Assembly: GCA_963702425.1 (NCBI GenBank)
Contig: CAVPCQ010000012.1
Span: 32,001 to 96,000 of the forward strand
Direction of reading: 5' to 3'
Length of the DNA stretch: 64,000 nt
Source: an uncultured Acidobacteriota bacterium
Lineage (GTDB): Bacteria > Acidobacteriota > Polarisedimenticolia > J045
In this document: piece after piece, positions 1-64,000 of the stretch
Numbering within the stretch: position 1 is the stretch's first letter
Layout: each line of letters starts with the position of its first letter
Notes under the pieces: model-generated
Told to the model about the DNA's origin: nothing
The model's database searches: none
Seen by the model: only the letters and a program-made list of their open reading frames with translations
Position numbers and translations under genes: made by a program

Positions 1-1415
1 TTCCACTCCGCCACCGGTGTCGACTTGAGGAACTCGACGACGTGCACCGACACGAGGCGCTCGAGCGATTCGAAACCGGGTAGCGACTGGAGCGATCCGT
101 GCCCGATCAGCAGGTACATCGTTACGGCGATGAAGACCAACGCGGCGACTCGTCGGTACTCAATGCGCTGTCGGAAGAACTTCTGCGAGCGATGGGTCCC
201 GAATACCAGCAGGAGCGCAGCCGAGATGCAGCCCGCCAGCGCCACGCCATCCATACCCCACATCCCGACGAACAGCAGGCTGAGCAGCGTCTTGCCACAT
301 GCGGAGAAGCCTCGTTGCAGTGCGAGAATCTTCGTCGCCTTGGCGTACATCAGCCCGAAGTTCATGTAGGAATAGCAAGCCCCCAGGATCACCGTGACGA
401 CCTGGATACGGGCGATACGCGCCGACCACCAGAATTCGCTCGGCGTGAACACTCGCAACACGGAATCTACACACACTGCGACCACCAAACCGGCGAAGAG
501 CAGGAAGAAGATGTAGGTTGTGAACATCCGACCGCTCTGGGCTTTCGCCCCATCCGGATCAGCCTCCGCCAGTTCGAACTGCTTGGTCACCCAGGAACGC
601 ATGAAGGGCTCAGCGACGAGAAGAGTGATCAAGGTCGGGAACTTCATTCCCATCTGCATCTTGCCGACCCCGCCCAGGCTGATCGAGAAGCGAACGATGA
701 GGCTCTCGATTTGCCCCGCCACCCACGCCACGACTGCCCCCGGAATCAGGGGCCACTGGTAGCGGAGGAGCTCGCGCGCAACGTCCCTCCGGAAGGCGAA
801 CCCGCACTCGCGAGCACAAAGCCAACCGAAAGTCAGAGCCGCACAGATCGCGACGACGAAGTTCGTGAGGAAGTACCCGAGCAGGCCGAGTTTCAAGACG
901 AGCAGCAGCCAGACGTTGAGCCCGATGCTGACCAGTAGCTGCATCAGACCGATCAGGGAATAGGCTACGGACCGGCGCTGGATGAGGAGAATGGATGCGG
1001 CCGTGTTCGCGGTGAGGTCAAACACGAAGGTGCCGAAGCCGAGGCAGATCAGAGGGTAAGACGCCGCGTCCCCGAGGAGGAGTTGGCTCATTGGCTTGCT
1101 GAAGATCATGGCCAGCGTGGCGATCGCCACCGCCGGCACGGCGACGAGGACGATTCCGGTAGGCACGACCGAATTCCGGCGGTCACCGGTCTCGGCATGG
1201 TAGTACCTCATCATCGCGCCACCCACCCCGTTCGCGAGCAGGCTCAGCACGAGTGACAGGCTGGTGTCCACCATCGCGATCTGACCGTAACCCGAATCGC
1301 GAAACAGATGGGCGTAGACTGGGAGCATCAGGAATCCGACGGCCTTGCTGGCGACAACGGCGGAGCCGTACACGCCGGCGTGCTTCAGCGTCGCCCGGGT
1401 GAGTCCGCTCGCCAT
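1..1415 (-). CDS. wzx: Wzx-like oligosaccharide/polysaccharide flippase (MOP superfamily), 3' end beyond left window edge
   Basis: Not in the ORF track (no stop inside the window). Manual translation from ATG at 1415: MASGLTRATLKHAGVYGSAVVASKAVGFLMLPVYAHLFRDSGYGQIAMVDTSLSLVLSLLANGVGGAMMRYY... then many hydrophobic segments and 'ARELLRYQWPLIP', typical of Wzx/RfbX proteins. Starts 2 nt after the PPTase stop. Confidence 0.85.
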   Translation of the reverse strand, partial: MASGLTRATLKHAGVYGSAVVASKAVGFLMLPVYAHLFRDSGYGQIAMVDTSLSLVLSLLANGVGGAMMRYYHAETGDRRNSVVPTGIVLVAVPAVAIATLAMIFSKPMSQLLLGDAASYPLICLGFGTFVFDLTANTAASILLIQRRSVAYSLIGLMQLLVSIGLNVWLLLVLKLGLLGYFLTNFVVAICAALTFGWLCARECGFAFRRDVARELLRYQWPLIPGAVVAWVAGQIESLIVRFSISLGGVGKMQMGMKFPTLITLLVAEPFMRSWVTKQFELAEADPDGAKAQSGRMFTTYIFFLLFAGLVVAVCVDSVLRVFTPSEFWWSARIARIQVVTVILGACYSYMNFGLMYAKATKILALQRGFSACGKTLLSLLFVGMWGMDGVALAGCISAALLLVFGTHRSQKFFRQRIEYRRVAALVFIAVTMYLLIGHGSLQSLPGFESLERLVSVHVVEFLKSTPVAEW

Positions 1416-1417
1416 GG

Positions 1418-2191
1418 TTACGGAATCGCCTGTTGCCCGTCGAAACGAGAGACTGTCGCGATGTTACCCTCGACGACTACGGCCCCGGCATACCCCGGCG
1501 CCGGGTTCAGGGCGAGCATGGACCAGCCGAGCGCTTCCGATGCGTCCCCGTCCACTCGCAGGATCCGCGCCGGCTCGTACGGCCCCACGCTGACCTCGAA
1601 CTGCTCGAGGGGGAAGGACAGACCTTCACCACGAGCCTTGATGAAAGCCTCCTTGCGCGCCCAGCACCGGAAGAAGGCCTCGATCCATTCGTGGCCGTCG
1701 AATCGGTCCAGCTCGGCAATCTCACCGCGGGCGAAGAACCGGCGGGCAACGCCGTCATCGGCCTGCTGGGCCTCGACGAGCTCGACATCGACTCCGACCT
1801 CGCGGTCCTGCGTGATGGCGATCAGGACCAGGCCCGCCGAGTGCGAGAGGTTGAACCTCAGATCGATCGGCAGCGGGCCGGCGAGTTCCGGCTTGCCGTA
1901 GGACGCCAGCCGATACTGGAGCGCCGCCGCCGGCAGGCCGAGATAGCGTGCCAGCACTTCCCGCAGCACACCCCGTCGCGAAATGAACCTCCGGCGGTCG
2001 GTCTCGAACCGGAAACGTCGCGCCCGCGCACGCTCGTTCTCTGCGAGAGTCCCTTCGAGACGACCCTGGTCGCTCCCGAACCGATCGACGTCGACCCGCC
2101 AGACGTGAAGTTCATCAGGCCGCAATGCGAGTGACGCCGGCGGACCGCACCAGGCATCGATGGTCGTCGGGAATCGAAGGGGCGCCGGCAT
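1418..2191 (-). CDS. Sfp-type 4'-phosphopantetheinyl transferase
   Basis: Motifs 'YGKPEL', 'LRFNLSHS', 'EVGVDVE', 'FFRCWARKEAFIKARGEGL'. Confidence 0.95.
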   Translation of the reverse strand: MPAPLRFPTTIDAWCGPPASLALRPDELHVWRVDVDRFGSDQGRLEGTLAENERARARRFRFETDRRRFISRRGVLREVLARYLGLPAAALQYRLASYGKPELAGPLPIDLRFNLSHSAGLVLIAITQDREVGVDVELVEAQQADDGVARRFFARGEIAELDRFDGHEWIEAFFRCWARKEAFIKARGEGLSFPLEQFEVSVGPYEPARILRVDGDASEALGWSMLALNPAPGYAGAVVVEGNIATVSRFDGQQAIP

Positions 2192-2195
2192 GGCG

Positions 2196-2957
2196 CTATG
2201 CCTGGCCGGCTAGGTGGCGCTGAAGATCGCGCGACAGCATCTGGAAGAACAACGCCCGGCAGGATTGGTGGTAGAAATGCCCACCCTGGAACATCCGAAC
2301 GACTACGTCCGCTCTGGTGTGTCGGGCCCACGCCTCCAGATCGGTGCGAGCGACATCCGGATCGCGAAGGCCGCCGTAGGCAGCGATCGGACAGTCGAGC
2401 GGATCGTCCTCGACATGCTCATACGTCTCGCACACCGAGAAATCGGCCCGCAAGGCGGGCAGCAGGAGCTCCATCAGCTCTGCCGACTCTAGGGCCTCCG
2501 GTGGCGTTCCGTCGTAGCGCCGCAGCTCCTCCACGAAGCGTTCGGGACCCAGGTCTCGGATCGGAGCCACTGGATAGGGCAGGTGTGGACCGCGGTGCCC
2601 GGAGACCACCAGCTGAACGGGCTGTGTGCCCGGGTCCCGTCGCAGCAGCCGAGCGAGCTCGAAGGCCAGGAGCGCGCCCATGCTGTGTCCGAACAGGGCA
2701 AAGGGCACGTCGAGGTAGTGGCGAAGGCCGTCCCGCATCGCCTCGGCCAGCCTTCGCGCGTCTCGAAGCGGCGGCTCCTCGATGCGCGCCTCACGGCCCG
2801 GCAGACACACCGCAAGGACCTCCACGCTCTTCGGAAGCTCGCGGCTCCAGTCGCGATACGCCACCGTGCCCCCGCCGGCGTACGGCAGGCAGAACAGCCT
2901 CAGACGAATCCCCGTGCCCGGCCGATGGCGCGCAATCCACGGGTTCTCAGGCTTCAT
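2196..2957 (-). CDS. Type II (editing) thioesterase, GrsT/RifR family
   Basis: 'RLFCLPYAGGG', 'FALFGHSMGALLAFELAR', 'GGHFY'. Start moved from the track's 3191 to ATG 2957 (MKPENPW), which has an AGGAG RBS upstream. Confidence 0.93.
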   Translation of the reverse strand: MKPENPWIARHRPGTGIRLRLFCLPYAGGGTVAYRDWSRELPKSVEVLAVCLPGREARIEEPPLRDARRLAEAMRDGLRHYLDVPFALFGHSMGALLAFELARLLRRDPGTQPVQLVVSGHRGPHLPYPVAPIRDLGPERFVEELRRYDGTPPEALESAELMELLLPALRADFSVCETYEHVEDDPLDCPIAAYGGLRDPDVARTDLEAWARHTRADVVVRMFQGGHFYHQSCRALFFQMLSRDLQRHLAGQA

Positions 2958-3876
2958 GGGGACTCCTGCTGGACAGCGCGGGATCGAGCTGTCCCGGAAG
3001 CGCGACGCTCTGCCGCCTCCACGTTCCGAACCAGTCCGCAATCGCGTCCAAAAGCTCCTTCTGGTTCCCGAGCAGTGTGAAGGTGTGGTCCGTACGGTGC
3101 ACGATCTCATTGCGGTAGCCCGGTGCCGAACGAAGACGCGCCATGCAACTTTCCGCGAACACGTCGAAATAGTCCAGGGAGTGGTCCCCATGCGAGTGCA
3201 CGAACAGGAAGCGGACCTGCCGGTCCAGGAGGGCGTGAAGTTCCCGCGACAACTGGTCCGATATCTTCATCACCTGCTGAGGAGGCGCAACACGGTCTTT
3301 GAACTGGTCAACGAGAACTTTGACCAGCCGTTTGTACTGAATATTCCCCTTCAGCGCTCGCATCCATGCGCCGCGGTCCAGCAGTGACTTCCTCCAGTAC
3401 TGCCTCGCCCAGCTTCGGTTCTTCACATAGCGGTTCCACTCGGAATTCCGGTCCAGCCCCTGGCTGTTCAGCATCACAATTCCGACAACCCGCTCGTCGG
3501 CACATGCCGTCTTGAACGATGTGACCGCGCCCGAACACAGCCCGACCAGGATGAAGCGCGTCATCCCGAAGCGTCTTTCGAGATCGTTCATGACTTCCCG
3601 TGCTTCCACAACGGTGCTCTCCGACCACGTCAGGCGGTCTCGACGTATGCCGCTGTCGCCGATTCCGCTATGATCGAACCTGGCCACCACGAACCCGCAT
3701 GAGGCCAGTCGTCGCGCGATCCTGACCGACATCCGACTCGGGCCGACACGGTGGACGACCCCTGCGTTGAACAGAATCACTGCTGGCAAAGCCTCCTCTT
3801 GGTCAGGGCCCGGCTGTTTCGCAATGATCCCAACCAGAGACGGGGCGGTGCCGAACGTCGTTGCGATCTCAAGCAC
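2947..3876 (-). CDS. Alpha/beta-hydrolase-fold protein with Cys nucleophile elbow (GLCSG); resembles exosortase-A-associated 'hydrolase 1' family
   Basis: 'AVILFNAGVVHRVGPSR', 'RFDHSGIGDS', 'LVGLCSGA', C-terminal 'TDHTF'. Probable GTG start at 3876 overlaps the upstream TGA. Confidence 0.8.
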   Translation of the reverse strand: MLEIATTFGTAPSLVGIIAKQPGPDQEEALPAVILFNAGVVHRVGPSRMSVRIARRLASCGFVVARFDHSGIGDSGIRRDRLTWSESTVVEAREVMNDLERRFGMTRFILVGLCSGAVTSFKTACADERVVGIVMLNSQGLDRNSEWNRYVKNRSWARQYWRKSLLDRGAWMRALKGNIQYKRLVKVLVDQFKDRVAPPQQVMKISDQLSRELHALLDRQVRFLFVHSHGDHSLDYFDVFAESCMARLRSAPGYRNEIVHRTDHTFTLLGNQKELLDAIADWFGTWRRQSVALPGQLDPALSSRSPHEA

Positions 3877-4720
3877 GATGCACCTCGGAAACCCACTGCG
3901 CGATCCGCTGAATGCTCTGAGTCGGTAGCACCATCTCGTACGGCTCGGCAAACCACATCATCGGTTCATGGATCGGTGCCTCGTCCACCTTGGCGCCGAG
4001 CTGGTCCAGGCGCAAGCGAAGATCTCGAAACTCGCCACTATCGCCGTTGTCCACGAGCAGGATGCTCCGTGCTGGCGATCGGCCGATCTGATCCAGGTCG
4101 AACTGCTCGAGCTGGCGCACGGCCTTGTCGGAGAACAGGAAGCCGAGCACCTCGAGCCCACTCTCACGCCCTGCCAGGCGACGGGACTCCTGCTCCCGCC
4201 ATCCGTGCTTGCGCTCGTGCGACGTCTGCTGGGCGCGGATCTCGTCCAAGTAGCGTCGTCCGTCGACCACGGGCTGCCAGAGAGCCAGGGAATCGAGCGA
4301 CCCCGTCCTTTCGCCGACCTTCACCGCCAGGCTCGCCCCCAGGCGCAGCCCGACGACGCCGACCCGGCGGCAGCGGTTTCCCATGTACTCGATGGCCGCG
4401 TTGAGGTCCTCGGTCCAGCGATCGAGATCACCTTCGTCCTCCTCCCCGAGAGAGTCACCGCTGCCGAAGAAGTCGAATCGGAGCACTGGAAAGCCGGCCA
4501 GGTTGAGCTGCCGGGCCAACTGCCGGCATCCTCTGTGACTTCGGCCGTATTCGTGCCCTGGCGGGTACGCGATGACGATACCGTCCTCGCGCGTGTTGCT
4601 GCCGAAGGGCGATTCATGCAGACCAAAAAGACGATCGTTCGGACCAAAGAAGAAGGGAGTCAGGGCCTCGCGCCTCGAGGCTCCGGCACTCTCGTTCCCT
4701 CCGGGCACCTGGGTTGTCAA
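3869..4720 (-). CDS. Alpha/beta-hydrolase-fold protein lacking a Ser nucleophile (GLRLG); resembles exosortase-A-associated 'hydrolase 2' family
   Basis: 'PFFFGPNDRLFGLH', 'PPGHEYGRSHR', 'GFPVLRFDFFGSGDS', 'VVGLRLGASLA', 'LWQPVVDGRRYL'. Probable TTG start at 4720 with AGGAGG RBS just after the NRPS-PKS stop. Confidence 0.8.
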   Translation of the reverse strand: MTTQVPGGNESAGASRREALTPFFFGPNDRLFGLHESPFGSNTREDGIVIAYPPGHEYGRSHRGCRQLARQLNLAGFPVLRFDFFGSGDSLGEEDEGDLDRWTEDLNAAIEYMGNRCRRVGVVGLRLGASLAVKVGERTGSLDSLALWQPVVDGRRYLDEIRAQQTSHERKHGWREQESRRLAGRESGLEVLGFLFSDKAVRQLEQFDLDQIGRSPARSILLVDNGDSGEFRDLRLRLDQLGAKVDEAPIHEPMMWFAEPYEMVLPTQSIQRIAQWVSEVHRA

Positions 4721-4733
4721 CGTGACCTCCTGC

Positions 4734-7700
4734 TCAATTCCGCGGGCGGCCACGGCGGTCGCGGGGCGCGACCAACCGCCCCAGCGCGGACAGCACGCTC
4801 CGCCCGGTCCGGCCTGCCGGCGCCGGTTCCACTTCCGCGACCTTCGCATCGCAGGTGGACGCGATCTGCCCAAGCGTCTGATGGAACAGCGCACGCAGAT
4901 TCACCTTCATTCCCGCCCTGGTCTCGAGGGCCTCCATCACTTTCACCATCACCAGTGAGTTTCCACCGAGTTCCAGGAAGCTGTCGTTGACGCCCACGCG
5001 GTCGATCCCGAGCACCTCGGACCAGATCTCCGCGAGGATAATCTCAGTCGGCGTCTCCGGTGGAACGTAGTCCGTCGGAAGATCGGGGCGCGGGTGACGG
5101 TGCCGCCCAGCCGGAGCCTCGACCATCTCGCTCTCTTCGAGGTCGGGCGACTCGACCGCCGTAGGGAGTCGGTACCGCTGCGGGCGAGCGGACTGAAGGA
5201 GGAGCGAGAGGTCCGTCTCGGAGACCAGGACATTCGGCTCTTCCGCCCCGGCGAGGATCCGACGGAACACTTCGCCACCCTCCCTGTTGGAAATGCCCTG
5301 CGCTTCCGGAAGGGGGACCCCTGCGGCCTCCACAGCCATGCCGACCTCGCGCCAGCGATTCCAGTTCACGGAAACGCAGAAGCGACCGGTGCTCGCCGCG
5401 TGGCTGCGTGCAAAAGCATCGAGGTAGGCGTTCGCCGCGGAGTAGTCCGCCACGCCGGGTACGCCCTTGACCGCGTTGAGGGACGAGCAGAGCACGAAGA
5501 AGTCCAGCTGTTCCTGGCTCAGCAGGCTTTCCAGCACGCGAGTTCCCAGCAGCTTCGGCCCGAAACTGAGCCACGGTCTGTCGGGCGACTGGATCGCCAG
5601 TAGGCCGCCGGCCGTGACACCCGCCGCATGGACCACCCCGTGAATGGAGCCGAAACGGGACCTTGCCTCCCGCAGCACGTTCCGCATTTGAACCGGATCG
5701 GAAACGTCGGCGGCTACCGCCATGACCTGCGCGCCGTTCGCCTCCAGGGTCTGCACGGTCCGAATCCGGCGGCTCACGGGATCCGTCTTGTCGCCGTTGA
5801 GGTGTTGCTCCCACTCCGACCTGTCCGGCAACGGTGTTCGGCCTACGAGGACGAGATTCGCGTGGCACCACTCGGCCAAGCAGTTCGCCAGGACGTACCC
5901 GACGCCGGTCAGACCACCGCTGATGAGATACGTCCCGCGCTCCCGCAGGCGGGGCGTCAAGTCGCCATCCGGTTTGCTCAGGTGTACCGGGGAGAAGGAC
6001 TCCAGCCAACGTCGTCCGCTGCGGTAGGCGACGACAGGGTCGGAGTCGGCGTCGGCCGCGGCGCCGTCGATCTCGCGAATCAGCGCGTCCACTGCCTCCG
6101 GTACCTGCAGCCGCAGGTCCTCTGCCGAGAAGTCAACGTTCCGGCAGGACACCTTGGCGAACTCGTGGCCGATCACTCGAACCGGGCCGAGGATCGTCGC
6201 CTTCTCGGCGCAGATGGACTCTGCGCCCGTCACGTCGTGCACGCCCTCCGTGACCGCGAAGATGCGCAGGCCGCTCGAGGCTTCCGCGTCCGCCAACGCC
6301 CGTACCAGGAAGAACAGGCTGAAGTAGCCAAGATACTGCAACTCCTCGGCGAGTGCGTCATCGTTGCGTATCGCGTCTGAAGCGGGCGTGGTGCCCCACA
6401 GATGAACGGCGAGTCCGGGGAAGCCACCGTCTCGTGCCAGGTCGCCGACGAGGCGATGGTAGTCGTCCTGCGACCGCGGATCGAGAGTGATCCTGTCGCC
6501 CGTTCGCTCGTATCGCGGGCCGGTCGTTACCTCGAACACCCGCCGGCCGTCGGCCTGGAGCCGCTCGAGGCACCGCCGAGCGAAGTCCGAGCCGTCGGCA
6601 AAGACCACGCAGCGGGTTTCGGCGGGACGATCCGACGCAGTCAGGGGCCGCTCTCCGGACAGGCTCGTCCGCCGCCAGGTCCTCGCGTAGTACCAATCGG
6701 CGATGTTCCTTCTCAGGCCCGGGGAACCCTCGCCACGTTCGACCGACTTGTCGAGCCGGTCGATCCAGAAGCGCTGCCGCTGGAACGGGTACGTGGGCAG
6801 GGTCACGCGGCGGCGAGACTCGGCCCGGTAGAAGCCGCACCAGTCAACGCTGACTCCCACCGTCCAGAGACGTGCCAGGGCGCCCATGAGCACCGCCGCA
6901 TCCGAGACCTCCGCCTTCGGATGACGCATCGACGAGATCAGGACCTTGTTCGGATCGCACGCGTCGTGCATGCGCGCTAGTGAGGTCATGATCTGGCCGG
7001 GGCCGACCTCGAGGAGGACCTGGTCCGGCATGCGCAGGATCCGTTCCATCCCCTCGGCGAATCGAACCGGTTCGCGAAGGTGGAGACCCCAGTACTCGGG
7101 GCTCCGGGCCTCCGACTCGGTGATCCAGTCGCCCGTCAGGTTGGACACGAACGGGATTCTCAACGAGCCGAGTTTAGCCTTCCCGACGGCCTCGACGAGC
7201 GGCCCTACGCCGCTCTCCATCAGCCCCGAGTGATACGCGTGGGTGGCGGCCACGCGGCTGCACTCCACACCGTCCCGCGTCAGCCGCTCCTCGAACGCCT
7301 CGATCCGCTTCGGGTCGCCGGAAACGAGGCACAGCGACGGGGCATTGACCGCGGACAGCCAGATCCCCTCCTCCCGTTGCAGCAGTGCGCGAACACGGTC
7401 TTCCGGCAAGGGGATCGATAGCATGGCGCCGTCGGGAGACTTCTCCATCAGACGACCGCGAAGCGCAACGACCCTCAGGGCGTCCTGGTAGCTCAGCACA
7501 CCGGAGACGCACGCGGCCACGTATTCCCCCAGGCTGTGGCCGATGCAGGCAGCGGGCTCGATGCCCCACGACTGCCAGAGTCTCGCCATCGCGTAGTCGA
7601 CGAGGAACACCGCCGGCTGGAAGATCGTGGGGCGGTCCAGCAGGACCGCCGCATCGGCGGGGTCGGCCTCCGCCGGATAGAGGCAACTCCGCAGGTCGAA

Positions 7701-10700
7701 GTCGATTTCGTCCCGAAGGTAATGGAGCCCCTCGTCGACCGTCTCGCGGAAGACCGTTTCGGTCTCGTACAACTCACGGCCCATGTCCATGTGCTGGTGG
7801 CCGTGGCCTGGGAACATGAACACGACGGACGGTGCACGCTCCGGTGCGTGCCTGGTCCAGACTCGATCCGCTGCACCGCCGCGCAGCGCCTGAACGGCAT
7901 CGGCGCCGTCCCGGCAGAGCACTGCCCGCCGGTGCCGGAACTCCCTGCGCCCGACTTGCAGTGTGTACGCCGCGTCGGCCAGGTTCACGTCGCTGTTCCG
8001 TTCGAGATGATCGGAAAGCCGCACTCCGGCCTCGTCGAGGGCCTCGCGACTCTTGGCCGACAGCATCAGCAGCTGGCACGGCCGGGACGGCCCCGATGCG
8101 TCCAACGCCGGCGCCTCTTCCAGGATCGCGTGGGCGTTGGTACCGCCCAGGCCGAAGGCACTGACGCCCGCCCGGCGTGGCACGCCGGCCGGCGTCGTCC
8201 AGTCCCGAAGTTCCGAAACCACATAAAACGGGCTGTCGTCGAAGTCGATGTTCGGATTCGGGCTTTCGAAGTGCAGGCTCGGCGGGAGCTGGCCGTGTTC
8301 CATCGCAAGGACCGTCTTGATCAGCCCGGCCACGCCGGCGGCCTCGTTGAGGTGCCCCATGTTGGACTTCAGCGAGCCCAGGCCGCAGAACGCACGCTTC
8401 GCGGTCCGCTCGCGGAAGACCTTCGTCAGTGCGGCAACCTCGATCGGATCGCCGAGCGCAGTCGCCGTCCCGTGCGCCTCGACATACGAGATGCTCTCCG
8501 GATCGACCCCGGCGGACGCCTGGGCCAACGCGATCGCCGCGGCCTGGCCTTCTACACTGGGGGCGGTGAAGCCGACCTTGCTCGAGCCGTCGTTGTTGAC
8601 GGCGGTCCCGCGAATGACGGCATGGACCTGGTCGCCGTCCGCCAGCGCGTCCTCCAGCCGTTTGAGCGCGATCACCGCAGAACCGCTGCCGCTCACGGTG
8701 CCGTCCGCGCGAGCGTCGAACGTCCGGTTGTGTCCGTCGGCGGCTCGAATCCCGCCGGACTCGTACATGTAACCGTTTACGACGGGTATCTGGATGCACA
8801 CGCCACCGGCCAGCGCGATATCGCACTGATGATCCAGCAGCGAGCGGCACGCTTCGTGAACTGCTACGAGGCCGGTGGAACACGCGGTCTGAACCGTCAT
8901 GCTCGGCCCGCGCAGGTTGAGATCGTACGACACGCGCGTCGCGATGAAGTCCTTGTCGACGGACAGCGTCCACTGCATGCCGCCGACCGACGACAGTAGA
9001 CCGGGCTGTGACTGCAGGTTCATTGCGTACGAGCTGGTAGTCATCCCGGCATAGACCGCAATCATGCCCGCGTACCGTTCCGGGTCATAGCCGGCCCGCT
9101 CGAGGACCTCCCACGCGCATTCCAGGAACACCCGTTGCTGGGGATCCAGCAGCTCGGCTTCGCGCGGAGAATAGCCGAAGAACCGGGCATCGAAAAACTC
9201 GACATCGTCCAGGATGGCTCGCGCCTTGACGAATTTCGGATGCGCCAGGAGATGCTCCGGTATTCCAGCCGTCCTCAACTCCTCGTCCGTGAAAAACCGA
9301 ACCGACTCCACTCCGTCCCTGAGGTTGTCCCAGAACGTCTCGACGTCCCGGGCGCCGGGGAATCGGCCTGCCATCGCGATGACCGCAATCGCGTTGCCAC
9401 GATCCGCTCCGCGGCGGGCGAGCCGGGTCTCGGCGCTCGCGTGGAGTCCGGGAACCGGGTCCTCGTCCCCGCTCAGGTGGCTGGCCAGCCCCTCCACCGT
9501 GGGGTACTGGAACAGATCGGTGACCGGAACGTCTCTCCCGAGCTCGTCGATCAGGCGCCGGTGGACCTGCAGCAGACGCAGCGAATGCCCCCCCAGGTCG
9601 AAGAAGTTGTCCCGGACCCCGACCGTCTCGACCCCGAGCACGCCGCGCCAGATCGCCGCAATCCTCTCCTCGATCTCGCTCCGCGGGGCGACATAGGCTT
9701 CCTCTGACACTCGGTCCGTCGCGGGTGCGGGAAGCGCGCGGCGGTCGACCTTCCCATTCGGCGTAAGCGGCAGCGCGTCGAGAAACACGAACACCGACGG
9801 AACCATGTACTCAGGCATGGTTTCGCACAGGGCGGCTCGCAGATCGGCCCGGGAAGGCTCCCGCCCGGTGCTGCTGACAACGTAGGCCGCCAGGTACTTG
9901 TCTCCCTGCCCATCGTCCAGGCACATCACCACCGCGTCGCGCACTTCGGGGCGCTGGACGAGTGCGGCTTCGACTTCTCCCAGCTCGATTCGGAACCCCC
10001 GCAGCTTGACCTGGTTGTCACTCCGACCAATGAACTCGATGTCGCCGCTCGCGAGCCGGCGGACGAGATCCCCGGTCCGGTAAAGGCGCACCGGTCGCGG
10101 GCCCCCGGTGTCCACATCCACGAACCGCTGTGCCGTGAGTTCGGGCCGGCTCAGGTACCCGCGTGCAAGCCCGTCGCCACCGACAAATAGCTCGCCAAGC
10201 ACTCCTGGCGGACACGGTTCGAACGCCTGGTCCAGAATGAAACAGGTCGAGTTCGCGATGGGGAGACCGATCGGTACCGTGACCGCGTCTTCTGGAACTT
10301 CGCGAACCGGATACCACGTCGAGAACGTCGTATTCTCGGTCGGCCCGTAGACGTGGAGCAGGTTCTCCGGAGGACCGTCTTCGAGCACCGCGCGCACGCG
10401 AGCGGGATCGACCGCCTCGCCACCGAAGAGCAGGTACCGCAACGCGCGGCAACTTCCCGGCGCCTCCACCGTCAGCTGGTTGAACAAGGCGGTCGTCAGG
10501 AACAGCACCGTGATACCCCGTTCCCGCAGCTCTGCGGAAAACCGGCGTGGCGATAGAACGATGTCCGGACCCAGCCCGATCAGCTGCGCCCCGTTCAGCA
10601 GCGCACCCCAGATCTCGAAGGTGGCCGCGTCGAATGACGCGTTGGATGCCTGCGCGATCCGGTCGGACGGTCCCAGCTGTATGTAGTCGGTGTTCCGGAC

Positions 10701-13700
10701 CAATCGGACGATGGAACGATGGCACACCGAGACACCCTTGGGCTTCCCGGTGGAACCGGACGTGTAGATGACGTAGGCCAGGCTGTCCGCGGTCGCAGCG
10801 GCTCGTGGGCGCGCGTCGCTCTCCGAGGCGATCCCCGGCCAGTCTGTGTCGAGGCAGATCATCACGCCGTGATAGGCAGGCAACTGCTCCGTCAGGTGCG
10901 ATTGGGTCAGCAGCACCGGAGCGGCCGTGTCCTCCAGCATGAACTCGAGACGCTGCTTCGGGTATCCCGTATCGAGCGGAACGTACGCTCCGCCCGCTTT
11001 CAGGACCGCCAGGATCGCGACGATCATGTCGACCCCGCGCTCCGCGAAAACGGCGACCATGATCTCGGGACCGACGCCGCGGCCGATCAGCCGGTTAGCC
11101 AGGCGATTCGACAGGCGATCCAGTTCGCCATAGGTCACGCTCCGCCCTTCGTAGAGGACCGCCACGGCATCTGGCGAATCTTCCGCGCAACGTTCGAACA
11201 ACGTGTGGACGCACACTCCCGAAGGGTACTCCCGGGTCGTATCGTTCCACTCGACGGCCCGTCGTTGCTTTTCGGCCGGCGCGATCATCGAGATCTGGTC
11301 GAGCCTCCGAATCGCGGGTTCCGCGATCTGCTCCAGCAACCGCCCGAAGTGCCTGAGCAACTGCTCGGGCGCATCCGCTGCGAAACGCCGCGCATCGTAT
11401 CGAAGCTCCGCCGACAACCGTCTCCCCGGGTGGACGACCAATGCCAACGGGTAGTTCGCGTACGATACGTCCCGCCCCTCCGTGATCCGCAGGCTGCTCG
11501 CGGCCAGTGAAGACTGAACGTCCATCGGGTAATTCTCGTAGACGAGAAGGCTGTCGAACAGCTGCGTCGCGCCCCGGACGTTGCTCCAGCTCCGAATCTC
11601 GTACAACGGAGTGTATTCGTGCTGCTGCATCTCGGTCTGTTGTGCCTGGATGCCCTCGAGCCACTCCAGGATCGGCTGATCGTTCGTTTGCACCCGCATG
11701 GGCAGGGTGTTGATGAACAAGCCCATGATCCGTTCGACGCCGGGCAGCTCGGAAGCCCGGCCGGAAACCGTCACTCCGAAGAGGACATCATCCGTGCCGC
11801 TGTACCGAGACAACAGGAGCGACCAAGCGCCCTGGACCAGCGTGTTCACTGTCAGGCGGTGTCGTCGCGCGAACTCGGCGACTTTCGCGCTCGCCTCCTC
11901 TGACAGCAGAGTGGAAGCGCGCGCGGGGCGCACCGACACATCCGGGGGAAGCCCTTGGCAAACCGTCGGCAGGGGCGTCGGCTCATACCAGCCCGCCAGG
12001 CGATCGCGCCAGTACGCCTCGGCAGTGGAGCGATCCTGACGCTGCAGCCATCGGACGTAATCGGAGAACGGCCGTCCGGGATCCAGGTCCGTCGAGCGGC
12101 CGGCACGCCGGCTCGAGTACGCTCCCAGGACGCCGTTCAACAGAAGCGGCAGCGACCAGCCATCCAGGATGACATGGTGGTGGGTCCAGATCAGCCGGAA
12201 GGTGTCCACTCCGATCCGGATCAGGCGCACGCGCATCAGGGGGGGGGTTCCGAGGTCGAAGCCACGCCTCCGATCCAGGTCCGCCACGCTGTCGAGACGT
12301 TCCTCGAGTGTGTCTGGCTCGAGTGCGCTCCAGTCGTCCTCGGACCATTCCAGCTCGACATCGCGACACACCACCTGGTGGAACGTCTCCACGTTTTCGA
12401 CGACGAAGGCCGTACGGAGCACCGGTTGCCACCGGAGCACGTCCTGCCAGGCCGCTCTCATGTGATCCGGAACGAGATCGCCGACCAGCGTCAACGCCAG
12501 TTGGCTCGTATAGGTCGCGGAGTCCGGCTCCACGAGCGTGTGATACAGCATGCCCTCCTGGAGGGGCGACAGTACGTAGATGTCCTCGATGCCCAGGGGC
12601 CGGTACCGAGCCTGGATCCGGTCGAGTTCCGTTTGACTGAGCCGGGCGAGAGGAAAATCCGAAGGGGTGTAAGTGGTGAACTCGCGTGTCGCACAGTGCT
12701 CGATGATCTCCTGCAGCACGGAGTTGAAACGATCCGCGAGTGCCTGTACGGTGGCGCGGTCGTGGATGCGCTCGTCGAATATCCAGTTCACCTGCAACCG
12801 TCCGTCTTCCACTACCGCCGTGACATCCAACAGGTGGTGGCGACGGTTCCGGGGACTGACCTGGCTGCCCGCCGGCTCGCTGGCCCTCGCGAAGAGGGAG
12901 TCGTTCGCGAACGTCCGGTCGTCTTGTCCCAGGTAGTTGAAGCCGATCTGTCCGACCGGAAGCGATCGCAGCGTTCCCTTGATCCGCTCGTCCCCGGACA
13001 GGTACCGCAGAATGCCCCAGCCGACACCGTTCGACGGGAGGCTGCGAAGCTGTTCCTTGACAGCCGTCAGGACGGCGGCGATTCCCCGGGCGCCACCGAG
13101 ATCGATGAGCACCGGATAGACCGACGTGAACCAACCGACCGTGCGTGAGGTGTCAACGTCCTCGAACAGATCCTCCCGGCCGTGGCCCTCCAGGTTCACG
13201 AGGACCTTCTGCGAGCCCGCCCACTCGGAGAGCGATTGCGCCAGGGCAGCCATCAAGACGTCGTTGATCCGAGTCCGGTACGCGGCGGGGACGGCTTGGA
13301 GCAGGGCTGTGGTCTGGTGCCGCTCCAACTGGGCGCGAACGACGCCGCCGTCGGCCAACCGTCCGGCGGTCTCGTCCGGCGCACGATCCACGGGCAGGGG
13401 CGCTGGAGCGGCGTCGGCGAGCCGCAGCCAATACTCGCGCTGCGCGAGCGCGGCGTCGGAGTCCGCGTACGACGCGAGGCGGTGGGACCAGTCCCTGAGC
13501 GACGTGGTCTTCTGCGGCAGGCGAATCTCCTCCCCCGCCCGCAATTGCCTGCAGGCAGTCTGGAGGTCCTCGATCAAGATCATCAAGGAGACGGTGTCCA
13601 CGGCGACATGATGGATGGCGATCAGCAGATGGTCCGGACGCCCCCGTCCCAGGCGGAACTGGCCGACGTTGATCACGGGACCGCGCTCGAGGCTCAGACC

Positions 13701-16700
13701 GGTTTGCAGACGATCCGCGTGGGCCCGGAGAGTCGCCCGCAGTTCGGAATCCGGGACCCCGGACAGATCCACGTACGAGAACGGCGTCGGCCCGGCGTCC
13801 GCCACGATCTCCTGGGCCCACGCGTCTCCAGCGCGACGGAAGCGGAGCCGGAGCACATCGTGGTGCTCGATCAGAGCCTCGCACGCCCTGCGCAGGATCT
13901 CCGGGGCAACCTGCTCCCGGATTTCGAGCATGCGTCCGTAGTTGTAATGGTCCGGCTCATCCGGTCTCGATTCGAACCAGCGGTGCTGGATCGGCGTCAG
14001 CGGGAGCTCCCCGGTCACCGTGCCCTGTTCAGCGAGCACTGTCGGCACCGAACCGGCCACCGCCGCGAGAGCGGCAATGGTCGGGTTCTCGAAGAGGTCC
14101 CGCGGCTTCAGGCGCAAGCCCGCCTGGTTTGCGCGAGAGACGATCTGGATGCTGAGAATGGACTCGCCGCCGAGCTCGAAAAAATCGTCGTGCACTCCGA
14201 TCTTGTCGACCCGCAGGACCTCCGACCAGATCCGCGCGAGTGTCTGTTCTGCCGCGTTTCGGGGCGCAGCGTAGCCCTTGTCGGCATCATCGCGACCAAA
14301 CTCCGGACCGGGCAACGCAGCCCGGTCGAGCTTGCCGTTGGGCGTGAGCGGCAGGCGCTCGAGCACGAGGAAGGCGGCCGGGACCATGTAGTCCGGCAGA
14401 CGCTTCCGCAGGTACTCCCGCAGGTCCGACGGTGTCGGTGGCGGCGAAGCGGAACAGGCGACGTACGCGACGAGTCGCTTGGGACCGTCGCCGTCCCGGT
14501 GCACCACGACGGCACTCGCATCGACCTCGGCATGAAGATCGAGATGGGACTCGATCTCGCCCAGTTCGATCCGGAAGCCCCTCACCTTGACCTGGTCGTC
14601 TTTCCGCCCGAGGAAGTGCAGCACACCGTCGGCGCTGTACCGCGCCAGGTCGCCGGTCTTGTAGAGGCGACCATCCGCAACCGGATGGCGGACGAACTTC
14701 TCCTCGGTCTCCTCCGGGCGGTTGAGGTACCCGCGCGCGACGCTCGCACCGCCGACGTGAAGTTCGCCGGCCACGCCGACAGCGACCGGTTCTCCGTCCG
14801 AGCCGAGGAGATACACCTTGGTGTTGGCGATCGGCCTGCCGACGGGGGGCCCCCAGGGATAGCGCTCGCGGTCGCCGGGACTCACTCGATGGGTCAGGAC
14901 CCCGACGGTGGTCTCAGTTGGCCCATAGTGATTGAGGATCGCGCACCATGGAGCGAGGGATTGCACCCGCTCCACCAATCCCCACGAACAGACCTCCCCA
15001 CCGACCACGAGCAGTCGCCGGGGCAGAACATGCGCGGGGCTGGCCGCCGCCGTAAGCAGGGCTTCCAGGTGCGACGGCACGATCTTCACGCAGTCGACCG
15101 CGTTCGCCCTCATGTAGTCGGCGAACGCGTCTCCGTTTCCGATCCGTTCCTCGGACATCACGTGGAGACAGCCGCCGCTGCACAGGGCGCCGAAGATCGA
15201 CGTGTTCCCGAGATCTGCGGCCAGGGTGGAGACCGTCGCGAAGTGCGAGCCCGGAGGAACGTCCAACCGCTCGAGGACGGCCTCGGCGTAATTCAGCAAC
15301 TGCCGGTGCTCGATCTGCACGCCCTTGGGACGACCCGTAGTCCCGGAGGTGTACATGACGTACGCCAGGTTCTCGGGCTCGGCGTCTGGGAGCGATTGTC
15401 GGCCGTGCCCTGCAGCTTCTGGTTCCGGGTCCCCGTCGAGGCAGATCACGTGCGGGATTCCCGCGGGGAGATCGCTGGCCCTGGACGAATGGGTCAGCAC
15501 GACCTTGGCGCCGGAGTCCTCGAGCATGAACCGGATGCGCTCGCCCGGATAGACCGGGTCCAGCGGTACATACGCTGCCCCGGATGCCAGAACGCCCATC
15601 AGGCCTTCGATCATCTCCAGGGATCGATCGAAATACAGCGCGACGCGATCGTTGGAACCGACCCCGAGTGCGCGCAGCCGGCAAGCCAGCGTCCTCGCTC
15701 TGGTATCGAGTTCGGCGTAGCTCAGCGCGCATCCCTCGAACACGACAGCCGGCGCGTCGGGACGCGTCCGGGCCCAGTCCTGAAACAGTTGCGGTACGCA
15801 GCGATCAGAAGGCAGGTCGCGTTCCGTGCGATTCCAATCCACGAGAAGCTGTTGGCGCTCGCTCTCGTCCATCAGCTGGAGTTGAGAGATCGGCCGATCC
15901 TCATTCTGTCCGATCTGCAGCAGCAGGTACCTGTAGTGCTTCAGCAGCCGCTGAACGGTCTCTGCATCGAACAGATCGCGCGCATACTCGATCCGAATCA
16001 CGACGCGCTCGCGGGACTCGATGCAGTGGATCGAAAGGTCGAATCGTGCGAAATCGAGATCGGACCCGAGCATCTGCACCTGCACGGGGCCGAGGCGGCC
16101 CTCACTCCCCTTCTGGTCCAGTTCGAGGTGGTTGAACAGGATCTGGAACAGTGGATTGCGGCCGAGGTCCCGCTCGGGCCGCAGCTCCTCGACCAGCTTC
16201 TCGAAGGGCACGTCCGGCCGCGCAAACGCGCCGAGTACGACCTGCCGGACACGCCCCAGCAGCTCCGGGAAGGTCGGATCGCCGGCGAGGTTCGTCCGCA
16301 GGACGAGGTTGTTTACGAAGAAGCCGATCAGTCCCTCGACTTTCCGATGACTCCTTCCGGAGATCGGTGTGCCGATTACCAGATCGGTCTGTCCACTGGA
16401 CCGCCACAGCAGAACCTTGAACGCAGCCAGCAGCATCATGAACGAAGTGACGCCCCGACGCTGGCAGAGCTCCCTGAGTGAGGCGGTTTCGTCGACGGAC
16501 AGCGTCACCATTTCGGTGCCGCCTCGATGGCTCTGGCTCGTCGGCCTGGGCCGGTCCATCGGCAAGTCGACGGACGGCAAGTCTACGCCGAGAAGCGTTC
16601 GCCAGTACTTCAGATCCCGCTCGAGATACGGCCCTTGCAGCATCTCCCGCTGCCACTGGGCGTAGTCCGCGTACTGAAGCTCGAGCTCCGGCAACGGCGA

Positions 16701-17399
16701 CGGCCGGCCATCAAGGAAGGCCTCGTACAGCGCAGCAAGCTCGCTGAAGAACAAGTGGAGCGACATGCCGTCGGAGACAATGTGGTGCATGGACACGTGA
16801 AAGATGTGGTCGTCGTCGTCGAGCCGGAGGAGTGCGGCTCGGATCATCGGGCCCTTGCCCAGGTCGAACGAACGCGCGCTCTGCTCGAGGGCAAGGCGCC
16901 TGCCCTCTTCCAGGCGCGTCTCCGCCGGCAGCGAACCGAGATCCTCGAACTGAAGTTCCATCGCTGGTCGTCCGTCGATGACCAGGCGCGGCCTGCCATC
17001 GACCGTCGGGAATCTCGATCGCAGGGTTTCGTGCCGGGTCACGATCGCATCCAGGCTCCGCTGCAGCAGGTCTACACGAAGAGGGCCCCTCAATCGGAGG
17101 TTCCTGGTGATGTTGTAGGTGTGGCTCGCCCCTTCCAGCTGGTCGATGAACCACAGCCTCTGCTGGCCGAACGCCAGCTCAAGCTGCTGGTCTCGCGGAA
17201 TGGGAACCAGGGGGACAGTCTCCCCTGGAGCGTCCGAATCACGTAGAAGCTCGACCAGTTCCCCGCGTTTGGAAGCGATCTCGGCGCGAAGCTCGGCCGT
17301 AAGCGCGCCGGTCGGTGCGCTGTACTTGAGTTGATCGCCCTCGAGCCACAGGCGGATGTCCCTCTTTCGTAGCTCGGCGAGCAGTTGGTGCGTGATCAT
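4734..17399 (-). CDS. Hybrid NRPS/PKS (4th, terminal subunit): TubC-N-type docking-C-A(Asp)-PCP-E-C-A(Ile)-PCP-KS-AT-KR-ACP; no TE
   Basis: N-terminal 'LLAELRKRDIRLWLEGDQLKYSAP'; C HHIVSDG; A code read manually DLTKVGHVGK (Asp); PCP GGESI; E HHVAVD/EGHGRE/RTVGWFT; C HHVILDG; A code DAFFLGVTFK (Ile); PCP GGHSL; KS VQTACST/HGTAT/GHL; AT GHSLG, HAYH; KR GGLTGVG, YSAAN; ACP GGNSL, then only a short tail. Confidence 0.95.
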   Translation of the reverse strand: MITHQLLAELRKRDIRLWLEGDQLKYSAPTGALTAELRAEIASKRGELVELLRDSDAPGETVPLVPIPRDQQLELAFGQQRLWFIDQLEGASHTYNITRNLRLRGPLRVDLLQRSLDAIVTRHETLRSRFPTVDGRPRLVIDGRPAMELQFEDLGSLPAETRLEEGRRLALEQSARSFDLGKGPMIRAALLRLDDDDHIFHVSMHHIVSDGMSLHLFFSELAALYEAFLDGRPSPLPELELQYADYAQWQREMLQGPYLERDLKYWRTLLGVDLPSVDLPMDRPRPTSQSHRGGTEMVTLSVDETASLRELCQRRGVTSFMMLLAAFKVLLWRSSGQTDLVIGTPISGRSHRKVEGLIGFFVNNLVLRTNLAGDPTFPELLGRVRQVVLGAFARPDVPFEKLVEELRPERDLGRNPLFQILFNHLELDQKGSEGRLGPVQVQMLGSDLDFARFDLSIHCIESRERVVIRIEYARDLFDAETVQRLLKHYRYLLLQIGQNEDRPISQLQLMDESERQQLLVDWNRTERDLPSDRCVPQLFQDWARTRPDAPAVVFEGCALSYAELDTRARTLACRLRALGVGSNDRVALYFDRSLEMIEGLMGVLASGAAYVPLDPVYPGERIRFMLEDSGAKVVLTHSSRASDLPAGIPHVICLDGDPEPEAAGHGRQSLPDAEPENLAYVMYTSGTTGRPKGVQIEHRQLLNYAEAVLERLDVPPGSHFATVSTLAADLGNTSIFGALCSGGCLHVMSEERIGNGDAFADYMRANAVDCVKIVPSHLEALLTAAASPAHVLPRRLLVVGGEVCSWGLVERVQSLAPWCAILNHYGPTETTVGVLTHRVSPGDRERYPWGPPVGRPIANTKVYLLGSDGEPVAVGVAGELHVGGASVARGYLNRPEETEEKFVRHPVADGRLYKTGDLARYSADGVLHFLGRKDDQVKVRGFRIELGEIESHLDLHAEVDASAVVVHRDGDGPKRLVAYVACSASPPPTPSDLREYLRKRLPDYMVPAAFLVLERLPLTPNGKLDRAALPGPEFGRDDADKGYAAPRNAAEQTLARIWSEVLRVDKIGVHDDFFELGGESILSIQIVSRANQAGLRLKPRDLFENPTIAALAAVAGSVPTVLAEQGTVTGELPLTPIQHRWFESRPDEPDHYNYGRMLEIREQVAPEILRRACEALIEHHDVLRLRFRRAGDAWAQEIVADAGPTPFSYVDLSGVPDSELRATLRAHADRLQTGLSLERGPVINVGQFRLGRGRPDHLLIAIHHVAVDTVSLMILIEDLQTACRQLRAGEEIRLPQKTTSLRDWSHRLASYADSDAALAQREYWLRLADAAPAPLPVDRAPDETAGRLADGGVVRAQLERHQTTALLQAVPAAYRTRINDVLMAALAQSLSEWAGSQKVLVNLEGHGREDLFEDVDTSRTVGWFTSVYPVLIDLGGARGIAAVLTAVKEQLRSLPSNGVGWGILRYLSGDERIKGTLRSLPVGQIGFNYLGQDDRTFANDSLFARASEPAGSQVSPRNRRHHLLDVTAVVEDGRLQVNWIFDERIHDRATVQALADRFNSVLQEIIEHCATREFTTYTPSDFPLARLSQTELDRIQARYRPLGIEDIYVLSPLQEGMLYHTLVEPDSATYTSQLALTLVGDLVPDHMRAAWQDVLRWQPVLRTAFVVENVETFHQVVCRDVELEWSEDDWSALEPDTLEERLDSVADLDRRRGFDLGTPPLMRVRLIRIGVDTFRLIWTHHHVILDGWSLPLLLNGVLGAYSSRRAGRSTDLDPGRPFSDYVRWLQRQDRSTAEAYWRDRLAGWYEPTPLPTVCQGLPPDVSVRPARASTLLSEEASAKVAEFARRHRLTVNTLVQGAWSLLLSRYSGTDDVLFGVTVSGRASELPGVERIMGLFINTLPMRVQTNDQPILEWLEGIQAQQTEMQQHEYTPLYEIRSWSNVRGATQLFDSLLVYENYPMDVQSSLAASSLRITEGRDVSYANYPLALVVHPGRRLSAELRYDARRFAADAPEQLLRHFGRLLEQIAEPAIRRLDQISMIAPAEKQRRAVEWNDTTREYPSGVCVHTLFERCAEDSPDAVAVLYEGRSVTYGELDRLSNRLANRLIGRGVGPEIMVAVFAERGVDMIVAILAVLKAGGAYVPLDTGYPKQRLEFMLEDTAAPVLLTQSHLTEQLPAYHGVMICLDTDWPGIASESDARPRAAATADSLAYVIYTSGSTGKPKGVSVCHRSIVRLVRNTDYIQLGPSDRIAQASNASFDAATFEIWGALLNGAQLIGLGPDIVLSPRRFSAELRERGITVLFLTTALFNQLTVEAPGSCRALRYLLFGGEAVDPARVRAVLEDGPPENLLHVYGPTENTTFSTWYPVREVPEDAVTVPIGLPIANSTCFILDQAFEPCPPGVLGELFVGGDGLARGYLSRPELTAQRFVDVDTGGPRPVRLYRTGDLVRRLASGDIEFIGRSDNQVKLRGFRIELGEVEAALVQRPEVRDAVVMCLDDGQGDKYLAAYVVSSTGREPSRADLRAALCETMPEYMVPSVFVFLDALPLTPNGKVDRRALPAPATDRVSEEAYVAPRSEIEERIAAIWRGVLGVETVGVRDNFFDLGGHSLRLLQVHRRLIDELGRDVPVTDLFQYPTVEGLASHLSGDEDPVPGLHASAETRLARRGADRGNAIAVIAMAGRFPGARDVETFWDNLRDGVESVRFFTDEELRTAGIPEHLLAHPKFVKARAILDDVEFFDARFFGYSPREAELLDPQQRVFLECAWEVLERAGYDPERYAGMIAVYAGMTTSSYAMNLQSQPGLLSSVGGMQWTLSVDKDFIATRVSYDLNLRGPSMTVQTACSTGLVAVHEACRSLLDHQCDIALAGGVCIQIPVVNGYMYESGGIRAADGHNRTFDARADGTVSGSGSAVIALKRLEDALADGDQVHAVIRGTAVNNDGSSKVGFTAPSVEGQAAAIALAQASAGVDPESISYVEAHGTATALGDPIEVAALTKVFRERTAKRAFCGLGSLKSNMGHLNEAAGVAGLIKTVLAMEHGQLPPSLHFESPNPNIDFDDSPFYVVSELRDWTTPAGVPRRAGVSAFGLGGTNAHAILEEAPALDASGPSRPCQLLMLSAKSREALDEAGVRLSDHLERNSDVNLADAAYTLQVGRREFRHRRAVLCRDGADAVQALRGGAADRVWTRHAPERAPSVVFMFPGHGHQHMDMGRELYETETVFRETVDEGLHYLRDEIDFDLRSCLYPAEADPADAAVLLDRPTIFQPAVFLVDYAMARLWQSWGIEPAACIGHSLGEYVAACVSGVLSYQDALRVVALRGRLMEKSPDGAMLSIPLPEDRVRALLQREEGIWLSAVNAPSLCLVSGDPKRIEAFEERLTRDGVECSRVAATHAYHSGLMESGVGPLVEAVGKAKLGSLRIPFVSNLTGDWITESEARSPEYWGLHLREPVRFAEGMERILRMPDQVLLEVGPGQIMTSLARMHDACDPNKVLISSMRHPKAEVSDAAVLMGALARLWTVGVSVDWCGFYRAESRRRVTLPTYPFQRQRFWIDRLDKSVERGEGSPGLRRNIADWYYARTWRRTSLSGERPLTASDRPAETRCVVFADGSDFARRCLERLQADGRRVFEVTTGPRYERTGDRITLDPRSQDDYHRLVGDLARDGGFPGLAVHLWGTTPASDAIRNDDALAEELQYLGYFSLFFLVRALADAEASSGLRIFAVTEGVHDVTGAESICAEKATILGPVRVIGHEFAKVSCRNVDFSAEDLRLQVPEAVDALIREIDGAAADADSDPVVAYRSGRRWLESFSPVHLSKPDGDLTPRLRERGTYLISGGLTGVGYVLANCLAEWCHANLVLVGRTPLPDRSEWEQHLNGDKTDPVSRRIRTVQTLEANGAQVMAVAADVSDPVQMRNVLREARSRFGSIHGVVHAAGVTAGGLLAIQSPDRPWLSFGPKLLGTRVLESLLSQEQLDFFVLCSSLNAVKGVPGVADYSAANAYLDAFARSHAASTGRFCVSVNWNRWREVGMAVEAAGVPLPEAQGISNREGGEVFRRILAGAEEPNVLVSETDLSLLLQSARPQRYRLPTAVESPDLEESEMVEAPAGRHRHPRPDLPTDYVPPETPTEIILAEIWSEVLGIDRVGVNDSFLELGGNSLVMVKVMEALETRAGMKVNLRALFHQTLGQIASTCDAKVAEVEPAPAGRTGRSVLSALGRLVAPRDRRGRPRN
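4990..9800 (-). repeat. Duplicated PCP-KS-AT-KR-ACP block, copy B (partner ~17600-22440)
   Basis: Long runs of identical DNA at an offset of about 12.63 kb, e.g. 'aagaagttgtcccgg' at ~9601 and ~22233, and 'tctccggtggaacg' at ~5054 and ~17683. Confidence 0.9.
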
Positions 17400-20300
17400 A
17401 GGGTTCCCTCTTCACGACTTTCGCTCTCACCGACCGTGGCGCAGGACTGCCCTTCCTTCGCCCACATGAGACCATCGATGTGTTTGGCAAGCTCCCCGAT
17501 AGTGAGCATGAGGAACAACTTGTGGAGCTGGAGCTCGACCTTGAGGGTCTCGCGAACCCGCGACAGGACCTTGATCGCCACCAGTGAGCTGCCGCCGAGT
17601 TCGAGGAAGTTGTCGTTGACTCCGATGCCGTCGATCCCGAGAACCGCGGACCAGATCTCCGCGAGCGCCAGCTCGGTCTGTGTCTCCGGTGGAACGAAGT
17701 CCGTCGGAAGCTCGGGGCGCGGGTAGAGATGGCGCCCGCTCGGTGCCTCGGCCGTCTCGCGCTCCTGCTTGTCGGTGGACTCAGACCCGGCGGGGAGTTG
17801 GTAGCGCTGGGACCGAGCGGACCGAAGCAGGAGCGGAAGGTCGGTCTCGGACACCAGGACGTTCGGCTCTTCCGCGCCGCGCAGGATCCGGCGGAACACC
17901 TCTCCACCTTCCTGGTTGGAGATGCCCTGACCCTCCGGAAGCGGTGCTCCTGCGGCCTCCACCGCCATACCGACTTCACGCCAGCGACTCCAGTTCACGG
18001 AGACGCAGAAGCGACCGGTACTCGCCGCGTGGCACCGGGCGAATGCATCGAGGTAGGCGTTCGCCGCCGAGTAGTCCGCCACGCCGGGTACGCCGATGAC
18101 GGTATTGAGGGACGAGCAGACTACGAAGAAGTCCAGGCGTTCCTGGCTCAGCGAGCGTTCCAGGACGCGAGCTCCCATCAGCTTCGGCCCGAAACTGAAC
18201 CACGGTCTGTCCGGAGACTGGATTGCCATGAGGCCGCCCGCCGTAACGCCGGCCGCATGGACCACCCCGTGAATCGGACCGAAATGGGTCCTTGCGTCCT
18301 TCAGCACCTTCTGCATCTCAACCGGATCGGACACGTCCGCAGCGCATGCCATGACCTGCGCACCGCTCGCCTCCAGAGACTGCACCGCGCGTATCCGGCG
18401 GCTCACGGACTCGTCGTTTCCGTCTCCACGGAGGTATTCCGCCCACTCCGATCTGTCCGGCAACGGAGTTCGGCCCACGAGCACGAGGTTCGCGTGGCAC
18501 CATTCGGCCAGGCAGTTCGCCAGAACGAGTCCGACGCCGGTCAAGCCACCGGTGACGAGATATGTTCCACGCTCCCGCAGGCGGGCCGTCGAGTCGCCTT
18601 TTGGCTCGACCAGGCGCACGGGCGAAAACGACTCGACCCAACGGCGTCCGTTGCGATAGGCGACCACGGCGTCGGAGTCGGTGTCGGCCGCGGCGCCGTC
18701 GATCTCGCGAATCAGCGCGTCCACCGCATCCGGCGCGCGCCGTTGCAGGTCGTCTGCCGAGAAGTCGACGTTCCGGCAGGACACCTTCGTGAACTCGTGG
18801 TCGATCACTCGAACCGCGCCGAGGACCGTCGCCTTTTCGGCGCAGATGGACTCGGCGCCCGTCACGTCGTGCACGCCCTCCGTGACGGCGAAGATGCGCA
18901 GTCCGTTCGAGGCTTCCGCGTCCGCCAACGCCCGCACCAGGAAGAACAGGCTGAAGTAGCCGCGGTACTGCACCTCGTCAACCAGCGCATCCTCCTGGCG
19001 CAGGGAGGCCGGAGCGGGCGTGGTGCCCCAGAGGTGAACGGCGAGTCCGGGGCAACCGTCGTCCCGCGCCAGGTCGCCGACGAGCCGCTGATAGTCGGCC
19101 TGCGACCTCGGATCGAGGGTGATCCTGTCGCCCGTCCGCTCGTAGCGCGCGCCGGTCGTCACCTCGAACACCTGTCGGCCGTCGGCCTTGAGTCTCTCCA
19201 CGCACCGCCGCGCGAAGTCCGAGCCGTCTCCAAAGACCACGCAGCGGGCCTCAGCGCCTCGGTCCGAGGCCGTCGAGGGACCGCCTTCGGAGAGACTCGT
19301 CCGCCGCCAGAACCTCGTGTAGTACCAATCGGCGATGTTCCTTCTCGGACCCAGGGAACCCGCGACTCGTTCGACCGGCTTCCTGACCCGGTCGATCCAG
19401 AAGCGCTGCCGCTGGAACGGGTACGTGGGCAGCGTCACGCGGCGGCGAGACTCATCCCGGTAGAAGCCCGGCCAGGACAACCGGCCTCCCGCCGTCCAGA
19501 GGCGAGCGACGGCACCCATGACCACCGCCGCATCCGAGACCTCCGCCTTCGGATGACGCATCGACGAGATCAGAACCCTGCCGGGATCGCACGCGTCATG
19601 CATGCGCGCCAGTGAGGTCATGATCTGGCCGGGACCGATCTCGAGGAGGATCTGATCTGGCATCTTCAGGATCCGCTCCATCCCCTCGGCGAAGCGAACC
19701 GGCTCCCGGAGGTGGAGTCCCCAGTATTCGGGACTCCGGGCCTCCGACTCCGTGATCCAGTCGCCCGTCAGGTTGGACATGAACGGAATGCCCAACGAGC
19801 CGAGTGCCGCCTTCCCGACGGCGTCTACGAGCGGTCGCACACCCCCCTCCATCAGCCCGGAGTGGTACGCGTGCGTGGCGGCCACGCGGCTGCACTCCAC
19901 ACCGTCCCGCGTCAGACGCTCCTCGAACACTGCGATCCGCGTCGGGTCGCCGGAAACGAGACACAGCGACGGAGCATTGACCGCGGACAGCCAGATCCCC
20001 TCCTCGTTCTCCAGCAAGGCACGGACATGGTCTTCGTCGAACGGGATCGACAGCATCGCGCCGTCGGGAGACTTCTCCATCAGGCGGCCACGAAGCGACA
20101 CGATCCGCAGCGCATCCCGGTAACTCAGCACACCGGACACGCACGCGGCCACGTACTCCCCCAGGCTGTGGCCGATGCAGGCGACCGGCTCGACACCCCA
20201 CGACTGCCAGAGTTTCGCCATCGCGTAGTCGACGAGAAACAGCGCGGGCTGGAAGATCGTCGGACGGTCCAGCACGGCCGCCGGATCGGCGCTGTCGGCC

Positions 20301-23300
20301 TCGGCCGGATAGAGGAAGCCCTGCAGGTCGAAGTCGAGCTCGTCCCGAAGGTACTCGAGCCCCTCGTCGACCACGTCGCGGAATACCGCTTCGGTCTCGT
20401 ACAGCTCGCGGCCCATGTCCATGTGTTGATGGCCGTGGCCCGGGAACATGAACACGACGGACGGTGCGCGCTCCGGCGCGTGCCTGGTCCAGACCCGCTC
20501 GGCGGCACCGCCGCGCAGCGCTTGAACGGCTTCGCTCGCGTCGCGGCAGAGCACCGCCCGCCGATGCCGGAACTCCCCGCGCCCGACCTGCAGCGTATAC
20601 GCCACGTCGGCCAGGTTCAGGTCGCTATGTCCTTCGAGATGGCTGGCGAGGCTCGTCGCGGCCACGTCGAGAGCCTCTCGGCTCTTGGCCGACAGCATCA
20701 ACAGTTGGCACGGCCTCGACGGCCCCGTCGCGTCCAGCGCCGGCGCCTCTTCCAGGATCGCGTGGGCGTTCGTGCCGCCCAAGCCGAACGCACTGACGCC
20801 CGCCCGACGCGGCACGCCGGAGGGCGTCGTCCAGTCCCGAAGCTCTGACACCACGTAGAACGGGCTGTCGTCGAAGTCGATATTCGGATTCGGGTTATCG
20901 AAGTGCAGGCTCGGCGGCAGCTGGCCATGTTCCATCGCAAGGACCGTCTTGATCAGCCCCGCCACGCCCGCGGCTTCGCTGAGGTGTCCCATGTTCGACT
21001 TCAGGGAACCCAGGCCGCAGAACGCGCGTTTCGCGGTCCGCTCGCGGAAGACCTTCGTCAGAGCGGCGACCTCAATCGGGTCCCCCAGGGCTGTCGCCGT
21101 GCCGTGAGCCTCGACATAGGAGATGGACTCCGGATCGACTCCTGCGGACGCCTGGGCCAGCGCGATCACCGCGGCCTGGCCTTCGACGCTGGGGGCGGTG
21201 AAACCGACCTTGGCCGAACCGTCGTTGTTGACCGCGGTCCCGCGAATGACGGCGTGGATCTGGTCACCGTCGGCCAGCGCGTCCTCCAGCCGTTTGAGCG
21301 CGACGACGGCAGAGCCGCTGCTGGCCACAGTCCCGTCAGCGCGGGCGTCGAACGTCCGATTGTGTCCGTCGGCGGACAGAATCCCGCCGGGTTCGTACAC
21401 GACACCGTTCACAACGGGAACCCCGATGCAGACGCCGCCGGCCAAGGCGATGTCGCAGCCATGATCCAGAAGTGATCGGCACGCTTCGTGAACCGCTACC
21501 AGGCTGGTTGAGCATGCGGTCTGAACGGTCATGCTCGGCCCGCGCAGGTTGAGATCGTACGACACGCGCGTCGCGAGATAGTCCTTGTCGACGGATAACG
21601 AGGACTGCATGCCCCCGGCCGACGACATGAGTTCGGGCTGGGACTGCAGGTTCATCACGTACGAGCTCGTGTTCATCCCTGCATAGACCGCGATCATCCC
21701 CTCGTACCGACCCGGATCGTAGCCGGCGCGCTCGAGGACCTCCCAAGAGCATTCCAGGAAGACCCGCTGCTGGGGGTCCATCAGCTCGGCCTCCCGGGGG
21801 GAGTACCCGAAGAACCGGGCGTCGAAGAGATCGATGTCGTCCAGGACGGCCCGCGTCCTGACGAATCTCGGGTGCGTCACGAGGTGCTCCGGTAGTCCGG
21901 CCGCCCTCAACTCCTCGTCCGTGAATGACCGTACGCACTCCACTCCGTCCCTGAGATTCTCCCAGAACCTCTCGACGTCCGCGGCACCGGGAAAGCGGCC
22001 CGCCATCGCGATCACCGCGACCGCGTTGCCGTGAGCCGCTCCGCGCCGGGCGAGCCGGGACTTGGCGCTCGTGTGTAGTCCGGGAGCCGTGTCCCGCTTC
22101 CCGCTCAGGTGGTTCGCGAGCCCCTCCACGGTGGGATACTCGAAGAGGTCGGTGACCGGCAGATCCCTCCCCAACTCCTCGACCAGCCGCCGGTGGACCT
22201 GCAGCAGACGCAGCGAATGCCCCCCCAGGTCGAAGAAGTTGTCCCGGGCCCCAACGGATTCGACGCCGAGCACGCTACGCCAGATCGCTGCAATCTTCTC
22301 TTCGATCTCGCTCCGCGGGGCGACGTACGCTTGCTCCGACGGTCGGCCCACGACGGGTGCGGGAAGCGCGCGGCGGTCGACCTTCCCATTCGGGGTGAGC
22401 GGCAGCGCGTCGAGAATCACGAACGCCGACGGCACCATGTACTCGGGAAGCCGACGCCGCAGGAACTCCCGAAGCCGCGCCGGAGTTGCTTCTCCGCGGG
22501 CACGCTCCACCACGTACGCGACCAGGTGGCGCCCGTCTCCTTCACCGCACACCATCGCGGCGGCTTGCTCGATGTCCGGTTGCTCGACGAGCACCGACTC
22601 GATTTCGCCGAGTTCGATCCGGAAGCCGCGCAACTTGACCTGATGGTCGATCCGGCCCATGAACTCGATGTTGCCGTCGGCTCGGTAGCGAGCGAGGTCC
22701 CCTGTTCTGTACAGCCGCGCATCCGGCTCGCTACGGAAGGGATCGGGCACGAACTTCTCGGCTGTCTGCTCGGGGCGGCTCAGATATCCCCGCGCGACGC
22801 CCTCTCCTCCGATGTAGAGCTCCCCCGGAATGCCGATGGGGACGGGTTGTTGTTGCGGGTCCAGAATGTAGACCTGGGTGTTGGCGTTCGGCCTCCCGAC
22901 CGGAGGCCCCCAGGGAAAGCGCTCGCGCTCGCTCAGACGCACTCGATGGCTCACGACCCCGACGGTCGTCTCGGTCGGGCCGTATTCATTCACGATCGCG
23001 CACGATCGCGAAAGGTGCTGCACCCGCTCCACCAGTGCCCACGAGCAGATTTCCCCACCGACAACGAGCATTCGCCTCGGCAGGACGTCCGCGGGGTTGG
23101 CCGCAGCAGCAAGCAGGGCTTCGAGATGCGACGGCACGATCTTCACGCAGTCGACTGCCTTTGCCTTCATGTATTCCGCAAACGCGCCGCCGTTCCTTAT
23201 GCGTTCCTCGGACATCACGTGGAGACACCCGCCGCTGCAGAGCGCGCCGAAGATCGGCGTATTGCCAAGATCTGCCGCCAGGGTGGAGACCGTCGCGAAG

Positions 23301-26300
23301 TGGGCACCCTGCGGGAGCTTCAACAGATCGAGGACGCCCAGGGTGTAGTTCAGGAGCTGCCGGTGCTCGATCTGCACACCCTTGGGCCGTCCCGTCGAGC
23401 CGGAGGTGTAGATGACGTAGGCCAGATTGTCTGGGTCGACGCCGCTTCCGGGATTGGCCTCGCTCTCCTTATCGATGTCACTGCCGTCTCGGTCCAGGCA
23501 GATGACCTCGGCCGCGTGCTCCGGGAGATTGTCGAGGTGATCGCGCCCGGTGATCAGCACCCTCACTGCGGTGTCTTCCAGCACGAATGCGATCCGGTCG
23601 GCGGGCTCCGTCAGATCAAGGGGCACGTAAGCGCCGCCAGCCTTGAGGACACCAAGGAGCCCCACCACCATGTCCAAGGAGCGCTCCACGAAGATGCCCA
23701 CGAGTACCTCGGGGCCTACCCCGCGTTTCCTCAGGTAGTGGGCGAGCTGGTTGGCCCGCGCGTTGAGCTCCTGGTAGGAGAGCGTCTGGTCTTCGAACGC
23801 CACCGCCGCCGCCGCCGGCGTTCGCTCGACATGCTCCTCGAACAAGCGGTCGACCGTCTTGTCGCGGGGGTACGCCGTCCTCGTTTCGTTCCACTCGACG
23901 ATGGCCCGATCACGGTGGCCCGGGTCGAGGAGCGGAAGCTCGGAAAGCCGCGTTTCCGGGTTGCTGACGGCACCCTCGAGCAGCGTCGTCAGATGCGCCG
24001 CCATACGCTCCACGGTGGAGGCGTCGAACAGGTCAACGTTGTAGGAGAAGACCCCCCTGATTCCGGTGGGATGCTCGTGGAGATACAGTTCCAGGTCGAA
24101 ACGCGCGGTATGGGCCTCCACCGGGTAGTCCCCGATCACGACGCCCGGCAGCTGCAGCTCGATCCGAGGTACGTTCTGCATCGCGAACACCGTCTGGTAG
24201 AGCGGCGTCCGCGCCAGGTCGCGCTCCGGGTTCAACTCGTGAACCAGCCGCTCGAACGGCAGGTCCTGGTGGTCGTAGGCATCCAGCGACAGCTGCTGGA
24301 CCCGTCGCAATACTTCGGAGAACGTCGGGTTGCCTGAGAGGTCCGCACGCAACACCACGCTATTGACAAAGAAGCCGATCAGGTCTTCGATCTCCGATCT
24401 CGTACGGTTCGCGATCGGAGAACCGACGACAATATCCTCCTGGCCCGTGTAGCGCGACAGCAGCGCCTGGTACGCCGCCAGCAGGACCATTGCGACGGTG
24501 ACGCCTTCCTTGCGCGCGAGGCGCGAAACCGCATCGGACAACTCACGTGATAGTGCCAGCCGATGGGACGCGCCACGGAAGGTCTGAACCGGGGGCCGGG
24601 GACGATCGGTGGGCAGGTTCAAGACCGGGAGACCTTTGCCCAGCTTGTCCTTCCAGTACGACAGCTGGCGGTCCGCCAACTCGCCCTGCAGGCGTTCGTT
24701 CTGCCACACCGCGAAGTCTGCGTACTGCACGGTCAGTTCCGGCAGCCGGGGCGGCTCACCGGTCCGTCGCGCGCCGTACAGCGCAGCGAGGTCCCGCGCC
24801 AGCAACCCCATCGACCACCCGTCGCACACGATGTGGTGCATGCTCAACAAGAGCACGTATTCGTCGCTGCCCAGTTCGATCAGCCTCGCCCGAATCAGCG
24901 GGCCGACAGTGAGATCGAAGGCCTTGCCCGCATCCCGATCGATCAAGGCCTGGATCGCAAGGTCACGTTCGGACCGCCTGACGCTGGAAAGGTCGCTGAC
25001 CTCGAGCGTCAAGTCCACATTCTCGTCGATGACCTGGCAGGGCTGCCCATCCCGTACAACGAAGCGGGTGCGCAACGCTTCGTGCCTTCGGGTGAGGTCT
25101 CGCAGGCTTCCCTCGAGCGAATCGCGATCGAGCGTGCCGCTCAGGCGGTAGGCGCGGTGAATGTTGTACGCCCCGGCGGACCCCATCTGGTCGAGCACCC
25201 AGAGACGCTGCTGCCCGGGCGACAGCTCGAGAGTGGCGCCACGCGGCCGCGGGACGAGATCGGGAACCGATGCGCCCTCGCGGCGCAGGCGCTCGATCTC
25301 AGCGGCCAGCTTCGCGACCGTCGGCCGATCGAACAGCGCGCGCAGCGGGAGCTCGACTTTCAGAGCATCGCGTACTCGGGACACCAGCTGGGTAGCCATC
25401 AGCGAGTGACCGCCCAACTGGAAGAAATCGTCGTGGATCCCCGGGTCGTGCACTCCGAGGATTTCGGACCAGATGCCGACCAGGGCCTCCTCCAGCGGGC
25501 CGCGCGGCGCGACGTAGTGATCCCGCATTTCGAGCGGCGCGTACTCGGCCGCCTCGAGGGCCTTGCGATGGACCTTGCCGCTGGGCGTCAGCGGAACCTC
25601 GGACACCACGGAGAACGCCGCGGGAATCATGTATTCGGGAACGCGCTCGGCCAGGAACTGCCGGAGCTCCCCGGCAGTAATGACCCGGCTCGGCTGCGGC
25701 AGAATGTACGCGACCAGGCGGCGATCTCCGGGGCGGTCCTCGCGGATGACCGCAACGGCCTGCCGCACGTCCGGATGTTCGGAGAGCCGCGACTCTACCT
25801 CGCCCAGTTCGACGCGGAAGCCACGCAGCTTGACTTGGTCGTCGATCCGTCCGAGGAACCGGATCTCTCCGTCCGACTCGAAGCTCGTCAGATCACCCGT
25901 GCGGTACATGCGCGCATCTTCGTCGTCGGCGAACGGGTCGCGCACGAACCTCCTGGCCGTCAGGTCATCGTCGTACAGGTAGCCGCGCGCCAGGGCCTTG
26001 CCGCCGATGTAGAGTTCCCCCGGAACTCCCACCGGTACCGGCTGAAGCCGATTGTCGAGGATGTAGAGCCGTACGTTCGAGATCGGCCGTCCGATCCCGG
26101 GGAGGAGGGGCCACTCGCGCGGGTTGCCCGACAATCTCAGCGCCGACACCACGTGGCACTCCGTAGGCCCGTACTGGTTGTCGAGAGTGCTGCCGGGAAT
26201 CCGCTCAAAGAACGCCGCTACGGCAGGCGTGATCTGCAACTGCTCGCCCGCCGTGATCACCTCGGACAGCTGCTCCGGAACGCGACCGGCCTTGATCGCG

Positions 26301-28459
26301 ACCTCGCAGAGGTGCTGGAGTGCGACATACGGCATGAACGCGCGCTCCACGCACTCGGATCGGATCAACTCGAGCAGGGCCTCCGGATCGAGCCGTTCGT
26401 CCTCGGTTGCCAGCACCAGCGTGCCGCCGGAGCCCAGCGTGGCGAACACCTCCTGGCAGGAGACGTCGAAGCTGAACGGCGCGAAGTGAAGCGTCCGGCT
26501 TCCCCGACCGACGGCGGAACGCTGGAACTGCCAGTGCATGAGATTGACCAGCGGGGCGTGCGGCATGGCGACCCCTTTCGGTCGCCCGGTCGAACCCGAT
26601 GTGTACAACAGGTAGGCGAGGTGCTCCGGACGCACGCCTGACGCGGGGCGTTCCGACGAGCACGACGCGATCGCGCCGGCGTCGAGGTCGAGTCGCACCA
26701 CCGTCGGCGTACCGTCGTCCCCCTCCGGGAATTGCAAGCCGCCGCCCGGACCTTCGCGAGTGATGACCACTGCGGCTCTCGCGTTCTGCAGCAGGTACGC
26801 CAGGCGGTCGGCCGGGTAGGCGGGATCGAGCGGAAGGTAGGCGCCGCCGGCCTTCAGGACTGCCAGGATGGCCGTCACCATCTCCGGGGAACGAGCGAGG
26901 CATAGCGCCACCGGTACGTCCGGACCGACACCAAGTCCCCGAAGGTGTGCTGCGAGCCGGTTGGCTTCGACGTCCAGTTGGCGGTAGGTGAGTCGGGCGT
27001 CGCCGGCGATCAGGGCCAGATCGTCGGGATGCTCGTCCACGCAACGTTCGAAGAGCTGGTGAAGGCAGGCGTCGGTCGGATAGTCCTTCTCCGTCCGGTT
27101 CCACTCGACGACGACGCGCCCGCGCTCTTCGCCATCGAGCAGGTTGATGTCGGAGAGCCGCGCGTTGGGATCAGCTGCCATTTGCACGAGGACGCGGCGC
27201 AGGTGTCCGAGCAGACGCCGTACCGTGTCGCCCTCGAACCGCGCGGCGTCGTACGTTACCGCCAACCGCAGTTCGTCCGTGGGGACCACCAACAGCATCA
27301 GCGGATACCCGATGCGCGACGGCATCGGCCTCATCCGCATGGTAAGGCTCGACCCCGCTCGCACGTCGGCACCGGTAACCGGCTGGTTCTCGAACACGTA
27401 CACGCTCTCGAACAGCGGCGTGCCGGGGGCCACCGCGGCCCAGCGCTGCACCTCCCACAACGGGCTGTACTCGTACTGTCTCTGCTCGGCGAGATCACCC
27501 TGTATCGACTTCAACCAGGTCCCGATGGTCGCCTCGGGCGGAAGGGACGCCCGGAACGGCAGCGTGTTGACGAACATCCCGACCATCGTGTCGGCCCCGG
27601 GGATGTCGTCGGGCCTGCACGACACCACCACGCCGAAGACAACATCGTCTTCTCCGCTGTATCGCCCCAACAGGAGCGACCATGCGGCCTGGACGACGAT
27701 ATTCGGCGTCACCCGGCTTTCCGACGCGAGGCGCCTGATGGCCGCGGTCTGCTCGACAGTCAGGTTGAGGTGATCCTCGCGGTAGTCCACGACCGCGGGC
27801 CCGGTCGAGCCGCCACGGTCCGCGGCGAGCACCGTGGGTTGCGTGAATCCGGCCAGCCGTGCGCGCCAGTACGCCTCGGCCCGCGACAGATCCTGGCCTT
27901 GCAACCACTGGATGTAGTCGCGGAACGGGCGCACGGGGACCAGTTCAGGCTCGACGCCGTTGCGAAGCGCGTCGTAGGTTCTCACGACATCGCGCAGCAC
28001 CAGCGGGCCGCTCCAGCCATCCAGCGCGATGTGGTGCAGCGTCCACACCAACTCCCCCGCACTTTCGCCGGTGCGCAGGAACGTCAGGCGGATCAGCGTC
28101 GGCTCGTCCAGCCGGAAACTCCGTTCCCGATCCTGTCGCAGAAACTCCGCGATCCACGACTCCTGCTGGTCCGCCGACATCGACCGGCCGTCGTACTCGG
28201 TCCAGGGCAGGTCGACATGCTTCCGGACCACCTGCACCGGCTCCTTGCGCCCGGTGCCTACCACGGACGTACGCAGCGCGGCGTGTCGGGCCACGATTCG
28301 TTCCCACGCCTGCCGGAACGTGTCGACGTCGACGCCCGAGATCTGGATCCGCGTCTGCTCGACGTACACACCCAGGCCCGGTTCGGCCAGGCTGTGGAAC
28401 ATCATGCCCTTCTGCATCGGGGACAGCGGGTAGATATCCTCGATGTTCCTTGGCGCCAT
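17396..28459 (-). CDS. Hybrid NRPS/PKS (3rd subunit): C(DCL-type)-A(Pro)-PCP-C-A(Asn)-PCP-KS-AT-KR-ACP
   Basis: Starts 'IEDIYPLSPMQKGM', typical of a C domain after an E domain; A codes DVQFIAQVVK (Pro-type) and DLTKVGEVGK (Asn); KS VQTACSTS; AT GHSLG; KR YSAAN; ACP GGSSL; C-terminal 'REEGTL' docking peptide. Confidence 0.95.
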   Translation of the reverse strand: MAPRNIEDIYPLSPMQKGMMFHSLAEPGLGVYVEQTRIQISGVDVDTFRQAWERIVARHAALRTSVVGTGRKEPVQVVRKHVDLPWTEYDGRSMSADQQESWIAEFLRQDRERSFRLDEPTLIRLTFLRTGESAGELVWTLHHIALDGWSGPLVLRDVVRTYDALRNGVEPELVPVRPFRDYIQWLQGQDLSRAEAYWRARLAGFTQPTVLAADRGGSTGPAVVDYREDHLNLTVEQTAAIRRLASESRVTPNIVVQAAWSLLLGRYSGEDDVVFGVVVSCRPDDIPGADTMVGMFVNTLPFRASLPPEATIGTWLKSIQGDLAEQRQYEYSPLWEVQRWAAVAPGTPLFESVYVFENQPVTGADVRAGSSLTMRMRPMPSRIGYPLMLLVVPTDELRLAVTYDAARFEGDTVRRLLGHLRRVLVQMAADPNARLSDINLLDGEERGRVVVEWNRTEKDYPTDACLHQLFERCVDEHPDDLALIAGDARLTYRQLDVEANRLAAHLRGLGVGPDVPVALCLARSPEMVTAILAVLKAGGAYLPLDPAYPADRLAYLLQNARAAVVITREGPGGGLQFPEGDDGTPTVVRLDLDAGAIASCSSERPASGVRPEHLAYLLYTSGSTGRPKGVAMPHAPLVNLMHWQFQRSAVGRGSRTLHFAPFSFDVSCQEVFATLGSGGTLVLATEDERLDPEALLELIRSECVERAFMPYVALQHLCEVAIKAGRVPEQLSEVITAGEQLQITPAVAAFFERIPGSTLDNQYGPTECHVVSALRLSGNPREWPLLPGIGRPISNVRLYILDNRLQPVPVGVPGELYIGGKALARGYLYDDDLTARRFVRDPFADDEDARMYRTGDLTSFESDGEIRFLGRIDDQVKLRGFRVELGEVESRLSEHPDVRQAVAVIREDRPGDRRLVAYILPQPSRVITAGELRQFLAERVPEYMIPAAFSVVSEVPLTPSGKVHRKALEAAEYAPLEMRDHYVAPRGPLEEALVGIWSEILGVHDPGIHDDFFQLGGHSLMATQLVSRVRDALKVELPLRALFDRPTVAKLAAEIERLRREGASVPDLVPRPRGATLELSPGQQRLWVLDQMGSAGAYNIHRAYRLSGTLDRDSLEGSLRDLTRRHEALRTRFVVRDGQPCQVIDENVDLTLEVSDLSSVRRSERDLAIQALIDRDAGKAFDLTVGPLIRARLIELGSDEYVLLLSMHHIVCDGWSMGLLARDLAALYGARRTGEPPRLPELTVQYADFAVWQNERLQGELADRQLSYWKDKLGKGLPVLNLPTDRPRPPVQTFRGASHRLALSRELSDAVSRLARKEGVTVAMVLLAAYQALLSRYTGQEDIVVGSPIANRTRSEIEDLIGFFVNSVVLRADLSGNPTFSEVLRRVQQLSLDAYDHQDLPFERLVHELNPERDLARTPLYQTVFAMQNVPRIELQLPGVVIGDYPVEAHTARFDLELYLHEHPTGIRGVFSYNVDLFDASTVERMAAHLTTLLEGAVSNPETRLSELPLLDPGHRDRAIVEWNETRTAYPRDKTVDRLFEEHVERTPAAAAVAFEDQTLSYQELNARANQLAHYLRKRGVGPEVLVGIFVERSLDMVVGLLGVLKAGGAYVPLDLTEPADRIAFVLEDTAVRVLITGRDHLDNLPEHAAEVICLDRDGSDIDKESEANPGSGVDPDNLAYVIYTSGSTGRPKGVQIEHRQLLNYTLGVLDLLKLPQGAHFATVSTLAADLGNTPIFGALCSGGCLHVMSEERIRNGGAFAEYMKAKAVDCVKIVPSHLEALLAAAANPADVLPRRMLVVGGEICSWALVERVQHLSRSCAIVNEYGPTETTVGVVSHRVRLSERERFPWGPPVGRPNANTQVYILDPQQQPVPIGIPGELYIGGEGVARGYLSRPEQTAEKFVPDPFRSEPDARLYRTGDLARYRADGNIEFMGRIDHQVKLRGFRIELGEIESVLVEQPDIEQAAAMVCGEGDGRHLVAYVVERARGEATPARLREFLRRRLPEYMVPSAFVILDALPLTPNGKVDRRALPAPVVGRPSEQAYVAPRSEIEEKIAAIWRSVLGVESVGARDNFFDLGGHSLRLLQVHRRLVEELGRDLPVTDLFEYPTVEGLANHLSGKRDTAPGLHTSAKSRLARRGAAHGNAVAVIAMAGRFPGAADVERFWENLRDGVECVRSFTDEELRAAGLPEHLVTHPRFVRTRAVLDDIDLFDARFFGYSPREAELMDPQQRVFLECSWEVLERAGYDPGRYEGMIAVYAGMNTSSYVMNLQSQPELMSSAGGMQSSLSVDKDYLATRVSYDLNLRGPSMTVQTACSTSLVAVHEACRSLLDHGCDIALAGGVCIGVPVVNGVVYEPGGILSADGHNRTFDARADGTVASSGSAVVALKRLEDALADGDQIHAVIRGTAVNNDGSAKVGFTAPSVEGQAAVIALAQASAGVDPESISYVEAHGTATALGDPIEVAALTKVFRERTAKRAFCGLGSLKSNMGHLSEAAGVAGLIKTVLAMEHGQLPPSLHFDNPNPNIDFDDSPFYVVSELRDWTTPSGVPRRAGVSAFGLGGTNAHAILEEAPALDATGPSRPCQLLMLSAKSREALDVAATSLASHLEGHSDLNLADVAYTLQVGRGEFRHRRAVLCRDASEAVQALRGGAAERVWTRHAPERAPSVVFMFPGHGHQHMDMGRELYETEAVFRDVVDEGLEYLRDELDFDLQGFLYPAEADSADPAAVLDRPTIFQPALFLVDYAMAKLWQSWGVEPVACIGHSLGEYVAACVSGVLSYRDALRIVSLRGRLMEKSPDGAMLSIPFDEDHVRALLENEEGIWLSAVNAPSLCLVSGDPTRIAVFEERLTRDGVECSRVAATHAYHSGLMEGGVRPLVDAVGKAALGSLGIPFMSNLTGDWITESEARSPEYWGLHLREPVRFAEGMERILKMPDQILLEIGPGQIMTSLARMHDACDPGRVLISSMRHPKAEVSDAAVVMGAVARLWTAGGRLSWPGFYRDESRRRVTLPTYPFQRQRFWIDRVRKPVERVAGSLGPRRNIADWYYTRFWRRTSLSEGGPSTASDRGAEARCVVFGDGSDFARRCVERLKADGRQVFEVTTGARYERTGDRITLDPRSQADYQRLVGDLARDDGCPGLAVHLWGTTPAPASLRQEDALVDEVQYRGYFSLFFLVRALADAEASNGLRIFAVTEGVHDVTGAESICAEKATVLGAVRVIDHEFTKVSCRNVDFSADDLQRRAPDAVDALIREIDGAAADTDSDAVVAYRNGRRWVESFSPVRLVEPKGDSTARLRERGTYLVTGGLTGVGLVLANCLAEWCHANLVLVGRTPLPDRSEWAEYLRGDGNDESVSRRIRAVQSLEASGAQVMACAADVSDPVEMQKVLKDARTHFGPIHGVVHAAGVTAGGLMAIQSPDRPWFSFGPKLMGARVLERSLSQERLDFFVVCSSLNTVIGVPGVADYSAANAYLDAFARCHAASTGRFCVSVNWSRWREVGMAVEAAGAPLPEGQGISNQEGGEVFRRILRGAEEPNVLVSETDLPLLLRSARSQRYQLPAGSESTDKQERETAEAPSGRHLYPRPELPTDFVPPETQTELALAEIWSAVLGIDGIGVNDNFLELGGSSLVAIKVLSRVRETLKVELQLHKLFLMLTIGELAKHIDGLMWAKEGQSCATVGESESREEGTL
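17600..22440 (-). repeat. Duplicated PCP-KS-AT-KR-ACP block, copy A (partner ~4990-9800)
   Basis: Near-identical protein and DNA to copy B through KS, AT and KR. Confidence 0.9.
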
Positions 28460-28460
28460 G

Positions 28461-31400
28461 CTATTTTCCCTCTCCGGCTTCGCTCAGGATGTCGTCGAGA
28501 TCATCCTGGTCCCACCCGAACTTCCCGAAGTCCGAGGGTGTATACCCTCCCGCTTCCGGAGATTCGCAGTGTTCAATGAGTGAGGTGAGTTCGTCCAAGA
28601 ACGCGCCGGCAAGCTGCTTCACGGTTTCCTCGCGATGCACGGCCCGGCTGAACGCCCACGTCACCGCGAACCGCCCGCCCTGGACGACTGCGTTGATCTC
28701 CAGCAAGTGCGCCCGGCGCATTCGGGGGCTCCGCATCGGACCGCACGGCCAGTCGCTCGGCCGCAGCAGTCCGCCACCGGTGCCGTCGGTGCCGTCGAAC
28801 CGTCCCAGGTAGTTGAAGGCGATCTCCGCCGGCGGGATCCTGCGCAGCAGGTTCGACAGCGCGGCGTCCGGCGCGACCCAGCGGACGAGGCCGTGCGCGC
28901 GTCCGCCGTCCGGCAGGGAATGCAGCCGTTGCTTGGTCTCTTTGAGCGCATCACCAGGCGGTTGCCCCGCCGGGGCCGCGAGCAGCACGGGATAGATCGA
29001 TGTGAACCAACCGACCGTCCTCGACGGATCGAGTCCGTCCGCGAACGGATCGCGCCCGTGTCCCTCGACATCGACGATGTGGCATTCGCTTCCAGTCCAC
29101 CGTCCCAGGGTGCGGGCGAGCGCGGTGAGCAGGACGTCGTTGATGCGGGTGCCATAGGCTGCGGGCACTCTCTGAAGGAGCGCGGTCGTCGAACTCTCCG
29201 AGAGAGACACAGTCGCCGTGCCGACCGACGACACGGTGTTGTCCCCGTCGTCGTGATCCCTGGGGACTCGGCCGACGTCTTGAAGCGGAAGCTCGAGCCA
29301 GTAGGCCGCCTGGTCCAGCAGCTTCGGGGTCGCGGCGTGTTCGGCCAGCGCCTCGGCCCACCGCGTGACCGACGTGCTCTTCGGCGGGAACACCACCGGC
29401 TGGCCTCGCCGGAGCGAGTCCAGCGCGCTCTGAAGGTCCTGCACCAGGATCGGCCACGACACGGCATCCACGGCGAGGTGATGGATCACGAACAGCAGGT
29501 GATCCGCGATGCCTGGTGTCCGGAACAGCGCGAGCCGAAGCAGCGGCCCGTGCTCCAGATCGAGGCTCGCCTGGACCCTCGCCGCCTCGCGCTCCACGAA
29601 TGCACGCCGCGCCCGGGCGTCGAGCGCGGGAACCTCGACCGTCTCGAGCGGCACCTCGACTCCCGGCTCCACGATCTCCTTGATCCAGCCGCCGTGGTCC
29701 CTTCTCAGCCGGGAGCGCAGGGCGTCGTGGTGCTCGATCAGGTGCTGCAAGCCTTCGCGCACAACGTCCGAGTCGAGCACCTCGGTCGACTCGAGAAACA
29801 GCGCCTGGTTGAAGTGGTGAGCGTCCCGCGGATGTTGATTCAGGAACCAGAGCTCGATCGGGGTCAACGGCATGGGCCCCGTGACCGGGCCCTGATCGGC
29901 GTCGTCGTGGAGCAGGAGCTGCGCGGCCGCCGCCAACTCCGCAACGGTCTGGTGCTGGAACAGGTCGCGAGCGCCGAACCGGAGTCCCGCCTCCCGCGCC
30001 GCCGCCACGACCTGGATGCTCAATATGGAGTCGCCGCCGAGTTCGAAGAAGTTGTCGTGGATACCGATCCGTTCGATGCCCAGAACGCGCGCCCAGACGC
30101 TCGAGAGGATCTCCTCTGCCTTGTTCCTCGGCAACGCGAACGCGCCGGCCGACTCCGGCCGCACGGCATCGGGTGCGGGCAACGTCTTCCGGTCGACTTT
30201 GCCGCTCGGTGTCGTTGGGAACCGGTCGAGAACGACGAACGCCGACGGCACCATGAACTCCGGAAGGGTGGCCTGCAGGTGTCGACGGAGTTCCGGGACG
30301 AGCTGACGCACGCGGCGCCCGCGCAACGGATCATTCGTGTAGTTCGCCCAGGGCCGGGTCCGCGGCGTCGCCCGCGGGAACGCCACGGGCCGGGGAGGCC
30401 CGGAGGGACCGCCGTTCCTCCGGACGAACAGCACGTCGTAGGCACCATCGTGCCGGGGCGCTGCCCAGTCGACCAGGACGTCGTAGGGCAAGTGCTGGGA
30501 CATGGAGACGAATCGGTCCGGATCGACGCCGATCCCCGAAGCGGCCTTTCGTGCCTCCTCGATCAACGCACCGGCCGTGGATGGGCACCGGTCGTCGTCG
30601 AGCCGCTCCGCGGCGAAAACGTCGGCGAGGACCCGTGCGTTCGGCACGCCACGGATGCCCAGGACTTCGGGCTCCGATCCGGCCAATTCGTGCTCGAGCG
30701 CCTCCGGGTTCGACCGTCCCGGATCCCAGTCGAGCCAACGAACGGCGGGCGTCTCGACCGCAGGCTCGTCGAGATGAAGCGTCACGTCGTAGCGGAACCG
30801 GCTCAACTCGTTGTCGTAGCCACCGACCTTGGGCCTGATGCTGACCCTGGTGACCCGAGGGAACAACCTCTGGAGGCCGACGAACAGCTCGGGTTCCACG
30901 ACCAGTTCCTGGTCCTGGTTGAGGTGGTGATCGACGCGCTGGCGCAGCTGCACAGCGGAGAGCTCGGGCTCCGCCCGGAAGGCTTGCACGGACGTATGGA
31001 AGGCACGGAACAGCGGCAGGCTGCGCACGTCCCCGATGAAGATCCGCCCCCCGGGGCCAACGGCATCGATCGCTCCTTCCAGGACCCGGAGCAGGTAGTC
31101 CGCGGCGGGGAAGTACTGGACCACGGAGTTCAGGACGATGGTGTCGAACGCGCCCTTCCCGATGCCGGTGAAGTCGTCGGCGCGCTGCCTGCGGAGGGTC
31201 ACCGCCCCTGCCGCTTCCCCCAGCACGCCCAGGTTCCCTTCGATGTAGTCGAGGGCAGCCTGCGCGAAATCACAGCCGAGGTACTGCTCGCAGTGCGGTG
31301 CCACGCGGAAGAGCAGCAGGCCGTTGCCGCAACCGAGCTCCAGGACCCGCTGCGGGTGGTGCGCGAGAATAGCCTCCACGGTGCCGTCAACCCACTTTCG

Positions 31401-34400
31401 CATTTCTTCGGCCGGGATCGGGTCGTTCGTGTAGCTGCTGTTCCATCCGGAGATGTTGAACATGCCGGCGTCGAGCGCCCGCGTTGCGTCATACGACTGC
31501 TCGTAGAGCGTCTCCCAGTGCGAGACGTGGTCGTCCTGCCGCACCTTCTCGCCGAGATCGGAGCCCGATCGTTCCGCAGCTGGAGCCTCGGTAATGTAGG
31601 CGACCAGGCGACGATCGCCCGGGGCGTCCTCTCGGGCCAGTACGACGCTCTCACGCACCGACGGATGTCGGTCGATGGCGGCCTCGATCTCGCCCAATTC
31701 GATGCGATAGCCGCGCACTTTGACCTGGTGGTCGATGCGGCCCAGGAACTCGATGTTGCCGTCCGCACGGAAACGCGCCAGGTCCTGCGTGCGGTACAGC
31801 CGGGCGTCCGGCTCCTCGCAGAACGGGTCGGGCACGAATCGTTCGGCAGTCAGTTCCGCACGGTTGCGGTAGCCGCGGGCGACCCCGACTCCGCCGATAC
31901 ACAGCTCTCCCGGTACTCCGGCCGGCACGGGCTCGAGGTGCCTATCAAGGATGTACACCCGCGTGTTGGCGATCGGCCGGCCGATGTGGACCGGCTCCCC
32001 GGGCCGCAGCTGCGCCCGCGTGGCCCAGATCGTGGTCTCGGTCGGGCCATACAGGTTGAAAAAGCGCCGCCCCGGTGCCCAACGCTCGACCAGATCGGGG
32101 AAACAGGGCTCGCCCGCAACAGCCACCGTCCGGAGCGCAGGCAGTTCGTCGACCGGAAGGACGGCCAGGGCCGTCGGAGGCAGGGTCATGATCTCGATGG
32201 CGTGGCGCTTCAGGAAGGCCAGCAAGTCCGGACCGGGCAACAACTCGTCCGGATCTCCGAGCACCAACGTCGCCCCGTTCGCAAGCGCCCCGACGATCTC
32301 GTAGGTCGCCGCGTCGAAGCTGAGCGACGCAAACTGCAGCACCCGGCTTCCCGGACGGATGTCGAGCACTCGCGCACACTCGCCGGGAACGTTGCACAAA
32401 CCACGGTGCTGCAACAGCGCGCACTTCGGCGTGCCGGTCGAGCCGGAAGTGTAGATCGCGTACGCGAGGTCGTCCGGAGAGACATCGACCGCCGGATTGT
32501 CTGCAGGGAAGGCCTCGATCGACGGCCAATCGGCATCCAGGCACAGCACGTCGGCCGCGTGGGGCGGAAGCGCGTCCCGGAGGTGGGCCTGGGTCAAGAG
32601 CGTCTCGACCCCGGAGTCGGCCAGCATGAACGCCACCCGATCCCGAGGATAGGTGGGGTCGATCGGCACGTAGGCGCCCCCAGCCTTGAGGATGCCGAGC
32701 ATCCCCACGATCATCTCGGGCGTCCTCTCGAAGCAGAGTCCGACCAACGAGTTCCGGCGCACTCCGCGGGCCAGCAGGGCATGCGCCACACGGTTGGCCC
32801 GCGACTCCAGCTCTCGATAGGTCCATTCCCGCCCTCGGTGGAGCAGGGCGGTCAGATCCGGTGACTCTGCCACGCGCGCCTCGAACAAGCGGTGGATGCC
32901 GATGTCGTCCGGATAGTCGGCGGCCGTCTCGTTCCACTCCGCGACGATGCGATGGCGTTCGGCAGGGTCCAGCAGCGGAAGCTCGCCGATCCGTTTGCCC
33001 GGATCGCTGACCGCACCCTCGAGCAGCGTCGTCAGGTGCGTGGCCATGCGGTCCACCGTGGAGGCGTCGAACAGGTCGACGTTGTAGACGAACATGCCCC
33101 GGAAGCCGCTGGGCTGCTCGATCAGGAACAGTTCCAGGTCGGTCCGGATGGTCCGGACTTCCGCCGGGTAGTCCTCGATCACCAGGCCCGGCAGCTCCAG
33201 CGCGGTCCTCGGGACGTTCTGCATCGCGAACACGACCTGGAACAGCGGGTTCTGCGCCAGGTCGCGCTCCGGGTTCAATTCGTAGACCAACCGTTCGAAG
33301 GGCAGGTCCTGGTGGTCGTAGGCATCGAGCGAGAGCTTCTGGACCCGTCGCAACACCTCGGAGAACGTCGGGTCGCCCGACAGGTCGGTCCGCAACACCA
33401 GGCTGTTGACGAAAATGCCGATGAGGTCCTCGATCTCCGATCGCGTGCGGTTCGCGATCGGAGAACCGATGACGACGTCCTCCTGGCCCGTGTACTTCGA
33501 CAGCAGTACCTGGAACGCTGCCAGCATAACCATCGCGACCGTGACGCCTTCCTTGCGAGCGAGCCGCGACACCGCCTCGGACAGCTCGCGCGACAGTGCC
33601 ACCTGGCGGGCTGCACCGTGGAAGGTCTGAAGCGGCGGACGGGGACGGTCGGTAGGCAGGTTCAAGACCGGGAGGTCGCCGCTCAGTTGATTCTTCCAGT
33701 ACGACAGCTGGCGCTCCAGCGTCTCGCCCTGCATGCGTTCGACCTGCCAGGCCGCGAAATCCGCATAGTGCACGGACAGGCTCGGCAGGCGGGGTGGCTC
33801 ACCTGTCAGTCTGGCCTCGTACAGCGCAGCGAGGTCCCGCGTAATCAGCCCGATCGACCATGCGTCGGTCACGATGTGGTGCACGTTCAGCAGCAGGACG
33901 TACTCGCCGCTGCCGAGGTCGACCAGCCTCGCCCGGATCAGCGGGCCGGCGGAAAGATCGAAGGCCCTGTCCGTGCCCCGTGCGATCAGGGCTTGAATCT
34001 CGACGTCGCGATCGGACTCCGGGACGCTGGAGAGGTCGGTGGCCTCAAGCGTCAAGTCCACGCTCTCGTCGATGATCTGGTAGGGGTGCCCGTCCCGGAC
34101 GTCGAATCGTGTCCGCAGGACCTCGTGCCGGCTGATGAGATCTCGCAGGCTGCCCTCCAGCGCATCTCGATCGAGCGTGCCGCGCAGACGGTAGGTGTGG
34201 CTCATGTTGTACGCGGCGCCGGTCCCCATCTGGTCGAGCACCCACAGACGCCGCTGCGCGAACGACAGCTCGAGGTCGCGGTCCCTCGGCACCTGCCGGA
34301 TCGGCGCGGCGCTCTCCACCGCCTCGATGCTCTGGCGCGCAGCGCGCACGCGGGTCGCTAGACCGGCGACGGTCGGGTGTTCGAAGACGTCCCGAAGTGG

Positions 34401-37400
34401 CAGCTCCACGCGCAGCGTGCTGCGGATCCGGGAGACCAGCCGTGTGGCCAGCAGCGAGTGCCCGCCGAGTTCGAAGAAGTTCTCGTGCGCCCCGACTACC
34501 TCCACGCCCAACACCTCCGAGAACGCAGCGACGACGGCCTCCTCCTCGGGGCCGCGCGGCGCCGTGTACGTCCTCGCTTCTGCTTCAAGCCCTGTCTCGA
34601 TGGCCGCCAACCGCTTCCGGTCGATCTTGCCCGAGGCTCCCAGCGGCAGGGCGTCGACAAATGCGATCGCACTCGGCACCATGTAATCGGGCAGCCGACC
34701 CCGCAGGAACTCCCGAAGCCTCGCTGGGGACGCTTGTCCGCCTTCCCGCGCAACCGCGAACGCCACCAGGTGACGATTCTCACCTTGCCCGCGCACGATC
34801 GCGGCGGCTTGCTCGACGTCCGGGTGTTCGGCGAGCACCGACTCGATTTCCCCGAGTTCGATCCGGAAACCGCGCAACTTGACCTGGTCGTCGATTCGGC
34901 CGAGGTACAACAGCCGCCCCCGCGAGTCCCAGCGCACCAGATCTCCGGTGCGATACATCCTCGCCCCCGACTCGTCGCGGAACGGATCCGCCATGAATCG
35001 TTCCGCCGTCAGTTCCGGCCGGTTCAGGTATCCACGGGCGACACCGTCGCCACCGATCCAGAGCTCACCGACCACACCCTCGGGCACCGGGCGGTTTTGC
35101 CGATCCAGGACGTAGAGGAACGTGTTCGCAATCGGGCGGCCGATCGGCATCGGCCCCGCTCCCTTTTCGTCCTCGTCCTCGACCTGAGCGACTGCCGACC
35201 ACACGGTCGTCTCCGTCGGGCCGTACATGTTCCACAACTCCCCACCTCGCTGCAGCAGCGCGCCCGCGAGCGGGCGCGGCAATGCCTCGCCCCCGCAGAG
35301 CATCTTGAGCCCCGGCTTCCCGCCCCAGCCCGAATGGACCAGCAACTGCCACGTGGCCGGCGTCCCCTGCATCACCGTGACTGCGTGCTCGTCCAGCAGG
35401 ACTTGTAGTTGCTCTCCGTCCGAGACCGCGTCCTGCGCGGCGATCACCACCGAGCCGCCCGCCACCAGCGGGAGGAACAGCTCCAGCGCCGCGATATCGA
35501 ACGACGGCGTTGTCACGGCCAGCAGCACGTCCTCCGCCGCGAAGCCGGGCGCCCGGCGCATCGACTCCAGGAAGTTCACGAGATTGCGATGAGTGACCTC
35601 GACACCCTTCGGCCTCCCGGTCGAACCCGACGTGTAGATCACGTACGCCAGATCGGACGATTTTGCGACGGGATCCGGGTTCGCGTCGCTGTACCGCTCG
35701 AACGCGCCGTCGCCGTCGTCCAGCAAGATGATCTCGCCGCCAAACTCTCCCACCCGGTCAGACACGACAGAGTCGCTGACCAGCGTCTCAATCGACGTGT
35801 CATCCAGGATGAACGCGAGTCGCTCTTTCGGGTTCGCCACATCGAGCGGCACGTACGCCCCACCGGCCTTCAGGATCCCCAACATCCCGACCAGGATCCC
35901 GGGGCCCCGGTCGACCAACAACCCGACCCGCGAGCCGGGTGCCACCCCCTTCGAGCGCAGGCGGTGCGCCAGTCTGTTCGAACGCCGGTTCAACTCCCGG
36001 TAGGTCAGCGGCATCCCGCAGTGAGCGTGCTCCCCGCCCGCAAGGATCACTGCGACCGCTTCGGGATCCCGCTCGGCCTGCGCTTCGATGAACTCGTGAA
36101 CACAACAGCTCTCCGCGTACGACGCGGCGCTGTCGTTCAACTCGACCAGAACCCGCCGGCGATCCGCATCGCTCATCAGTCGGAGATCGTCGATGGTCCG
36201 CTCGGGGTTCGCGATGATGTCCTCGAGCAGCCGCTCGTACTGACGCGCCATGCGCTCAATCGTCGACCGATCGAACAAGTCGGTGTTGTAGAGGAAGGTG
36301 ACTGTGGCACTCTCGCCTGACCGAAAGACGTGAACCTCGAGGTCGAGACGCGTCGTCGCCTGGCCCCGCTCAAAACGAGTGACTTCGATGCCGGGCAGTT
36401 CGAGGTTCTCCATTCCTGATTCGTGGACGGCGAAGAGGATCTGGAAGATCGGGTTGCGGCTGAGATCGCGTTCGGGCCGCAGCTCCTCGACCAGGTGCTC
36501 GAACGGGATGTCCTGGTTCTGGTACGCTTCGAGCGCCACATTCCTCACGCGACGCACGAGCTGGCAGAACGTCGGGTTTCCGGAGAGGTCGGTCCTCATG
36601 ACCAACGAATTCACGAAGAACCCGATCAGGTGCTCGATCTCGATCCGGTTCCGATTCGCGATGGGCGATCCAACGACGATGTCCCCCTGGCCGCTGTAGC
36701 GCCGGAGCATCACGTTGAAAGCGGCCAGCAGGGTCATGAAGGTGGTCGCGTCGAGCTGCCGTCCCAGCTTGTCGATCGCATCGCTGAGTCGCGCCGGCAG
36801 CACGATCCGTTCCCGTGCTGCACAGAACGTCTGTATCGCAGGCCTTGGCCGATCTGTCGGAATGTCCATCGGGGTGGCGTCCGCGAGTTGGGCTCGCCAG
36901 TAGCTGGCCTGCCTCTCCCACACCGGACCGCTGAGCCATTGCCGCTGCCACACCGCAAAGTCTGCATACTGTATGCCAAGGGAGGGCAGTTGCGCCGTTT
37001 CACCGCGCGCGAACGTCGCGTACAGCGCACCCAGCTCCCGATGGAGCACCCCCAGCGACCATCCATCGAACACGATGTGATGCACCGTCAAGAGCAGGAC
37101 GTGATCCTCGGCGGCGAGACGGATCAAGCGGGCTCGGAGGGGTCGCCCCGCGGCCAGATCGAACGGCCGCTCCAGCTCCCCGCGGGCATGCCGTTGGGCC
37201 TCATCCTCCCGTATCTCGGCCGGTACCGTCGTCAGGTCGACAAACTCGAAATCCGCCGGCGTCGGGTCCATCACGCACTGCCGGGGTACGCCCTCCTCCG
37301 ACCGGAACGCGGTCCGTAGGGTCTCGTGCCGTCGGACGAGTTCATCGAGGCCGCAGCGGAGGGCGGTTGCATCGAGAGCCCCCCGCAGGCGTAACGACAT

Positions 37401-40400
37401 CGCGGCGTTGTAGCCGGTACCGCCAGGTTCGAGTTGGTCGAGGAACCACAGCCGTTGCTGGGCGAACGACAGCGGCAGATCACCATCCCTCGGTATGCTC
37501 GCGATCGGGACCGCCTCGGGCACTCCCGTCTGTTCGCCCTGCACGACCGCAGCGAGACCGGCCACCGTCGCGTGGTCGAACAGCCTCCGGAGTGCGACAT
37601 CGCACCCGAATCGTTCGCGGATTCGCGACATGACCTGGGTCGCAAGGAGGGAATGCCCGCCCATCTCGAAGAAGTCGTCGTGGATACCGATACGCTCCAA
37701 GCCGAGTAGTTCAGCCCAGATCGCGCAAAGCGTTCCCTCGACGGCGTTGCGCGGCGCTTCGAACACGGTCGACAATCCCGGCCGCGAGGAGTCCGGCTCA
37801 GGCAGCGCCTGGCGATCCACCTTGCCGTTAGGCGTCAGTGGCAGCGCGTCCATCAGAACGAACGCGCTCGGTATCATGTACTCGGGCAGATGCTGCGCGA
37901 TGTGCTCGCGGAGCCCGGGGATCAGCTGGGACATCGTCCGCGCGCGAAGCGGGTCGGTGCCGCATGATCGCAGATCGCGGCTGCGACGCTGTTCCGCAGT
38001 CACTGGTGTGACCACGATCGGCGCGATGTCGCCCTCCGCCGGCTGCGGCGTGAACACGACGTCGAACCGCCCGCCGGGACCTGAATCGGACCACTGCAGT
38101 GTGACCGAGTATCCGCTCGAGCTGCCGAGATCCCACAGAGCTTCCGGATCGATACCGCAAATGCGGCTCGACCGGACGCGGCCGATCGGCTCGTCGCGGT
38201 CGGCCTCCGCCAACGCCGCGACAATCGCGAGATCCTCTCGCAAGCGCCCATTCGGCACCGCTCGGATCGCCAGCGGCTGTCGCGGGCGAGCGTCCAGCCG
38301 GCGCCTCACGCTCTCGAGTGCGAGGCCGGTCTGCTCCCAGTCGACCCAGGTGTCGGGCGCGAAGGAAGGTCTTTCGCTCGACACGTGCAGGATGACGTCG
38401 TAACGGTACTTCGTAAGTTCGTTTGTCGCGTGGCCGCGCTTGAGCAGGATCTCGACGTGACTGACCTTCGGATTGCGTGCCTGCAGCCCAAGGAAGTACT
38501 CCGGATCGATCACCAGCTCCTGCTCCTGGAGCACACTCTGGCGGATCCTCTGCCGCAGCTGGCCGACGGTGAGTTCGCGGCCCGCCTTGCACCATTGCAC
38601 CGAAGTCTGGAATACCTCGAGCAAGGGCAAGCTGCGGACATCGCCGATCAGCACTCGTCCGCCGGGCACCACGGCGCGGATCGCCCGGTCCAGTACCGTG
38701 TCGAGATACTCCATCGTTGGATAGTGTTGGACGACCGAGTCGAGCACCGCGAGATCGAATGAGTTCTCGTCGATACCTTCGAAATCCGTTGCGGTTCGCT
38801 GCATCAGCCGAACGTCGGCTTGGCCCGAACCGATCGCTTCGAGCTGACGACCTACGTAGTCCAGCGCGACCCGCGAAAAGTCGGTCGCCCAGTACGTTCG
38901 GCAGCGCGATAGAGCCGCGAAAAGCAGGAGCCCCGTGCGACAGCCAATCTCCAGCACCCGAGCGCACGCGCCATCGAGCATGCGGTCGATCGTTCGATCG
39001 ACGTGTTCGTGCACGTCCTCTGGGCTCAGAGATTCCCCGGTGTACGTGCTAAGCCATCCGGCGCTATTGAACGGCGCGTCTCGTCGAGCGTTCGGATCGC
39101 CTTCGATGTCCCTGTAGATCAGTTCATCATGGAGGCTCTGCCATTCATCGACACGGTCCTCGGACGCTCGATCGAGCTCCGCACCATGGTCACTCGCGAG
39201 CTTTGGCACGACGTAAGCCACCAGGCGCTTGTTGGCCTCGCCGCTCTCCTGAACGGTTACGACCGACGTGCTGACCGCCTCGTACTGCTTGATGACCGCT
39301 TCGATCTCGCCAAGTTCGATCCGGAACCCCCGCAGCTTCACCTGGTGGTCGTTCCGGCCCACGAACTCGATCGCCCCGTCCGGGCGATAGCGAACCACGT
39401 CTCCGGTGCGGTACATCTTCGCGGCCGGAGATCCTGCAAAGGGATCGGGAATGAACGTCTCGGCCGTCAGCTCCGGCCGTTCGTGATACCGGACAGCGAG
39501 CCCGTCGCCGCCAAGGTACAGCTCCCCGAGAACGCCCACGGGAACTGGATTAAGGCTGCGGTCGAGGACGTACATCGTAGAGTTGGCGATCGGCCGGCCG
39601 ATCGGCACGGTCAGGGCGTCCTCGGGGAGCTCCTGCACCTCGTACCAGGTGGAGAATGTCGTGCACTCGGTTGGCCCGTAGACGTGAAGCAGCCGCTGCG
39701 GCCGTCCTTCTGCGAGCACCGCACGCACGCGCCGAGGATCGACCATCTCGCCGCCAAACAGCAGATGACGCAGCCCTCCAAAGATGTCTGGGATTTCCAG
39801 TGACGCCTGGTTGAACAGGGCAGTCGTAAGGAACAACGTCGTGATGCGGTCCTCCCGGAGTGCTTCCGCGAACTGCCGGGCCGACAGCGACACCTCTTTC
39901 GAGATTCCGATCACGGTTGCACCGTTCAGCAACCCACCCCAGATCTCGAACGTTGCGGCGTCGAACGACGCATTGGACGCCTGGGCGATCCTGTCGGAAG
40001 GCTCGAGCTGGCAGTAATCCGTCTCGAGCACGAGACGGGTGATTCCTCGGTGCGGAATGCACACTCCTTTCGGCATCCCGGTGGAGCCGGAGGTGTAGAT
40101 GACGTACGCCAGATCCTCCGCCGAGGCATCTCGGAGGATTGCGCTCTCGCGCTCCTGCGCGATGACGGGCCCTTCACGATCGAGGCAGACCGTCTCGCCG
40201 GGATGCTCGGGGAGGTCGTCCCGGGTCCGTCCGTTCGTGAGCAAGACGGGTACCTTGGCGTCGGCCAGCATGAGGGCCAGGCGCTGCTTCGGATAGTCCG
40301 CATCCAGGGGTACGTACGCTCCACCAGCCTTCAGGATTCCCAGCAGCCCCACGATGAAATCGGTGGACCGTTCCATGCAGATCGCGACCAGCGAGCCGCG

Positions 40401-42146
40401 AACAATCCCCCGCTTCCGCAGGTAGTGCGCCAGCTGGTTTGCACGCCGCTCGAGGACGTCGTAGGTCAGGCTCACTCCGGCGTACGACACCGCCTCGGCG
40501 TGCGGCGTCCGGGCGACCTGTTCCTCGAACAGGCGGTCGACGGTCTTGTCGTGGGGGTACGCCGTCCTCGTGTCGTTCCATTCTACGATCGCCCGGCGTC
40601 GCTCCTCCTCGTCGAGGATCGGAAGGAGCGACAGGCGCGTGTCTGATTGCCGTGCGATCGCTGCGAGAAGGTTGACATAGTGCTTCTGTAGTCGTTCCGC
40701 AGTCGCGAGCTCGAAGAGTCTCTTGTTGTAGACTAGCCGCCCCTGGAAGGCACCGTCTCGGGCGTTAAGATAGAGCTCAAGATCAAAGCGTGTCGTGACA
40801 GCGCCGAGGTCGAACGACTCGACCGTCAATCCCCGCAGGACGAGGTCCTGCATCGGTGTATTCTGGAAGGCGAACGTGATCTGGAACAGCGGATTGCGGC
40901 TCGGATCTCGCGCCGGGTTGAGTTCGTCGACGAGTCTCTCGAATGGGATGTCCTGATGGTCGTACGCGCCGAGTGAGACCTGCTTCACACGCTCCAGAAG
41001 CTCGGTGAACGAGGGATCGCCGGACAGGTCGATGCGAAAGACCACGGTGTTCGCGAAGAAGCCGAGCAGGCCTTCGACCTCGGCGTTCGTGCGGTTCGCG
41101 ATCGGCGAGCCGACGACGACTTCATCCTGTCCGGTGTATCGCGCCAGCAGAGCGGCATACGCCGCGAGGAACGTCATGGCTGGGGTTGCGCCCGATTCCT
41201 GGCCGAGGGCCGTCAGATCGGCGCACAGATCCCGTGGCACCGCGAATCGAAGGTCCGCCCCTTCGAAAGTCTGTTGAGGTGGGCGCGTGCGGTCGGCCGG
41301 TATCTCGATGACAGGCAGGTCACTCAACTGTTCGGTCCAGTACTCGAGCATCGCGGCGAGAACGTCACCACACAACCAGTTGCGCTGCCAGACGGCGAAA
41401 TCGGCAAACTGCACGGGAGGGCGTGGCAGTGGGGACGTGGCCCCCTCGACGATCGCTCGATACTCTACCCCCAGCTCGTGTTTGAGGACGCCTGTCGACC
41501 AGCCGTCGAACACGATGTGATGAACCGCGACGAAAAGGACATGATTGTTGTCCGCGAGGCGATAGAGGCGGACGCGGAACAGCGGTCCGTGCTCCAGGTC
41601 GAACCTTCTCGTTGTTTCCTGCGAGGCCAGGCGCCGGACCTCCGCTTCGCGTACGGCGGCATCGAGACCCCCGAGATCGATCACTTCGAACGGCAATTCG
41701 ACCGAGGACTCGATGCGCTCCACCGGGCGGCCATCCACTGATGGGAAGGTCGTGCGGAGCGCCTCGTGCCGTTCCACGACAGCCTCGAAGGCGCGTCGCA
41801 GAGCTACGACGTCCAACCGACCGATGAGCCGCTCAGCAAATCGAATGTTGTACGCCGCGCCGGCGCCCATCTGGTCGACGAACCACAAGCCCTCCTGGTT
41901 GAACGCCAGGGGGGGGGGCTCGCTGGTCGATCGTGGGGCCAACGGCGGCCGATCTGCCTCGATCGCAGCCACGCGCCGGAGGTGCGTGATCAGCTCGTCA
42001 CGCGCAGATCGCAGCTCGTCCCGCAACTCGGGCGTCATGATCCCTTCCGGCGCGTCGAAACGGAGCCGCTCGCCATCGAGCCAAAGACGGATCCCGGCGT
42101 GCCCGAGCCGATTCAACAAGTCAGCCGGCGACTGTCCCGTTCTCAT
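28461..42146 (-). CDS. Trimodular NRPS (2nd subunit): TubC-N-type docking-C-A(Ile)/MT-PCP-C-A(Gly)-PCP-C-A(X)/MT-PCP-E
   Basis: True start most likely ATG 42146 (MRTGQSPADLLNRLGHAGIRLWLDGERLRFDAP), in an ATGA overlap with the upstream stop. The track's 43145 start overlaps the upstream NRPS and is non-protein-like. A codes DAFFLGVTFK, DILQLGMVWK, DAYTAALIWK; two methyltransferase insertions; PCP GGDSI followed by E domain HHLAVDAVSW/EGHGRD. Confidence 0.93.
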   Translation of the reverse strand: MRTGQSPADLLNRLGHAGIRLWLDGERLRFDAPEGIMTPELRDELRSARDELITHLRRVAAIEADRPPLAPRSTSEPPPLAFNQEGLWFVDQMGAGAAYNIRFAERLIGRLDVVALRRAFEAVVERHEALRTTFPSVDGRPVERIESSVELPFEVIDLGGLDAAVREAEVRRLASQETTRRFDLEHGPLFRVRLYRLADNNHVLFVAVHHIVFDGWSTGVLKHELGVEYRAIVEGATSPLPRPPVQFADFAVWQRNWLCGDVLAAMLEYWTEQLSDLPVIEIPADRTRPPQQTFEGADLRFAVPRDLCADLTALGQESGATPAMTFLAAYAALLARYTGQDEVVVGSPIANRTNAEVEGLLGFFANTVVFRIDLSGDPSFTELLERVKQVSLGAYDHQDIPFERLVDELNPARDPSRNPLFQITFAFQNTPMQDLVLRGLTVESFDLGAVTTRFDLELYLNARDGAFQGRLVYNKRLFELATAERLQKHYVNLLAAIARQSDTRLSLLPILDEEERRRAIVEWNDTRTAYPHDKTVDRLFEEQVARTPHAEAVSYAGVSLTYDVLERRANQLAHYLRKRGIVRGSLVAICMERSTDFIVGLLGILKAGGAYVPLDADYPKQRLALMLADAKVPVLLTNGRTRDDLPEHPGETVCLDREGPVIAQERESAILRDASAEDLAYVIYTSGSTGMPKGVCIPHRGITRLVLETDYCQLEPSDRIAQASNASFDAATFEIWGGLLNGATVIGISKEVSLSARQFAEALREDRITTLFLTTALFNQASLEIPDIFGGLRHLLFGGEMVDPRRVRAVLAEGRPQRLLHVYGPTECTTFSTWYEVQELPEDALTVPIGRPIANSTMYVLDRSLNPVPVGVLGELYLGGDGLAVRYHERPELTAETFIPDPFAGSPAAKMYRTGDVVRYRPDGAIEFVGRNDHQVKLRGFRIELGEIEAVIKQYEAVSTSVVTVQESGEANKRLVAYVVPKLASDHGAELDRASEDRVDEWQSLHDELIYRDIEGDPNARRDAPFNSAGWLSTYTGESLSPEDVHEHVDRTIDRMLDGACARVLEIGCRTGLLLFAALSRCRTYWATDFSRVALDYVGRQLEAIGSGQADVRLMQRTATDFEGIDENSFDLAVLDSVVQHYPTMEYLDTVLDRAIRAVVPGGRVLIGDVRSLPLLEVFQTSVQWCKAGRELTVGQLRQRIRQSVLQEQELVIDPEYFLGLQARNPKVSHVEILLKRGHATNELTKYRYDVILHVSSERPSFAPDTWVDWEQTGLALESVRRRLDARPRQPLAIRAVPNGRLREDLAIVAALAEADRDEPIGRVRSSRICGIDPEALWDLGSSSGYSVTLQWSDSGPGGRFDVVFTPQPAEGDIAPIVVTPVTAEQRRSRDLRSCGTDPLRARTMSQLIPGLREHIAQHLPEYMIPSAFVLMDALPLTPNGKVDRQALPEPDSSRPGLSTVFEAPRNAVEGTLCAIWAELLGLERIGIHDDFFEMGGHSLLATQVMSRIRERFGCDVALRRLFDHATVAGLAAVVQGEQTGVPEAVPIASIPRDGDLPLSFAQQRLWFLDQLEPGGTGYNAAMSLRLRGALDATALRCGLDELVRRHETLRTAFRSEEGVPRQCVMDPTPADFEFVDLTTVPAEIREDEAQRHARGELERPFDLAAGRPLRARLIRLAAEDHVLLLTVHHIVFDGWSLGVLHRELGALYATFARGETAQLPSLGIQYADFAVWQRQWLSGPVWERQASYWRAQLADATPMDIPTDRPRPAIQTFCAARERIVLPARLSDAIDKLGRQLDATTFMTLLAAFNVMLRRYSGQGDIVVGSPIANRNRIEIEHLIGFFVNSLVMRTDLSGNPTFCQLVRRVRNVALEAYQNQDIPFEHLVEELRPERDLSRNPIFQILFAVHESGMENLELPGIEVTRFERGQATTRLDLEVHVFRSGESATVTFLYNTDLFDRSTIERMARQYERLLEDIIANPERTIDDLRLMSDADRRRVLVELNDSAASYAESCCVHEFIEAQAERDPEAVAVILAGGEHAHCGMPLTYRELNRRSNRLAHRLRSKGVAPGSRVGLLVDRGPGILVGMLGILKAGGAYVPLDVANPKERLAFILDDTSIETLVSDSVVSDRVGEFGGEIILLDDGDGAFERYSDANPDPVAKSSDLAYVIYTSGSTGRPKGVEVTHRNLVNFLESMRRAPGFAAEDVLLAVTTPSFDIAALELFLPLVAGGSVVIAAQDAVSDGEQLQVLLDEHAVTVMQGTPATWQLLVHSGWGGKPGLKMLCGGEALPRPLAGALLQRGGELWNMYGPTETTVWSAVAQVEDEDEKGAGPMPIGRPIANTFLYVLDRQNRPVPEGVVGELWIGGDGVARGYLNRPELTAERFMADPFRDESGARMYRTGDLVRWDSRGRLLYLGRIDDQVKLRGFRIELGEIESVLAEHPDVEQAAAIVRGQGENRHLVAFAVAREGGQASPARLREFLRGRLPDYMVPSAIAFVDALPLGASGKIDRKRLAAIETGLEAEARTYTAPRGPEEEAVVAAFSEVLGVEVVGAHENFFELGGHSLLATRLVSRIRSTLRVELPLRDVFEHPTVAGLATRVRAARQSIEAVESAAPIRQVPRDRDLELSFAQRRLWVLDQMGTGAAYNMSHTYRLRGTLDRDALEGSLRDLISRHEVLRTRFDVRDGHPYQIIDESVDLTLEATDLSSVPESDRDVEIQALIARGTDRAFDLSAGPLIRARLVDLGSGEYVLLLNVHHIVTDAWSIGLITRDLAALYEARLTGEPPRLPSLSVHYADFAAWQVERMQGETLERQLSYWKNQLSGDLPVLNLPTDRPRPPLQTFHGAARQVALSRELSEAVSRLARKEGVTVAMVMLAAFQVLLSKYTGQEDVVIGSPIANRTRSEIEDLIGIFVNSLVLRTDLSGDPTFSEVLRRVQKLSLDAYDHQDLPFERLVYELNPERDLAQNPLFQVVFAMQNVPRTALELPGLVIEDYPAEVRTIRTDLELFLIEQPSGFRGMFVYNVDLFDASTVDRMATHLTTLLEGAVSDPGKRIGELPLLDPAERHRIVAEWNETAADYPDDIGIHRLFEARVAESPDLTALLHRGREWTYRELESRANRVAHALLARGVRRNSLVGLCFERTPEMIVGMLGILKAGGAYVPIDPTYPRDRVAFMLADSGVETLLTQAHLRDALPPHAADVLCLDADWPSIEAFPADNPAVDVSPDDLAYAIYTSGSTGTPKCALLQHRGLCNVPGECARVLDIRPGSRVLQFASLSFDAATYEIVGALANGATLVLGDPDELLPGPDLLAFLKRHAIEIMTLPPTALAVLPVDELPALRTVAVAGEPCFPDLVERWAPGRRFFNLYGPTETTIWATRAQLRPGEPVHIGRPIANTRVYILDRHLEPVPAGVPGELCIGGVGVARGYRNRAELTAERFVPDPFCEEPDARLYRTQDLARFRADGNIEFLGRIDHQVKVRGYRIELGEIEAAIDRHPSVRESVVLAREDAPGDRRLVAYITEAPAAERSGSDLGEKVRQDDHVSHWETLYEQSYDATRALDAGMFNISGWNSSYTNDPIPAEEMRKWVDGTVEAILAHHPQRVLELGCGNGLLLFRVAPHCEQYLGCDFAQAALDYIEGNLGVLGEAAGAVTLRRQRADDFTGIGKGAFDTIVLNSVVQYFPAADYLLRVLEGAIDAVGPGGRIFIGDVRSLPLFRAFHTSVQAFRAEPELSAVQLRQRVDHHLNQDQELVVEPELFVGLQRLFPRVTRVSIRPKVGGYDNELSRFRYDVTLHLDEPAVETPAVRWLDWDPGRSNPEALEHELAGSEPEVLGIRGVPNARVLADVFAAERLDDDRCPSTAGALIEEARKAASGIGVDPDRFVSMSQHLPYDVLVDWAAPRHDGAYDVLFVRRNGGPSGPPRPVAFPRATPRTRPWANYTNDPLRGRRVRQLVPELRRHLQATLPEFMVPSAFVVLDRFPTTPSGKVDRKTLPAPDAVRPESAGAFALPRNKAEEILSSVWARVLGIERIGIHDNFFELGGDSILSIQVVAAAREAGLRFGARDLFQHQTVAELAAAAQLLLHDDADQGPVTGPMPLTPIELWFLNQHPRDAHHFNQALFLESTEVLDSDVVREGLQHLIEHHDALRSRLRRDHGGWIKEIVEPGVEVPLETVEVPALDARARRAFVEREAARVQASLDLEHGPLLRLALFRTPGIADHLLFVIHHLAVDAVSWPILVQDLQSALDSLRRGQPVVFPPKSTSVTRWAEALAEHAATPKLLDQAAYWLELPLQDVGRVPRDHDDGDNTVSSVGTATVSLSESSTTALLQRVPAAYGTRINDVLLTALARTLGRWTGSECHIVDVEGHGRDPFADGLDPSRTVGWFTSIYPVLLAAPAGQPPGDALKETKQRLHSLPDGGRAHGLVRWVAPDAALSNLLRRIPPAEIAFNYLGRFDGTDGTGGGLLRPSDWPCGPMRSPRMRRAHLLEINAVVQGGRFAVTWAFSRAVHREETVKQLAGAFLDELTSLIEHCESPEAGGYTPSDFGKFGWDQDDLDDILSEAGEGK

Positions 42147-45100
42147 ATCTCCCCCTCGACTCTGGCCCCGCCATCCGTCGTCACCGCCGGTGCACTGCCG
42201 CAGGTGCCCGACGATTGATTCACCCACTCCGCGATCCGTGCCACGGTCGGCATGCGGAAGAAGCGGCTGAGGGGCATCCTGACCCCGAATTCTTGCGTGA
42301 TCCGGATCAAGACCTGTGTTGCGACGAGAGAGTGCCCTCCGAGGTGGAAGAAGTCGTCGTGGACACCGATGGTCTCGACGCCGAGGACGACACGCCAGAT
42401 GGCCGTGATCCGCTCCTCCGTCTCGTTCCGCGGACCGACGTATGCCTCCTCCGATGTGCGATCCGCCGCAGGCGACGGAAGCGCGCGGCGATCGACCTTC
42501 CCATTTGCGGTGAGGGGCAACGAGTCGAGAGACACGAACGTCGCCGGCACCATGTAGTCCGGCATGGACCCGCTCAGGGCGCTTCGCAGGTCCGCCGGTG
42601 ATAATGCCTGCGCTCCGCTTCCGACGACGTATGCTACCAGGTACTTGTCTCCCTTCCCATCTTCCACGCAGGTGACCACGGCGTCCCGCACCTCGGGCCG
42701 CTGGAGCAGTGCGGCCTCGATCTCTCCCAACTCGATGCGGAATCCACGGATCTTGACCTGCTCGTCGTTGCGACCCTGGTACTCCAGGTCCCGATCGGGT
42801 CGGTATCGCGCGACGTCTCCGGTGCGGTACAGCCTGGCGTCGGGTTCGTTCCGGAACGGGTTGCGCACGAAGCGTTCGGCGGTCAACTCCGGTCGATCGA
42901 GGTAGCCTCGGGCAACCCCGGCGCCGCCGACGTACATCTCGCCGGGCACCCCAATCGGGACCGGCCGCATCTGGGCGTCGAGCAGGTAGACCTGCAGGTC
43001 CGGAATCGGGACGCCAATCAAGCTCCCGGTGGCGTTCCTGGCGTCGGCCGCGGTCAGCGGGCGGTAGGTCACATGCACTGTCGTCTCGGTGATGCCGTAC
43101 ATGTTGACCAGCCGTGGCTTCGTGTCGCCGTGGCGATCGAACCATGGCCCGAGGCTATGCAGTTCGAGGGCCTCTCCGCCGAAGACCACGAAGCGGAGGG
43201 CCAGGTCGTGATTGGCGTGCAGGGCTTCATCGGCGACCATGAGCTGGCGGAACGCCGACGGCGTCTGGTTCAGCACCGTGATCCGTTCCCGGGCCAGCAG
43301 GCGGTAGAACTCCTCTGGCGACCGGCTGATCCAGTACGGCACGACCACGAGGCGGCCTCCGTACAGCAGGGCCCCCCAGATCTCCCACACCGAGAAGTCG
43401 AATGCACACGAATGGAATAGCGTCCAGACGTCGGTCGAATCGAAGTGGAACCACTCCTCCGTGGCGGAGAACAGCCGGACTACCGAGGCGTGCTCGATCA
43501 GGACTCCCTTCGGCTTCCCCGTGGAGCCAGAGGTGTAGATGACGTACGCCAGGTTCTCCTTGCCCACGCCGCTCGCCGGTCTCTCGTCGCTCTCCCTGTC
43601 GATGGCATCGCTGTCGCGGTCCAGGCAGATGACCTCGGCCGCGTGCTTCGGGAGCTTCTCGAGCTGGCCACTCTGGGTGACCAGCACCCCGACCGCGGTA
43701 TCCTCCAATATGAACGCGATCCGGTCCGCCGGATTCGCCAGGTCCAAAGGCACGTATGCGCCGCCGGCCTTCAGGATGCCCAGAATACCGACCACCGTCT
43801 CGATACTGCGTTCGACGCACAGACCAACCAGCACGTCCGGACCCACACCCCGGTCACGGAGTGCATGAGCCAGCCGGTTCGCGCGAACGTCCAGCTCCCG
43901 GTAGGTGAGGGACCGGTCATCGAACGTCAGGGCGACGGCGTCGGGCGTGCGCGCCACCTGCCTCTCGAACAACTCGTGGAGGCACCCCTCCACGGGATAG
44001 GACACGGACACGTCGTTCCACCGCTCGAGCAGCGTTTCCCGCTCCTCGTCGTCGATCAACACGATGTCCGACAGGCGGGCATCTGGGTCCTTCACGACCT
44101 CTGCGAGGGCCCTCAGGTAGTGACGCTTCAGACGTTCCATGGTGGACGCATCGAACAGGCCGGCGTCGTAGACGAAGATCAGCGCGAGCGATGTAGCATT
44201 CTTGTAGACGTTGAAGATGAGGTCGTAGTGCGGGTCCAGAGGTGAAGAAGCGACGCGCTCAGCTTTCAGGTAAGGTAGCCCCGAGTCGATGCGTGATACG
44301 TCGATGACGGTACAGAGCACCTGCGGAAAGGTCCCGGGGGAAGGCCGCCGTGCCGGGTCCATTCGTTCGATCACGGTCTCGAACGGAATCTCGGAGTGGC
44401 TGTAGGCGTCGCGGGCCACTCCTCGGACTCGAGCCAGCAGCTCGCGGACGGTGGGGTTGCCCGCAAGGTCCGTGCGGAGGACGACCGCATTGATGAACAC
44501 TCCCAGCAGGGATTGGAACTCCGGAGGCGTTCGGCCCCCCGTGACCATCCCGATTCCGATGTCGGTGTTCCCAGTGTAGCGATGCAGCGTGAGTGTCAGC
44601 GCAGCGAGTAGTACGTCCAGTACGGACACCCGCTCGGCAGACCGAAGGCGATGGAGCGCTTCGAGGAGCGGCCCCTCGACGGTCGCCTCGACCAGCCCGC
44701 CTCGCCGCCGAGCGTCCTGCACCCGCGGTCGATCGGTGCGCAGCTCAAGGCGGGCGGGGCCATCCCGGAACCGATCCAGCCAGTAGGCCAGCTCGCCCTC
44801 CAGCTCTGTCCCGTGCGCTCGCTCGTGGCTCCAGCGGGCGTACTGTCCATACTGGACTTCCAGTGGCGGGAGCGGATTGTCGCGACCCTCGTGATACGCC
44901 TCGTAGAGGGCGAAGAGCTCACGATAGAGTTTATCGACGCTGCTGCCGCCTTCGAACACGATGTGGTGCAGTACAAGGAGCAACACGTGATGCTCTTCCC
45001 CCAGACGGAACAACTGCGCAGTCAGCAGCGGGCCGCGTCTCAGGTCGAAACTCACGCGCCGTGATGCCCGGATCCGCTGGAAGAGTTCCGACTCGCGTTC

Positions 45101-45418
45101 TGCCAGATCGACTCCGGACAGGTCGTGAACGGCGATGCGCAGCTCGAAAGCTGGGTTGACGATTTGTCGAACTTGGCAATTGACGACATCGAAAGTCGTA
45201 CGCAGCACCTCGTGACGCTCGACGATCGTCTGCAAGGCGCGAGCGAGCGAGTCAATATCCAGTGGGCCCCGAAGCCGCAGCGTCGCACCGATCCTGATCC
45301 CGCCATGATCCGGATCCAACTGATCGAGCAGCCAGAACCGCTCCTGGGTCGGCGACAGCGGGTGGGTGCGATCGTCAGCGTCAGACTGACGATGCCCCGA
45401 CTTGGTCGTTTCACTCAT
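42143..45418 (-). CDS. NRPS initiation subunit: C(atypical)-A(Thr)-PCP
   Basis: C motif HHIVFEG; A code DFWNVGMVHK (Thr) with 'YGITETTVHVT'; PCP GGHSL; C-terminal 'RVEGEI' docking peptide. Confidence 0.93.
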   Translation of the reverse strand: MSETTKSGHRQSDADDRTHPLSPTQERFWLLDQLDPDHGGIRIGATLRLRGPLDIDSLARALQTIVERHEVLRTTFDVVNCQVRQIVNPAFELRIAVHDLSGVDLAERESELFQRIRASRRVSFDLRRGPLLTAQLFRLGEEHHVLLLVLHHIVFEGGSSVDKLYRELFALYEAYHEGRDNPLPPLEVQYGQYARWSHERAHGTELEGELAYWLDRFRDGPARLELRTDRPRVQDARRRGGLVEATVEGPLLEALHRLRSAERVSVLDVLLAALTLTLHRYTGNTDIGIGMVTGGRTPPEFQSLLGVFINAVVLRTDLAGNPTVRELLARVRGVARDAYSHSEIPFETVIERMDPARRPSPGTFPQVLCTVIDVSRIDSGLPYLKAERVASSPLDPHYDLIFNVYKNATSLALIFVYDAGLFDASTMERLKRHYLRALAEVVKDPDARLSDIVLIDDEERETLLERWNDVSVSYPVEGCLHELFERQVARTPDAVALTFDDRSLTYRELDVRANRLAHALRDRGVGPDVLVGLCVERSIETVVGILGILKAGGAYVPLDLANPADRIAFILEDTAVGVLVTQSGQLEKLPKHAAEVICLDRDSDAIDRESDERPASGVGKENLAYVIYTSGSTGKPKGVLIEHASVVRLFSATEEWFHFDSTDVWTLFHSCAFDFSVWEIWGALLYGGRLVVVPYWISRSPEEFYRLLARERITVLNQTPSAFRQLMVADEALHANHDLALRFVVFGGEALELHSLGPWFDRHGDTKPRLVNMYGITETTVHVTYRPLTAADARNATGSLIGVPIPDLQVYLLDAQMRPVPIGVPGEMYVGGAGVARGYLDRPELTAERFVRNPFRNEPDARLYRTGDVARYRPDRDLEYQGRNDEQVKIRGFRIELGEIEAALLQRPEVRDAVVTCVEDGKGDKYLVAYVVGSGAQALSPADLRSALSGSMPDYMVPATFVSLDSLPLTANGKVDRRALPSPAADRTSEEAYVGPRNETEERITAIWRVVLGVETIGVHDDFFHLGGHSLVATQVLIRITQEFGVRMPLSRFFRMPTVARIAEWVNQSSGTCGSAPAVTTDGGARVEGEI

Positions 45419-46036
45419 TCGGCTCTTCCCTTACGTGCTGCCACGGCACCCATCGCGCTCATCGATGTCGCCCGCGTGCACAGGATCTGCGCCTGGACCG
45501 ACACTCGCTGGCTCGAACGGCTCCGGATTCGGTGCGCCCGACGGATCTGCGGACGGCCACGACGGACCGCCGGATGCCACCACGTCCAACGGCCCTGTCA
45601 CAGGGCTGCCCGTTTCCGGTATCGTGGCGAGATACGCGCGCCGCTGCTTCTCGCAGCCGCTGCCTATTCGCCATCCCTCCGACGCGCTCGTGAAGCCTGC
45701 CGAGCGAGGACGCTGCAAGTCAGAGGGTACGAGCTGCGGCGCGCACCGCTTTGCTTTCCCACCGGCACGCTCACTGAATGGCGCTTCGCACTCAATGACA
45801 CCGGACGCGTTGCACCGAACGCGGCCCCCGACGAACGCCCCGCGGCGCCGAGTTCGAATCCCATCCAGTACGTCTGCGCTTGCCAGTTCGCAGTCCGCAG
45901 GCGCACATGCGTGCGCTTCGTGCCCTGCATCGACGCGCTCGCGCGCATGACGCTCCATCCGCGTCTCCATCGCGCCGTCGATTCGCGATCGAACCGAATG
46001 CAAGCTGGAGCATCCCGCGAGGCGCTGCATTGTGCG

Positions 46037-47188
46037 TCACCTGTCCGCGCGGAGACGGTTGTCGACGAATTGACAGATGCCTCGTGCCATCTCGTCCCAC
46101 GAAAATCCACGCACCCGCTCGAGGCCCGCCGCGATCAGCCGATCCCGTAGCGCATCGTCGGAAAGTCCCTGACGCATCCCGCCAGCAATCTCCTCTTCCG
46201 AATGCGGATCGACGAGAATCGCGGCATCACCGGCGACCTCGGCAAGGGACCCGGCCCTCGAACTCACGATCGGAACACCGCACGTCATCGCCTCGAGCAG
46301 AGGAAGACCGAAGCCTTCGTACAGCGAGGGGTAGACGAACAGGTCGGCCTGGTTGTACAGCTGAAGGAGATCCTCGTCGCTGACGTAGCCTGTCAGCCGT
46401 ACTCGGTTGGTGAGTCCTCGCTGCTCGGTAAGTGCCGCGAGCTTCGACGATTTCCAGCCGGCGCGGCCGACCAGAACGAGCTCGTGCGGTAGCTTCTCAT
46501 CTTCGACGAGCCTCGAATAGGCGCGAATCATCCGCTCCAGGTTCTTCCGGGGCTCAAGGCTGCACACCGACAGGATGAACGGTCGCTCTACTCCAAGCCG
46601 CGTGAGTGTAGCGGGCGAGCGCTCTTCCGGATTCAGTCGACGGAGAATCGGGTTGATTCCCTCCGGAACGATGCAGACCAAGTCCTCTCCAACGCTGCGG
46701 ATGCTGCAAATGTCCCGATACGTTGCGCGGGTAAAGGTGATCAGGCCGCTGCTGAAATGGGTCGCAAGGAGGAGCCAGCAGCATTGCTTGATCCACTCGG
46801 TGGCCCGGTAACTGCGCGGACAGTGCCACCATTCGAGGCCGTGCACCATCGTGAATCGCGCCACTGAGCCAAACGGGAACTTCGTATTCGGGCTGATCAC
46901 TGCGTCCAGTTCCTGCTCGCGTGCGACCCGGGGAATCTGCCACGCAATCCAAGCGTCGGCGACCTTCTGTGCTCGCGGGTAACTCACCGGTACGACCAGA
47001 GTTCCTCCCGGCAGTCCGCGCGTGATGTGCTCCGGAGGCGGTCGATCGAACAGCAGCCAGTACTCGTGCGCGTCATGGCCGACGCGGTTCAGAGATTCGA
47101 TGAAGTGATGAACGACACGTTCAACGCCGGTGCGTTGCGGTACCATGAGGTCTCGGGCGTCGATCGCTATGCGCAATGTGGGAAGCAC
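46037..47188 (-). CDS. Glycosyltransferase family 4 (MtfB/WbaZ-like)
   Basis: 'RIAIDAR...TGVER', 'EPRKNL', 'FVYPSLYEGFGLPLLEAMTCG' (EX7E). Probable GTG start at 47188, just after the upstream stop. Confidence 0.92.
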   Translation of the reverse strand: MLPTLRIAIDARDLMVPQRTGVERVVHHFIESLNRVGHDAHEYWLLFDRPPPEHITRGLPGGTLVVPVSYPRAQKVADAWIAWQIPRVAREQELDAVISPNTKFPFGSVARFTMVHGLEWWHCPRSYRATEWIKQCCWLLLATHFSSGLITFTRATYRDICSIRSVGEDLVCIVPEGINPILRRLNPEERSPATLTRLGVERPFILSVCSLEPRKNLERMIRAYSRLVEDEKLPHELVLVGRAGWKSSKLAALTEQRGLTNRVRLTGYVSDEDLLQLYNQADLFVYPSLYEGFGLPLLEAMTCGVPIVSSRAGSLAEVAGDAAILVDPHSEEEIAGGMRQGLSDDALRDRLIAAGLERVRGFSWDEMARGICQFVDNRLRADR

Positions 47189-47189
47189 A

Positions 47190-48545
47190 TCAAGCCTCGC
47201 CCGTGGGAAGTGCGATGTTCCGATGCGTGCACGATCGTATGATCGCGAGCGCCTCACGACGGAGCAACGCGTCCCAGGTCATGGTCCGAGCGTACGCGAT
47301 CCCGTTTTCGCGAAGTCGTTCGTACGTCGCCGCATCTTTCAGAAGAGCGATGACCGCGTCGGCGAACGAGTCCACGCCGTACTGAATGGCGACGCCGCAG
47401 TCCATGCGTGTGATCATGTCGCCGGCTTCGGTGCCGGCCGTGGCTATGACCGGAAGCCCGGCTGCCATGTACTCGATCACCTTCAGCGGGCAAGCGTACT
47501 TGCGAAATGCCACTGGCGCGGAGTTCGCGAGGCCGATCTTGGCGCCGGCAAGGACTTCACCAAGCTCCTCCACGGGCCGCTTGCCAAGCAGTCTCACGTG
47601 CTCTGTCACGCCGCAGTCGCGAATGAGCCGCTCGATGCTGTTGAGGTAGTCGGGGAGCCCGTCACCGACGATGGTGAGCGACACCTGCGGTACGACCTCC
47701 CGAATCCGCGCCACGGCTCGTATTGCCGGCTCGAGGCCGCTCCATGAGATCACATTGCCGACGTAGATCAGCTGGTGACCGCGGCGGTCGCACCGCCGAG
47801 CGACCTCAAACCGCTCGAAGTCGACGCCGTTGGGAATCAACTCCATTTCGACTTTGGCTCTTTTGCTTCGCCGTTCCGCGAGGAGACGCGAGGCGCACAC
47901 CACAACATCCGCCCGCCGGATGCCGAACGATTCGATCGCTTCCGTATAGCCCCGGCGGAGCCTGTCCGGCACGAGCCCGGCTTCGAAGTCTCGGTCGATG
48001 TAGACGAAGACCGCTGCCTTGCCGAGGCGGCGCAGTGCCCATCCCGTCAAACCTCCCCAAGGGCCAACGCCGAGGCAAATGTCGAATTCGCGTTCGGGCT
48101 GACGGTAGGCGGCATACAGAAAGCAAGGCAGGAAGAAGACGTCGCGCAATACGGAAAGCGGAGAAAGGAGGCGGACAAACAGCAGTCGCAACGACGCTCG
48201 GTGGGATCTGCCCGCCTCGCGCGCCTCCGCGCTCTGCCGGAAGCCGGCGAAGTAGTTGAAGAACGGATCGACAGCGATCTCCCGAATTCCGCGGCGATCC
48301 CGGCTCCGCGTGCGGAACGTCACTGTATCGAAGAGCATGTCGATCAACCGCGGCGATCGGTTCGTTGTCTTCGACAGTACTGCGACCCGGCAGCCGAGTC
48401 GGGAGTAATACGCGGCCCGATTGTGTTCGCTATTGTTGGGCCGGGCCCCGTAGTCGAGGGGCGACACGAGCAAGACTCGCGCGCCGCGGAGAAGCGTATT
48501 CGATTCAGCGTTCTCTGAAGACAGGGTGGCGTCGCCCTCGTTCAT
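47190..48545 (-). CDS. Glycosyltransferase family 4
   Basis: 'IPNGVDFERF', 'LIYVGNV', 'ACPLKVIEYMAAGLPVIAT'. Confidence 0.88.
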   Translation of the reverse strand: MNEGDATLSSENAESNTLLRGARVLLVSPLDYGARPNNSEHNRAAYYSRLGCRVAVLSKTTNRSPRLIDMLFDTVTFRTRSRDRRGIREIAVDPFFNYFAGFRQSAEAREAGRSHRASLRLLFVRLLSPLSVLRDVFFLPCFLYAAYRQPEREFDICLGVGPWGGLTGWALRRLGKAAVFVYIDRDFEAGLVPDRLRRGYTEAIESFGIRRADVVVCASRLLAERRSKRAKVEMELIPNGVDFERFEVARRCDRRGHQLIYVGNVISWSGLEPAIRAVARIREVVPQVSLTIVGDGLPDYLNSIERLIRDCGVTEHVRLLGKRPVEELGEVLAGAKIGLANSAPVAFRKYACPLKVIEYMAAGLPVIATAGTEAGDMITRMDCGVAIQYGVDSFADAVIALLKDAATYERLRENGIAYARTMTWDALLRREALAIIRSCTHRNIALPTGEA

Positions 48546-49057
48546 GGCAAGGTCGCTTCACACAGCCCGCCGAGCGGACGCGATCCGGCCGGTCTGCGGT
48601 CGGCCCGGGCCTCTGCGCGCGAAGCACCGCGGACCACGACGAGCTGAAGTGCTCGGTACTCGCTCAGTCCCATTGCGAAGGTGATGAGGCGTGTCGCACC
48701 ATTGTCGCCGAAACGGTCGAACACTGGAGACAGTGCGCGAAAAGGCGCCCGATCACATTCATGCGATTCGAGCACCGAGGGTACGTGAATCGGAGCGGGG
48801 TACGTCTGCTGCTGAGGCTCACCGACCAAGCGCGCCAGAGCGCCGATTCTGAGCGTCTCGTCGTGTCGGCCGTCGGCCGGGCCGACCGTGTCGGCAGATC
48901 GAATCCCCAGGATCTCCCGGCCGCGCGCAGGCGCCTCGGAGGCGCTTCCTCTCGTCATGCGATCCGGCGACCGACTCTCGGCTTGCACGGATTGCCGTGG
49001 TCCGCGTTCGCGGGGCCGAGGTGACGTTTCGTAACACCGATCGCTGTACCTATGCAC
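48542..49057 (-). CDS. Hypothetical protein (uncertain)
   Basis: Fills the gap exactly, overlapping both neighbouring genes as if translationally coupled, but no recognisable motif. Confidence 0.3.
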   Translation of the reverse strand: MHRYSDRCYETSPRPRERGPRQSVQAESRSPDRMTRGSASEAPARGREILGIRSADTVGPADGRHDETLRIGALARLVGEPQQQTYPAPIHVPSVLESHECDRAPFRALSPVFDRFGDNGATRLITFAMGLSEYRALQLVVVRGASRAEARADRRPAGSRPLGGLCEATLP

Positions 49058-50891
49058 CCGCGCCAGCCTTGGTCAGGATAACCTGAACAGTCTGAAGAAG
49101 AATCTCGAGATCTCTGCGGAATGAACGTGTCTTCACGTACCCGAGGTCGTGCAGCAGCCAAGGGCGAAATCCCGGGTCATTGCGCGCCGAGACCTGCCAG
49201 GGGCCGGTGATTCCGGGTTTGACGGTGAGTCGCAGATCGCGCCACTTCGGTGACCAGACCATTTCCTCGATCGCCAGCGGGCGCGGTCCTACGAGCGTCA
49301 TTGTGCCGCCGAGAACGTTGAGCAGTTGTGGAAGCTCATCGAGGCTGGTCCGCCGCAGGAAACGGCCAACGCGCGTGACTCGAGGATCGCGAACGATCTT
49401 GAACATCGGGCCCTCGACCTCGTTGTGCTCTCGCAGCGCCTGCTTGAGTCTCTCGGCGTCGGCAACCATCGTGCGAAACTTGATCATCTGCAGATCGCGC
49501 TTGCCCCGCCCACAGCGCCGTTGCAGGAATAGCACCGGTCCTTTGGAGTCGAGTTTGATTGCGGCAGCGATCACGAGGAGCAGCGGCGACAGCAACAAGA
49601 GAAGCGCACCGCTTACGGCGATGTCCAACATCCGCTTGGCGATCTCATAGCTCCTCGGGCTCCAAGACCAGTACCTCCTTACAGAACGCGTCACGGCGAT
49701 CGACCAGAGCCGCGGTGACGTTTCGCCATGGACGGCCGGCAGGCTGCCTAGTGCGTCACCATCGAGCAGAATCGCGTTGCTGAAGCTGCTGCCGCTGACG
49801 ATGTGGCAGTCCTGGGCGATGACACAGGAGGTGACCGATGAGCGAACTCCCAATCGTACGCCCTCCCAGATGTACGACTCCCGTACATAGGCCCCTCGGC
49901 TGACATGAGTCCCGTCGCACAACAGCGCGGGGCCGATGATCGTGGCTTCCGGCTCGATCGTACAGCCTCGTCCAATTCGGACGGGACCGACAATCCGGGC
50001 TCGGCCAGATACGAAGGAGCCCGTGCCGACCGAAATGCCGTTTCCCGGATCGTGAACTGGCTTCGAGCCGCCCACCGACTCGGTCATCAGGAGCTCGTGG
50101 TTGAGGCGAACGTACTGACTGATGTCGTCGAGGCGCGGGAGAGGGCCGGGGATCTGGTGTACCCGCACCCGGGCTCCGCGTGCGAGGAGCGCAGGCAGAA
50201 GCAGTTCCTTGATGTCGGTGTATCCGTCGGCGTCGATGTCGTCGAGGACCCGCGGGTCGAATACGTAGAGTCCCGCGGGAAGCAGACCCTCGATCGAAGC
50301 CTCGTGGGCACACGGCGTTAATCGGCACACGAAGCCGCTTTTCGTCTCGAGCGCGATCAAGTCCTGGCCGAGCTGATCCGTCGTTGCAGTGGTGGCAACC
50401 ACCGTGGCGGCGGCGTTGCAGCCGACGTGCCCGCGCACGATGGCGCGCAGGTCGATGCCGTTCAGCCAGACCGGAAAGGCGATCACGAGGAAAGGCGCGT
50501 TCCCGACGAAGGACCGCGCTGCGACCATCGCGCCTGCCGTTCCCCTCAGTCCGTCGTCGACCAGCGCGACGAGATTGACGGTGTCCGTCGAAACGGAATT
50601 GACTAGCGTACAGTGGCCGGTCGTCGGGTCCCGGGAGTGCAGAACCGCCACGTCGCGGATCCCCTGCGAAGCGAGGTAGTCGAACGTGTGGTGTAGCGCC
50701 GTGCGTCCGTCCGCCATTGGAAAGTCGTGCGGCGAACGGGCATTCGTCAGCGGGCAGACCGCTGAGCCGGGGCCCCCAGCAAGGACAAGAGCCCGAATTC
50801 CGGGCTCTGCCTCGTTCGGAATCTCACCATTCTGTCCCATGCCCATCGAGAACATCCGAGCTGTTGCGCACGCCCCGCTCCCAGCCCGCAT
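49050..50891 (-). CDS. Fusion: sugar-phosphate nucleotidyltransferase-like domain + left-handed beta-helix + phosphoglycosyltransferase (WcaJ/WbaP-type bacterial sugar transferase)
   Basis: N-terminal 'ALVLAGGPGSAVCPLT', 'LRGTAGA'; hexapeptide repeats 'IVGPVRIGRGCTIEPEATIIGP'; C-terminal 'KRMLDI...KFRTM...DPRVTRVGRFLRRTSLDELPQLLNVL.G.M.LVGPRP...KPGITG'. Start may be slightly downstream (MGMGQNG). Confidence 0.9.
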   Translation of the reverse strand: MRAGSGACATARMFSMGMGQNGEIPNEAEPGIRALVLAGGPGSAVCPLTNARSPHDFPMADGRTALHHTFDYLASQGIRDVAVLHSRDPTTGHCTLVNSVSTDTVNLVALVDDGLRGTAGAMVAARSFVGNAPFLVIAFPVWLNGIDLRAIVRGHVGCNAAATVVATTATTDQLGQDLIALETKSGFVCRLTPCAHEASIEGLLPAGLYVFDPRVLDDIDADGYTDIKELLLPALLARGARVRVHQIPGPLPRLDDISQYVRLNHELLMTESVGGSKPVHDPGNGISVGTGSFVSGRARIVGPVRIGRGCTIEPEATIIGPALLCDGTHVSRGAYVRESYIWEGVRLGVRSSVTSCVIAQDCHIVSGSSFSNAILLDGDALGSLPAVHGETSPRLWSIAVTRSVRRYWSWSPRSYEIAKRMLDIAVSGALLLLLSPLLLVIAAAIKLDSKGPVLFLQRRCGRGKRDLQMIKFRTMVADAERLKQALREHNEVEGPMFKIVRDPRVTRVGRFLRRTSLDELPQLLNVLGGTMTLVGPRPLAIEEMVWSPKWRDLRLTVKPGITGPWQVSARNDPGFRPWLLHDLGYVKTRSFRRDLEILLQTVQVILTKAGAGA

Positions 50892-51560
50892 TCTACCTGA
50901 ACCTGGGCCGCTCTGGTAATCCGCACGACTCTAATGTCGGGATACGCGGGACGATCATCTGGGCGCATCAGCGAGCTATCTCTCGAATGGCGGGTGGTTT
51001 CCTGGGCGGGGGCGCTCACCGGGGTGCGGAGGGTGGGCCGTCGGGCACCTTCCGCGGGGCTCAGCTGTCACTGGTCTTCAGCACTGTGCGGTGATTATCG
51101 ACACCGTGCAGAGCAAAGTTACCCTTACTTTGCTCGGTTAGAGCCGATCGACTATCCTCGGGCACTACATTTCGGGCGCCGCTCCCGCCCGCGCCGACGA
51201 ACAACCCCCCGAGCGGTCCAATTCGGCCGCTCCTAACAGGCGGGTGGTCGCAAGAAATGGAGTTGGTGTCCACCAACGTCGCGAAAGATCGTGTCCCTCG
51301 ACGGCTGATCCCGAACATTGACGGAAGGATCCGGACTTTTTCGCGGAATCCCCCTGGGAATCGGTAGCGCCGTTCATGACTTCGTAAACCCCCGGACGCG
51401 CCGCTCAAAATGCAGTGGGACCTTCACCAAGACCGGCCCTGGAGCGCTATTCTGACGGTTGGTTTACGGGCCGGTTCTTCCTCATAGTCTTCGCCGGGTG
51501 TAACCAATTACGACTCTCTCGACTCTACTTGGAACCAATACCGGGACTCGGCGTTTCTAC
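50892..51560. promoter_or_regulatory. Divergent intergenic region between the minus-strand sugar-transferase/GT genes and the plus-strand GT-wzy-wzz genes
   Basis: Genes diverge from this interval, and it is visibly more AT-rich than the coding DNA; no specific promoter boxes assigned. Confidence 0.5.
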
Positions 51561-51564
51561 CGCT

Positions 51565-51790
51565 TCCTGCCTGAAGGCGAGGATCGAAGCGCGGGCTGCC
51601 GCGGCCCCAGAGCGAGTGGCCATGGTGTTCGACGACGAGCATCTCACCTACGCCGAGCTGGACCGTCTCATGGCGCGCGGTGCGGACGGCACCAGCCATG
51701 GCAGGTACCTCCTCGATGGTCGCGGGGTGGTCCCAGGAGTCTGCCTAGAAGCCTGCGTTCCGATTGCGTTCGACGTGCTCAAAGCACGAC
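51565..51790 (+). pseudogene. Decayed fragment of an NRPS adenylation-domain N-terminus
   Basis: Translates as 'SCLKARIEARAAAAPERVAMVFDDEHLTYAELDRL...GRYLLDGRGVVPGVCLE...DVLKA', matching the A1 motif (LTYxEL) and a degraded A2 region; no downstream A motifs. Confidence 0.6.
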
Positions 51791-51968
51791 GCCTCCGCCT
51801 GCTCACAGGCGCTCGGGTGCGCGTCGCACCTTGGTTGATCCCGATCTTCAGAACTCAACCGCTGGATCTGGACCGCGAGTCTCCGTCGCGCGTCACTCCT
51901 GGCGCTCCGCGCGCGCAGCTCTCGCCGGGTTGCGGGCCATTCCTCGGCCCCCACGAAGCGAGCATCGG

Positions 51969-53159
51969 ATGAAATCCCCGCCGACACGCTCGCGCCACGA
52001 GCGCATTCGGCTGCTGCTGCTGCTCACCAGCACGGCGGGTGGTGCAGGACTGCAGAACTACTTCCTCGCACGAGGACTGTCCAGGGATGTATTCGATCTC
52101 CAGGTCGCCTACGGCCCCGGCTATCCGCTCGACGCCACGTATCGAGACCTCGGCATCCCGATACACGTCCTCAGCTTGTCGCGCAAGGTCGCGCCAGCAA
52201 TCAACATCCGTGGGTTGCTTCAGATCTGGCGTCTACTCAGGCGAGAACGTTTCGACATAGTCTGTACGTCGTGCTCGATCGCCGGGATGCTGGGGCGATT
52301 CGCGGCCGCGCTTGCCGGGGTTCCGACGAGAGTTCACGTCCTGCACGTCTACGCCTGCCGTCCCTATCAGAATGCACTGAAGCGGGCTTTCTACTGGGGG
52401 ATCGAACGAGCCCTGGACCCGCTGACCACTCGCTATGTCGCCGTTTCAGAAGCGACCAAGCAATACGGTATCGATGCGCACATCATGCGTCCAGAGAAAG
52501 TCTCAGTCATCTTCAATGCGATCGAGAAGCGATCGGCCTCCGCGCGCCCAGGGGCTGACGTGCGTCGCGAGCTCGGCCTCCGGCCGGACTCGCAGCTGGT
52601 CGGTACGATCGGTCGTTACGAGGAGCAGAAGGGTCTCGAGTTCCTGCTGCAGGCCGCCGCACTCGTCGTTCGCGATCACCCCCAAGTGGAGTTCCTCATA
52701 GTCGGGGACGGGCCGCTGCGTGGGGAGCTCTCACAGCTCGCGCGCTCGCTCGGAATCGCAGACTCTGTTCATTTCACTGGTTGGCGCGACGACGTTCCGG
52801 ACCTGCTCGGCGTCATGAATGTTTTTTGTCTCGCGTCGCTCTGGGAGACGTTTGGCCTCGTGCTGGCCGAAGCAATGCAAGCGGCGCTTCCCGTGGTAGC
52901 AACGCGGGTCGACGCGATTCCAGAGGTCGTGAGCGAGGGCGAGACGGGCCTGCTCGTGCCGCCCCGAGACCCCGAGCGGCTTGCCGCCAGGATCATCGAG
53001 CTTCTCGGCAATCCGCAGCTGGCGGCCGAACTCGGCGCTGCGGGACGACGACGCGCGTTGCGCATGTGCTCCCTTGACGGTATGGTGCGGCAGTACGAGC
53101 GCCTGTTTGTCGAACTCACATGCGGCGAAGCAGGCGCGCCGGGAAAAGAAAGAGCCTAG
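51969..53159 (+). CDS. Glycosyltransferase family 4
   Basis: 'IGRYEEQKG', 'FLIVGDGPLR', 'SLWETFGLVLAEAMQAALPVVAT', 'GETGLLVPP'. Start set at ATG 51969 (MKSPP). Confidence 0.92.
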   Translation: MKSPPTRSRHERIRLLLLLTSTAGGAGLQNYFLARGLSRDVFDLQVAYGPGYPLDATYRDLGIPIHVLSLSRKVAPAINIRGLLQIWRLLRRERFDIVCTSCSIAGMLGRFAAALAGVPTRVHVLHVYACRPYQNALKRAFYWGIERALDPLTTRYVAVSEATKQYGIDAHIMRPEKVSVIFNAIEKRSASARPGADVRRELGLRPDSQLVGTIGRYEEQKGLEFLLQAAALVVRDHPQVEFLIVGDGPLRGELSQLARSLGIADSVHFTGWRDDVPDLLGVMNVFCLASLWETFGLVLAEAMQAALPVVATRVDAIPEVVSEGETGLLVPPRDPERLAARIIELLGNPQLAAELGAAGRRRALRMCSLDGMVRQYERLFVELTCGEAGAPGKERA

Positions 53160-53161
53160 TC

Positions 53162-54643
53162 GTGTCGCAGCAGCCCCCAGTAGCTATCCCCGCAGCTCGA
53201 GCATGGAGCGATGGCCTGCCATTGTTGTTCTTCAGCTTGGCGGGCTCGCTGCTACTCGGATCTCTCGTGGCAGGTTCGGTGCTGCTTGACGGGCGGCTCG
53301 AGCGGTTCGTGCCACTTGGCGCTCTCTCGATCGAGAAGCCCTTTCCCTACAGTTTCACGATCGCCCTCCTGTTGGCCCTGAGCGCGGCTGCATTGGCTTC
53401 TACACGCGCGAGTTATCTGTTCGCATTCCGCCACGAATTCGCGATCGCGGCTCTACTCCTTGTTGGTGCCGTCAACGGCCTCAACATCCAGAGTCTCGAC
53501 CCGACCGACCCGGTCATCCTGATCGCCCTTTACGCATGGGTGATCTTTTTCGTGTTCGAGAGGCAACCGTTTCGAGTACCGACGACGGTCTTGGTGCTCT
53601 GCCTGGCGGTGCTTGCCTTTTCGGTGCTGTCCGCAGCGAACGGCGGCATGACAACACTCATCGGCCTCCGCACCTTCATCATTCGTTTGCTGCTGGTCGT
53701 TCTACTCGCGTCGTGGATCGCTGCGACGGGCAGGACCCGGTTCACGGTTCGCTTGATCATAGCAATCGCCGTCGCCTCCGCTGTGATAGGGCTGGCGACG
53801 AGCGTGATTTACCTGGGATCGGGAGATGTTCTGAGCACCAATGACACGGTGGCGGAGGTTTACAAGTCCACGCCGTTTGGGCGAATGGTACGCGCCACCG
53901 GCTTCACATCGACGTCGCAGTGCCTCGCGCACCTGCTGTTGATCGGAGTCGCGCTTGCGCTGTTCGCGCCGATGCGGCCTCTGTGGCGCTTCGTGACGGT
54001 GCTGATCATGATTGCGGGGATAGGATGGACATTCACGATCGGGGGCTATCTCACTCTCGCCGGCGTCCTGGCGATGTGGTTGTTCCTGCGGTGGCCCGAA
54101 AAGACGCTGCATCTCATACTGGCGACCGCAGGCGTCGGCTGCGCGGCGTATCTCAGCGGCTGGGCAGGCTACGCATACGAGGAAATCATCCTCGCGCTCG
54201 GAGGCAAGGGATTCCAGGACCGGTTGGTGACCCTTTCTGAGGGACTGGTGGCGATTCAGCGCCACCCCTGGCTCGGCGTAGGGCTGCGGAATACCTACCG
54301 CGTCACTCCCAGCTTCGTCCACAGCACCTACCTGCAGCTCGCCTCGGAGATCGGAATTCCGGGAGCCATTGCGTTTGCCGGTCTGGTGACCTTCCCGCTG
54401 GCGCGCCTGGCCGCTGCCGTAAAGGGAATGCCCCGCGGCGAGCGCCAGAGCTGGCTCAAGGCGTTGTTTCTCGCATCGTTCACACTGATCCTTCACCTTT
54501 CGATCGAACCGTTCTACGACAACTACATGACATGGGCGTTCATCGGGGTGGCTGCGGGCGCGGTCGGCGAGATGAGCGCCGCTCGTTCCCGGAAGTCGAG
54601 CATTGCCACCAGCGCGACGAGCCAAACCCTCGGTCTGCAGTAA
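53162..54643 (+). CDS. O-antigen ligase/Wzy-family polytopic membrane protein (probable polysaccharide polymerase)
   Basis: About 12 hydrophobic segments; 'RATGFT', 'DRLVTL..GL.AIQRHPWLGVG', 'HSTYLQLASEIGIPG' match the Wzy_C pattern. Confidence 0.85.
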   Translation: MSQQPPVAIPAARAWSDGLPLLFFSLAGSLLLGSLVAGSVLLDGRLERFVPLGALSIEKPFPYSFTIALLLALSAAALASTRASYLFAFRHEFAIAALLLVGAVNGLNIQSLDPTDPVILIALYAWVIFFVFERQPFRVPTTVLVLCLAVLAFSVLSAANGGMTTLIGLRTFIIRLLLVVLLASWIAATGRTRFTVRLIIAIAVASAVIGLATSVIYLGSGDVLSTNDTVAEVYKSTPFGRMVRATGFTSTSQCLAHLLLIGVALALFAPMRPLWRFVTVLIMIAGIGWTFTIGGYLTLAGVLAMWLFLRWPEKTLHLILATAGVGCAAYLSGWAGYAYEEIILALGGKGFQDRLVTLSEGLVAIQRHPWLGVGLRNTYRVTPSFVHSTYLQLASEIGIPGAIAFAGLVTFPLARLAAAVKGMPRGERQSWLKALFLASFTLILHLSIEPFYDNYMTWAFIGVAAGAVGEMSAARSRKSSIATSATSQTLGLQ

Positions 54644-54774
54644 GTGGCTCCGCTTCAGGGAGTTGAACCGCCGACCGGCATGGGGTATCTTGTGGCGCTG
54701 CGCGTTCGTCGCGGTGCCCCACCAACGACCGGCTGCTCTGCGTTGCCTGCGACCAGAACCGCCAAGGGAGGGTC

Positions 54775-55998
54775 GTGCGAGAGCCACTGACCGATTCTGA
54801 CTACTCGCTCGTCGACTACCTCGTCGCTGTGTATCGACGGGCGTGGGTGGTGTTGCTCGTAACCGCGGTTGCTGGCGGCACCGCCTGGCTGGTAAGCGAA
54901 CGTGCCGTGCCTGTCTATGAAGCGCACGCGGCGTTTTTCGTCCCGCAAGACGTCGCATCCTCGATGGGCCTCTCGAGCAAACTTACCAACGCGCGCCTGC
55001 CCTCGGGATCGGAAAACGAGGCGCGTGCCTACGCGAAGATCCTCCAGCAGTCCGACGCTTACCTCGCGGCCTTGCGGAAGGTCCCGGACAAGAACCCAGC
55101 CCGAATGGAGCGGGACATTGACGTGATCGCCAGCCGTGAAGCGGTGATCAGAGTTTTCTCCCGCGATCCCAATCCGAGAGTTGCCGCGGACATTGCGAAT
55201 GCTCTCGTTGACTACTTCAACGAGTTCCAGCTTCAGCTCGTCCGAGAAGAGCTTATTCGATCGATGAAGAAGATTGAGGACCAGATCATCCTCGTGGAAG
55301 AGGACCTCACGAAGGGGCTAGCCGACCGTCAGGCCATGCTCGAGAGCAAGAGAATCGTGTTGCTGCCGATGAACACCGCGCAGCTTGAGGGCGACCGAAA
55401 CCAGTTGTCGATGCAGTTGTCGCAGACCCGGGTCAAGATGTCGTCGATCACGGAACAGTTACTCGGACTTGAACGACAGATGGCGGAGGAGGCAAAGCGT
55501 TACGGCGGCGGCCAGTTGCTCGACTCGCGACAGGATTCGTTTTACAACCAGCTGCGGCAGCGGAAATCGTTGCTCGAGATCGACCAGAAAGGCCTGGAGG
55601 CCGAAATCCGGCAGCTCGTCACCGCGATCCAAGCGACCGACCAGACGATTCGAATCGGGCCCGCGATGCTATCGCAGTTCGCGGCCATCGACGATCGGCT
55701 CGCCACGCTGCGACAAGATCGTGAGCGTTACGAATCGACGCTACGCGAACTGCGGACCCAGTCGCTCGATCTTCGGTCCCCGGCACTCGTCGTTCGTGTT
55801 GCCACACCCCCAAGGGTGCCGTCGTTCCCGAAGAAGTCACTGAATATCATCATCGGCGCGGTCGCCGGCTTCCTGGCCGGGATCGCGCTGGCGCTGATGA
55901 TCGAGGCTTTCGATCGACAGCGGCGCTGGTCTGCGTCGACGGCATCCCGAACCGATGAGCTCGACACTCACCCGCCGACCGATGTTTCCGAACCGTGA
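54775..55998 (+). CDS. Wzz/GumC-like polysaccharide co-polymerase (chain-length determinant)
   Basis: N-terminal TM ('LVDYLVAVYRRAWVVLLV'), 'PVYEA.A', long coiled coil, C-terminal 'ATPPRVPSFPKKSLNIIIGAVAGFLAGIALA' (Pro-rich motif + TM); no tyrosine kinase domain. Confidence 0.88.
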   Translation: MREPLTDSDYSLVDYLVAVYRRAWVVLLVTAVAGGTAWLVSERAVPVYEAHAAFFVPQDVASSMGLSSKLTNARLPSGSENEARAYAKILQQSDAYLAALRKVPDKNPARMERDIDVIASREAVIRVFSRDPNPRVAADIANALVDYFNEFQLQLVREELIRSMKKIEDQIILVEEDLTKGLADRQAMLESKRIVLLPMNTAQLEGDRNQLSMQLSQTRVKMSSITEQLLGLERQMAEEAKRYGGGQLLDSRQDSFYNQLRQRKSLLEIDQKGLEAEIRQLVTAIQATDQTIRIGPAMLSQFAAIDDRLATLRQDRERYESTLRELRTQSLDLRSPALVVRVATPPRVPSFPKKSLNIIIGAVAGFLAGIALALMIEAFDRQRRWSASTASRTDELDTHPPTDVSEP

Positions 55999-56237
55999 AT
56001 GCGAGTGCCGGGATGAAGCGATCACAAGACAGAGGCGCACGACTTCATGGCGCCTTCGGCCAGCGGCCCGCCATCCGAGTGAGGCAGGAACGCCGGGACA
56101 ACGCTCCTTCCGTGCCGGTGGAGGGCCTGCTGCCCTGGTGGCTGGCGCTGCTAGTGGCAGTCGCCGTCGGCATCGCCTGCGGTTGGATCAGCGTGCAGGT
56201 GGCCTTCTTCTTGCTGACCCTCCAACTTCATAGCTGA
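55995..56237 (+). CDS. Small membrane protein or truncated 5' gene fragment
   Basis: GTGA overlap with the wzz-like stop; one or two TM segments; ends just before an IS630-like remnant. Confidence 0.3.
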   Translation: MNASAGMKRSQDRGARLHGAFGQRPAIRVRQERRDNAPSVPVEGLLPWWLALLVAVAVGIACGWISVQVAFFLLTLQLHS

Positions 56238-56253
56238 CTCAAGTGGCGCAAAT

Positions 56254-56415
56254 CGTGAGACCTGCAAGTCTCTCGATGTGATCGAAGCCAACATCGCGCC
56301 CGAGTTCGAGGTTCACCTCGATGAGCCGGCTCCCTTCGTGTGGACCAATACCGCCGACCAGGCCCTCGCCTCGTTCGCGCGCTCTTCGCAGCCAATTGAG
56401 ACGCGGGGCACCGGT
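56254..56415 (+). mobile_element. IS630-family transposase C-terminal remnant
   Basis: Translates as 'RETCKSLDVIEANIAPEFEVHLDEPAPFVWTNTADQALASFARSSQ', matching the recalled IS630 C-terminal pattern '..F.S..EL..AI..Y...HN..PKPFVWTKTAD.ILAS.AR'. Confidence 0.6.
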
Positions 56416-56426
56416 CAGGGTCCTCG

Positions 56427-57449
56427 TCACGCAGGACGCTCACCGAAGAAGAAGTCCTCCATGCACCGGCCGAACGCTCCGCGGCTCCAGCTTCCGATGA
56501 CGAAGCGCGGCAGCCGCAGGGCGTCGCTGTCGGCTTGAAGCGGGCACGGGATCGTCGTGCAGGCGGCCGCGAACCCGAGTTCTCGGACAATCCGGTCCGT
56601 CGACTCGTTGAAGTCCCCGTACGGATGAGAGTGTGCCCGCACTGGGCCTCCAATGATCTCCTCAATCCGGTCGCGAGCCGCACTGATCTCTTCACGTTGA
56701 TCCTGTGGACTCAGTCGGGATAGTCTCGTGTGGGACACGGTGTGGCAGCCGATGTCGATCAGGTCACATGCGCTCAGTCTGCTGATCTCGTCAGCCGTCA
56801 TTGGACGGCGACCTTCGTCGACCTGGCGCCGATGATTCACCGAGGCGGCAAGACGCTCCATGACCGCCCCTCGCTCCGCACCGCGCATTGAGCTGAGTAG
56901 ACGGTGAATGTCGTCGTAGGCTCGCCGCCGATCTCTCCCAGAGCCGAGCGCCCACCGGTACTCACCGCCCTCGATGCGAAGCGCCAGACTCTCCGGCCCA
57001 CACCGGCTGTGCAGCAGGATGTCCTTCAGCTCTTCCCACCAGAATCCGAAGGTGTCTCCCGTATATCCACTCGCGACGAAGACCGTCGCAGGAACGCCGG
57101 CAGACTCGAGCATTGGAAGCGCCCGCGTCAAGTTATCGATGTAGCCGTCATCGAAGGTCACGGCGACGGCTCGATCCGGGAAGGACCCACGTTGCAAGCA
57201 ACTCACTAGGTCGAGCAACGAAATCGGCCGGCAGCTCTGTCGAATGTAGTCCAAGTGTTGCTCGAACTTGTTCGGTGAGACGCTGGTACCGTGGATGTCT
57301 CCGGCGGGCTCGGCCACACGGTGGTAGGAGAGAATGACGGCAGCGGGCTGCCGCCCACTCCAACGTCGGATCGGCCTCATCAATCGACGGGTCGTATTCC
57401 GGACGCGTCTGATCGTTCTCAAGAGTGCCTCGGATCGAGCGGAGATCAT
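56427..57449 (-). CDS. Polysaccharide deacetylase (CE4/NodB family)
   Basis: 'ILSYHRV', 'AVTFDDGY.DN', 'ATVFV', 'IGCHTVSHTRL', 'HPYG'. Start uncertain (57449 or 57533). Confidence 0.92.
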   Translation of the reverse strand: MISARSEALLRTIRRVRNTTRRLMRPIRRWSGRQPAAVILSYHRVAEPAGDIHGTSVSPNKFEQHLDYIRQSCRPISLLDLVSCLQRGSFPDRAVAVTFDDGYIDNLTRALPMLESAGVPATVFVASGYTGDTFGFWWEELKDILLHSRCGPESLALRIEGGEYRWALGSGRDRRRAYDDIHRLLSSMRGAERGAVMERLAASVNHRRQVDEGRRPMTADEISRLSACDLIDIGCHTVSHTRLSRLSPQDQREEISAARDRIEEIIGGPVRAHSHPYGDFNESTDRIVRELGFAAACTTIPCPLQADSDALRLPRFVIGSWSRGAFGRCMEDFFFGERPA

Positions 57450-57962
57450 ACCAGCACCGGCGAGTCCGTTGCGGTGCCCCGCTCCTGCCGCACCCATGCC
57501 TGTCGTCTCTCGCGGCCTTGGGACCCCGGACATTCCATGGGACAGATTGCCGCCAACGCGCGATCGGAACAGAGGGTGAGCCGTAGCGAGGAGTTACGCT
57601 GCAAGCTGGGCGTTGGGACCCACTTCACGGCCCGCCGTTACGCGTATCTGCGGATGAACACGGGCGCTGCCTGAGACCACCGCGCTGCCGGCTACGTCGA
57701 GGGCACGGCGGAGTTCACGGAACCGTAACGGCCCTTTCAGGACCGTACCGTTCCGGATCTGACGCCTGGGGCGCTGTGTGGGACTTCCCGCTGCACGGCT
57801 GGAACACCGGCCTCGCGGCCGACGGCGAGGACCACCGCTGCGACATCTTCCGGAAGGTGCCCAGCGCCGCCCGGGCCCACTCCGCTGCTGGCTTGGTCGA
57901 GGGCCGGGTGGAGGTCGCAGAACGGTCCCCCAGTTGCTACGGCTCTCCTGACCCGGAGCCAT

Positions 57963-57978
57963 TGGCATCACTTTTGCT
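57963..57978 (+). promoter_or_regulatory. Putative sigma54 (-24/-12) promoter
   Basis: TGGCATCACTTTTGCT matches TGGCAY-N5-TTGCW with correct GG-N10-GC spacing, about 80 nt upstream of the ATG at 58060. Confidence 0.7.
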
Positions 57979-58059
57979 TTCATCCATCGCGTCTCCAGGG
58001 CCCGACGGTCGAACCAACCGTGCTCACGGCGGCCCTAACCCGGCCTGAAAGAGGAAGCA

Positions 58060-60033
58060 ATGAGAGGTCGAAGCTCGTTCTCTCGTCGGAGGTCGCACCG
58101 CTCGATCGGTCTCGCGGTCGCAACCGCCTGCACGGCGATGATCGCGGCTTGGTGCGCAGACACGGCCAGTTCAATCGCGGAAACTCCGGGCCCAGGGTCA
58201 CCGATCCGGATCTTCCATCTTGCTTCAAGAACAGACTATTCGTCCGCGGAATGGTCCGTCTTGACTCAGAGGTCCAGCGCGGTCGTCGGCCTCGACAACC
58301 ACGGCTACGACTTCCCCGGAGCCTTGCCGCGATTCGTGCGGGAGGCCCCGAACACCCCGGCGTTCGCGTTCTCCGACTCGCTCGCGTTCAGTCCGGATTG
58401 GTGCGATGACCGATTCTCTGCGGTCGACGTCGACGAGGCGTCTTTCTTCCATTCCTCCGAGCCTGCCTCGATGGTCGCGCGGGCCGTCGCCTCCTCGAAA
58501 GTCGCGCTCTACTGGCACGCCGATAGTCGCGAGAGCCCGGAAGCACATGTCGGAAGTTGCGCCTACCGCGACTACTACAAGACCGTTGCCTACCTCCTGG
58601 AGTACTCATCGACACCGGGCGGTTCCTACCGGCTCCTGGCCGAGATTCCTGCTCACTCTCAGACGGCGGACCAGACCCCGATCTATTCGTGGACTTGCTC
58701 ATCTTGCAGTACGAGACGGTACTACCGCGTCCGCTCCCGCCTATCCGATGGAACGATCGTCCCCTACTCGTGGCCCGTTCGCCCCCAGAGCATGTTTCCG
58801 GCAATTTTCTATCTGGTGTTGCGCCCCGCCGGACCGGGTGTCGTCGAATTCGAGGCGCTCGTTCGCACAGACTCCCTGCTGCCTCCCAGCCAGTTCATCG
58901 TCGAGCGGCAGGCCCGCTACGAGAAGAGCGTGTTCTACCCGGTCGGCTCGGCCACTACGTACACGCCGATCTCCAGCAAGTTCGCAACATACTCGGGGAC
59001 CGTCGCGCTCGGCCGAAACTCCTATGTTCGTGTTCGCTTCGGAGCCGTCTCGTATCCGAATGGCAGCGATTCGATTCTCTATTCGGGGGGAACGAGCCGT
59101 CGCAACAACCGTTCGTTGACGAGGTATGGATCGATGGCCCTGCGTCCGACGAGCGTCATTCTGAGGGACGTACTTGCCGGCCGAGCGCGGGCCGTCGTCG
59201 ACCTTGGAGCAGACGGGCTCTTTCTGGACTTCGTTCACGATAACGTCGGGCGTCTCTACAACGGAGGAAACTCCGGGAACCTGATTGCCCCTGTCTCAAC
59301 CTCCGAGGAATCCGAGTTCGGACCCGGATACCGAGCCGCTGCAGAGGCCCTGCTCGACAATCTGCACCAGCAGGTCCCCGCGGCTTCGCGCCTGTTCAAC
59401 GGACTCTACGTCCCGACCACGACCCGGAGTGCGCGCGAGGCCTTCGTGCCGCGAACCGAAGGGATGTTTGTCGAATACTTCGCTTTCGACAATCTCGGAC
59501 GGAACCTCGATGACCGGATCCCCGAGGCCTTCGACGCCATCATCGCCCACTCCCATCGACCTCCGACGGACTTGAACGACACCTCGCGCGACAGGCTCTC
59601 TCTCCTGGCAACGAGAGGAAGTGCGAATGAGGTCGACAAGCGCCGGATCGGACTTGCCCTCTATCTCCTCGTTTCCCATCCGAACGTGATGTGGCAGTAC
59701 TCGACGGCCGATTACTACAGGGACGTCACGTGGCTTCCCGAGTTCAGCATTCCCCTCGGCCCGCCGCTGATCCCCGCCCTGAATGCCTACTCGGATTTGT
59801 ACTGGGGCCGGACGGACGCAATGCTCCGGCGCGCCTTCGAGAACGGCCTGATCATCTACAACCACAGCGACTCGTCGCATACGATCGACCTGGGGGAGCC
59901 GCTTTCCCCCGTTCTGCTCCAGCCTGGTCTCGACCCCATCCTCGGTGGGACTGGAAGCTACGGCGTCGGTATCCCCGTAAGCCGGATCGAGATCCCCTCC
60001 AAGGACGCGGTCATCTTGCTACGGAATCCCTGA
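58060..60033 (+). CDS. Secreted putative glycoside-hydrolase-like (TIM-barrel) protein with inserted beta-rich domains
   Basis: N-terminal signal-like segment; 'GADGLFLD', 'LFNG', 'EGMFVEYF', 'RRAFENGLIIYN' resemble uncharacterised GHL-type proteins; central FN3-like 'RYYRVRS' region. Confidence 0.6.
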   Translation: MRGRSSFSRRRSHRSIGLAVATACTAMIAAWCADTASSIAETPGPGSPIRIFHLASRTDYSSAEWSVLTQRSSAVVGLDNHGYDFPGALPRFVREAPNTPAFAFSDSLAFSPDWCDDRFSAVDVDEASFFHSSEPASMVARAVASSKVALYWHADSRESPEAHVGSCAYRDYYKTVAYLLEYSSTPGGSYRLLAEIPAHSQTADQTPIYSWTCSSCSTRRYYRVRSRLSDGTIVPYSWPVRPQSMFPAIFYLVLRPAGPGVVEFEALVRTDSLLPPSQFIVERQARYEKSVFYPVGSATTYTPISSKFATYSGTVALGRNSYVRVRFGAVSYPNGSDSILYSGGTSRRNNRSLTRYGSMALRPTSVILRDVLAGRARAVVDLGADGLFLDFVHDNVGRLYNGGNSGNLIAPVSTSEESEFGPGYRAAAEALLDNLHQQVPAASRLFNGLYVPTTTRSAREAFVPRTEGMFVEYFAFDNLGRNLDDRIPEAFDAIIAHSHRPPTDLNDTSRDRLSLLATRGSANEVDKRRIGLALYLLVSHPNVMWQYSTADYYRDVTWLPEFSIPLGPPLIPALNAYSDLYWGRTDAMLRRAFENGLIIYNHSDSSHTIDLGEPLSPVLLQPGLDPILGGTGSYGVGIPVSRIEIPSKDAVILLRNP

Positions 60034-61282
60034 CGGCGGCGTGCTCTGCGATCACCCGGCGGTAGAGGGCGAAAGTACGGTCCAGGTGGCAGGTCTGCGT
60101 GAAGCGCTCACGCTGCAATCGTAGTCCGGCCTGCCCGAGGCTCGCCCGCAGAGCGGGATCTCGGATCAGCCGCCGCATGGCCGCCGCCAGCGCGTCCGTG
60201 TCGCCGGGAGTCACCGCGTAACCGTTGACGCCGTCCCGCAGCCACTCGGTGACGCCCCCGGAATCGAAGGCGACGATCGGCCTACTGAACGACATGGCCT
60301 CGACACCGACCATCCCGAAGGACTCGGGCGCCAGCGAGGGGAGAACGACGAATCCGCAGGCTCGATAGTGCGACGCGAGGTCGTCGGCAGCGGCCTCACC
60401 CACGAACTGTACGCGCCCACCGAGCTCGCGGCGCTCCACGAGTTCTCGCGCCCGTCCACGCAACGGGCCGTCGCCGACGACGGTGGCCTGCCAGTTTTCC
60501 CCCGAGAGCCGGGCCAGCGCTTCGACCAGGCTCAGGATGCCCTTCTCCGCACTGAGGCGGCCGACGAACAGGATTCCAGGTGGCTCCTCTCCCTTCGACG
60601 CCGGGGCGACTGTCGCCTCGAAACGTGAGAACAGCGGTACGACACTGATCCGATCCGCGGCGATGCCGTTGACGACCAACACGCTCTTGAGGTAGGAACT
60701 CGGAACCACGATTGCCGGCATCTTCCTGTACATTCGCAGGTAAACCGGATGACTCAGGACACGAAGCACGTCGTCGCGCAGCCCCTCCACGTCACCAGGG
60801 CGGTGGCACCCGAATAGCACACATCCGAAGTCAAGTCGACGCGTACACTGCCGGCCGTCGGGGAGCAGCTTGGTGCGCCTGAAGCAAACCGGTGTGACGT
60901 CGTGGAACATCCACACGATCGGCCGCGCCGCATGCAAACGGCTCACGACGATCGGGTGCAATGTCGGGATCGAGTGCAGGTGGATGATGTCCGGCTTCTC
61001 TTGATCGACGATTCGCAGGAGTTGCGCTGATACCTCGGGGCGGTAACGGTAGCGGAAGGACTTCAGTAGGTAGGACCCATCGTGCCCGGTGGCTTCTTCT
61101 GTCGGGCCGCGTTTCAATCCCACGACGGCGATGTCGCAGCCCTGCTCGCGCTGCCCCGCGATCAGCTGGGACAGGTACACGGCGAGGCCGCCGCCGCGTG
61201 CGATACACAAGCCTCGAACCTCTCGCTCGGTGCCCTTCAGCACCAGCTCTTGGTCCTTGTCGTGAACGTGTAGGATCTTCAT
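60011..61282 (-). CDS. Glycosyltransferase family 4
   Basis: 'MKILHVH', 'LFVGRLSAEKG', 'PSLAPESFGMVGVEAMSFSRP'. Start set at ATG 61282. Confidence 0.92.
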   Translation of the reverse strand: MKILHVHDKDQELVLKGTEREVRGLCIARGGGLAVYLSQLIAGQREQGCDIAVVGLKRGPTEEATGHDGSYLLKSFRYRYRPEVSAQLLRIVDQEKPDIIHLHSIPTLHPIVVSRLHAARPIVWMFHDVTPVCFRRTKLLPDGRQCTRRLDFGCVLFGCHRPGDVEGLRDDVLRVLSHPVYLRMYRKMPAIVVPSSYLKSVLVVNGIAADRISVVPLFSRFEATVAPASKGEEPPGILFVGRLSAEKGILSLVEALARLSGENWQATVVGDGPLRGRARELVERRELGGRVQFVGEAAADDLASHYRACGFVVLPSLAPESFGMVGVEAMSFSRPIVAFDSGGVTEWLRDGVNGYAVTPGDTDALAAAMRRLIRDPALRASLGQAGLRLQRERFTQTCHLDRTFALYRRVIAEHAAVRDSVAR

Positions 61283-61499
61283 CGTCCCTTGGCGACCTTC
61301 TCCAGCACATGGAACAGCCACGGGTGTCGTGCGCCAGCGACTCCTGGGGTCTCCCTTCTCGCTTCCGGGTCCGTGCCCTGCAGAGACTTGGCATGCTCCG
61401 CGCATCCGTCGAGGCGGGAATCGCCTGGGAGGCTCTTCTCGCGCCGGACGACCGCGATTCCGAGCCCCTGCTGTCCACTCGCTGGCCTCAGCGGGCTCG

Positions 61500-61830
61500 C
61501 TCCCACGACCCTCCGCGGGAAGGCCTCACGATCCTCGGGCTCCGCGCGGCCCGAGGCTGGTCGCCAGCTCGGATCGCCGAGCGGTTCTTCGTCACCGGGC
61601 CCACGATCGCCTCCTGGGTGGCGCCTCTCGACCAGGTCGACTCCGGACGGCTTCCCGCCCACCGTCGCCCGCGATTCGAGCCCCGGGCCGGTTGGCCCCG
61701 CAATGCCGGCGGTGTGCGACCGCGGGCCCAGGTCCGCGGTCGGCATGGGCTGCGGCTCGCGCTCGAGGTCCTGGTCCTTGCCGGTCAGACGTACCTCCCC
61801 GTCGTCACGCCGACACGCGCGACTCGAGGC
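61500..61830 (+). mobile_element. Internally deleted transposase/DDE-integrase-like remnant
   Basis: HTH-like 'ILGLRAARGWSPARIAERFFVTGPTIASWV' joined directly to 'RPRFEPRAGWPR...LEV...GQTYLPVV'. These resemble the N- and C-terminal parts of a recalled integrase-core transposase family, with no catalytic core between them. Confidence 0.45.
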
Positions 61831-62187
61831 CGCCCGCGCCGCGCCGAGTCGCCACCGTGGCCGAACAGTGCCTTCCTGCATCCGCGTATGACACTCAAGG
61901 AGCAGTCGCCGCGGCTCGACCGCCGCACGGCGAAGCGTCGGTCCACCGGGAGAACTCCGCGACCGCGGAGGCGACCGCGAAGACCCCTACTCGCCGCGAT
62001 TCGATCGCGCCGGCGCCCTGCACCGATCAGGCGCGTCCTCCCCGGCTGGCTGGCTCGCCGGCCGGGGAGGACGCTGATCAACCCCGCGTCACGGGTCCGA
62101 CCGGGCGGAAGCCCGAACTCCGGTGGGTGGTCTACTTCTCCAGCTTCACAACGGGCTGCTTTTCCTGATCGTTGAGAGTTCAGCGCC

Positions 62188-64000
62188 TCACCAAGGTCCC
62201 TCAGCCCCGCACGCCGCGTTGTATGCCGCGACCTGGTAATACCACACATCTCCGACGTCGCCGGTCTGATCCACGTACTGCAAGCCCGCTGTGCCCGCGT
62301 CCACGTCTCCGACGTTCGACCCGATCAGGGTCCACGGTCCCGTCGGTGCGGAGGCGCGGTAGACGTTGTACCCGGTCACCGCCGCAGGCTGGTTCGGGTC
62401 CTGATAGGTGAGGACCGGCTTTCCGCCGATCAGGTTCACCCGCGAGATGTACAACTCCACGTCGGGATTCGTGCACGGCCCGCCCGACACGTTGATCAGG
62501 TCGGCCTCGCGCAGTCCGTTGCCGCTCATCGTGAACCACGGACTCCAGGGCACGAAGGGCGAGTTCACGGGGCTGTAGCGCACGCGTGCGCGCCAGACGT
62601 AAGGCTGGCGGTATGCGTTGAGGCTCACCGGCAGCTTGCGCGCGACGGGGGTGTCGTACCAGGTCGAATCGCTCTGGATCGGGGTCAGGTTGACCGAGAA
62701 ACCGTTGCCCCGCGGTGCGACCTGCCACTGCAGTTGGCGCCGCACGCGCCCCGCCGGGCTCTGGAGCGTCAGGCCGACAGCGAACTGCTGCCCGGACGCC
62801 GCCCCGCCGAGACTGATCGGAGTGGACAGATTGGCGCGCAACTGACGCGGCACGACGGCCACGCCGCCGAGCTCCGCTCCACCGAGGTACACGTACGCCT
62901 TCCCAGTGGTGTTGTCGTAGCGGTACGCCCCGATGACGACGTCCGCGTAGCCGTCGCCGTTGACGTCGCCCGCCGGCGCCACGGACGCGCCGAAGCGCTG
63001 GTTCGTACCCTCCCCGACCGCGGCCCACGACGGAACGGCCGACAGGCCGCTCGCCCCGCCGAGGTACAGGTGCGCCTTGCCCGTGCCACTCACGTTGCCA
63101 TACGCCCCGATGACGACATCCGAATAGCCGTCGCCGTTGACGTCGCCCGCGGACGCCAAAGAGTAGCCGAAGGCGTCGCTCGAAGCCTCCCCGGCCGCGG
63201 TCCACGAGGCGGACGCCGGCAGCCCGCTCGGCCCGCCGAGGTACAGGAACGCCTTGCCCGACCCGCGGCCGTCGGCCCCGATGAGGACATCCGAATAGCC
63301 GTCGCCGTTGACGTCCCCTGCGTTCGCCACAGAACGGGCGAAGGTGGTAGACGGAAGCTCCCCCGTCGCGGTCCACGACGGAGTTGCCGACAGGCCGCCC
63401 GCCAGGCCCAGGTACAGGTAGGCCCTGCCGTTGGCCACCGGGAACTCGGACTCCTCACCGGGGTACGCGTCGGCCCCGATCACGACGTCCGCATAGCCGT
63501 CCCCGTTGACGTCTCCTGCGCTTGCGACGGACCAGCCGAACTCGTCACTGAGCTGCTCCCCGAACCCGGACCACGCGGGTGTTGCGGACAGGCCACTCGC
63601 CCCGCCCAGGTACACGTCGGCCTTGCCCCGGTGAAGGGAGTACGCCATCGCCCCAACGACGAGGTCCGAGTAGCCATCCCCGTTGACGTCCCCAGCGCTC
63701 GCCACGGACCAGCCAAAACCGTCGCCGACACTCCCTGACTGGGTCCACGACGGGGTGGCACGCAGGCCGCTTGCCCCGCCCAGGTACACGTACACCTTCC
63801 CCCTGTCCAAGTAGCCGTACGCCCCGACGACGAGGTCCGAGTAGCCGTCCCCGTTGACGTCCCCCGCGGTCGCCGCGGACTCGCCGAAATTGTTGTTGGC
63901 AGCCTCCCCCAGCGCGGTCCACGACGCCGTGGTGGCCAGGCCGCTCGCCCCGCCCAGGTAGACGTACACCTTGCCCCTGGTCGTGGAGTAGCGGTACGCC
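62188..64000 (-). CDS. FG-GAP/integrin-alpha beta-propeller repeat protein with C-terminal FN3-like domain; 5' end beyond right edge
   Basis: Six copies of 'FG.SVA.AGDVNGDGY[SA]D...GA' at about 57-65 aa spacing; C-terminal 'VTGYNVYR...YVD...WYYQVAAYN'. Confidence 0.92.
   Translation of the reverse strand, partial: AYRYSTTRGKVYVYLGGASGLATTASWTALGEAANNNFGESAATAGDVNGDGYSDLVVGAYGYLDRGKVYVYLGGASGLRATPSWTQSGSVGDGFGWSVASAGDVNGDGYSDLVVGAMAYSLHRGKADVYLGGASGLSATPAWSGFGEQLSDEFGWSVASAGDVNGDGYADVVIGADAYPGEESEFPVANGRAYLYLGLAGGLSATPSWTATGELPSTTFARSVANAGDVNGDGYSDVLIGADGRGSGKAFLYLGGPSGLPASASWTAAGEASSDAFGYSLASAGDVNGDGYSDVVIGAYGNVSGTGKAHLYLGGASGLSAVPSWAAVGEGTNQRFGASVAPAGDVNGDGYADVVIGAYRYDNTTGKAYVYLGGAELGGVAVVPRQLRANLSTPISLGGAASGQQFAVGLTLQSPAGRVRRQLQWQVAPRGNGFSVNLTPIQSDSTWYDTPVARKLPVSLNAYRQPYVWRARVRYSPVNSPFVPWSPWFTMSGNGLREADLINVSGGPCTNPDVELYISRVNLIGGKPVLTYQDPNQPAAVTGYNVYRASAPTGPWTLIGSNVGDVDAGTAGLQYVDQTGDVGDVWYYQVAAYNAACGAEGPW

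Follow-up and report, generated by a model that had tools for sequence, protein, structure and literature searches.

We asked how an NRPS/PKS assembly line without a terminal thioesterase releases its product, and what it means that this line is embedded in a polysaccharide locus. The locus lies in a stretch of 64,000 nt from an uncultured Acidobacteriota bacterium, which we call the window. Related loci from other genomes are referred to by number (L031 and so on).

Nine genes on the reverse strand form a train in which all junctions are overlaps or gaps of at most 13 nt. They encode four synthetases (A to D), two alpha/beta-hydrolases, a type II thioesterase (TEII), a 4'-phosphopantetheinyl transferase (PPTase) and the flippase Wzx. 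The junctions agree with those described in an initial annotation of this DNA, including the ATGA overlaps between synthetases A and B (42143-42146) and C and D (17396-17399). A single nucleotide, at 28460, separates B from C, and 13 nt separate synthetase D from hydrolase 2, whose TTG start at 4720 is preceded by GGAGG. Hydrolase 2 and hydrolase 1 overlap by 8 nt and hydrolase 1 and TEII by 11 nt, followed by gaps of 4 nt between TEII and PPTase and 2 nt between PPTase and wzx.

The domain scan finds eight NRPS and two PKS modules across the synthetases, which bears out the earlier description of a 10-unit line ending in a bare ACP. Synthetase A (42143..45418) is a C-A-T loading module whose C domain, the first of the line, reads HHIVFEG. 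Synthetase B (28461..42146) has the order TubC_N dock-C-A(MT)-T-C-A-T-C-A(MT)-T-E; the two E-like domains are mutual best matches, as are the C domains after each of them. Synthetase C (17396..28459) reads C-A-T-C-A-T-KS-AT-KR-ACP and synthetase D (4734..17399) dock-C-A-T-E-C-A-T-KS-AT-KR-ACP. In synthetase D the Cys-His-His residues of the KS are present, together with the AT motifs GHSLG/HAYH and the KR motif YSAAN, and the stop codon comes about 40 residues after the last ACP. Read from this architecture, the product would comprise eight amino acids and two ketide units, with two N-methylated and two epimerised residues and two beta-hydroxy-gamma-amino (statine-type) units. The finished chain would be a beta-hydroxyacyl thioester on the last ACP of synthetase D.

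None of the usual release devices (terminal thioesterase, reductase or terminal condensation domain) is found on the last module, which ends KR-ACP, and the Pfam scan finds no PF00975 domain in any of the four synthetases. The only thioesterase of this type in the train is the stand-alone TEII (2196..2957, reverse strand, ATG at 2957; PF00975 165 bits), with its GxSxG motif, GHSMG, at residue 90. It is 51-53% identical to TEII genes adjoining the hydrolase pairs of L051 and L031. The PPTase (1418..2191, reverse strand) is of the Sfp/HetI type (PF01648 61.2 bits, plus PF22624), and its top NCBIfam match is HetI, with 188 bits, under that model's cut-off. The initial annotation concluded that no release enzyme is present. 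This was too strong, because the two hydrolases are the obvious candidate.

The best NCBIfam matches of the two proteins are the exosortase A system-associated hydrolase 1 and hydrolase 2 (TIGR03100 and TIGR03101). Neither reaches the curated cut-off: the hydrolase-1-like protein (2947..3876, reverse strand) scores 97.3 bits against 168.45, and the hydrolase-2-like protein (3869..4720, reverse strand) 89.5 bits against 202.75. By sequence, they are distant homologues of this pair, which was first defined in exosortase-A polysaccharide loci and whose members NCBIfam calls 'hypothetical equivalogs'. A PF09721 search finds no exosortase (EpsH/XrtA) in the host genome, which is 91% complete. Hydrolase 1 carries GLCSG and His264, and both Cys114 and His264 are conserved in 72/72 homologues. 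Hydrolase 2 reads GLRLG, and the Arg at the nucleophile position, Arg126 in the window, is found in 73 of 76 homologues. The pair in the window has a G-x-C-x-G motif with a conserved His, an Arg partner and a position directly after a carrier protein. We presume that hydrolase 1 is the catalytic subunit and hydrolase 2 a non-catalytic partner. The family comprises 547 clusters at 50% identity (E≤1e-30). In the literature searched there is no published function for TIGR03100 or TIGR03101, and no member of the pair family has a reported chemistry. A single mention came up, of Bcam1334 from the Bep cluster of Burkholderia cenocepacia, listed as a predicted hydrolase (PMC3584217).

The arrangement had been taken to be unique, a claim that fails because it recurs elsewhere. 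Hydrolase 1 directly follows hydrolase 2 in 77/80 related loci from many phyla. In 21 loci a single reading frame encodes both as a fusion; among the 56 unfused pairs 27 have a computed 4-nt overlap. Modular NRPS/PKS lines make up 36/80 of the pair loci, and the loci without a line carry stand-alone ACPs. The pair is absent from all 40 control lines that end in a thioesterase (0/40). In the hydrolase-1 tree the window protein falls into a separate, mostly NRPS/PKS-linked clade of unfused pairs, and the loci without a line, which often lie amid polysaccharide genes, group in a clade where most proteins are fused. The end of a carrier domain lies under 700 nt upstream of the pair in 41/80 loci, and because of this position directly after a carrier domain we regard the pair as a widespread putative off-loading device for lines without a thioesterase. 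It is a real, apparently uncharacterised off-loading system, and it probably unloads the product of the line in the window.

Structure prediction suggests that the two proteins act together. The AF2 model of hydrolase 1 has a pLDDT of 90.8, and the predicted heterodimer with hydrolase 2 gave ipSAE values of 0.90, 0.90 and 0.88 in three runs, against 0.00 for the best control. The ipSAE mark applied here is passed by 58/80 solved complexes and by 2/110 mismatched pairs. Contacts agreed between runs to at least 76%, with a partner pLDDT of at least 80. The predicted interface takes in residues 261-273 of hydrolase 1, beside His264. The pair thus appears to be a heterodimer with one live (Cys) and one apparently dead (Arg) subunit, as modelled.

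The surroundings of the line are those of a Wzx/Wzy-dependent pathway, with an initiating phosphoglycosyltransferase, Wzx, Wzy, a chain-length regulator and an outer-membrane export protein in one locus. The wzx-like gene that closes the train (1..1415, reverse strand, its last 150 nt left of the window) encodes a PST/MOP flippase of 521 aa with nine hydrophobic segments (PF01943 33.4 bits against a cut-off of 28.2), and is the only flippase-like place in the island. On the other flank, the phosphoglycosyltransferase, four GT4 glycosyltransferases, Wzy, Wzz and a CE4 deacetylase named in the initial annotation were all recovered by Pfam. Two GT4 genes lie on the reverse strand at 46037..47257 (start uncertain; PF00534 136 bits) and 47190..48545 (78.6 bits). 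Next to them, at 49050..50891 on the same strand, the phosphoglycosyltransferase (PF02397 202 bits, residues 419-606; TIGR03025 256 bits, under its cut-off) is fused to a sugar-1-phosphate nucleotidyltransferase/hexapeptide part (PF00483, residues 34-228). A run on the forward strand consists of an stp2-like GT4 (51831..53159, likely start near 51969; PF13692 146 bits; TIGR03088 189 bits, under its cut-off), a Wzy-type polymerase or O-antigen-ligase family membrane protein with ten hydrophobic segments (53120..54643; PF04932 42.6 bits) and a Wzz-type chain-length determinant (54775..55998; PF02706 31 bits; TIGR03007 54 bits, under its cut-off). The matches to PF02397, PF01943, PF04932 and PF02706 are all above the Pfam cut-offs. 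The forward-strand run is followed by the CE4 deacetylase (56427..57533, reverse strand; PF01522 89 bits), in which a crude hydropathy scan finds no signal-like hydrophobic segment at the N-terminus, a GHL15-like glycoside hydrolase that does have an N-terminal hydrophobic segment (58060..60033, forward strand; PF14885 39.6 bits) and the fourth GT4 (60011..61405, reverse strand; PF00534 130 bits). At the island edge an FG-GAP repeat protein (62188..63969, reverse strand; PF01839 178.7 bits) is of uncertain membership; an FG-GAP/ASPIC protein is also found downstream of the pair in L031. To the left of the window the locus goes on with the rest of wzx, a sulfotransferase, a second CE4, a GT4, NTP_transf_5, an HprK-like gene, Wza (PF02563 69 bits, plus SLBB) and GH39.

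How closely is the line tied to these sugar genes? The tight coupling is limited to synthetase A through wzx. A 618-nt spacer (45419..46036) parts the NRPS genes from the upstream sugar genes and a 504-nt spacer parts the latter from each other, because the two ORFs in these places (199 aa, 45431-46030; 171 aa, 48542-49057) lack the codon-position G+C pattern of coding DNA. Their GC2 is 0.62 and 0.59 and their GC3 0.69 and 0.67, compared with about 0.45-0.49 and 0.75-0.83 in real genes of the window, and the 199-aa ORF is probably not a gene. The 618-nt spacer gave no Pfam or NCBIfam match. It is a possible promoter region of the NRPS-to-wzx train; a promoter scan of it gave nothing above shuffles. 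The G+C content of the island is below that of the genome, two transposase genes are found 8-10 kb beyond its right end, and close homologues of hydrolase 2, wzx and the phosphoglycosyltransferase were not found in four genomes of the same genus. A mosaic origin of the island is therefore possible. Homologues of wzx (84% identity) and hydrolase 2 (81% identity) were each reported from a contig of 8239 nt, and the shared length suggests that this is one and the same contig.

Evidence from other genomes for a link between the pair and glycans is mixed. Within 3 kb of the pair, a polysaccharide or flippase match is found in 14/80 loci, against 0/40 around the ends of lines with a cis thioesterase (p=0.005; 12/78 and p=0.008 with two sister pairs collapsed). 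Over ±10 kb there is no significant excess, with polysaccharide context in 21/80 pair loci and 6/40 thioesterase-terminated control lines (p=0.25). The control lines all come from the phylum of the window and the pair loci from many phyla, and the p-values overstate the case because the pair loci are related. Mapped on the hydrolase-1 tree, 5 changes are required for flippase adjacency and 17 for polysaccharide context, so the glycan context is not one inherited accident. Sugar-polymer or flippase genes adjoin pairs in several unrelated phyla. A Planctomycetales locus (L051) repeats the order line, pair, PPTase, TEII, GH39, GT4, Wzy and Wzz, and its GT4 is 54% identical to the stp2-like GT4 of the window. 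In a Longimicrobiales locus (L071) line and pair are followed by Wzx and, further on, Wzy. The flippase directly adjoins the pair in L084, L099 and L070, and CE4, GT4 or pyruvyltransferase genes lie immediately downstream of it in L036, L038, L062 and L049.

From the gene order, residues, recurrence and adjacency, and from the predicted heterodimer, we infer the following chemical steps, acceptor and product fate. Cys114 of the hydrolase-1-like subunit would take the chain from the last ACP by transthioesterification, with the hydrolase-2-like subunit packed against its active-site side. The acyl-enzyme would most likely hand the chain to a sugar acceptor at the cytoplasmic face. This acceptor would be the lipid-linked repeat unit, begun by the phosphoglycosyltransferase and lengthened by the GT4 enzymes, and one of its sugars may beforehand lose an N-acetyl group through the action of either CE4 enzyme, both of which have no signal-like N-terminal segment. 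The decorated unit would be flipped by Wzx, whose gene closes this train, and then pass to Wzy, Wzz and Wza. Off-loading by the heterodimer, grafting of the full NRPS/PKS product onto the lipid-linked repeat unit and flipping by Wzx is in our view the best explanation overall, with a probability of about 0.4. For the transfer and co-export put forward in the initial annotation speak the origin of the pair family in exosortase-A loci, the Cys nucleophile, the nearby sugar and flippase genes and wzx in the train. Against it stand the missing ±10 kb enrichment, the missing exosortase and a tblastn screen in which 31/36 NRPS/PKS-terminal pairs of other genomes have no polysaccharide gene within 10 kb and 5/36 have one. 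No acceptor-specific transferase for the grafting was recognised.

The same screen speaks for a simpler role, in which the pair replaces a thioesterase in trans and, by hydrolysing or lactonising the chain, sets free a linear or cyclised peptide-polyketide, leaving the glycan unmodified. The line would then have come to lie in a variable polysaccharide island through juxtaposition or co-regulation. This is a credible reading, if a somewhat doubtful one. It fits the absence of a significant ±10 kb excess, the 6/40 control lines of the phylum that are near polysaccharide genes anyway, the 618-nt spacer and the mosaic features of the island. The hydrolase-1 model is also a generic esterase/lipase-like fold (TM about 0.5-0.57 to solved hydrolases), with the fungal trans-acting thioesterase DcsB among its structural matches. 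Against a free product speak the close translational coupling of the sole flippase-like gene of the island to the NRPS train, the sugar-polymer or flippase genes within 3 kb of pairs but not of control ends, and a whole clade of the pair family that is found without assembly lines, often among polysaccharide genes. The claim that the window has no exporter or regulator holds for ABC, MFS and RND exporters and for regulators among the ORFs scanned with Pfam, and the island has no such exporter in its left-flank part either. The closest one on the left is an MFS gene, some 15 kb from wzx, and on the right an RND gene, some 14 kb past the end of the window; neither falls within the low-G+C stretch.

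The flippase gene closing the train could also mean that the Wzx-like MOP protein exports an amphiphile directly, or that some of the GT4 enzymes glycosylate a (lipo)peptide, as in the mycobacterial glycopeptidolipids, while the polymer pathway is separate. Flippases of two Pfam types (PF01943, PF13440) adjoin pairs in L070, L071, L084 and L099, and a full Wzy pathway is not visible in each of these loci. Lipopeptide lines start with a C domain, as does this one, and its first C domain, with HHIVFEG, may serve lipo-initiation. We think either version improbable, as the island has the full polymer set of phosphoglycosyltransferase, Wzy, Wzz and Wza and one flippase-like gene to serve it. The sulfotransferase just past wzx raises a further possibility. 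In CurM/olefin-synthase off-loading, sulfation is followed by decarboxylative elimination to a terminal alkene. Here the KS-AT-KR-ACP end would deliver a beta-hydroxyacyl-ACP whose hydroxyl is sulfated, and the pair would hydrolyse it with elimination. The enzyme shares 40-42% identity with sulfotransferase stretches that lie within or next to pair-terminated lines (L031, L032 and L035). In L031 and L035, however, the matching stretch is mid-line and not terminal. CurM-type off-loading uses a sulfotransferase domain placed in cis between the last ACP and a thioesterase, but here the sulfotransferase has a gene of its own, past wzx and in divergent orientation on the opposite strand. The polysaccharide is an equally possible target of sulfation, and known CurM-type thioesterases have Ser where the catalytic subunit has Cys. 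We consider this route very unlikely.

If grafting and flipping proceed as we propose, the cell surface polysaccharide would be peptide-polyketide-decorated or lipopeptide-anchored, and the same pair would perform such grafting, in full or on a smaller scale, in many phyla. This would be a new bacterial way of decorating or anchoring surface polysaccharides, and a class of natural products that is invisible to extract-based screening because it is held on the polymer. If the pair is a general off-loader, many lines labelled "TE-less" or "incomplete" would gain a defined release step. The pair would also be a new two-subunit enzyme type to study. Cultured carriers make the question testable at the bench: Corallococcus spp. 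(L064, L072, L073, L078), Variovorax sp. WDL1 (L094), Cupriavidus (L087, L091), Ideonella sp. YS5 (L093) and Rhodococcus sp. KRD162 (L097).

Among known systems, the exosortase A pair has the same order as in the window, hydrolase 2 and then hydrolase 1, and both are associated with a carrier protein and, in many cases, with polysaccharide genes. L081 holds both forms; one of its pairs follows an NRPS/PKS line, the other an A-ACP protein next to an exosortase gene. The window pair differs in scoring below both cut-offs, in the genome without an exosortase and in its separate clade. In the D-alanylation of teichoic acids by Dlt and the addition of glycine to Vibrio lipid A by AlmEFG, an adenylating enzyme also charges a carrier protein, and a glycopolymer or glycolipid finally receives the acyl group. 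These systems transfer one amino acid, through an MBOAT (DltB) or a lipid A acyltransferase (AlmG), and have no counterpart of the Cys/Arg pair. In our proposal a ten-module line would take the place of the single ligase, and neither an MBOAT nor an AlmG-type acyltransferase was found among the island ORFs scanned with Pfam. The N-acylation of Nod factors uses the CE4 deacetylase NodB, the acyltransferase NodA and a special ACP and KS, NodF and NodE. There a cytoplasmic CE4 exposes the amine of a sugar, and a dedicated carrier protein supplies the acyl group for it. The two CE4 genes of the island may play a similar part, with a cytoplasmic location suggested by the crude hydropathy scan only, and CE4 genes lie beside pairs in L036, L038, L061, L065, L066 and L074. 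The island CE4 matches NodB weakly (TIGR04243 E 9e-9, far under the cut-off), no NodA-like protein was found, and the Nod acceptor is a free chito-oligosaccharide instead of the lipid-linked repeat unit proposed here. Finally, trans-acting or otherwise unusual off-loading, as by stand-alone thioesterases such as DcsB or by the CurM sulfotransferase-thioesterase, is comparable in that the line in the window has no release domain in cis and an alpha/beta-hydrolase-fold protein encoded next to the last carrier is the candidate for release. The device in the window differs from these as an obligate two-protein or fused two-domain unit, which combines a Cys-His site with an apparently dead paralogue.

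The assembly line studied here comprises four synthetases (A to D) with ten modules in 44 kb. Pfam scans, run on each protein in full and on overlapping pieces of 480 residues, gave the architectures C-A-T for A, dock-C-A(MT)-T-C-A-T-C-A(MT)-T-E for B, C-A-T-C-A-T-KS-AT-KR-ACP for C and dock-C-A-T-E-C-A-T-KS-AT-KR-ACP for D, so that the line terminates with an ACP and some 40 further residues. The two E-like domains are mutual best matches (41%), as are the C domains that follow them (41%), which fits two epimerised residues. Cys-His-His is intact in the two KS domains and the catalytic Tyr motif in the two KR domains; both AT domains carry GHSLG and HAYH, which we take to be nearest to the malonyl-type motif. 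The first C domain (residues ~150-156 of A; window 44900-45000, minus strand) reads HHIVFEG and the other seven read HHxxxDG or HHxxxDA. A six-frame motif search found no MbtH-like gene. From A through B, C, D, hydrolase 2, hydrolase 1, TEII and PPTase to wzx, all junctions are overlaps or gaps of at most 13 nt. The individual junctions named in the initial annotation are all correct when read from the sequence, and its list of the other window genes matches our Pfam scan. In the DNA between the NRPS and the sugar genes, two ORFs (199 and 171 aa) match no family and lack the codon-position G+C of coding sequence; we therefore treat them as spacers, of 618 nt and 504 nt respectively. The NRPS/PKS line is wired into a Wzx/Wzy island.

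Directly after D, this gene train encodes a pair of hydrolase-fold proteins. The protein adjoining the last ACP (hydrolase 2, 3869..4720) has its best NCBIfam match in TIGR03101 ("hydrolase 2, exosortase A system-associated") and the protein after it (hydrolase 1, 2947..3876) in TIGR03100 ("hydrolase 1"), both below the curated cut-offs; several homologues carry the source name "exosortase A-associated hydrolase 2". An exosortase system was considered for the genome studied here, but PF09721 was not found in it. Hydrolase 1 belongs to a large family, which counts 6506 cluster representatives at E<=1e-3 and 547 at E<=1e-30. For a survey of the pair, an alignment of hydrolase-2 homologues was run against one genome per species; of 599 candidate stretches, 571 were confirmed, and the best 80 loci were kept. 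These best 80 span Planctomycetota, Gemmatimonadota, Acidobacteriota, Myxococcota, Chloroflexota, Pseudomonadota, Actinomycetota and others. Hydrolase 1 lies at most 600 nt behind hydrolase 2, in the same orientation, in 77 of these best 80 of 571; in 41 the pair has the end of a carrier domain less than 700 nt upstream of it, and in 36 a modular NRPS/PKS line with a terminal carrier domain directly precedes it. The two genes share one open frame in 21 of the best 80 loci, and 27 of the 56 unfused pairs among them have a computed 4-nt overlap.

In hydrolase 1, the Cys of G-x-C-S-G and the His are present in 72/72 sequences, and the window protein has GLCSG and His264. In hydrolase 2, 73/76 sequences have Arg at the nucleophile position, which in the window protein lies in GLRLG. 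The AF2 model of hydrolase 1 (pLDDT 90.8) shows a generic alpha/beta-hydrolase fold and a lid of helices; its solved relatives are only generic esterases and lipases (TM ~0.5-0.57). A complex prediction for hydrolase 2 with hydrolase 1 scored 0.90 (runs 0.90, 0.90 and 0.88; best control 0.00), with at least 76% of contacts shared by the runs and a partner pLDDT of at least 80. Of 80 solved complexes, 58 pass the mark used for this score, as do 2 of 110 mismatched pairs, counts which are rough as our own alignments were used. The predicted interface places hydrolase-2 residues 87-89 and 168-195 against hydrolase-1 residues 38-51 and 261-273, next to His264. This prediction supports a heterodimer of the two proteins. 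At a fair confidence of about 0.8, we take the pair for an off-loading device of two subunits whose single live site is cysteine-based. TE-less lines unloaded by such a Cys-active/Arg-dead pair would form a widespread class, uncharacterised as far as literature searches reach, to which the window contributes a large member.

In a quick maximum-likelihood tree built from 72 hydrolase-1 sequences, the forms without a line make up one clade (17 rows, support 99) and the NRPS/PKS-linked forms the other (55 rows); the nearest row to the window is L051, a Planctomycetales locus. On this tree flippase adjacency requires 5 changes and polysaccharide context 17. Loci without lines mostly have fused pairs. 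Five of them (L037, L052, L066, L074 and L082) share a conserved cassette in the ~6 kb upstream of the fused pair, in the order small ACP, acyl-CoA-dehydrogenase-like protein, ~315-aa protein, DUF1839, ~850-aa GH2_N2-like protein and fused hydrolase 2-hydrolase 1. In the annotated loci without lines, ACP, acyl-CoA-dehydrogenase-like, DUF1839 and GH2_N2-like proteins accompany the pair. The cassette is often followed by CE4/DUF3473, FemAB-type GNAT, DegT, GT4 or Acyl_transf_3 genes, and loci without lines in general often lie beside CE4/DUF3473, FemAB-type GNAT, Acyl_transf_3, GT, Wza, Wzy or Wzx genes. Both settings occur together in a Gemmatimonas MAG (L081:1-20681), where one pair follows an NRPS/PKS line and another follows an A-ACP protein beside an exosortase (PF09721) gene. 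A PLP decarboxylase, which we presumed to be associated with the pair, was not seen beside it in the annotated loci. Full-text searches gave no paper on the hydrolase pair. Bcam1334, a TIGR03100-like protein in a Burkholderia exopolysaccharide cluster, appears as a predicted hydrolase in PMC3584217, and the main text of the 2006 PEP-CTERM paper (PMC1569441) mentions neither hydrolase, ligase, acyl carrier and decarboxylase nor the cassette.

The genome has 5.1 Mb in 42 contigs, ~71% G+C and 91% completeness, and the island stands out by a G+C of 62-68% from ~19 kb to 93 kb of its contig, CAVPCQ010000012.1. Its EF-Tu is most similar (84-88%) to proteins assigned to Acidobacteriota MAGs, a rough guide to the phylum. 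No close relative of the hydrolase-2-like protein was found in 40 related genomes, four of them of the same genus (best non-self match E 1.4e-6, 32% identity). Wzx shows only 24% identity to its same-genus match, and the phosphoglycosyltransferase matches within the genus in the catalytic domain only (47-48%). Since these three proteins are without close same-genus homologues, we regard the island as strain-variable. A metagenome scan for close relatives gave one close match, on a 2.4-kb contig too short for synteny, and a 74%-identical homologue lies on a 28.8-kb contig. Two transposase genes (DDE_5 and DUF772; contig ~103.9-106.4 kb, L003:7920-10353 in the stretch right of the window) lie beside the low-G+C island, at 8-10 kb from the right edge of the window; farther out on this side there is an RND pump gene. 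There is no tRNA in the window or its flanks and no Rfam match in the window, where a promoter and terminator scan was not above shuffles. To the left, the locus continues with sulfotransferase, CE4, GT4, NTP_transf_5, an HprK-related gene, Wza and GH39; only beyond this part of the island, in DNA of normal G+C, do an alpha/beta hydrolase and an MFS transporter follow, together with unrelated genes. The HprK-related kinase A-like gene (TIGR04352, 41.6 bits, below cut-off) convergently overlaps the NTP_transf_5 gene (PF14907, 137 bits) at contig positions 24173-26372 (L004:6173-8372 in the stretch left of the window), with the sulfotransferase nearby, a trio that we take to be typical of lasso-peptide or PqqD-type cassettes. 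The initiating phosphoglycosyltransferase (49050-50891, minus strand) is a fusion in which a sugar-1-phosphate nucleotidyltransferase and hexapeptide-repeat part (residues ~33-376) precedes a small Bac_transf domain (419-606). In the intergenic stretch that divides the stp2-like GT4 from its divergent neighbour (51622-51780, plus strand), ~50 residues resemble an adenylation-domain N-terminus (36% over 53 aa, E 8e-4); the resemblance may mark the remnant of an adenylating enzyme or be due to chance.

Pfam annotation of the pair loci shows sugar-polymer and flippase genes beside several of them. The locus nearest to ours in the tree, L051, contains a line, the pair, PPTase, TEII (51% identity), GH39 (34%), GT4 (54%), Wzy and Wzz, and its genome has no homologue of the window Wzx. 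L071, from Longimicrobiales, has PPTase, line, pair, Wzx, a GINT1_N protein and Wzy_C, and this Wzx is the sole homologue of the window Wzx found in that genome. A PF13440-type flippase is immediately next to the pair in L084, L099 and L070. The pair is followed by CE4 and GT4 in L036, by an epimerase, GT4s, GT2, CE4 and a MurJ-like gene in L038, by four GT4 genes in L062 and by a polysaccharide pyruvyltransferase in L049.

Polysaccharide-gene matches within ±10 kb occur at 18 of the best 80 of 571 pair loci, more often than in the genome of the window, where 6.2% of 20-kb windows outside the island have such a match with the same tblastn queries. As a fairer control we took NRPS/PKS lines of the window's phylum and the surroundings of their cis thioesterase domains, 40 loci in all; 39 of these have C, A or KS matches and none has the pair. 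Against these TE-terminated lines the general enrichment of polysaccharide or flippase matches within ±10 kb is gone (21/80 versus 6/40, p=0.25), so that only direct adjacency stands: 17/80 versus 1/40 within 5 kb (p=0.006), 14/80 versus 0/40 within 3 kb (p=0.005; 12/78 versus 0/40 with two sister pairs collapsed, p=0.008) and 11/80 versus 0/40 within 1.5 kb (p=0.015). Flippase-like matches are found at 6/80 and 0/40. This comparison sets many phyla against one, its loci are non-independent, and its matches were detected solely through similarity to genes of this window. In about one pair locus out of six, a minority, the pair directly adjoins sugar-polymer or flippase genes, and TE ends do not.

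The initial annotation had proposed that the peptide is transferred to a glycan, an interpretation that gains partial support here. In the mechanism that we favour, the pair would move the chain from the last ACP via Cys114 to a lipid-linked repeat unit, which Wzx would then flip, and two CE4 enzymes could free a sugar amine of the acceptor. The proposal rests on the position of the pair and its cysteine site, on wzx, which closes the train and is the only flippase-like gene of the island, on the full Wzx/Wzy set around it, on two CE4 genes without signal-like N-termini in a crude hydropathy scan, and on the recurrences in other phyla. A cysteine site generally favours transfer over hydrolysis. 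The recurrent adjacency of the pair to sugar-polymer and flippase genes speaks for the proposal, but 31 of the 36 NRPS-terminal pairs are without a nearby polysaccharide gene in the tblastn screen. We regard a glycan acceptor as a tentative assignment, at somewhat short of even odds.

The main rival is that a free compound is simply released and the line merely sits in a variable sugar island. The strain-variable setting and the many pairs with no polysaccharide gene nearby are consistent with this, and the adjacency that is absent from TE ends points the other way; on balance we consider it only slightly less likely than a glycan acceptor. A glycosylated or Wzx-exported lipopeptide would also account for wzx in the train; we give this a smaller probability. 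Likewise smaller is that of a sulfotransferase-assisted decarboxylative release. The island sulfotransferase (L004:12485-13738, plus strand) is 40-42% identical to stretches in or beside the pair-terminated lines L031, L032 and L035 from Planctomycetota MAGs, and it lies apart from the train, in the left part of the island. L031 also carries a TEII (53% identity) and, downstream of its pair, an FG-GAP/ASPIC protein, as does the island studied here. Transfer of the chain to a glycan by the hydrolase pair would have its analogies in Dlt, AlmEFG and NodABFE, sulfotransferase-assisted release in CurM, and a glycosylated lipopeptide in the glycopeptidolipids.

Follow-up and report, generated by a model that had tools for sequence, protein, structure and literature searches.

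A two-part Cys/Arg pair of alpha/beta-hydrolase-fold proteins as a putative release unit behind an NRPS-PKS assembly line in an uncultured Acidobacteriota bacterium

Gene content of the locus

The window, that is the whole stretch of 64,000 nucleotides analysed here, contains three megasynthase genes followed by a last NRPS-PKS megasynthase gene, two genes for alpha/beta-hydrolase-fold proteins, hereafter hydA and hydB, and genes related to the synthesis of a sugar polymer on both sides of them (Table 1). All the genes of the hydA/hydB stretch, namely those coding for the last megasynthase, hydA, hydB and a type II thioesterase, are located on the minus strand. According to Pfam, the last megasynthase consists of a TubC_N docking domain, two C-A-T modules and KS-AT-KR-carrier, and neither a thioesterase nor a reductase nor a terminal condensation domain was detected by the scan. 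The start codon of hydA is found 13 nt beyond the megasynthase stop and has AGGAGG 5 nt ahead of it, while that of hydB is preceded by GAGG and lies within an 8-nt overlap with the hydA stop. Likewise, the start of the type II thioesterase gene overlaps the hydB stop by 10 nt. The thioesterase, probably an editing enzyme, has a weak match to the Pks13 model, which is the sole sequence link to Pks13 seen.

The earlier note had described genes for a GLRLG and a GLCSG protein lying directly behind the terminal carrier and overlapping each other, and both were found again at the same coordinates. It had also placed the pair where a release domain should be, which is in agreement with the domain content of the megasynthase and with the synteny described below.

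Table 1 Features of the window, with coordinates given in positions of the 64,000-nucleotide stretch.
Feature	Coordinates	Strand	Evidence or details
Wzx-type (Polysacc_synt) flippase	3..1415	-	Pfam; continues past window end
Sfp/HetI-type phosphopantetheinyl transferase	1418..2191	-	family matches (Pfam, NCBIfam)
Type II thioesterase (PF00975, GHSMG)	2196..2956	-	Pfam match 4e-48; ATG start at 2956
hydB, alpha/beta hydrolase with helical cap, 309 aa	2947..3876	-	ORF, profiles, model; GTG start at 3876
hydB DH motif, D263-H264	3085-3090	-	His264 codon 3085-3087
hydB Asp231	3184-3186	-	probable acid
hydB GLCSG, residues 112-116	3529-3543	-	Cys114 codon 3535-3537
hydA, predicted alpha/beta-hydrolase-fold pseudoenzyme, 283 aa	3869..4720	-	ORF, profiles, model; TTG start at 4720
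hydA GLRLG, residues 124-128	4337-4351	-	Arg126 at nucleophile position
Last NRPS-PKS megasynthase, 4221 aa	4734..17399	-	Pfam; TGA stop 4736-4734
Basic amphipathic stretch RSVLSALGRLV	4770..4802	-	within 31-aa tail behind carrier
Terminal carrier domain	4830..5054	-	Ser 4148 codon 4956-4958, motif LGGNSL
Three upstream megasynthase genes	17396..45418	-	
NRPS-PKS	17396-28459	-	
NRPS with two methyltransferase domains	28461 to about 42140	-	
Megasynthase C-A-T	42143-45418	-	
Glycan genes	46037..61405	both	Pfam
GT4 genes, four	46037-47257, 47190-48545, 51831-53159, 60011-61405		Pfam
NTP_transferase+Bac_transf priming enzyme	49050-50891		Pfam
Wzy-like	53120-54643		Pfam
Wzz-like	54775-55998		Pfam
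Polysaccharide deacetylase	56427-57533		Pfam
GHL15	58060-60033		Pfam

Fold and conserved residues of hydA and hydB

Both models have a confident alpha/beta-hydrolase fold (pLDDT 85.0 for hydA and 87.9 for hydB), with a predicted core of beta strands and helices in which strand 5 is followed by the nucleophile elbow, and match esterases in Foldseek with a probability of 1.00, and the same fold is indicated by the family matches to Hydrolase_4 (PF12146) or Abhydrolase_1. In Pfam, hydB scores 35.4 bits on PF00561 and 32.6 bits on PF12146, and hydA has a borderline score of 27.3 bits on PF12146 with the cut-off being 27. The closest solved relatives are found in the feruloyl-esterase/PET46/TTL-lipase group (PDB 8b4u, 9pjb, 7q4j), with profile E-values of 4e-24 and 7e-29 and fold TM values of 0.60-0.68, and share the RFD..G.GDS.G motif with hydA and hydB. 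These enzymes, however, are single serine hydrolases, hydB having Cys and hydA having Arg in place of their Ser, and their caps are unlike that of hydB (residues 145-218), the whole-chain rmsd being around 10 Å. Membership in the PF00975-type thioesterases or in a PhaC-like family (Pfam, NCBIfam) was rejected for both proteins because no family match was obtained at E up to 0.01.

In the profile alignments, Cys114 of hydB and Arg126 of hydA are each aligned with the Ser of GLSMG, the nucleophile elbow of serine esterases of known structure (e.g. 9pjb and 8b4u). The Cys is present in all of the 120 best relatives of hydB among 601, as well as in 147 of 150 representatives with mutual identity of no more than 50%. 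Arg66 and Asp68 are found in every one of these representatives and His264 in 144, with Asp231, probably the acid of hydB, present in just 108, which leaves the acid residue uncertain. Cys114, S228, D231, D263 and H264 are invariant in the eight aligned sequences, three of which are true TIGR03100 members. The Arg of hydA is found in 88 of its 95 relatives, the seven exceptions being the weakest matches (E of 4e-10 or worse). Judging by this conservation, the Cys of hydB and the Arg of hydA are family features, with chance ruled out. No invariant or near-invariant His was detected in the C-terminal half of hydA among 36 aligned relatives, which, together with Arg126 at the elbow, bears out the earlier description of the protein as nucleophile-less; by its residues, hydA is a catalytically dead paralog of hydB.

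The pair in related loci and its kinship to TIGR03100 and TIGR03101

In 71 of 77 related loci belonging to many phyla, hydB is located directly downstream of hydA, and among 86 longer relatives 82 have hydA and hydB fused in gene order. Owing to this neighbourhood, the fusions and the overlap of the two genes, which are by their arrangement translationally coupled, the view that hydA and hydB work as one unit is supported, and the two hydrolases are a pair, as had been claimed before. The fusions and the synteny are also consistent with a putative heterodimer. Some long "open frames" are stop-to-stop frames and no fusions, and a motif scan of 11 Acidobacteriota loci gave nothing clear about fused forms. 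In two proteins (P0218 and P0234) hydB is carried on an NRPS module, producing TubC_N-C-A(-T)-hydB termination modules, and in another (P0221) it is fused to a Wzx-type flippase (Polysacc_synt); this last fusion was found once, in a metagenomic protein encoded on one contig, and is possibly a gene-calling artefact.

In 53 of 65 loci, hydA is preceded by a carrier domain that ends at a distance of at most 450 nt, with no carrier ending right ahead of hydA in the other 12; in three Accumulibacter loci the NRPS-PKS is found downstream of the pair. In the carrier tree, 45 of 47 terminal carriers are placed in one 62-row subtree (SH-aLRT 87), and the terminal-carrier label changes 15 times on the tree versus a shuffled mean of 38.6, with none of 500 shuffles being as low. 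The carriers preceding hydA are, according to the tree, a dedicated subtype to which the terminal carrier of the megasynthase, with its phosphopantetheine Ser at residue 4148, belongs. A basic amphipathic 11-mer like the one in the tail behind this carrier is present in 19 of 28 long carrier tails (shuffled mean 6.25, with 19 reached in none of 500 shuffles), and RSVLSALGRLV may be a docking or membrane-binding helix.

It is very improbable that the chain is released by the type II thioesterase, with hydA and hydB being, e.g., a polysaccharide esterase/deacylase or a proof-reading enzyme. The thioesterase gene is translationally coupled to hydB here, and the Burkholderia Bep polysaccharide cluster is reported to have a TIGR03100-like gene, with no assembly line in the passage describing it (PMC3584217), but PF00975 was detected in just 6 of the 65 loci scanned over 6 kb downstream (L006, L008, L010, L034, L067 and L078). 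Moreover, the carrier is followed by hydA-hydB in most loci, hydB is fused to the end of NRPS modules and the terminal carriers are of a dedicated subtype, all of which argue for a role of the pair itself.

BLAST clustering of the neighbour ORFs, called crudely as the longest frames with greedy choice, revealed no conserved neighbours beyond the pair, NRPS pieces, the phosphopantetheinyl transferase and the type II thioesterase. The downstream ORFs were then scanned with Pfam, apart from 28 ORFs of loci L046-L055. In 32 of the 65 loci scanned, glycan genes were found at a distance of up to 6 kb downstream, versus 2 of 28 random windows (Fisher p = 6e-5), the latter taken from this one genome and not from ordinary NRPS clusters, in which glycosyltransferases are frequent anyway; the remaining 33 loci have no glycan gene within this distance.

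The best NCBIfam matches are TIGR03101 (hydr2_PEP) for hydA and TIGR03100 (hydr1_PEP) for hydB, which are named "hydrolase 2" and "hydrolase 1, exosortase A system-associated" and are hypothetical equivalogs without assigned function. When the HMM search proposed in the earlier note was run, both proteins fell below the curated cut-offs, with 89.4 bits versus 202.75 for hydA and 96.9 bits versus 168.45 for hydB, and the cut-offs were reached by none of 30 sampled relatives. For comparison, true TIGR03100 members score 320-384 bits in genomes G401-G403 and a true TIGR03101 member 302.9 bits in locus L105. The kinship suggested in that note is retained, given these best matches and the Cys and Arg of the true members, and the membership is not.

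Like hydA-hydB, the true TIGR pairs have the hydr2-like gene followed by the hydr1-like gene, Arg at the elbow of hydr2 (GLRAG, GVRFG, GIRFG), Cys at the elbow of hydr1 (GLCDA) accompanied by SGxD and ADHTF motifs, and glycan gene surroundings, which in three true TIGR loci include GT2, GT4, DegT and deacetylase genes. No carrier protein or assembly line was found within about 8 kb in these three loci, which therefore do not bear out the statement in the earlier note that such pairs occur beside acyl carrier proteins. Unlike the true pairs, hydA-hydB lies behind an NRPS-PKS in a genome where, at 91% completeness, no exosortase was found, PF09721 having no match; when this genome was searched for PEP-CTERM motifs, the control was silent throughout. 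Three genomes possess both a true pair (320-384 bits) and an assembly-line-linked pair (86-105 bits) at separate loci, and therefore the two are, on the sequence evidence, paralogous sister subfamilies with a common Cys/Arg signature. In the literature, TIGR03100 was found in just one table line and one speculative sentence of PMC3584217.

Proposed mechanism and candidate acceptors

The best explanation for these observations, which we regard as rather probable, is that hydA and hydB form a two-part, Cys-dependent release unit for an assembly line devoid of a release domain. The broader statement that the pair is an off-loading unit is likely, and the choice of a glycan as the acceptor is tentative, having less than an even chance.

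In the proposed mechanism, the finished peptide-polyketide chain would be passed from the carrier thiol to Cys114 as a thioester, and His264, probably with Asp231, would activate the incoming nucleophile which resolves the acyl-enzyme. As a non-catalytic partner, hydA may dock the carrier, or it may use Arg126 for binding a carboxylate of the substrate or the phosphate of the phosphopantetheine. Since sugar-polymer genes surround the pair, it is possible that the product is handed to a glycan, and such an acceptor is plausible in view of the gene neighbourhood and the one hydB-flippase fusion. Given these surroundings, the most likely acceptor would be a hydroxyl or a de-N-acetylated amino group of a lipid-linked glycan made by the flanking glycosyltransferase, Bac_transf, deacetylase, Wzx and Wzy genes, with the transfer taking place before flipping.

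There are several known systems to which this mechanism can be compared. The thioesterase domain of mycobacterial Pks13 transfers mycolate to trehalose and is a functional precedent in which a release domain of the alpha/beta-hydrolase fold delivers the chain from the carrier to the hydroxyl of a sugar and not to water, but it is a cis domain with a Ser nucleophile and has no dead partner. The PHA synthase PhaC is a dimeric transferase of the alpha/beta-hydrolase fold possessing a Cys-His-Asp triad, a GxCxG elbow and a thioester intermediate; it resembles hydB in the fold and the Cys on the elbow and differs from hydA-hydB in using a CoA thioester substrate and in polymerising it. Cys-dependent thioesterase domains are also known in NRPSs, ObiF of obafluorin biosynthesis being one. 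SulM (PMC11298585) and MacB-TE (PMC13288461) are reported to be cyclising domains of this kind which, like hydB, have an alpha/beta-hydrolase fold, follow the last carrier and possess Cys in place of Ser as the residue accepting the acyl chain, but they are single PF00975-type domains in cis, whereas hydA and hydB are separate proteins forming an active/dead pair.

The existence of such cyclising domains is compatible with a simpler role, in which the pair is a trans-acting thioesterase and the acceptor is water or an internal nucleophile, the latter giving a cyclic product; the glycan genes would then act separately, for instance by glycosylating the free lipopeptide, or be mere neighbours. 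This is possible though rather unlikely: every one of the closest solved structures is an esterase or a lipase and about half of the loci (33 of 65) are free of glycan genes in the scanned distance, but the excess of such genes over the control windows, the presence of true TIGR pairs in glycan loci where no assembly line was detected over about 8 kb and the flippase fusion point away from it. Transfer to an acceptor other than a glycan, e.g. a protein, a lipid of the membrane or a small amine or alcohol, is improbable. The basic amphipathic helix of the carrier tails would be compatible with work at the membrane, some fusions carry ATP-grasp (JGI name) or methyltransferase parts, and a genetic link between PEP-CTERM/exosortase and N-acyl amino acid synthase is mentioned in PMC4897644, citing Craig et al. 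2011; on the other hand, the neighbour clustering gave no conserved candidate gene for making such an acceptor, and this genome yielded no exosortase.

The glycan reading can be extended to both subfamilies, with the Cys/Arg pair acting as a general transacylase from carrier protein to glycan at the inner membrane face, before export by a Wzx-type flippase, a proposal that is speculative and more doubtful than the glycan acceptor itself. Whole nonribosomal peptide-polyketide chains would be transferred at the present locus, and simple acyl or aminoacyl groups in exosortase A and Burkholderia-type polysaccharide loci, the acceptor being a polysaccharide that is nascent or lipid-linked. A free amine produced by the CE4 or PIG-L deacetylases, which are recurrent in such loci, could be the attacking nucleophile. 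Transfer to a glycan is directly testable in cultured strains having both the assembly-line-linked and the true TIGR pair, among them Aliiglaciecola litoralis JCM 15896 and A. lipolytica E3.

Chain release determines the final product of an assembly line, and to our knowledge few release domains are known. The hydA-hydB family is large and phylogenetically broad, with 3492 representatives of 50%-identity clusters matching the hydB profile at E-values of 1e-30 or lower, and no functional study or other experimental work on the pair was found in the literature. As proposed here, it would replace a release domain, use Cys for Ser and depend on a dead paralog whose Arg is invariant. Should the chains be transferred to glycans, the products predicted for these clusters by genome-mining tools would be wrong, hybrid polymers of a new kind would exist, and a testable function could be assigned to two orphan families of NCBIfam that are linked to the polysaccharide loci of exosortase systems. 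If the pair is a general transacylase, this would provide a function for TIGR03100/TIGR03101, and exopolysaccharides decorated with peptides or polyketides would constitute a widespread class of surface polymers in bacteria that has so far gone unrecognised.

The gene pair behind the last megasynthase

The genes of interest all lie on the minus strand (see the table). The last megasynthase of the window, a protein of 4221 aa, contains neither a thioesterase nor a reductase nor a terminal condensation domain according to the Pfam search, and its TGA stop codon is followed by hydA, coding for an alpha/beta-hydrolase-fold protein with a GLRLG elbow, and then by hydB, coding for one with a GLCSG elbow. 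Both the placement of the pair where a release domain should be and the positions of its motifs thus agree with the earlier note. The start of hydB overlaps the stop of hydA by 8 nt, and the start of the type II thioesterase gene overlaps the stop of hydB by 10 nt.

Features of the assembly line and the adjoining genes in the window (all on the minus strand)
Feature	Position	Strand	Basis or remarks
Wzx-type flippase (Polysacc_synt)	3-1415	-	Pfam
Phosphopantetheinyl transferase, Sfp/HetI-type	1418-2191	-	family profiles
Type II thioesterase	2196-2956	-	PF00975, 4e-48; ATG start at 2956
hydB, 309 aa	2947-3876	-	read from DNA; GTG start at 3876 preceded by GAGG
DH motif of hydB	3085-3090	-	
GLCSG elbow of hydB (Cys114)	3529-3543	-	
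Conserved motif of hydB, residues 37-48	~3733-3768	-	
hydA, 283 aa	3869-4720	-	read from DNA; TTG start at 4720, AGGAGG 5 nt before
GLRLG elbow of hydA (Arg126)	4337-4351	-	
Last megasynthase, 4221 aa: TubC_N, C-A-T, C-A-T, KS-AT-KR, carrier	4734-17399	-	Pfam; TGA stop at 4736-4734
Tail of the last carrier	4737-4829	-	basic amphipathic 11-mer RSVLSALGRLV at 4770-4802
Three further, upstream megasynthase genes	17396-45418	-	Pfam; a condensation domain opens the first one
ORF among these with two methyltransferase domains	28461-43145	-	
C-A-T gene preceding that ORF	42143-45418	-	
Priming enzyme	49050-50891	-	NTP_transferase, left-handed beta-helix part and Bac_transf fused

The ORF with two methyltransferase domains shares ~1 kb, in a different frame, with the C-A-T gene before it; as its TubC_N docking domain begins only at residue 342, translation probably starts near 42140 instead.

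In profile alignments to solved serine esterases, Arg126 of hydA and Cys114 of hydB both align with the catalytic Ser of the GLSMG elbow. There are 601 hydB relatives at E up to 0.001, and the 120 best of them, which were listed, all keep the Cys. So do 147 of the 150 top-scoring representatives in a library clustered at 50% identity; in this set Arg66 and Asp68 are present in 150/150, His264 in 144/150 and Asp231 in only 108/150. The hydB profile retrieves 3492 representatives from this library with E-values of 1e-30 or lower and 7411 with 1e-10 or lower, so the family is large. Of the hydA relatives, 88 out of 95 retain the Arg, and the other seven are the weakest matches. Judging by these alignments, the Cys and the Arg are real features of the family. 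No invariant or near-invariant His was found in the C-terminal half of the aligned hydA relatives, which, together with the lack of a nucleophile, leaves hydA without two members of the triad, so that no hydrolase activity is expected of it.

Both proteins are confidently modelled as alpha/beta hydrolases (pLDDT 87.9 and pTM 0.87 for hydA; pLDDT 85.0 and pTM 0.84 for hydB, which carries a helical cap formed by residues 145-218), and for both the nearest solved structures are Hydrolase_4-type serine esterases and lipases, namely PET46 (8b4u), TTL lipase and feruloyl esterases, with TM values of about 0.55-0.68. The hydB motif N-x-G-x-x-H-R-x-G-P-x-R, located after strand 3, is near-invariant in the assembly-line-linked subfamily, yet modelled with a pLDDT below 50; within it lies a conserved loop of low model confidence, residues 41-46. 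The motif is possibly a flexible loop close to the oxyanion hole.

Relation to the exosortase-associated hydrolases

The best NCBIfam matches of hydB and hydA are TIGR03100 and TIGR03101 (hydrolases 1 and 2, exosortase A system-associated), the families named in the earlier note as similar. Membership was not borne out by the HMM search, in which hydB scored 96.9 bits against a cut-off of 168.45 and hydA 89.4 against 202.75, and none of 30 sampled relatives reached the cut-offs. Among 401 Acidobacteriota genomes sampled, the host genome included, ten give a TIGR03100 match with an E-value of 1e-15 or lower, in no case above the cut-off; a genome from the host's own genus has no match. Neither a second copy of the pair nor an exosortase was found in the host genome, the assembly of which is 91% complete. 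It does contain an additional weak TIGR03100/03101-like stretch (contig C37, ~213298-213540, 36-41 bits) within a 738-aa open frame.

Two copies each are present in the genomes of three related loci, one from Accumulibacter and two from Aliiglaciecola: a true TIGR03100 member (384, 320 and 322 bits) and, elsewhere in the genome, an assembly-line-linked paralog (105, 97 and 86 bits). The true members have the motifs GLCDA, SGxD and ADHTF and share the Cys elbow with hydB, and the gene just upstream of them has G[LVI]R[AF]G, sharing the Arg elbow with hydA. Given this common signature, the Cys/Arg pair is ancestral to a superfamily, and by profile scores and motifs hydA and hydB are placed as a sister subfamily pair outside the TIGR equivalogs.

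Around the true members, the three loci carry genes for XrtA/PEP-CTERM-like amidotransferase, DegT-like, GNAT, GT2, GT4, deacetylase and glucose/sorbosone dehydrogenase (GSDH) proteins. The acyl carrier proteins expected beside such pairs did not turn up, there being no carrier protein or ligase within ~8 kb at these three loci. A GSDH gene lies directly behind the pair in L070 (8153-9487), L075 (10845-12182) and L106 (8872-11037), an arrangement that occurs both at assembly-line-linked loci and at one true TIGR03100/03101 locus.

Full-text literature searches found no functional work on the Cys/Arg pair. TIGR03100 appears once in them, as a table entry for Bcam1334 of the Burkholderia Bep polysaccharide cluster, with a polysaccharide-processing role as the authors' guess (PMC3584217), and exosortase systems have been tied to acyl-ACP-dependent N-acyl amino acid synthases, as cited in PMC4897644.

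Terminal carriers, synteny and fusions

A scan with one genome per species gave at least 579 hydB relatives, of which 80 loci were kept, from Planctomycetota, Acidobacteriota, Chloroflexota, Gemmatimonadota, Pseudomonadota, KSB1, Zixibacteria and others. Of the 77 loci with room for one, 71 have a hydA-like gene immediately upstream of hydB, and a carrier domain ends at most 450 nt upstream of hydA in 53/65 loci, the last module being C-A-T or KS-AT-KR-T; the exceptions include three Accumulibacter loci where the pair comes first and the NRPS-PKS follows. In L007 from Acidobacteriota (10007-13623) the order is reversed, the hydA-like gene following hydB with an ABC-2 transporter pair in between. 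The Gemmatimonas locus L064 has, ~4 kb downstream of its first pair, another stand-alone A-T protein and, behind it, two further alpha/beta hydrolases (14073-17499), possibly another copy of the Cys/Arg device.

In spite of these different last modules, the terminal carriers before hydA cluster separately: a single 62-row subtree contains 45 of the 47, with an SH-aLRT of 87, which is not strong, and the terminal label changes 15 times on the tree against a shuffled mean of 38.6 (0/500 shuffles as low). The 17 "internal" rows of this subtree probably include terminal carriers that the labelling rule assigned wrongly. Tails of at least 15 residues beyond the carrier domain occur in 28/48 terminal carriers, and 19 of these 28 contain a basic amphipathic 11-mer, compared with 6.25 expected from shuffled tails (0/500 shuffles reach 19). 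Such a tail could form a helix for docking or for membrane binding.

A search among longer proteins only returned 86 relatives with E-values up to 1e-10, 82 of which are hydA-hydB fusions in the same order as the genes, most with both elbows retained. In P0218 and P0234, hydB without hydA terminates TubC_N-C-A(-T) modules, and P0277 is hydB with an extension of an unrecognised kind. Five of the hydA-hydB fusions (P0263, P0264, P0255, P0296 and P0292) have an extra C-terminal part of ~400 residues; P0263 and P0264 bear the JGI name of an ATP-grasp ligase, and P0292 contains a methyltransferase domain. The fusions, taken together with the gene overlap, are good indirect evidence for hydA and hydB working as a single physical unit where assembly lines end.

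Glycan context and the proposed release reaction

Beyond the megasynthases, on both strands, the Pfam search found four GT4 glycosyltransferases, the fused NTP_transferase/Bac_transf priming enzyme, Wzy-like and Wzz-like proteins, a polysaccharide deacetylase and a GHL15 protein, which places the assembly line inside a Wzx/Wzy-type polysaccharide locus. A priming enzyme fused in the same way lies behind the pair in L008 (14437-16533), and an LbH/Bac_transf form in L010 (12047-13966).

For 65 loci, ORFs starting up to 6 kb downstream of hydB, taken crudely as longest frames by greedy choice, were scanned with Pfam. The strict list comprised glycosyltransferases, Wzx/MurJ flippases, Bac_transf, Poly_export, CE4 or PIG-L deacetylases, polysaccharide lyases, pyruvyl transferase, DegT, UDP-GlcNAc 2-epimerase, Acyl_transf_3 and glycoside hydrolases; sulfotransferase, carbamoyltransferase or ABC-2 genes by themselves did not qualify a locus (L078, L029, L007, L020), and 28 ORFs from ten further loci fall outside the scan. 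At least one listed gene was found in 32/65 loci (16/31 and 16/34 in two batches), as against 2 (L109 and L130) of 28 non-overlapping control windows of the host genome, which remained after 4 of 32 random ones had been dropped for overlap and were scanned alike (Fisher p = 6e-5); with a control from a single genome and without ordinary NRPS clusters, this enrichment beside the pair is suggestive only. A Wzx-type flippase gene comes right after the pair in six loci (L015, L021, L030, L060, L072, L077), and deacetylases are near it in L018, L022, L024, L025 and L069, with PIG-L in L006 and L010.

The comparative data support a scheme in which a dedicated carrier offers the finished chain to the hydA-hydB unit, the sole plausible catalytic centre of which is Cys114 with His264, probably together with Asp231. 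The chain would be trans-thioesterified from the carrier to Cys114, with hydA as an adaptor, Arg126 of which possibly binds phosphate or carboxylate, and the thioester would then be resolved by a nucleophile. PhaC works through a thioester intermediate, and such an intermediate suits transfer chemistry, but Cys thioesterases that cyclise, SulM (PMC11298585) and MacB-TE (PMC13288461), are also on record. The genomic context makes the likelier nucleophile a hydroxyl group of a sugar, or a de-N-acetylated amino sugar, in a lipid-linked glycan that has yet to be flipped; water or an internal nucleophile is possible instead. Of the ACP-to-glycan acyltransferase proposed in the earlier note, the two-part trans-acting release unit is well supported by comparative evidence, and the glycan is a plausible candidate acceptor.

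One further fusion, P0221 (837 aa), joins hydB to a Polysacc_synt (Wzx-type) flippase; it is represented by one protein on one metagenomic contig and, if real, would tether the Cys enzyme to a glycan exporter. The pair would represent a kind of alpha/beta-hydrolase release enzymes within a large uncharacterised family.
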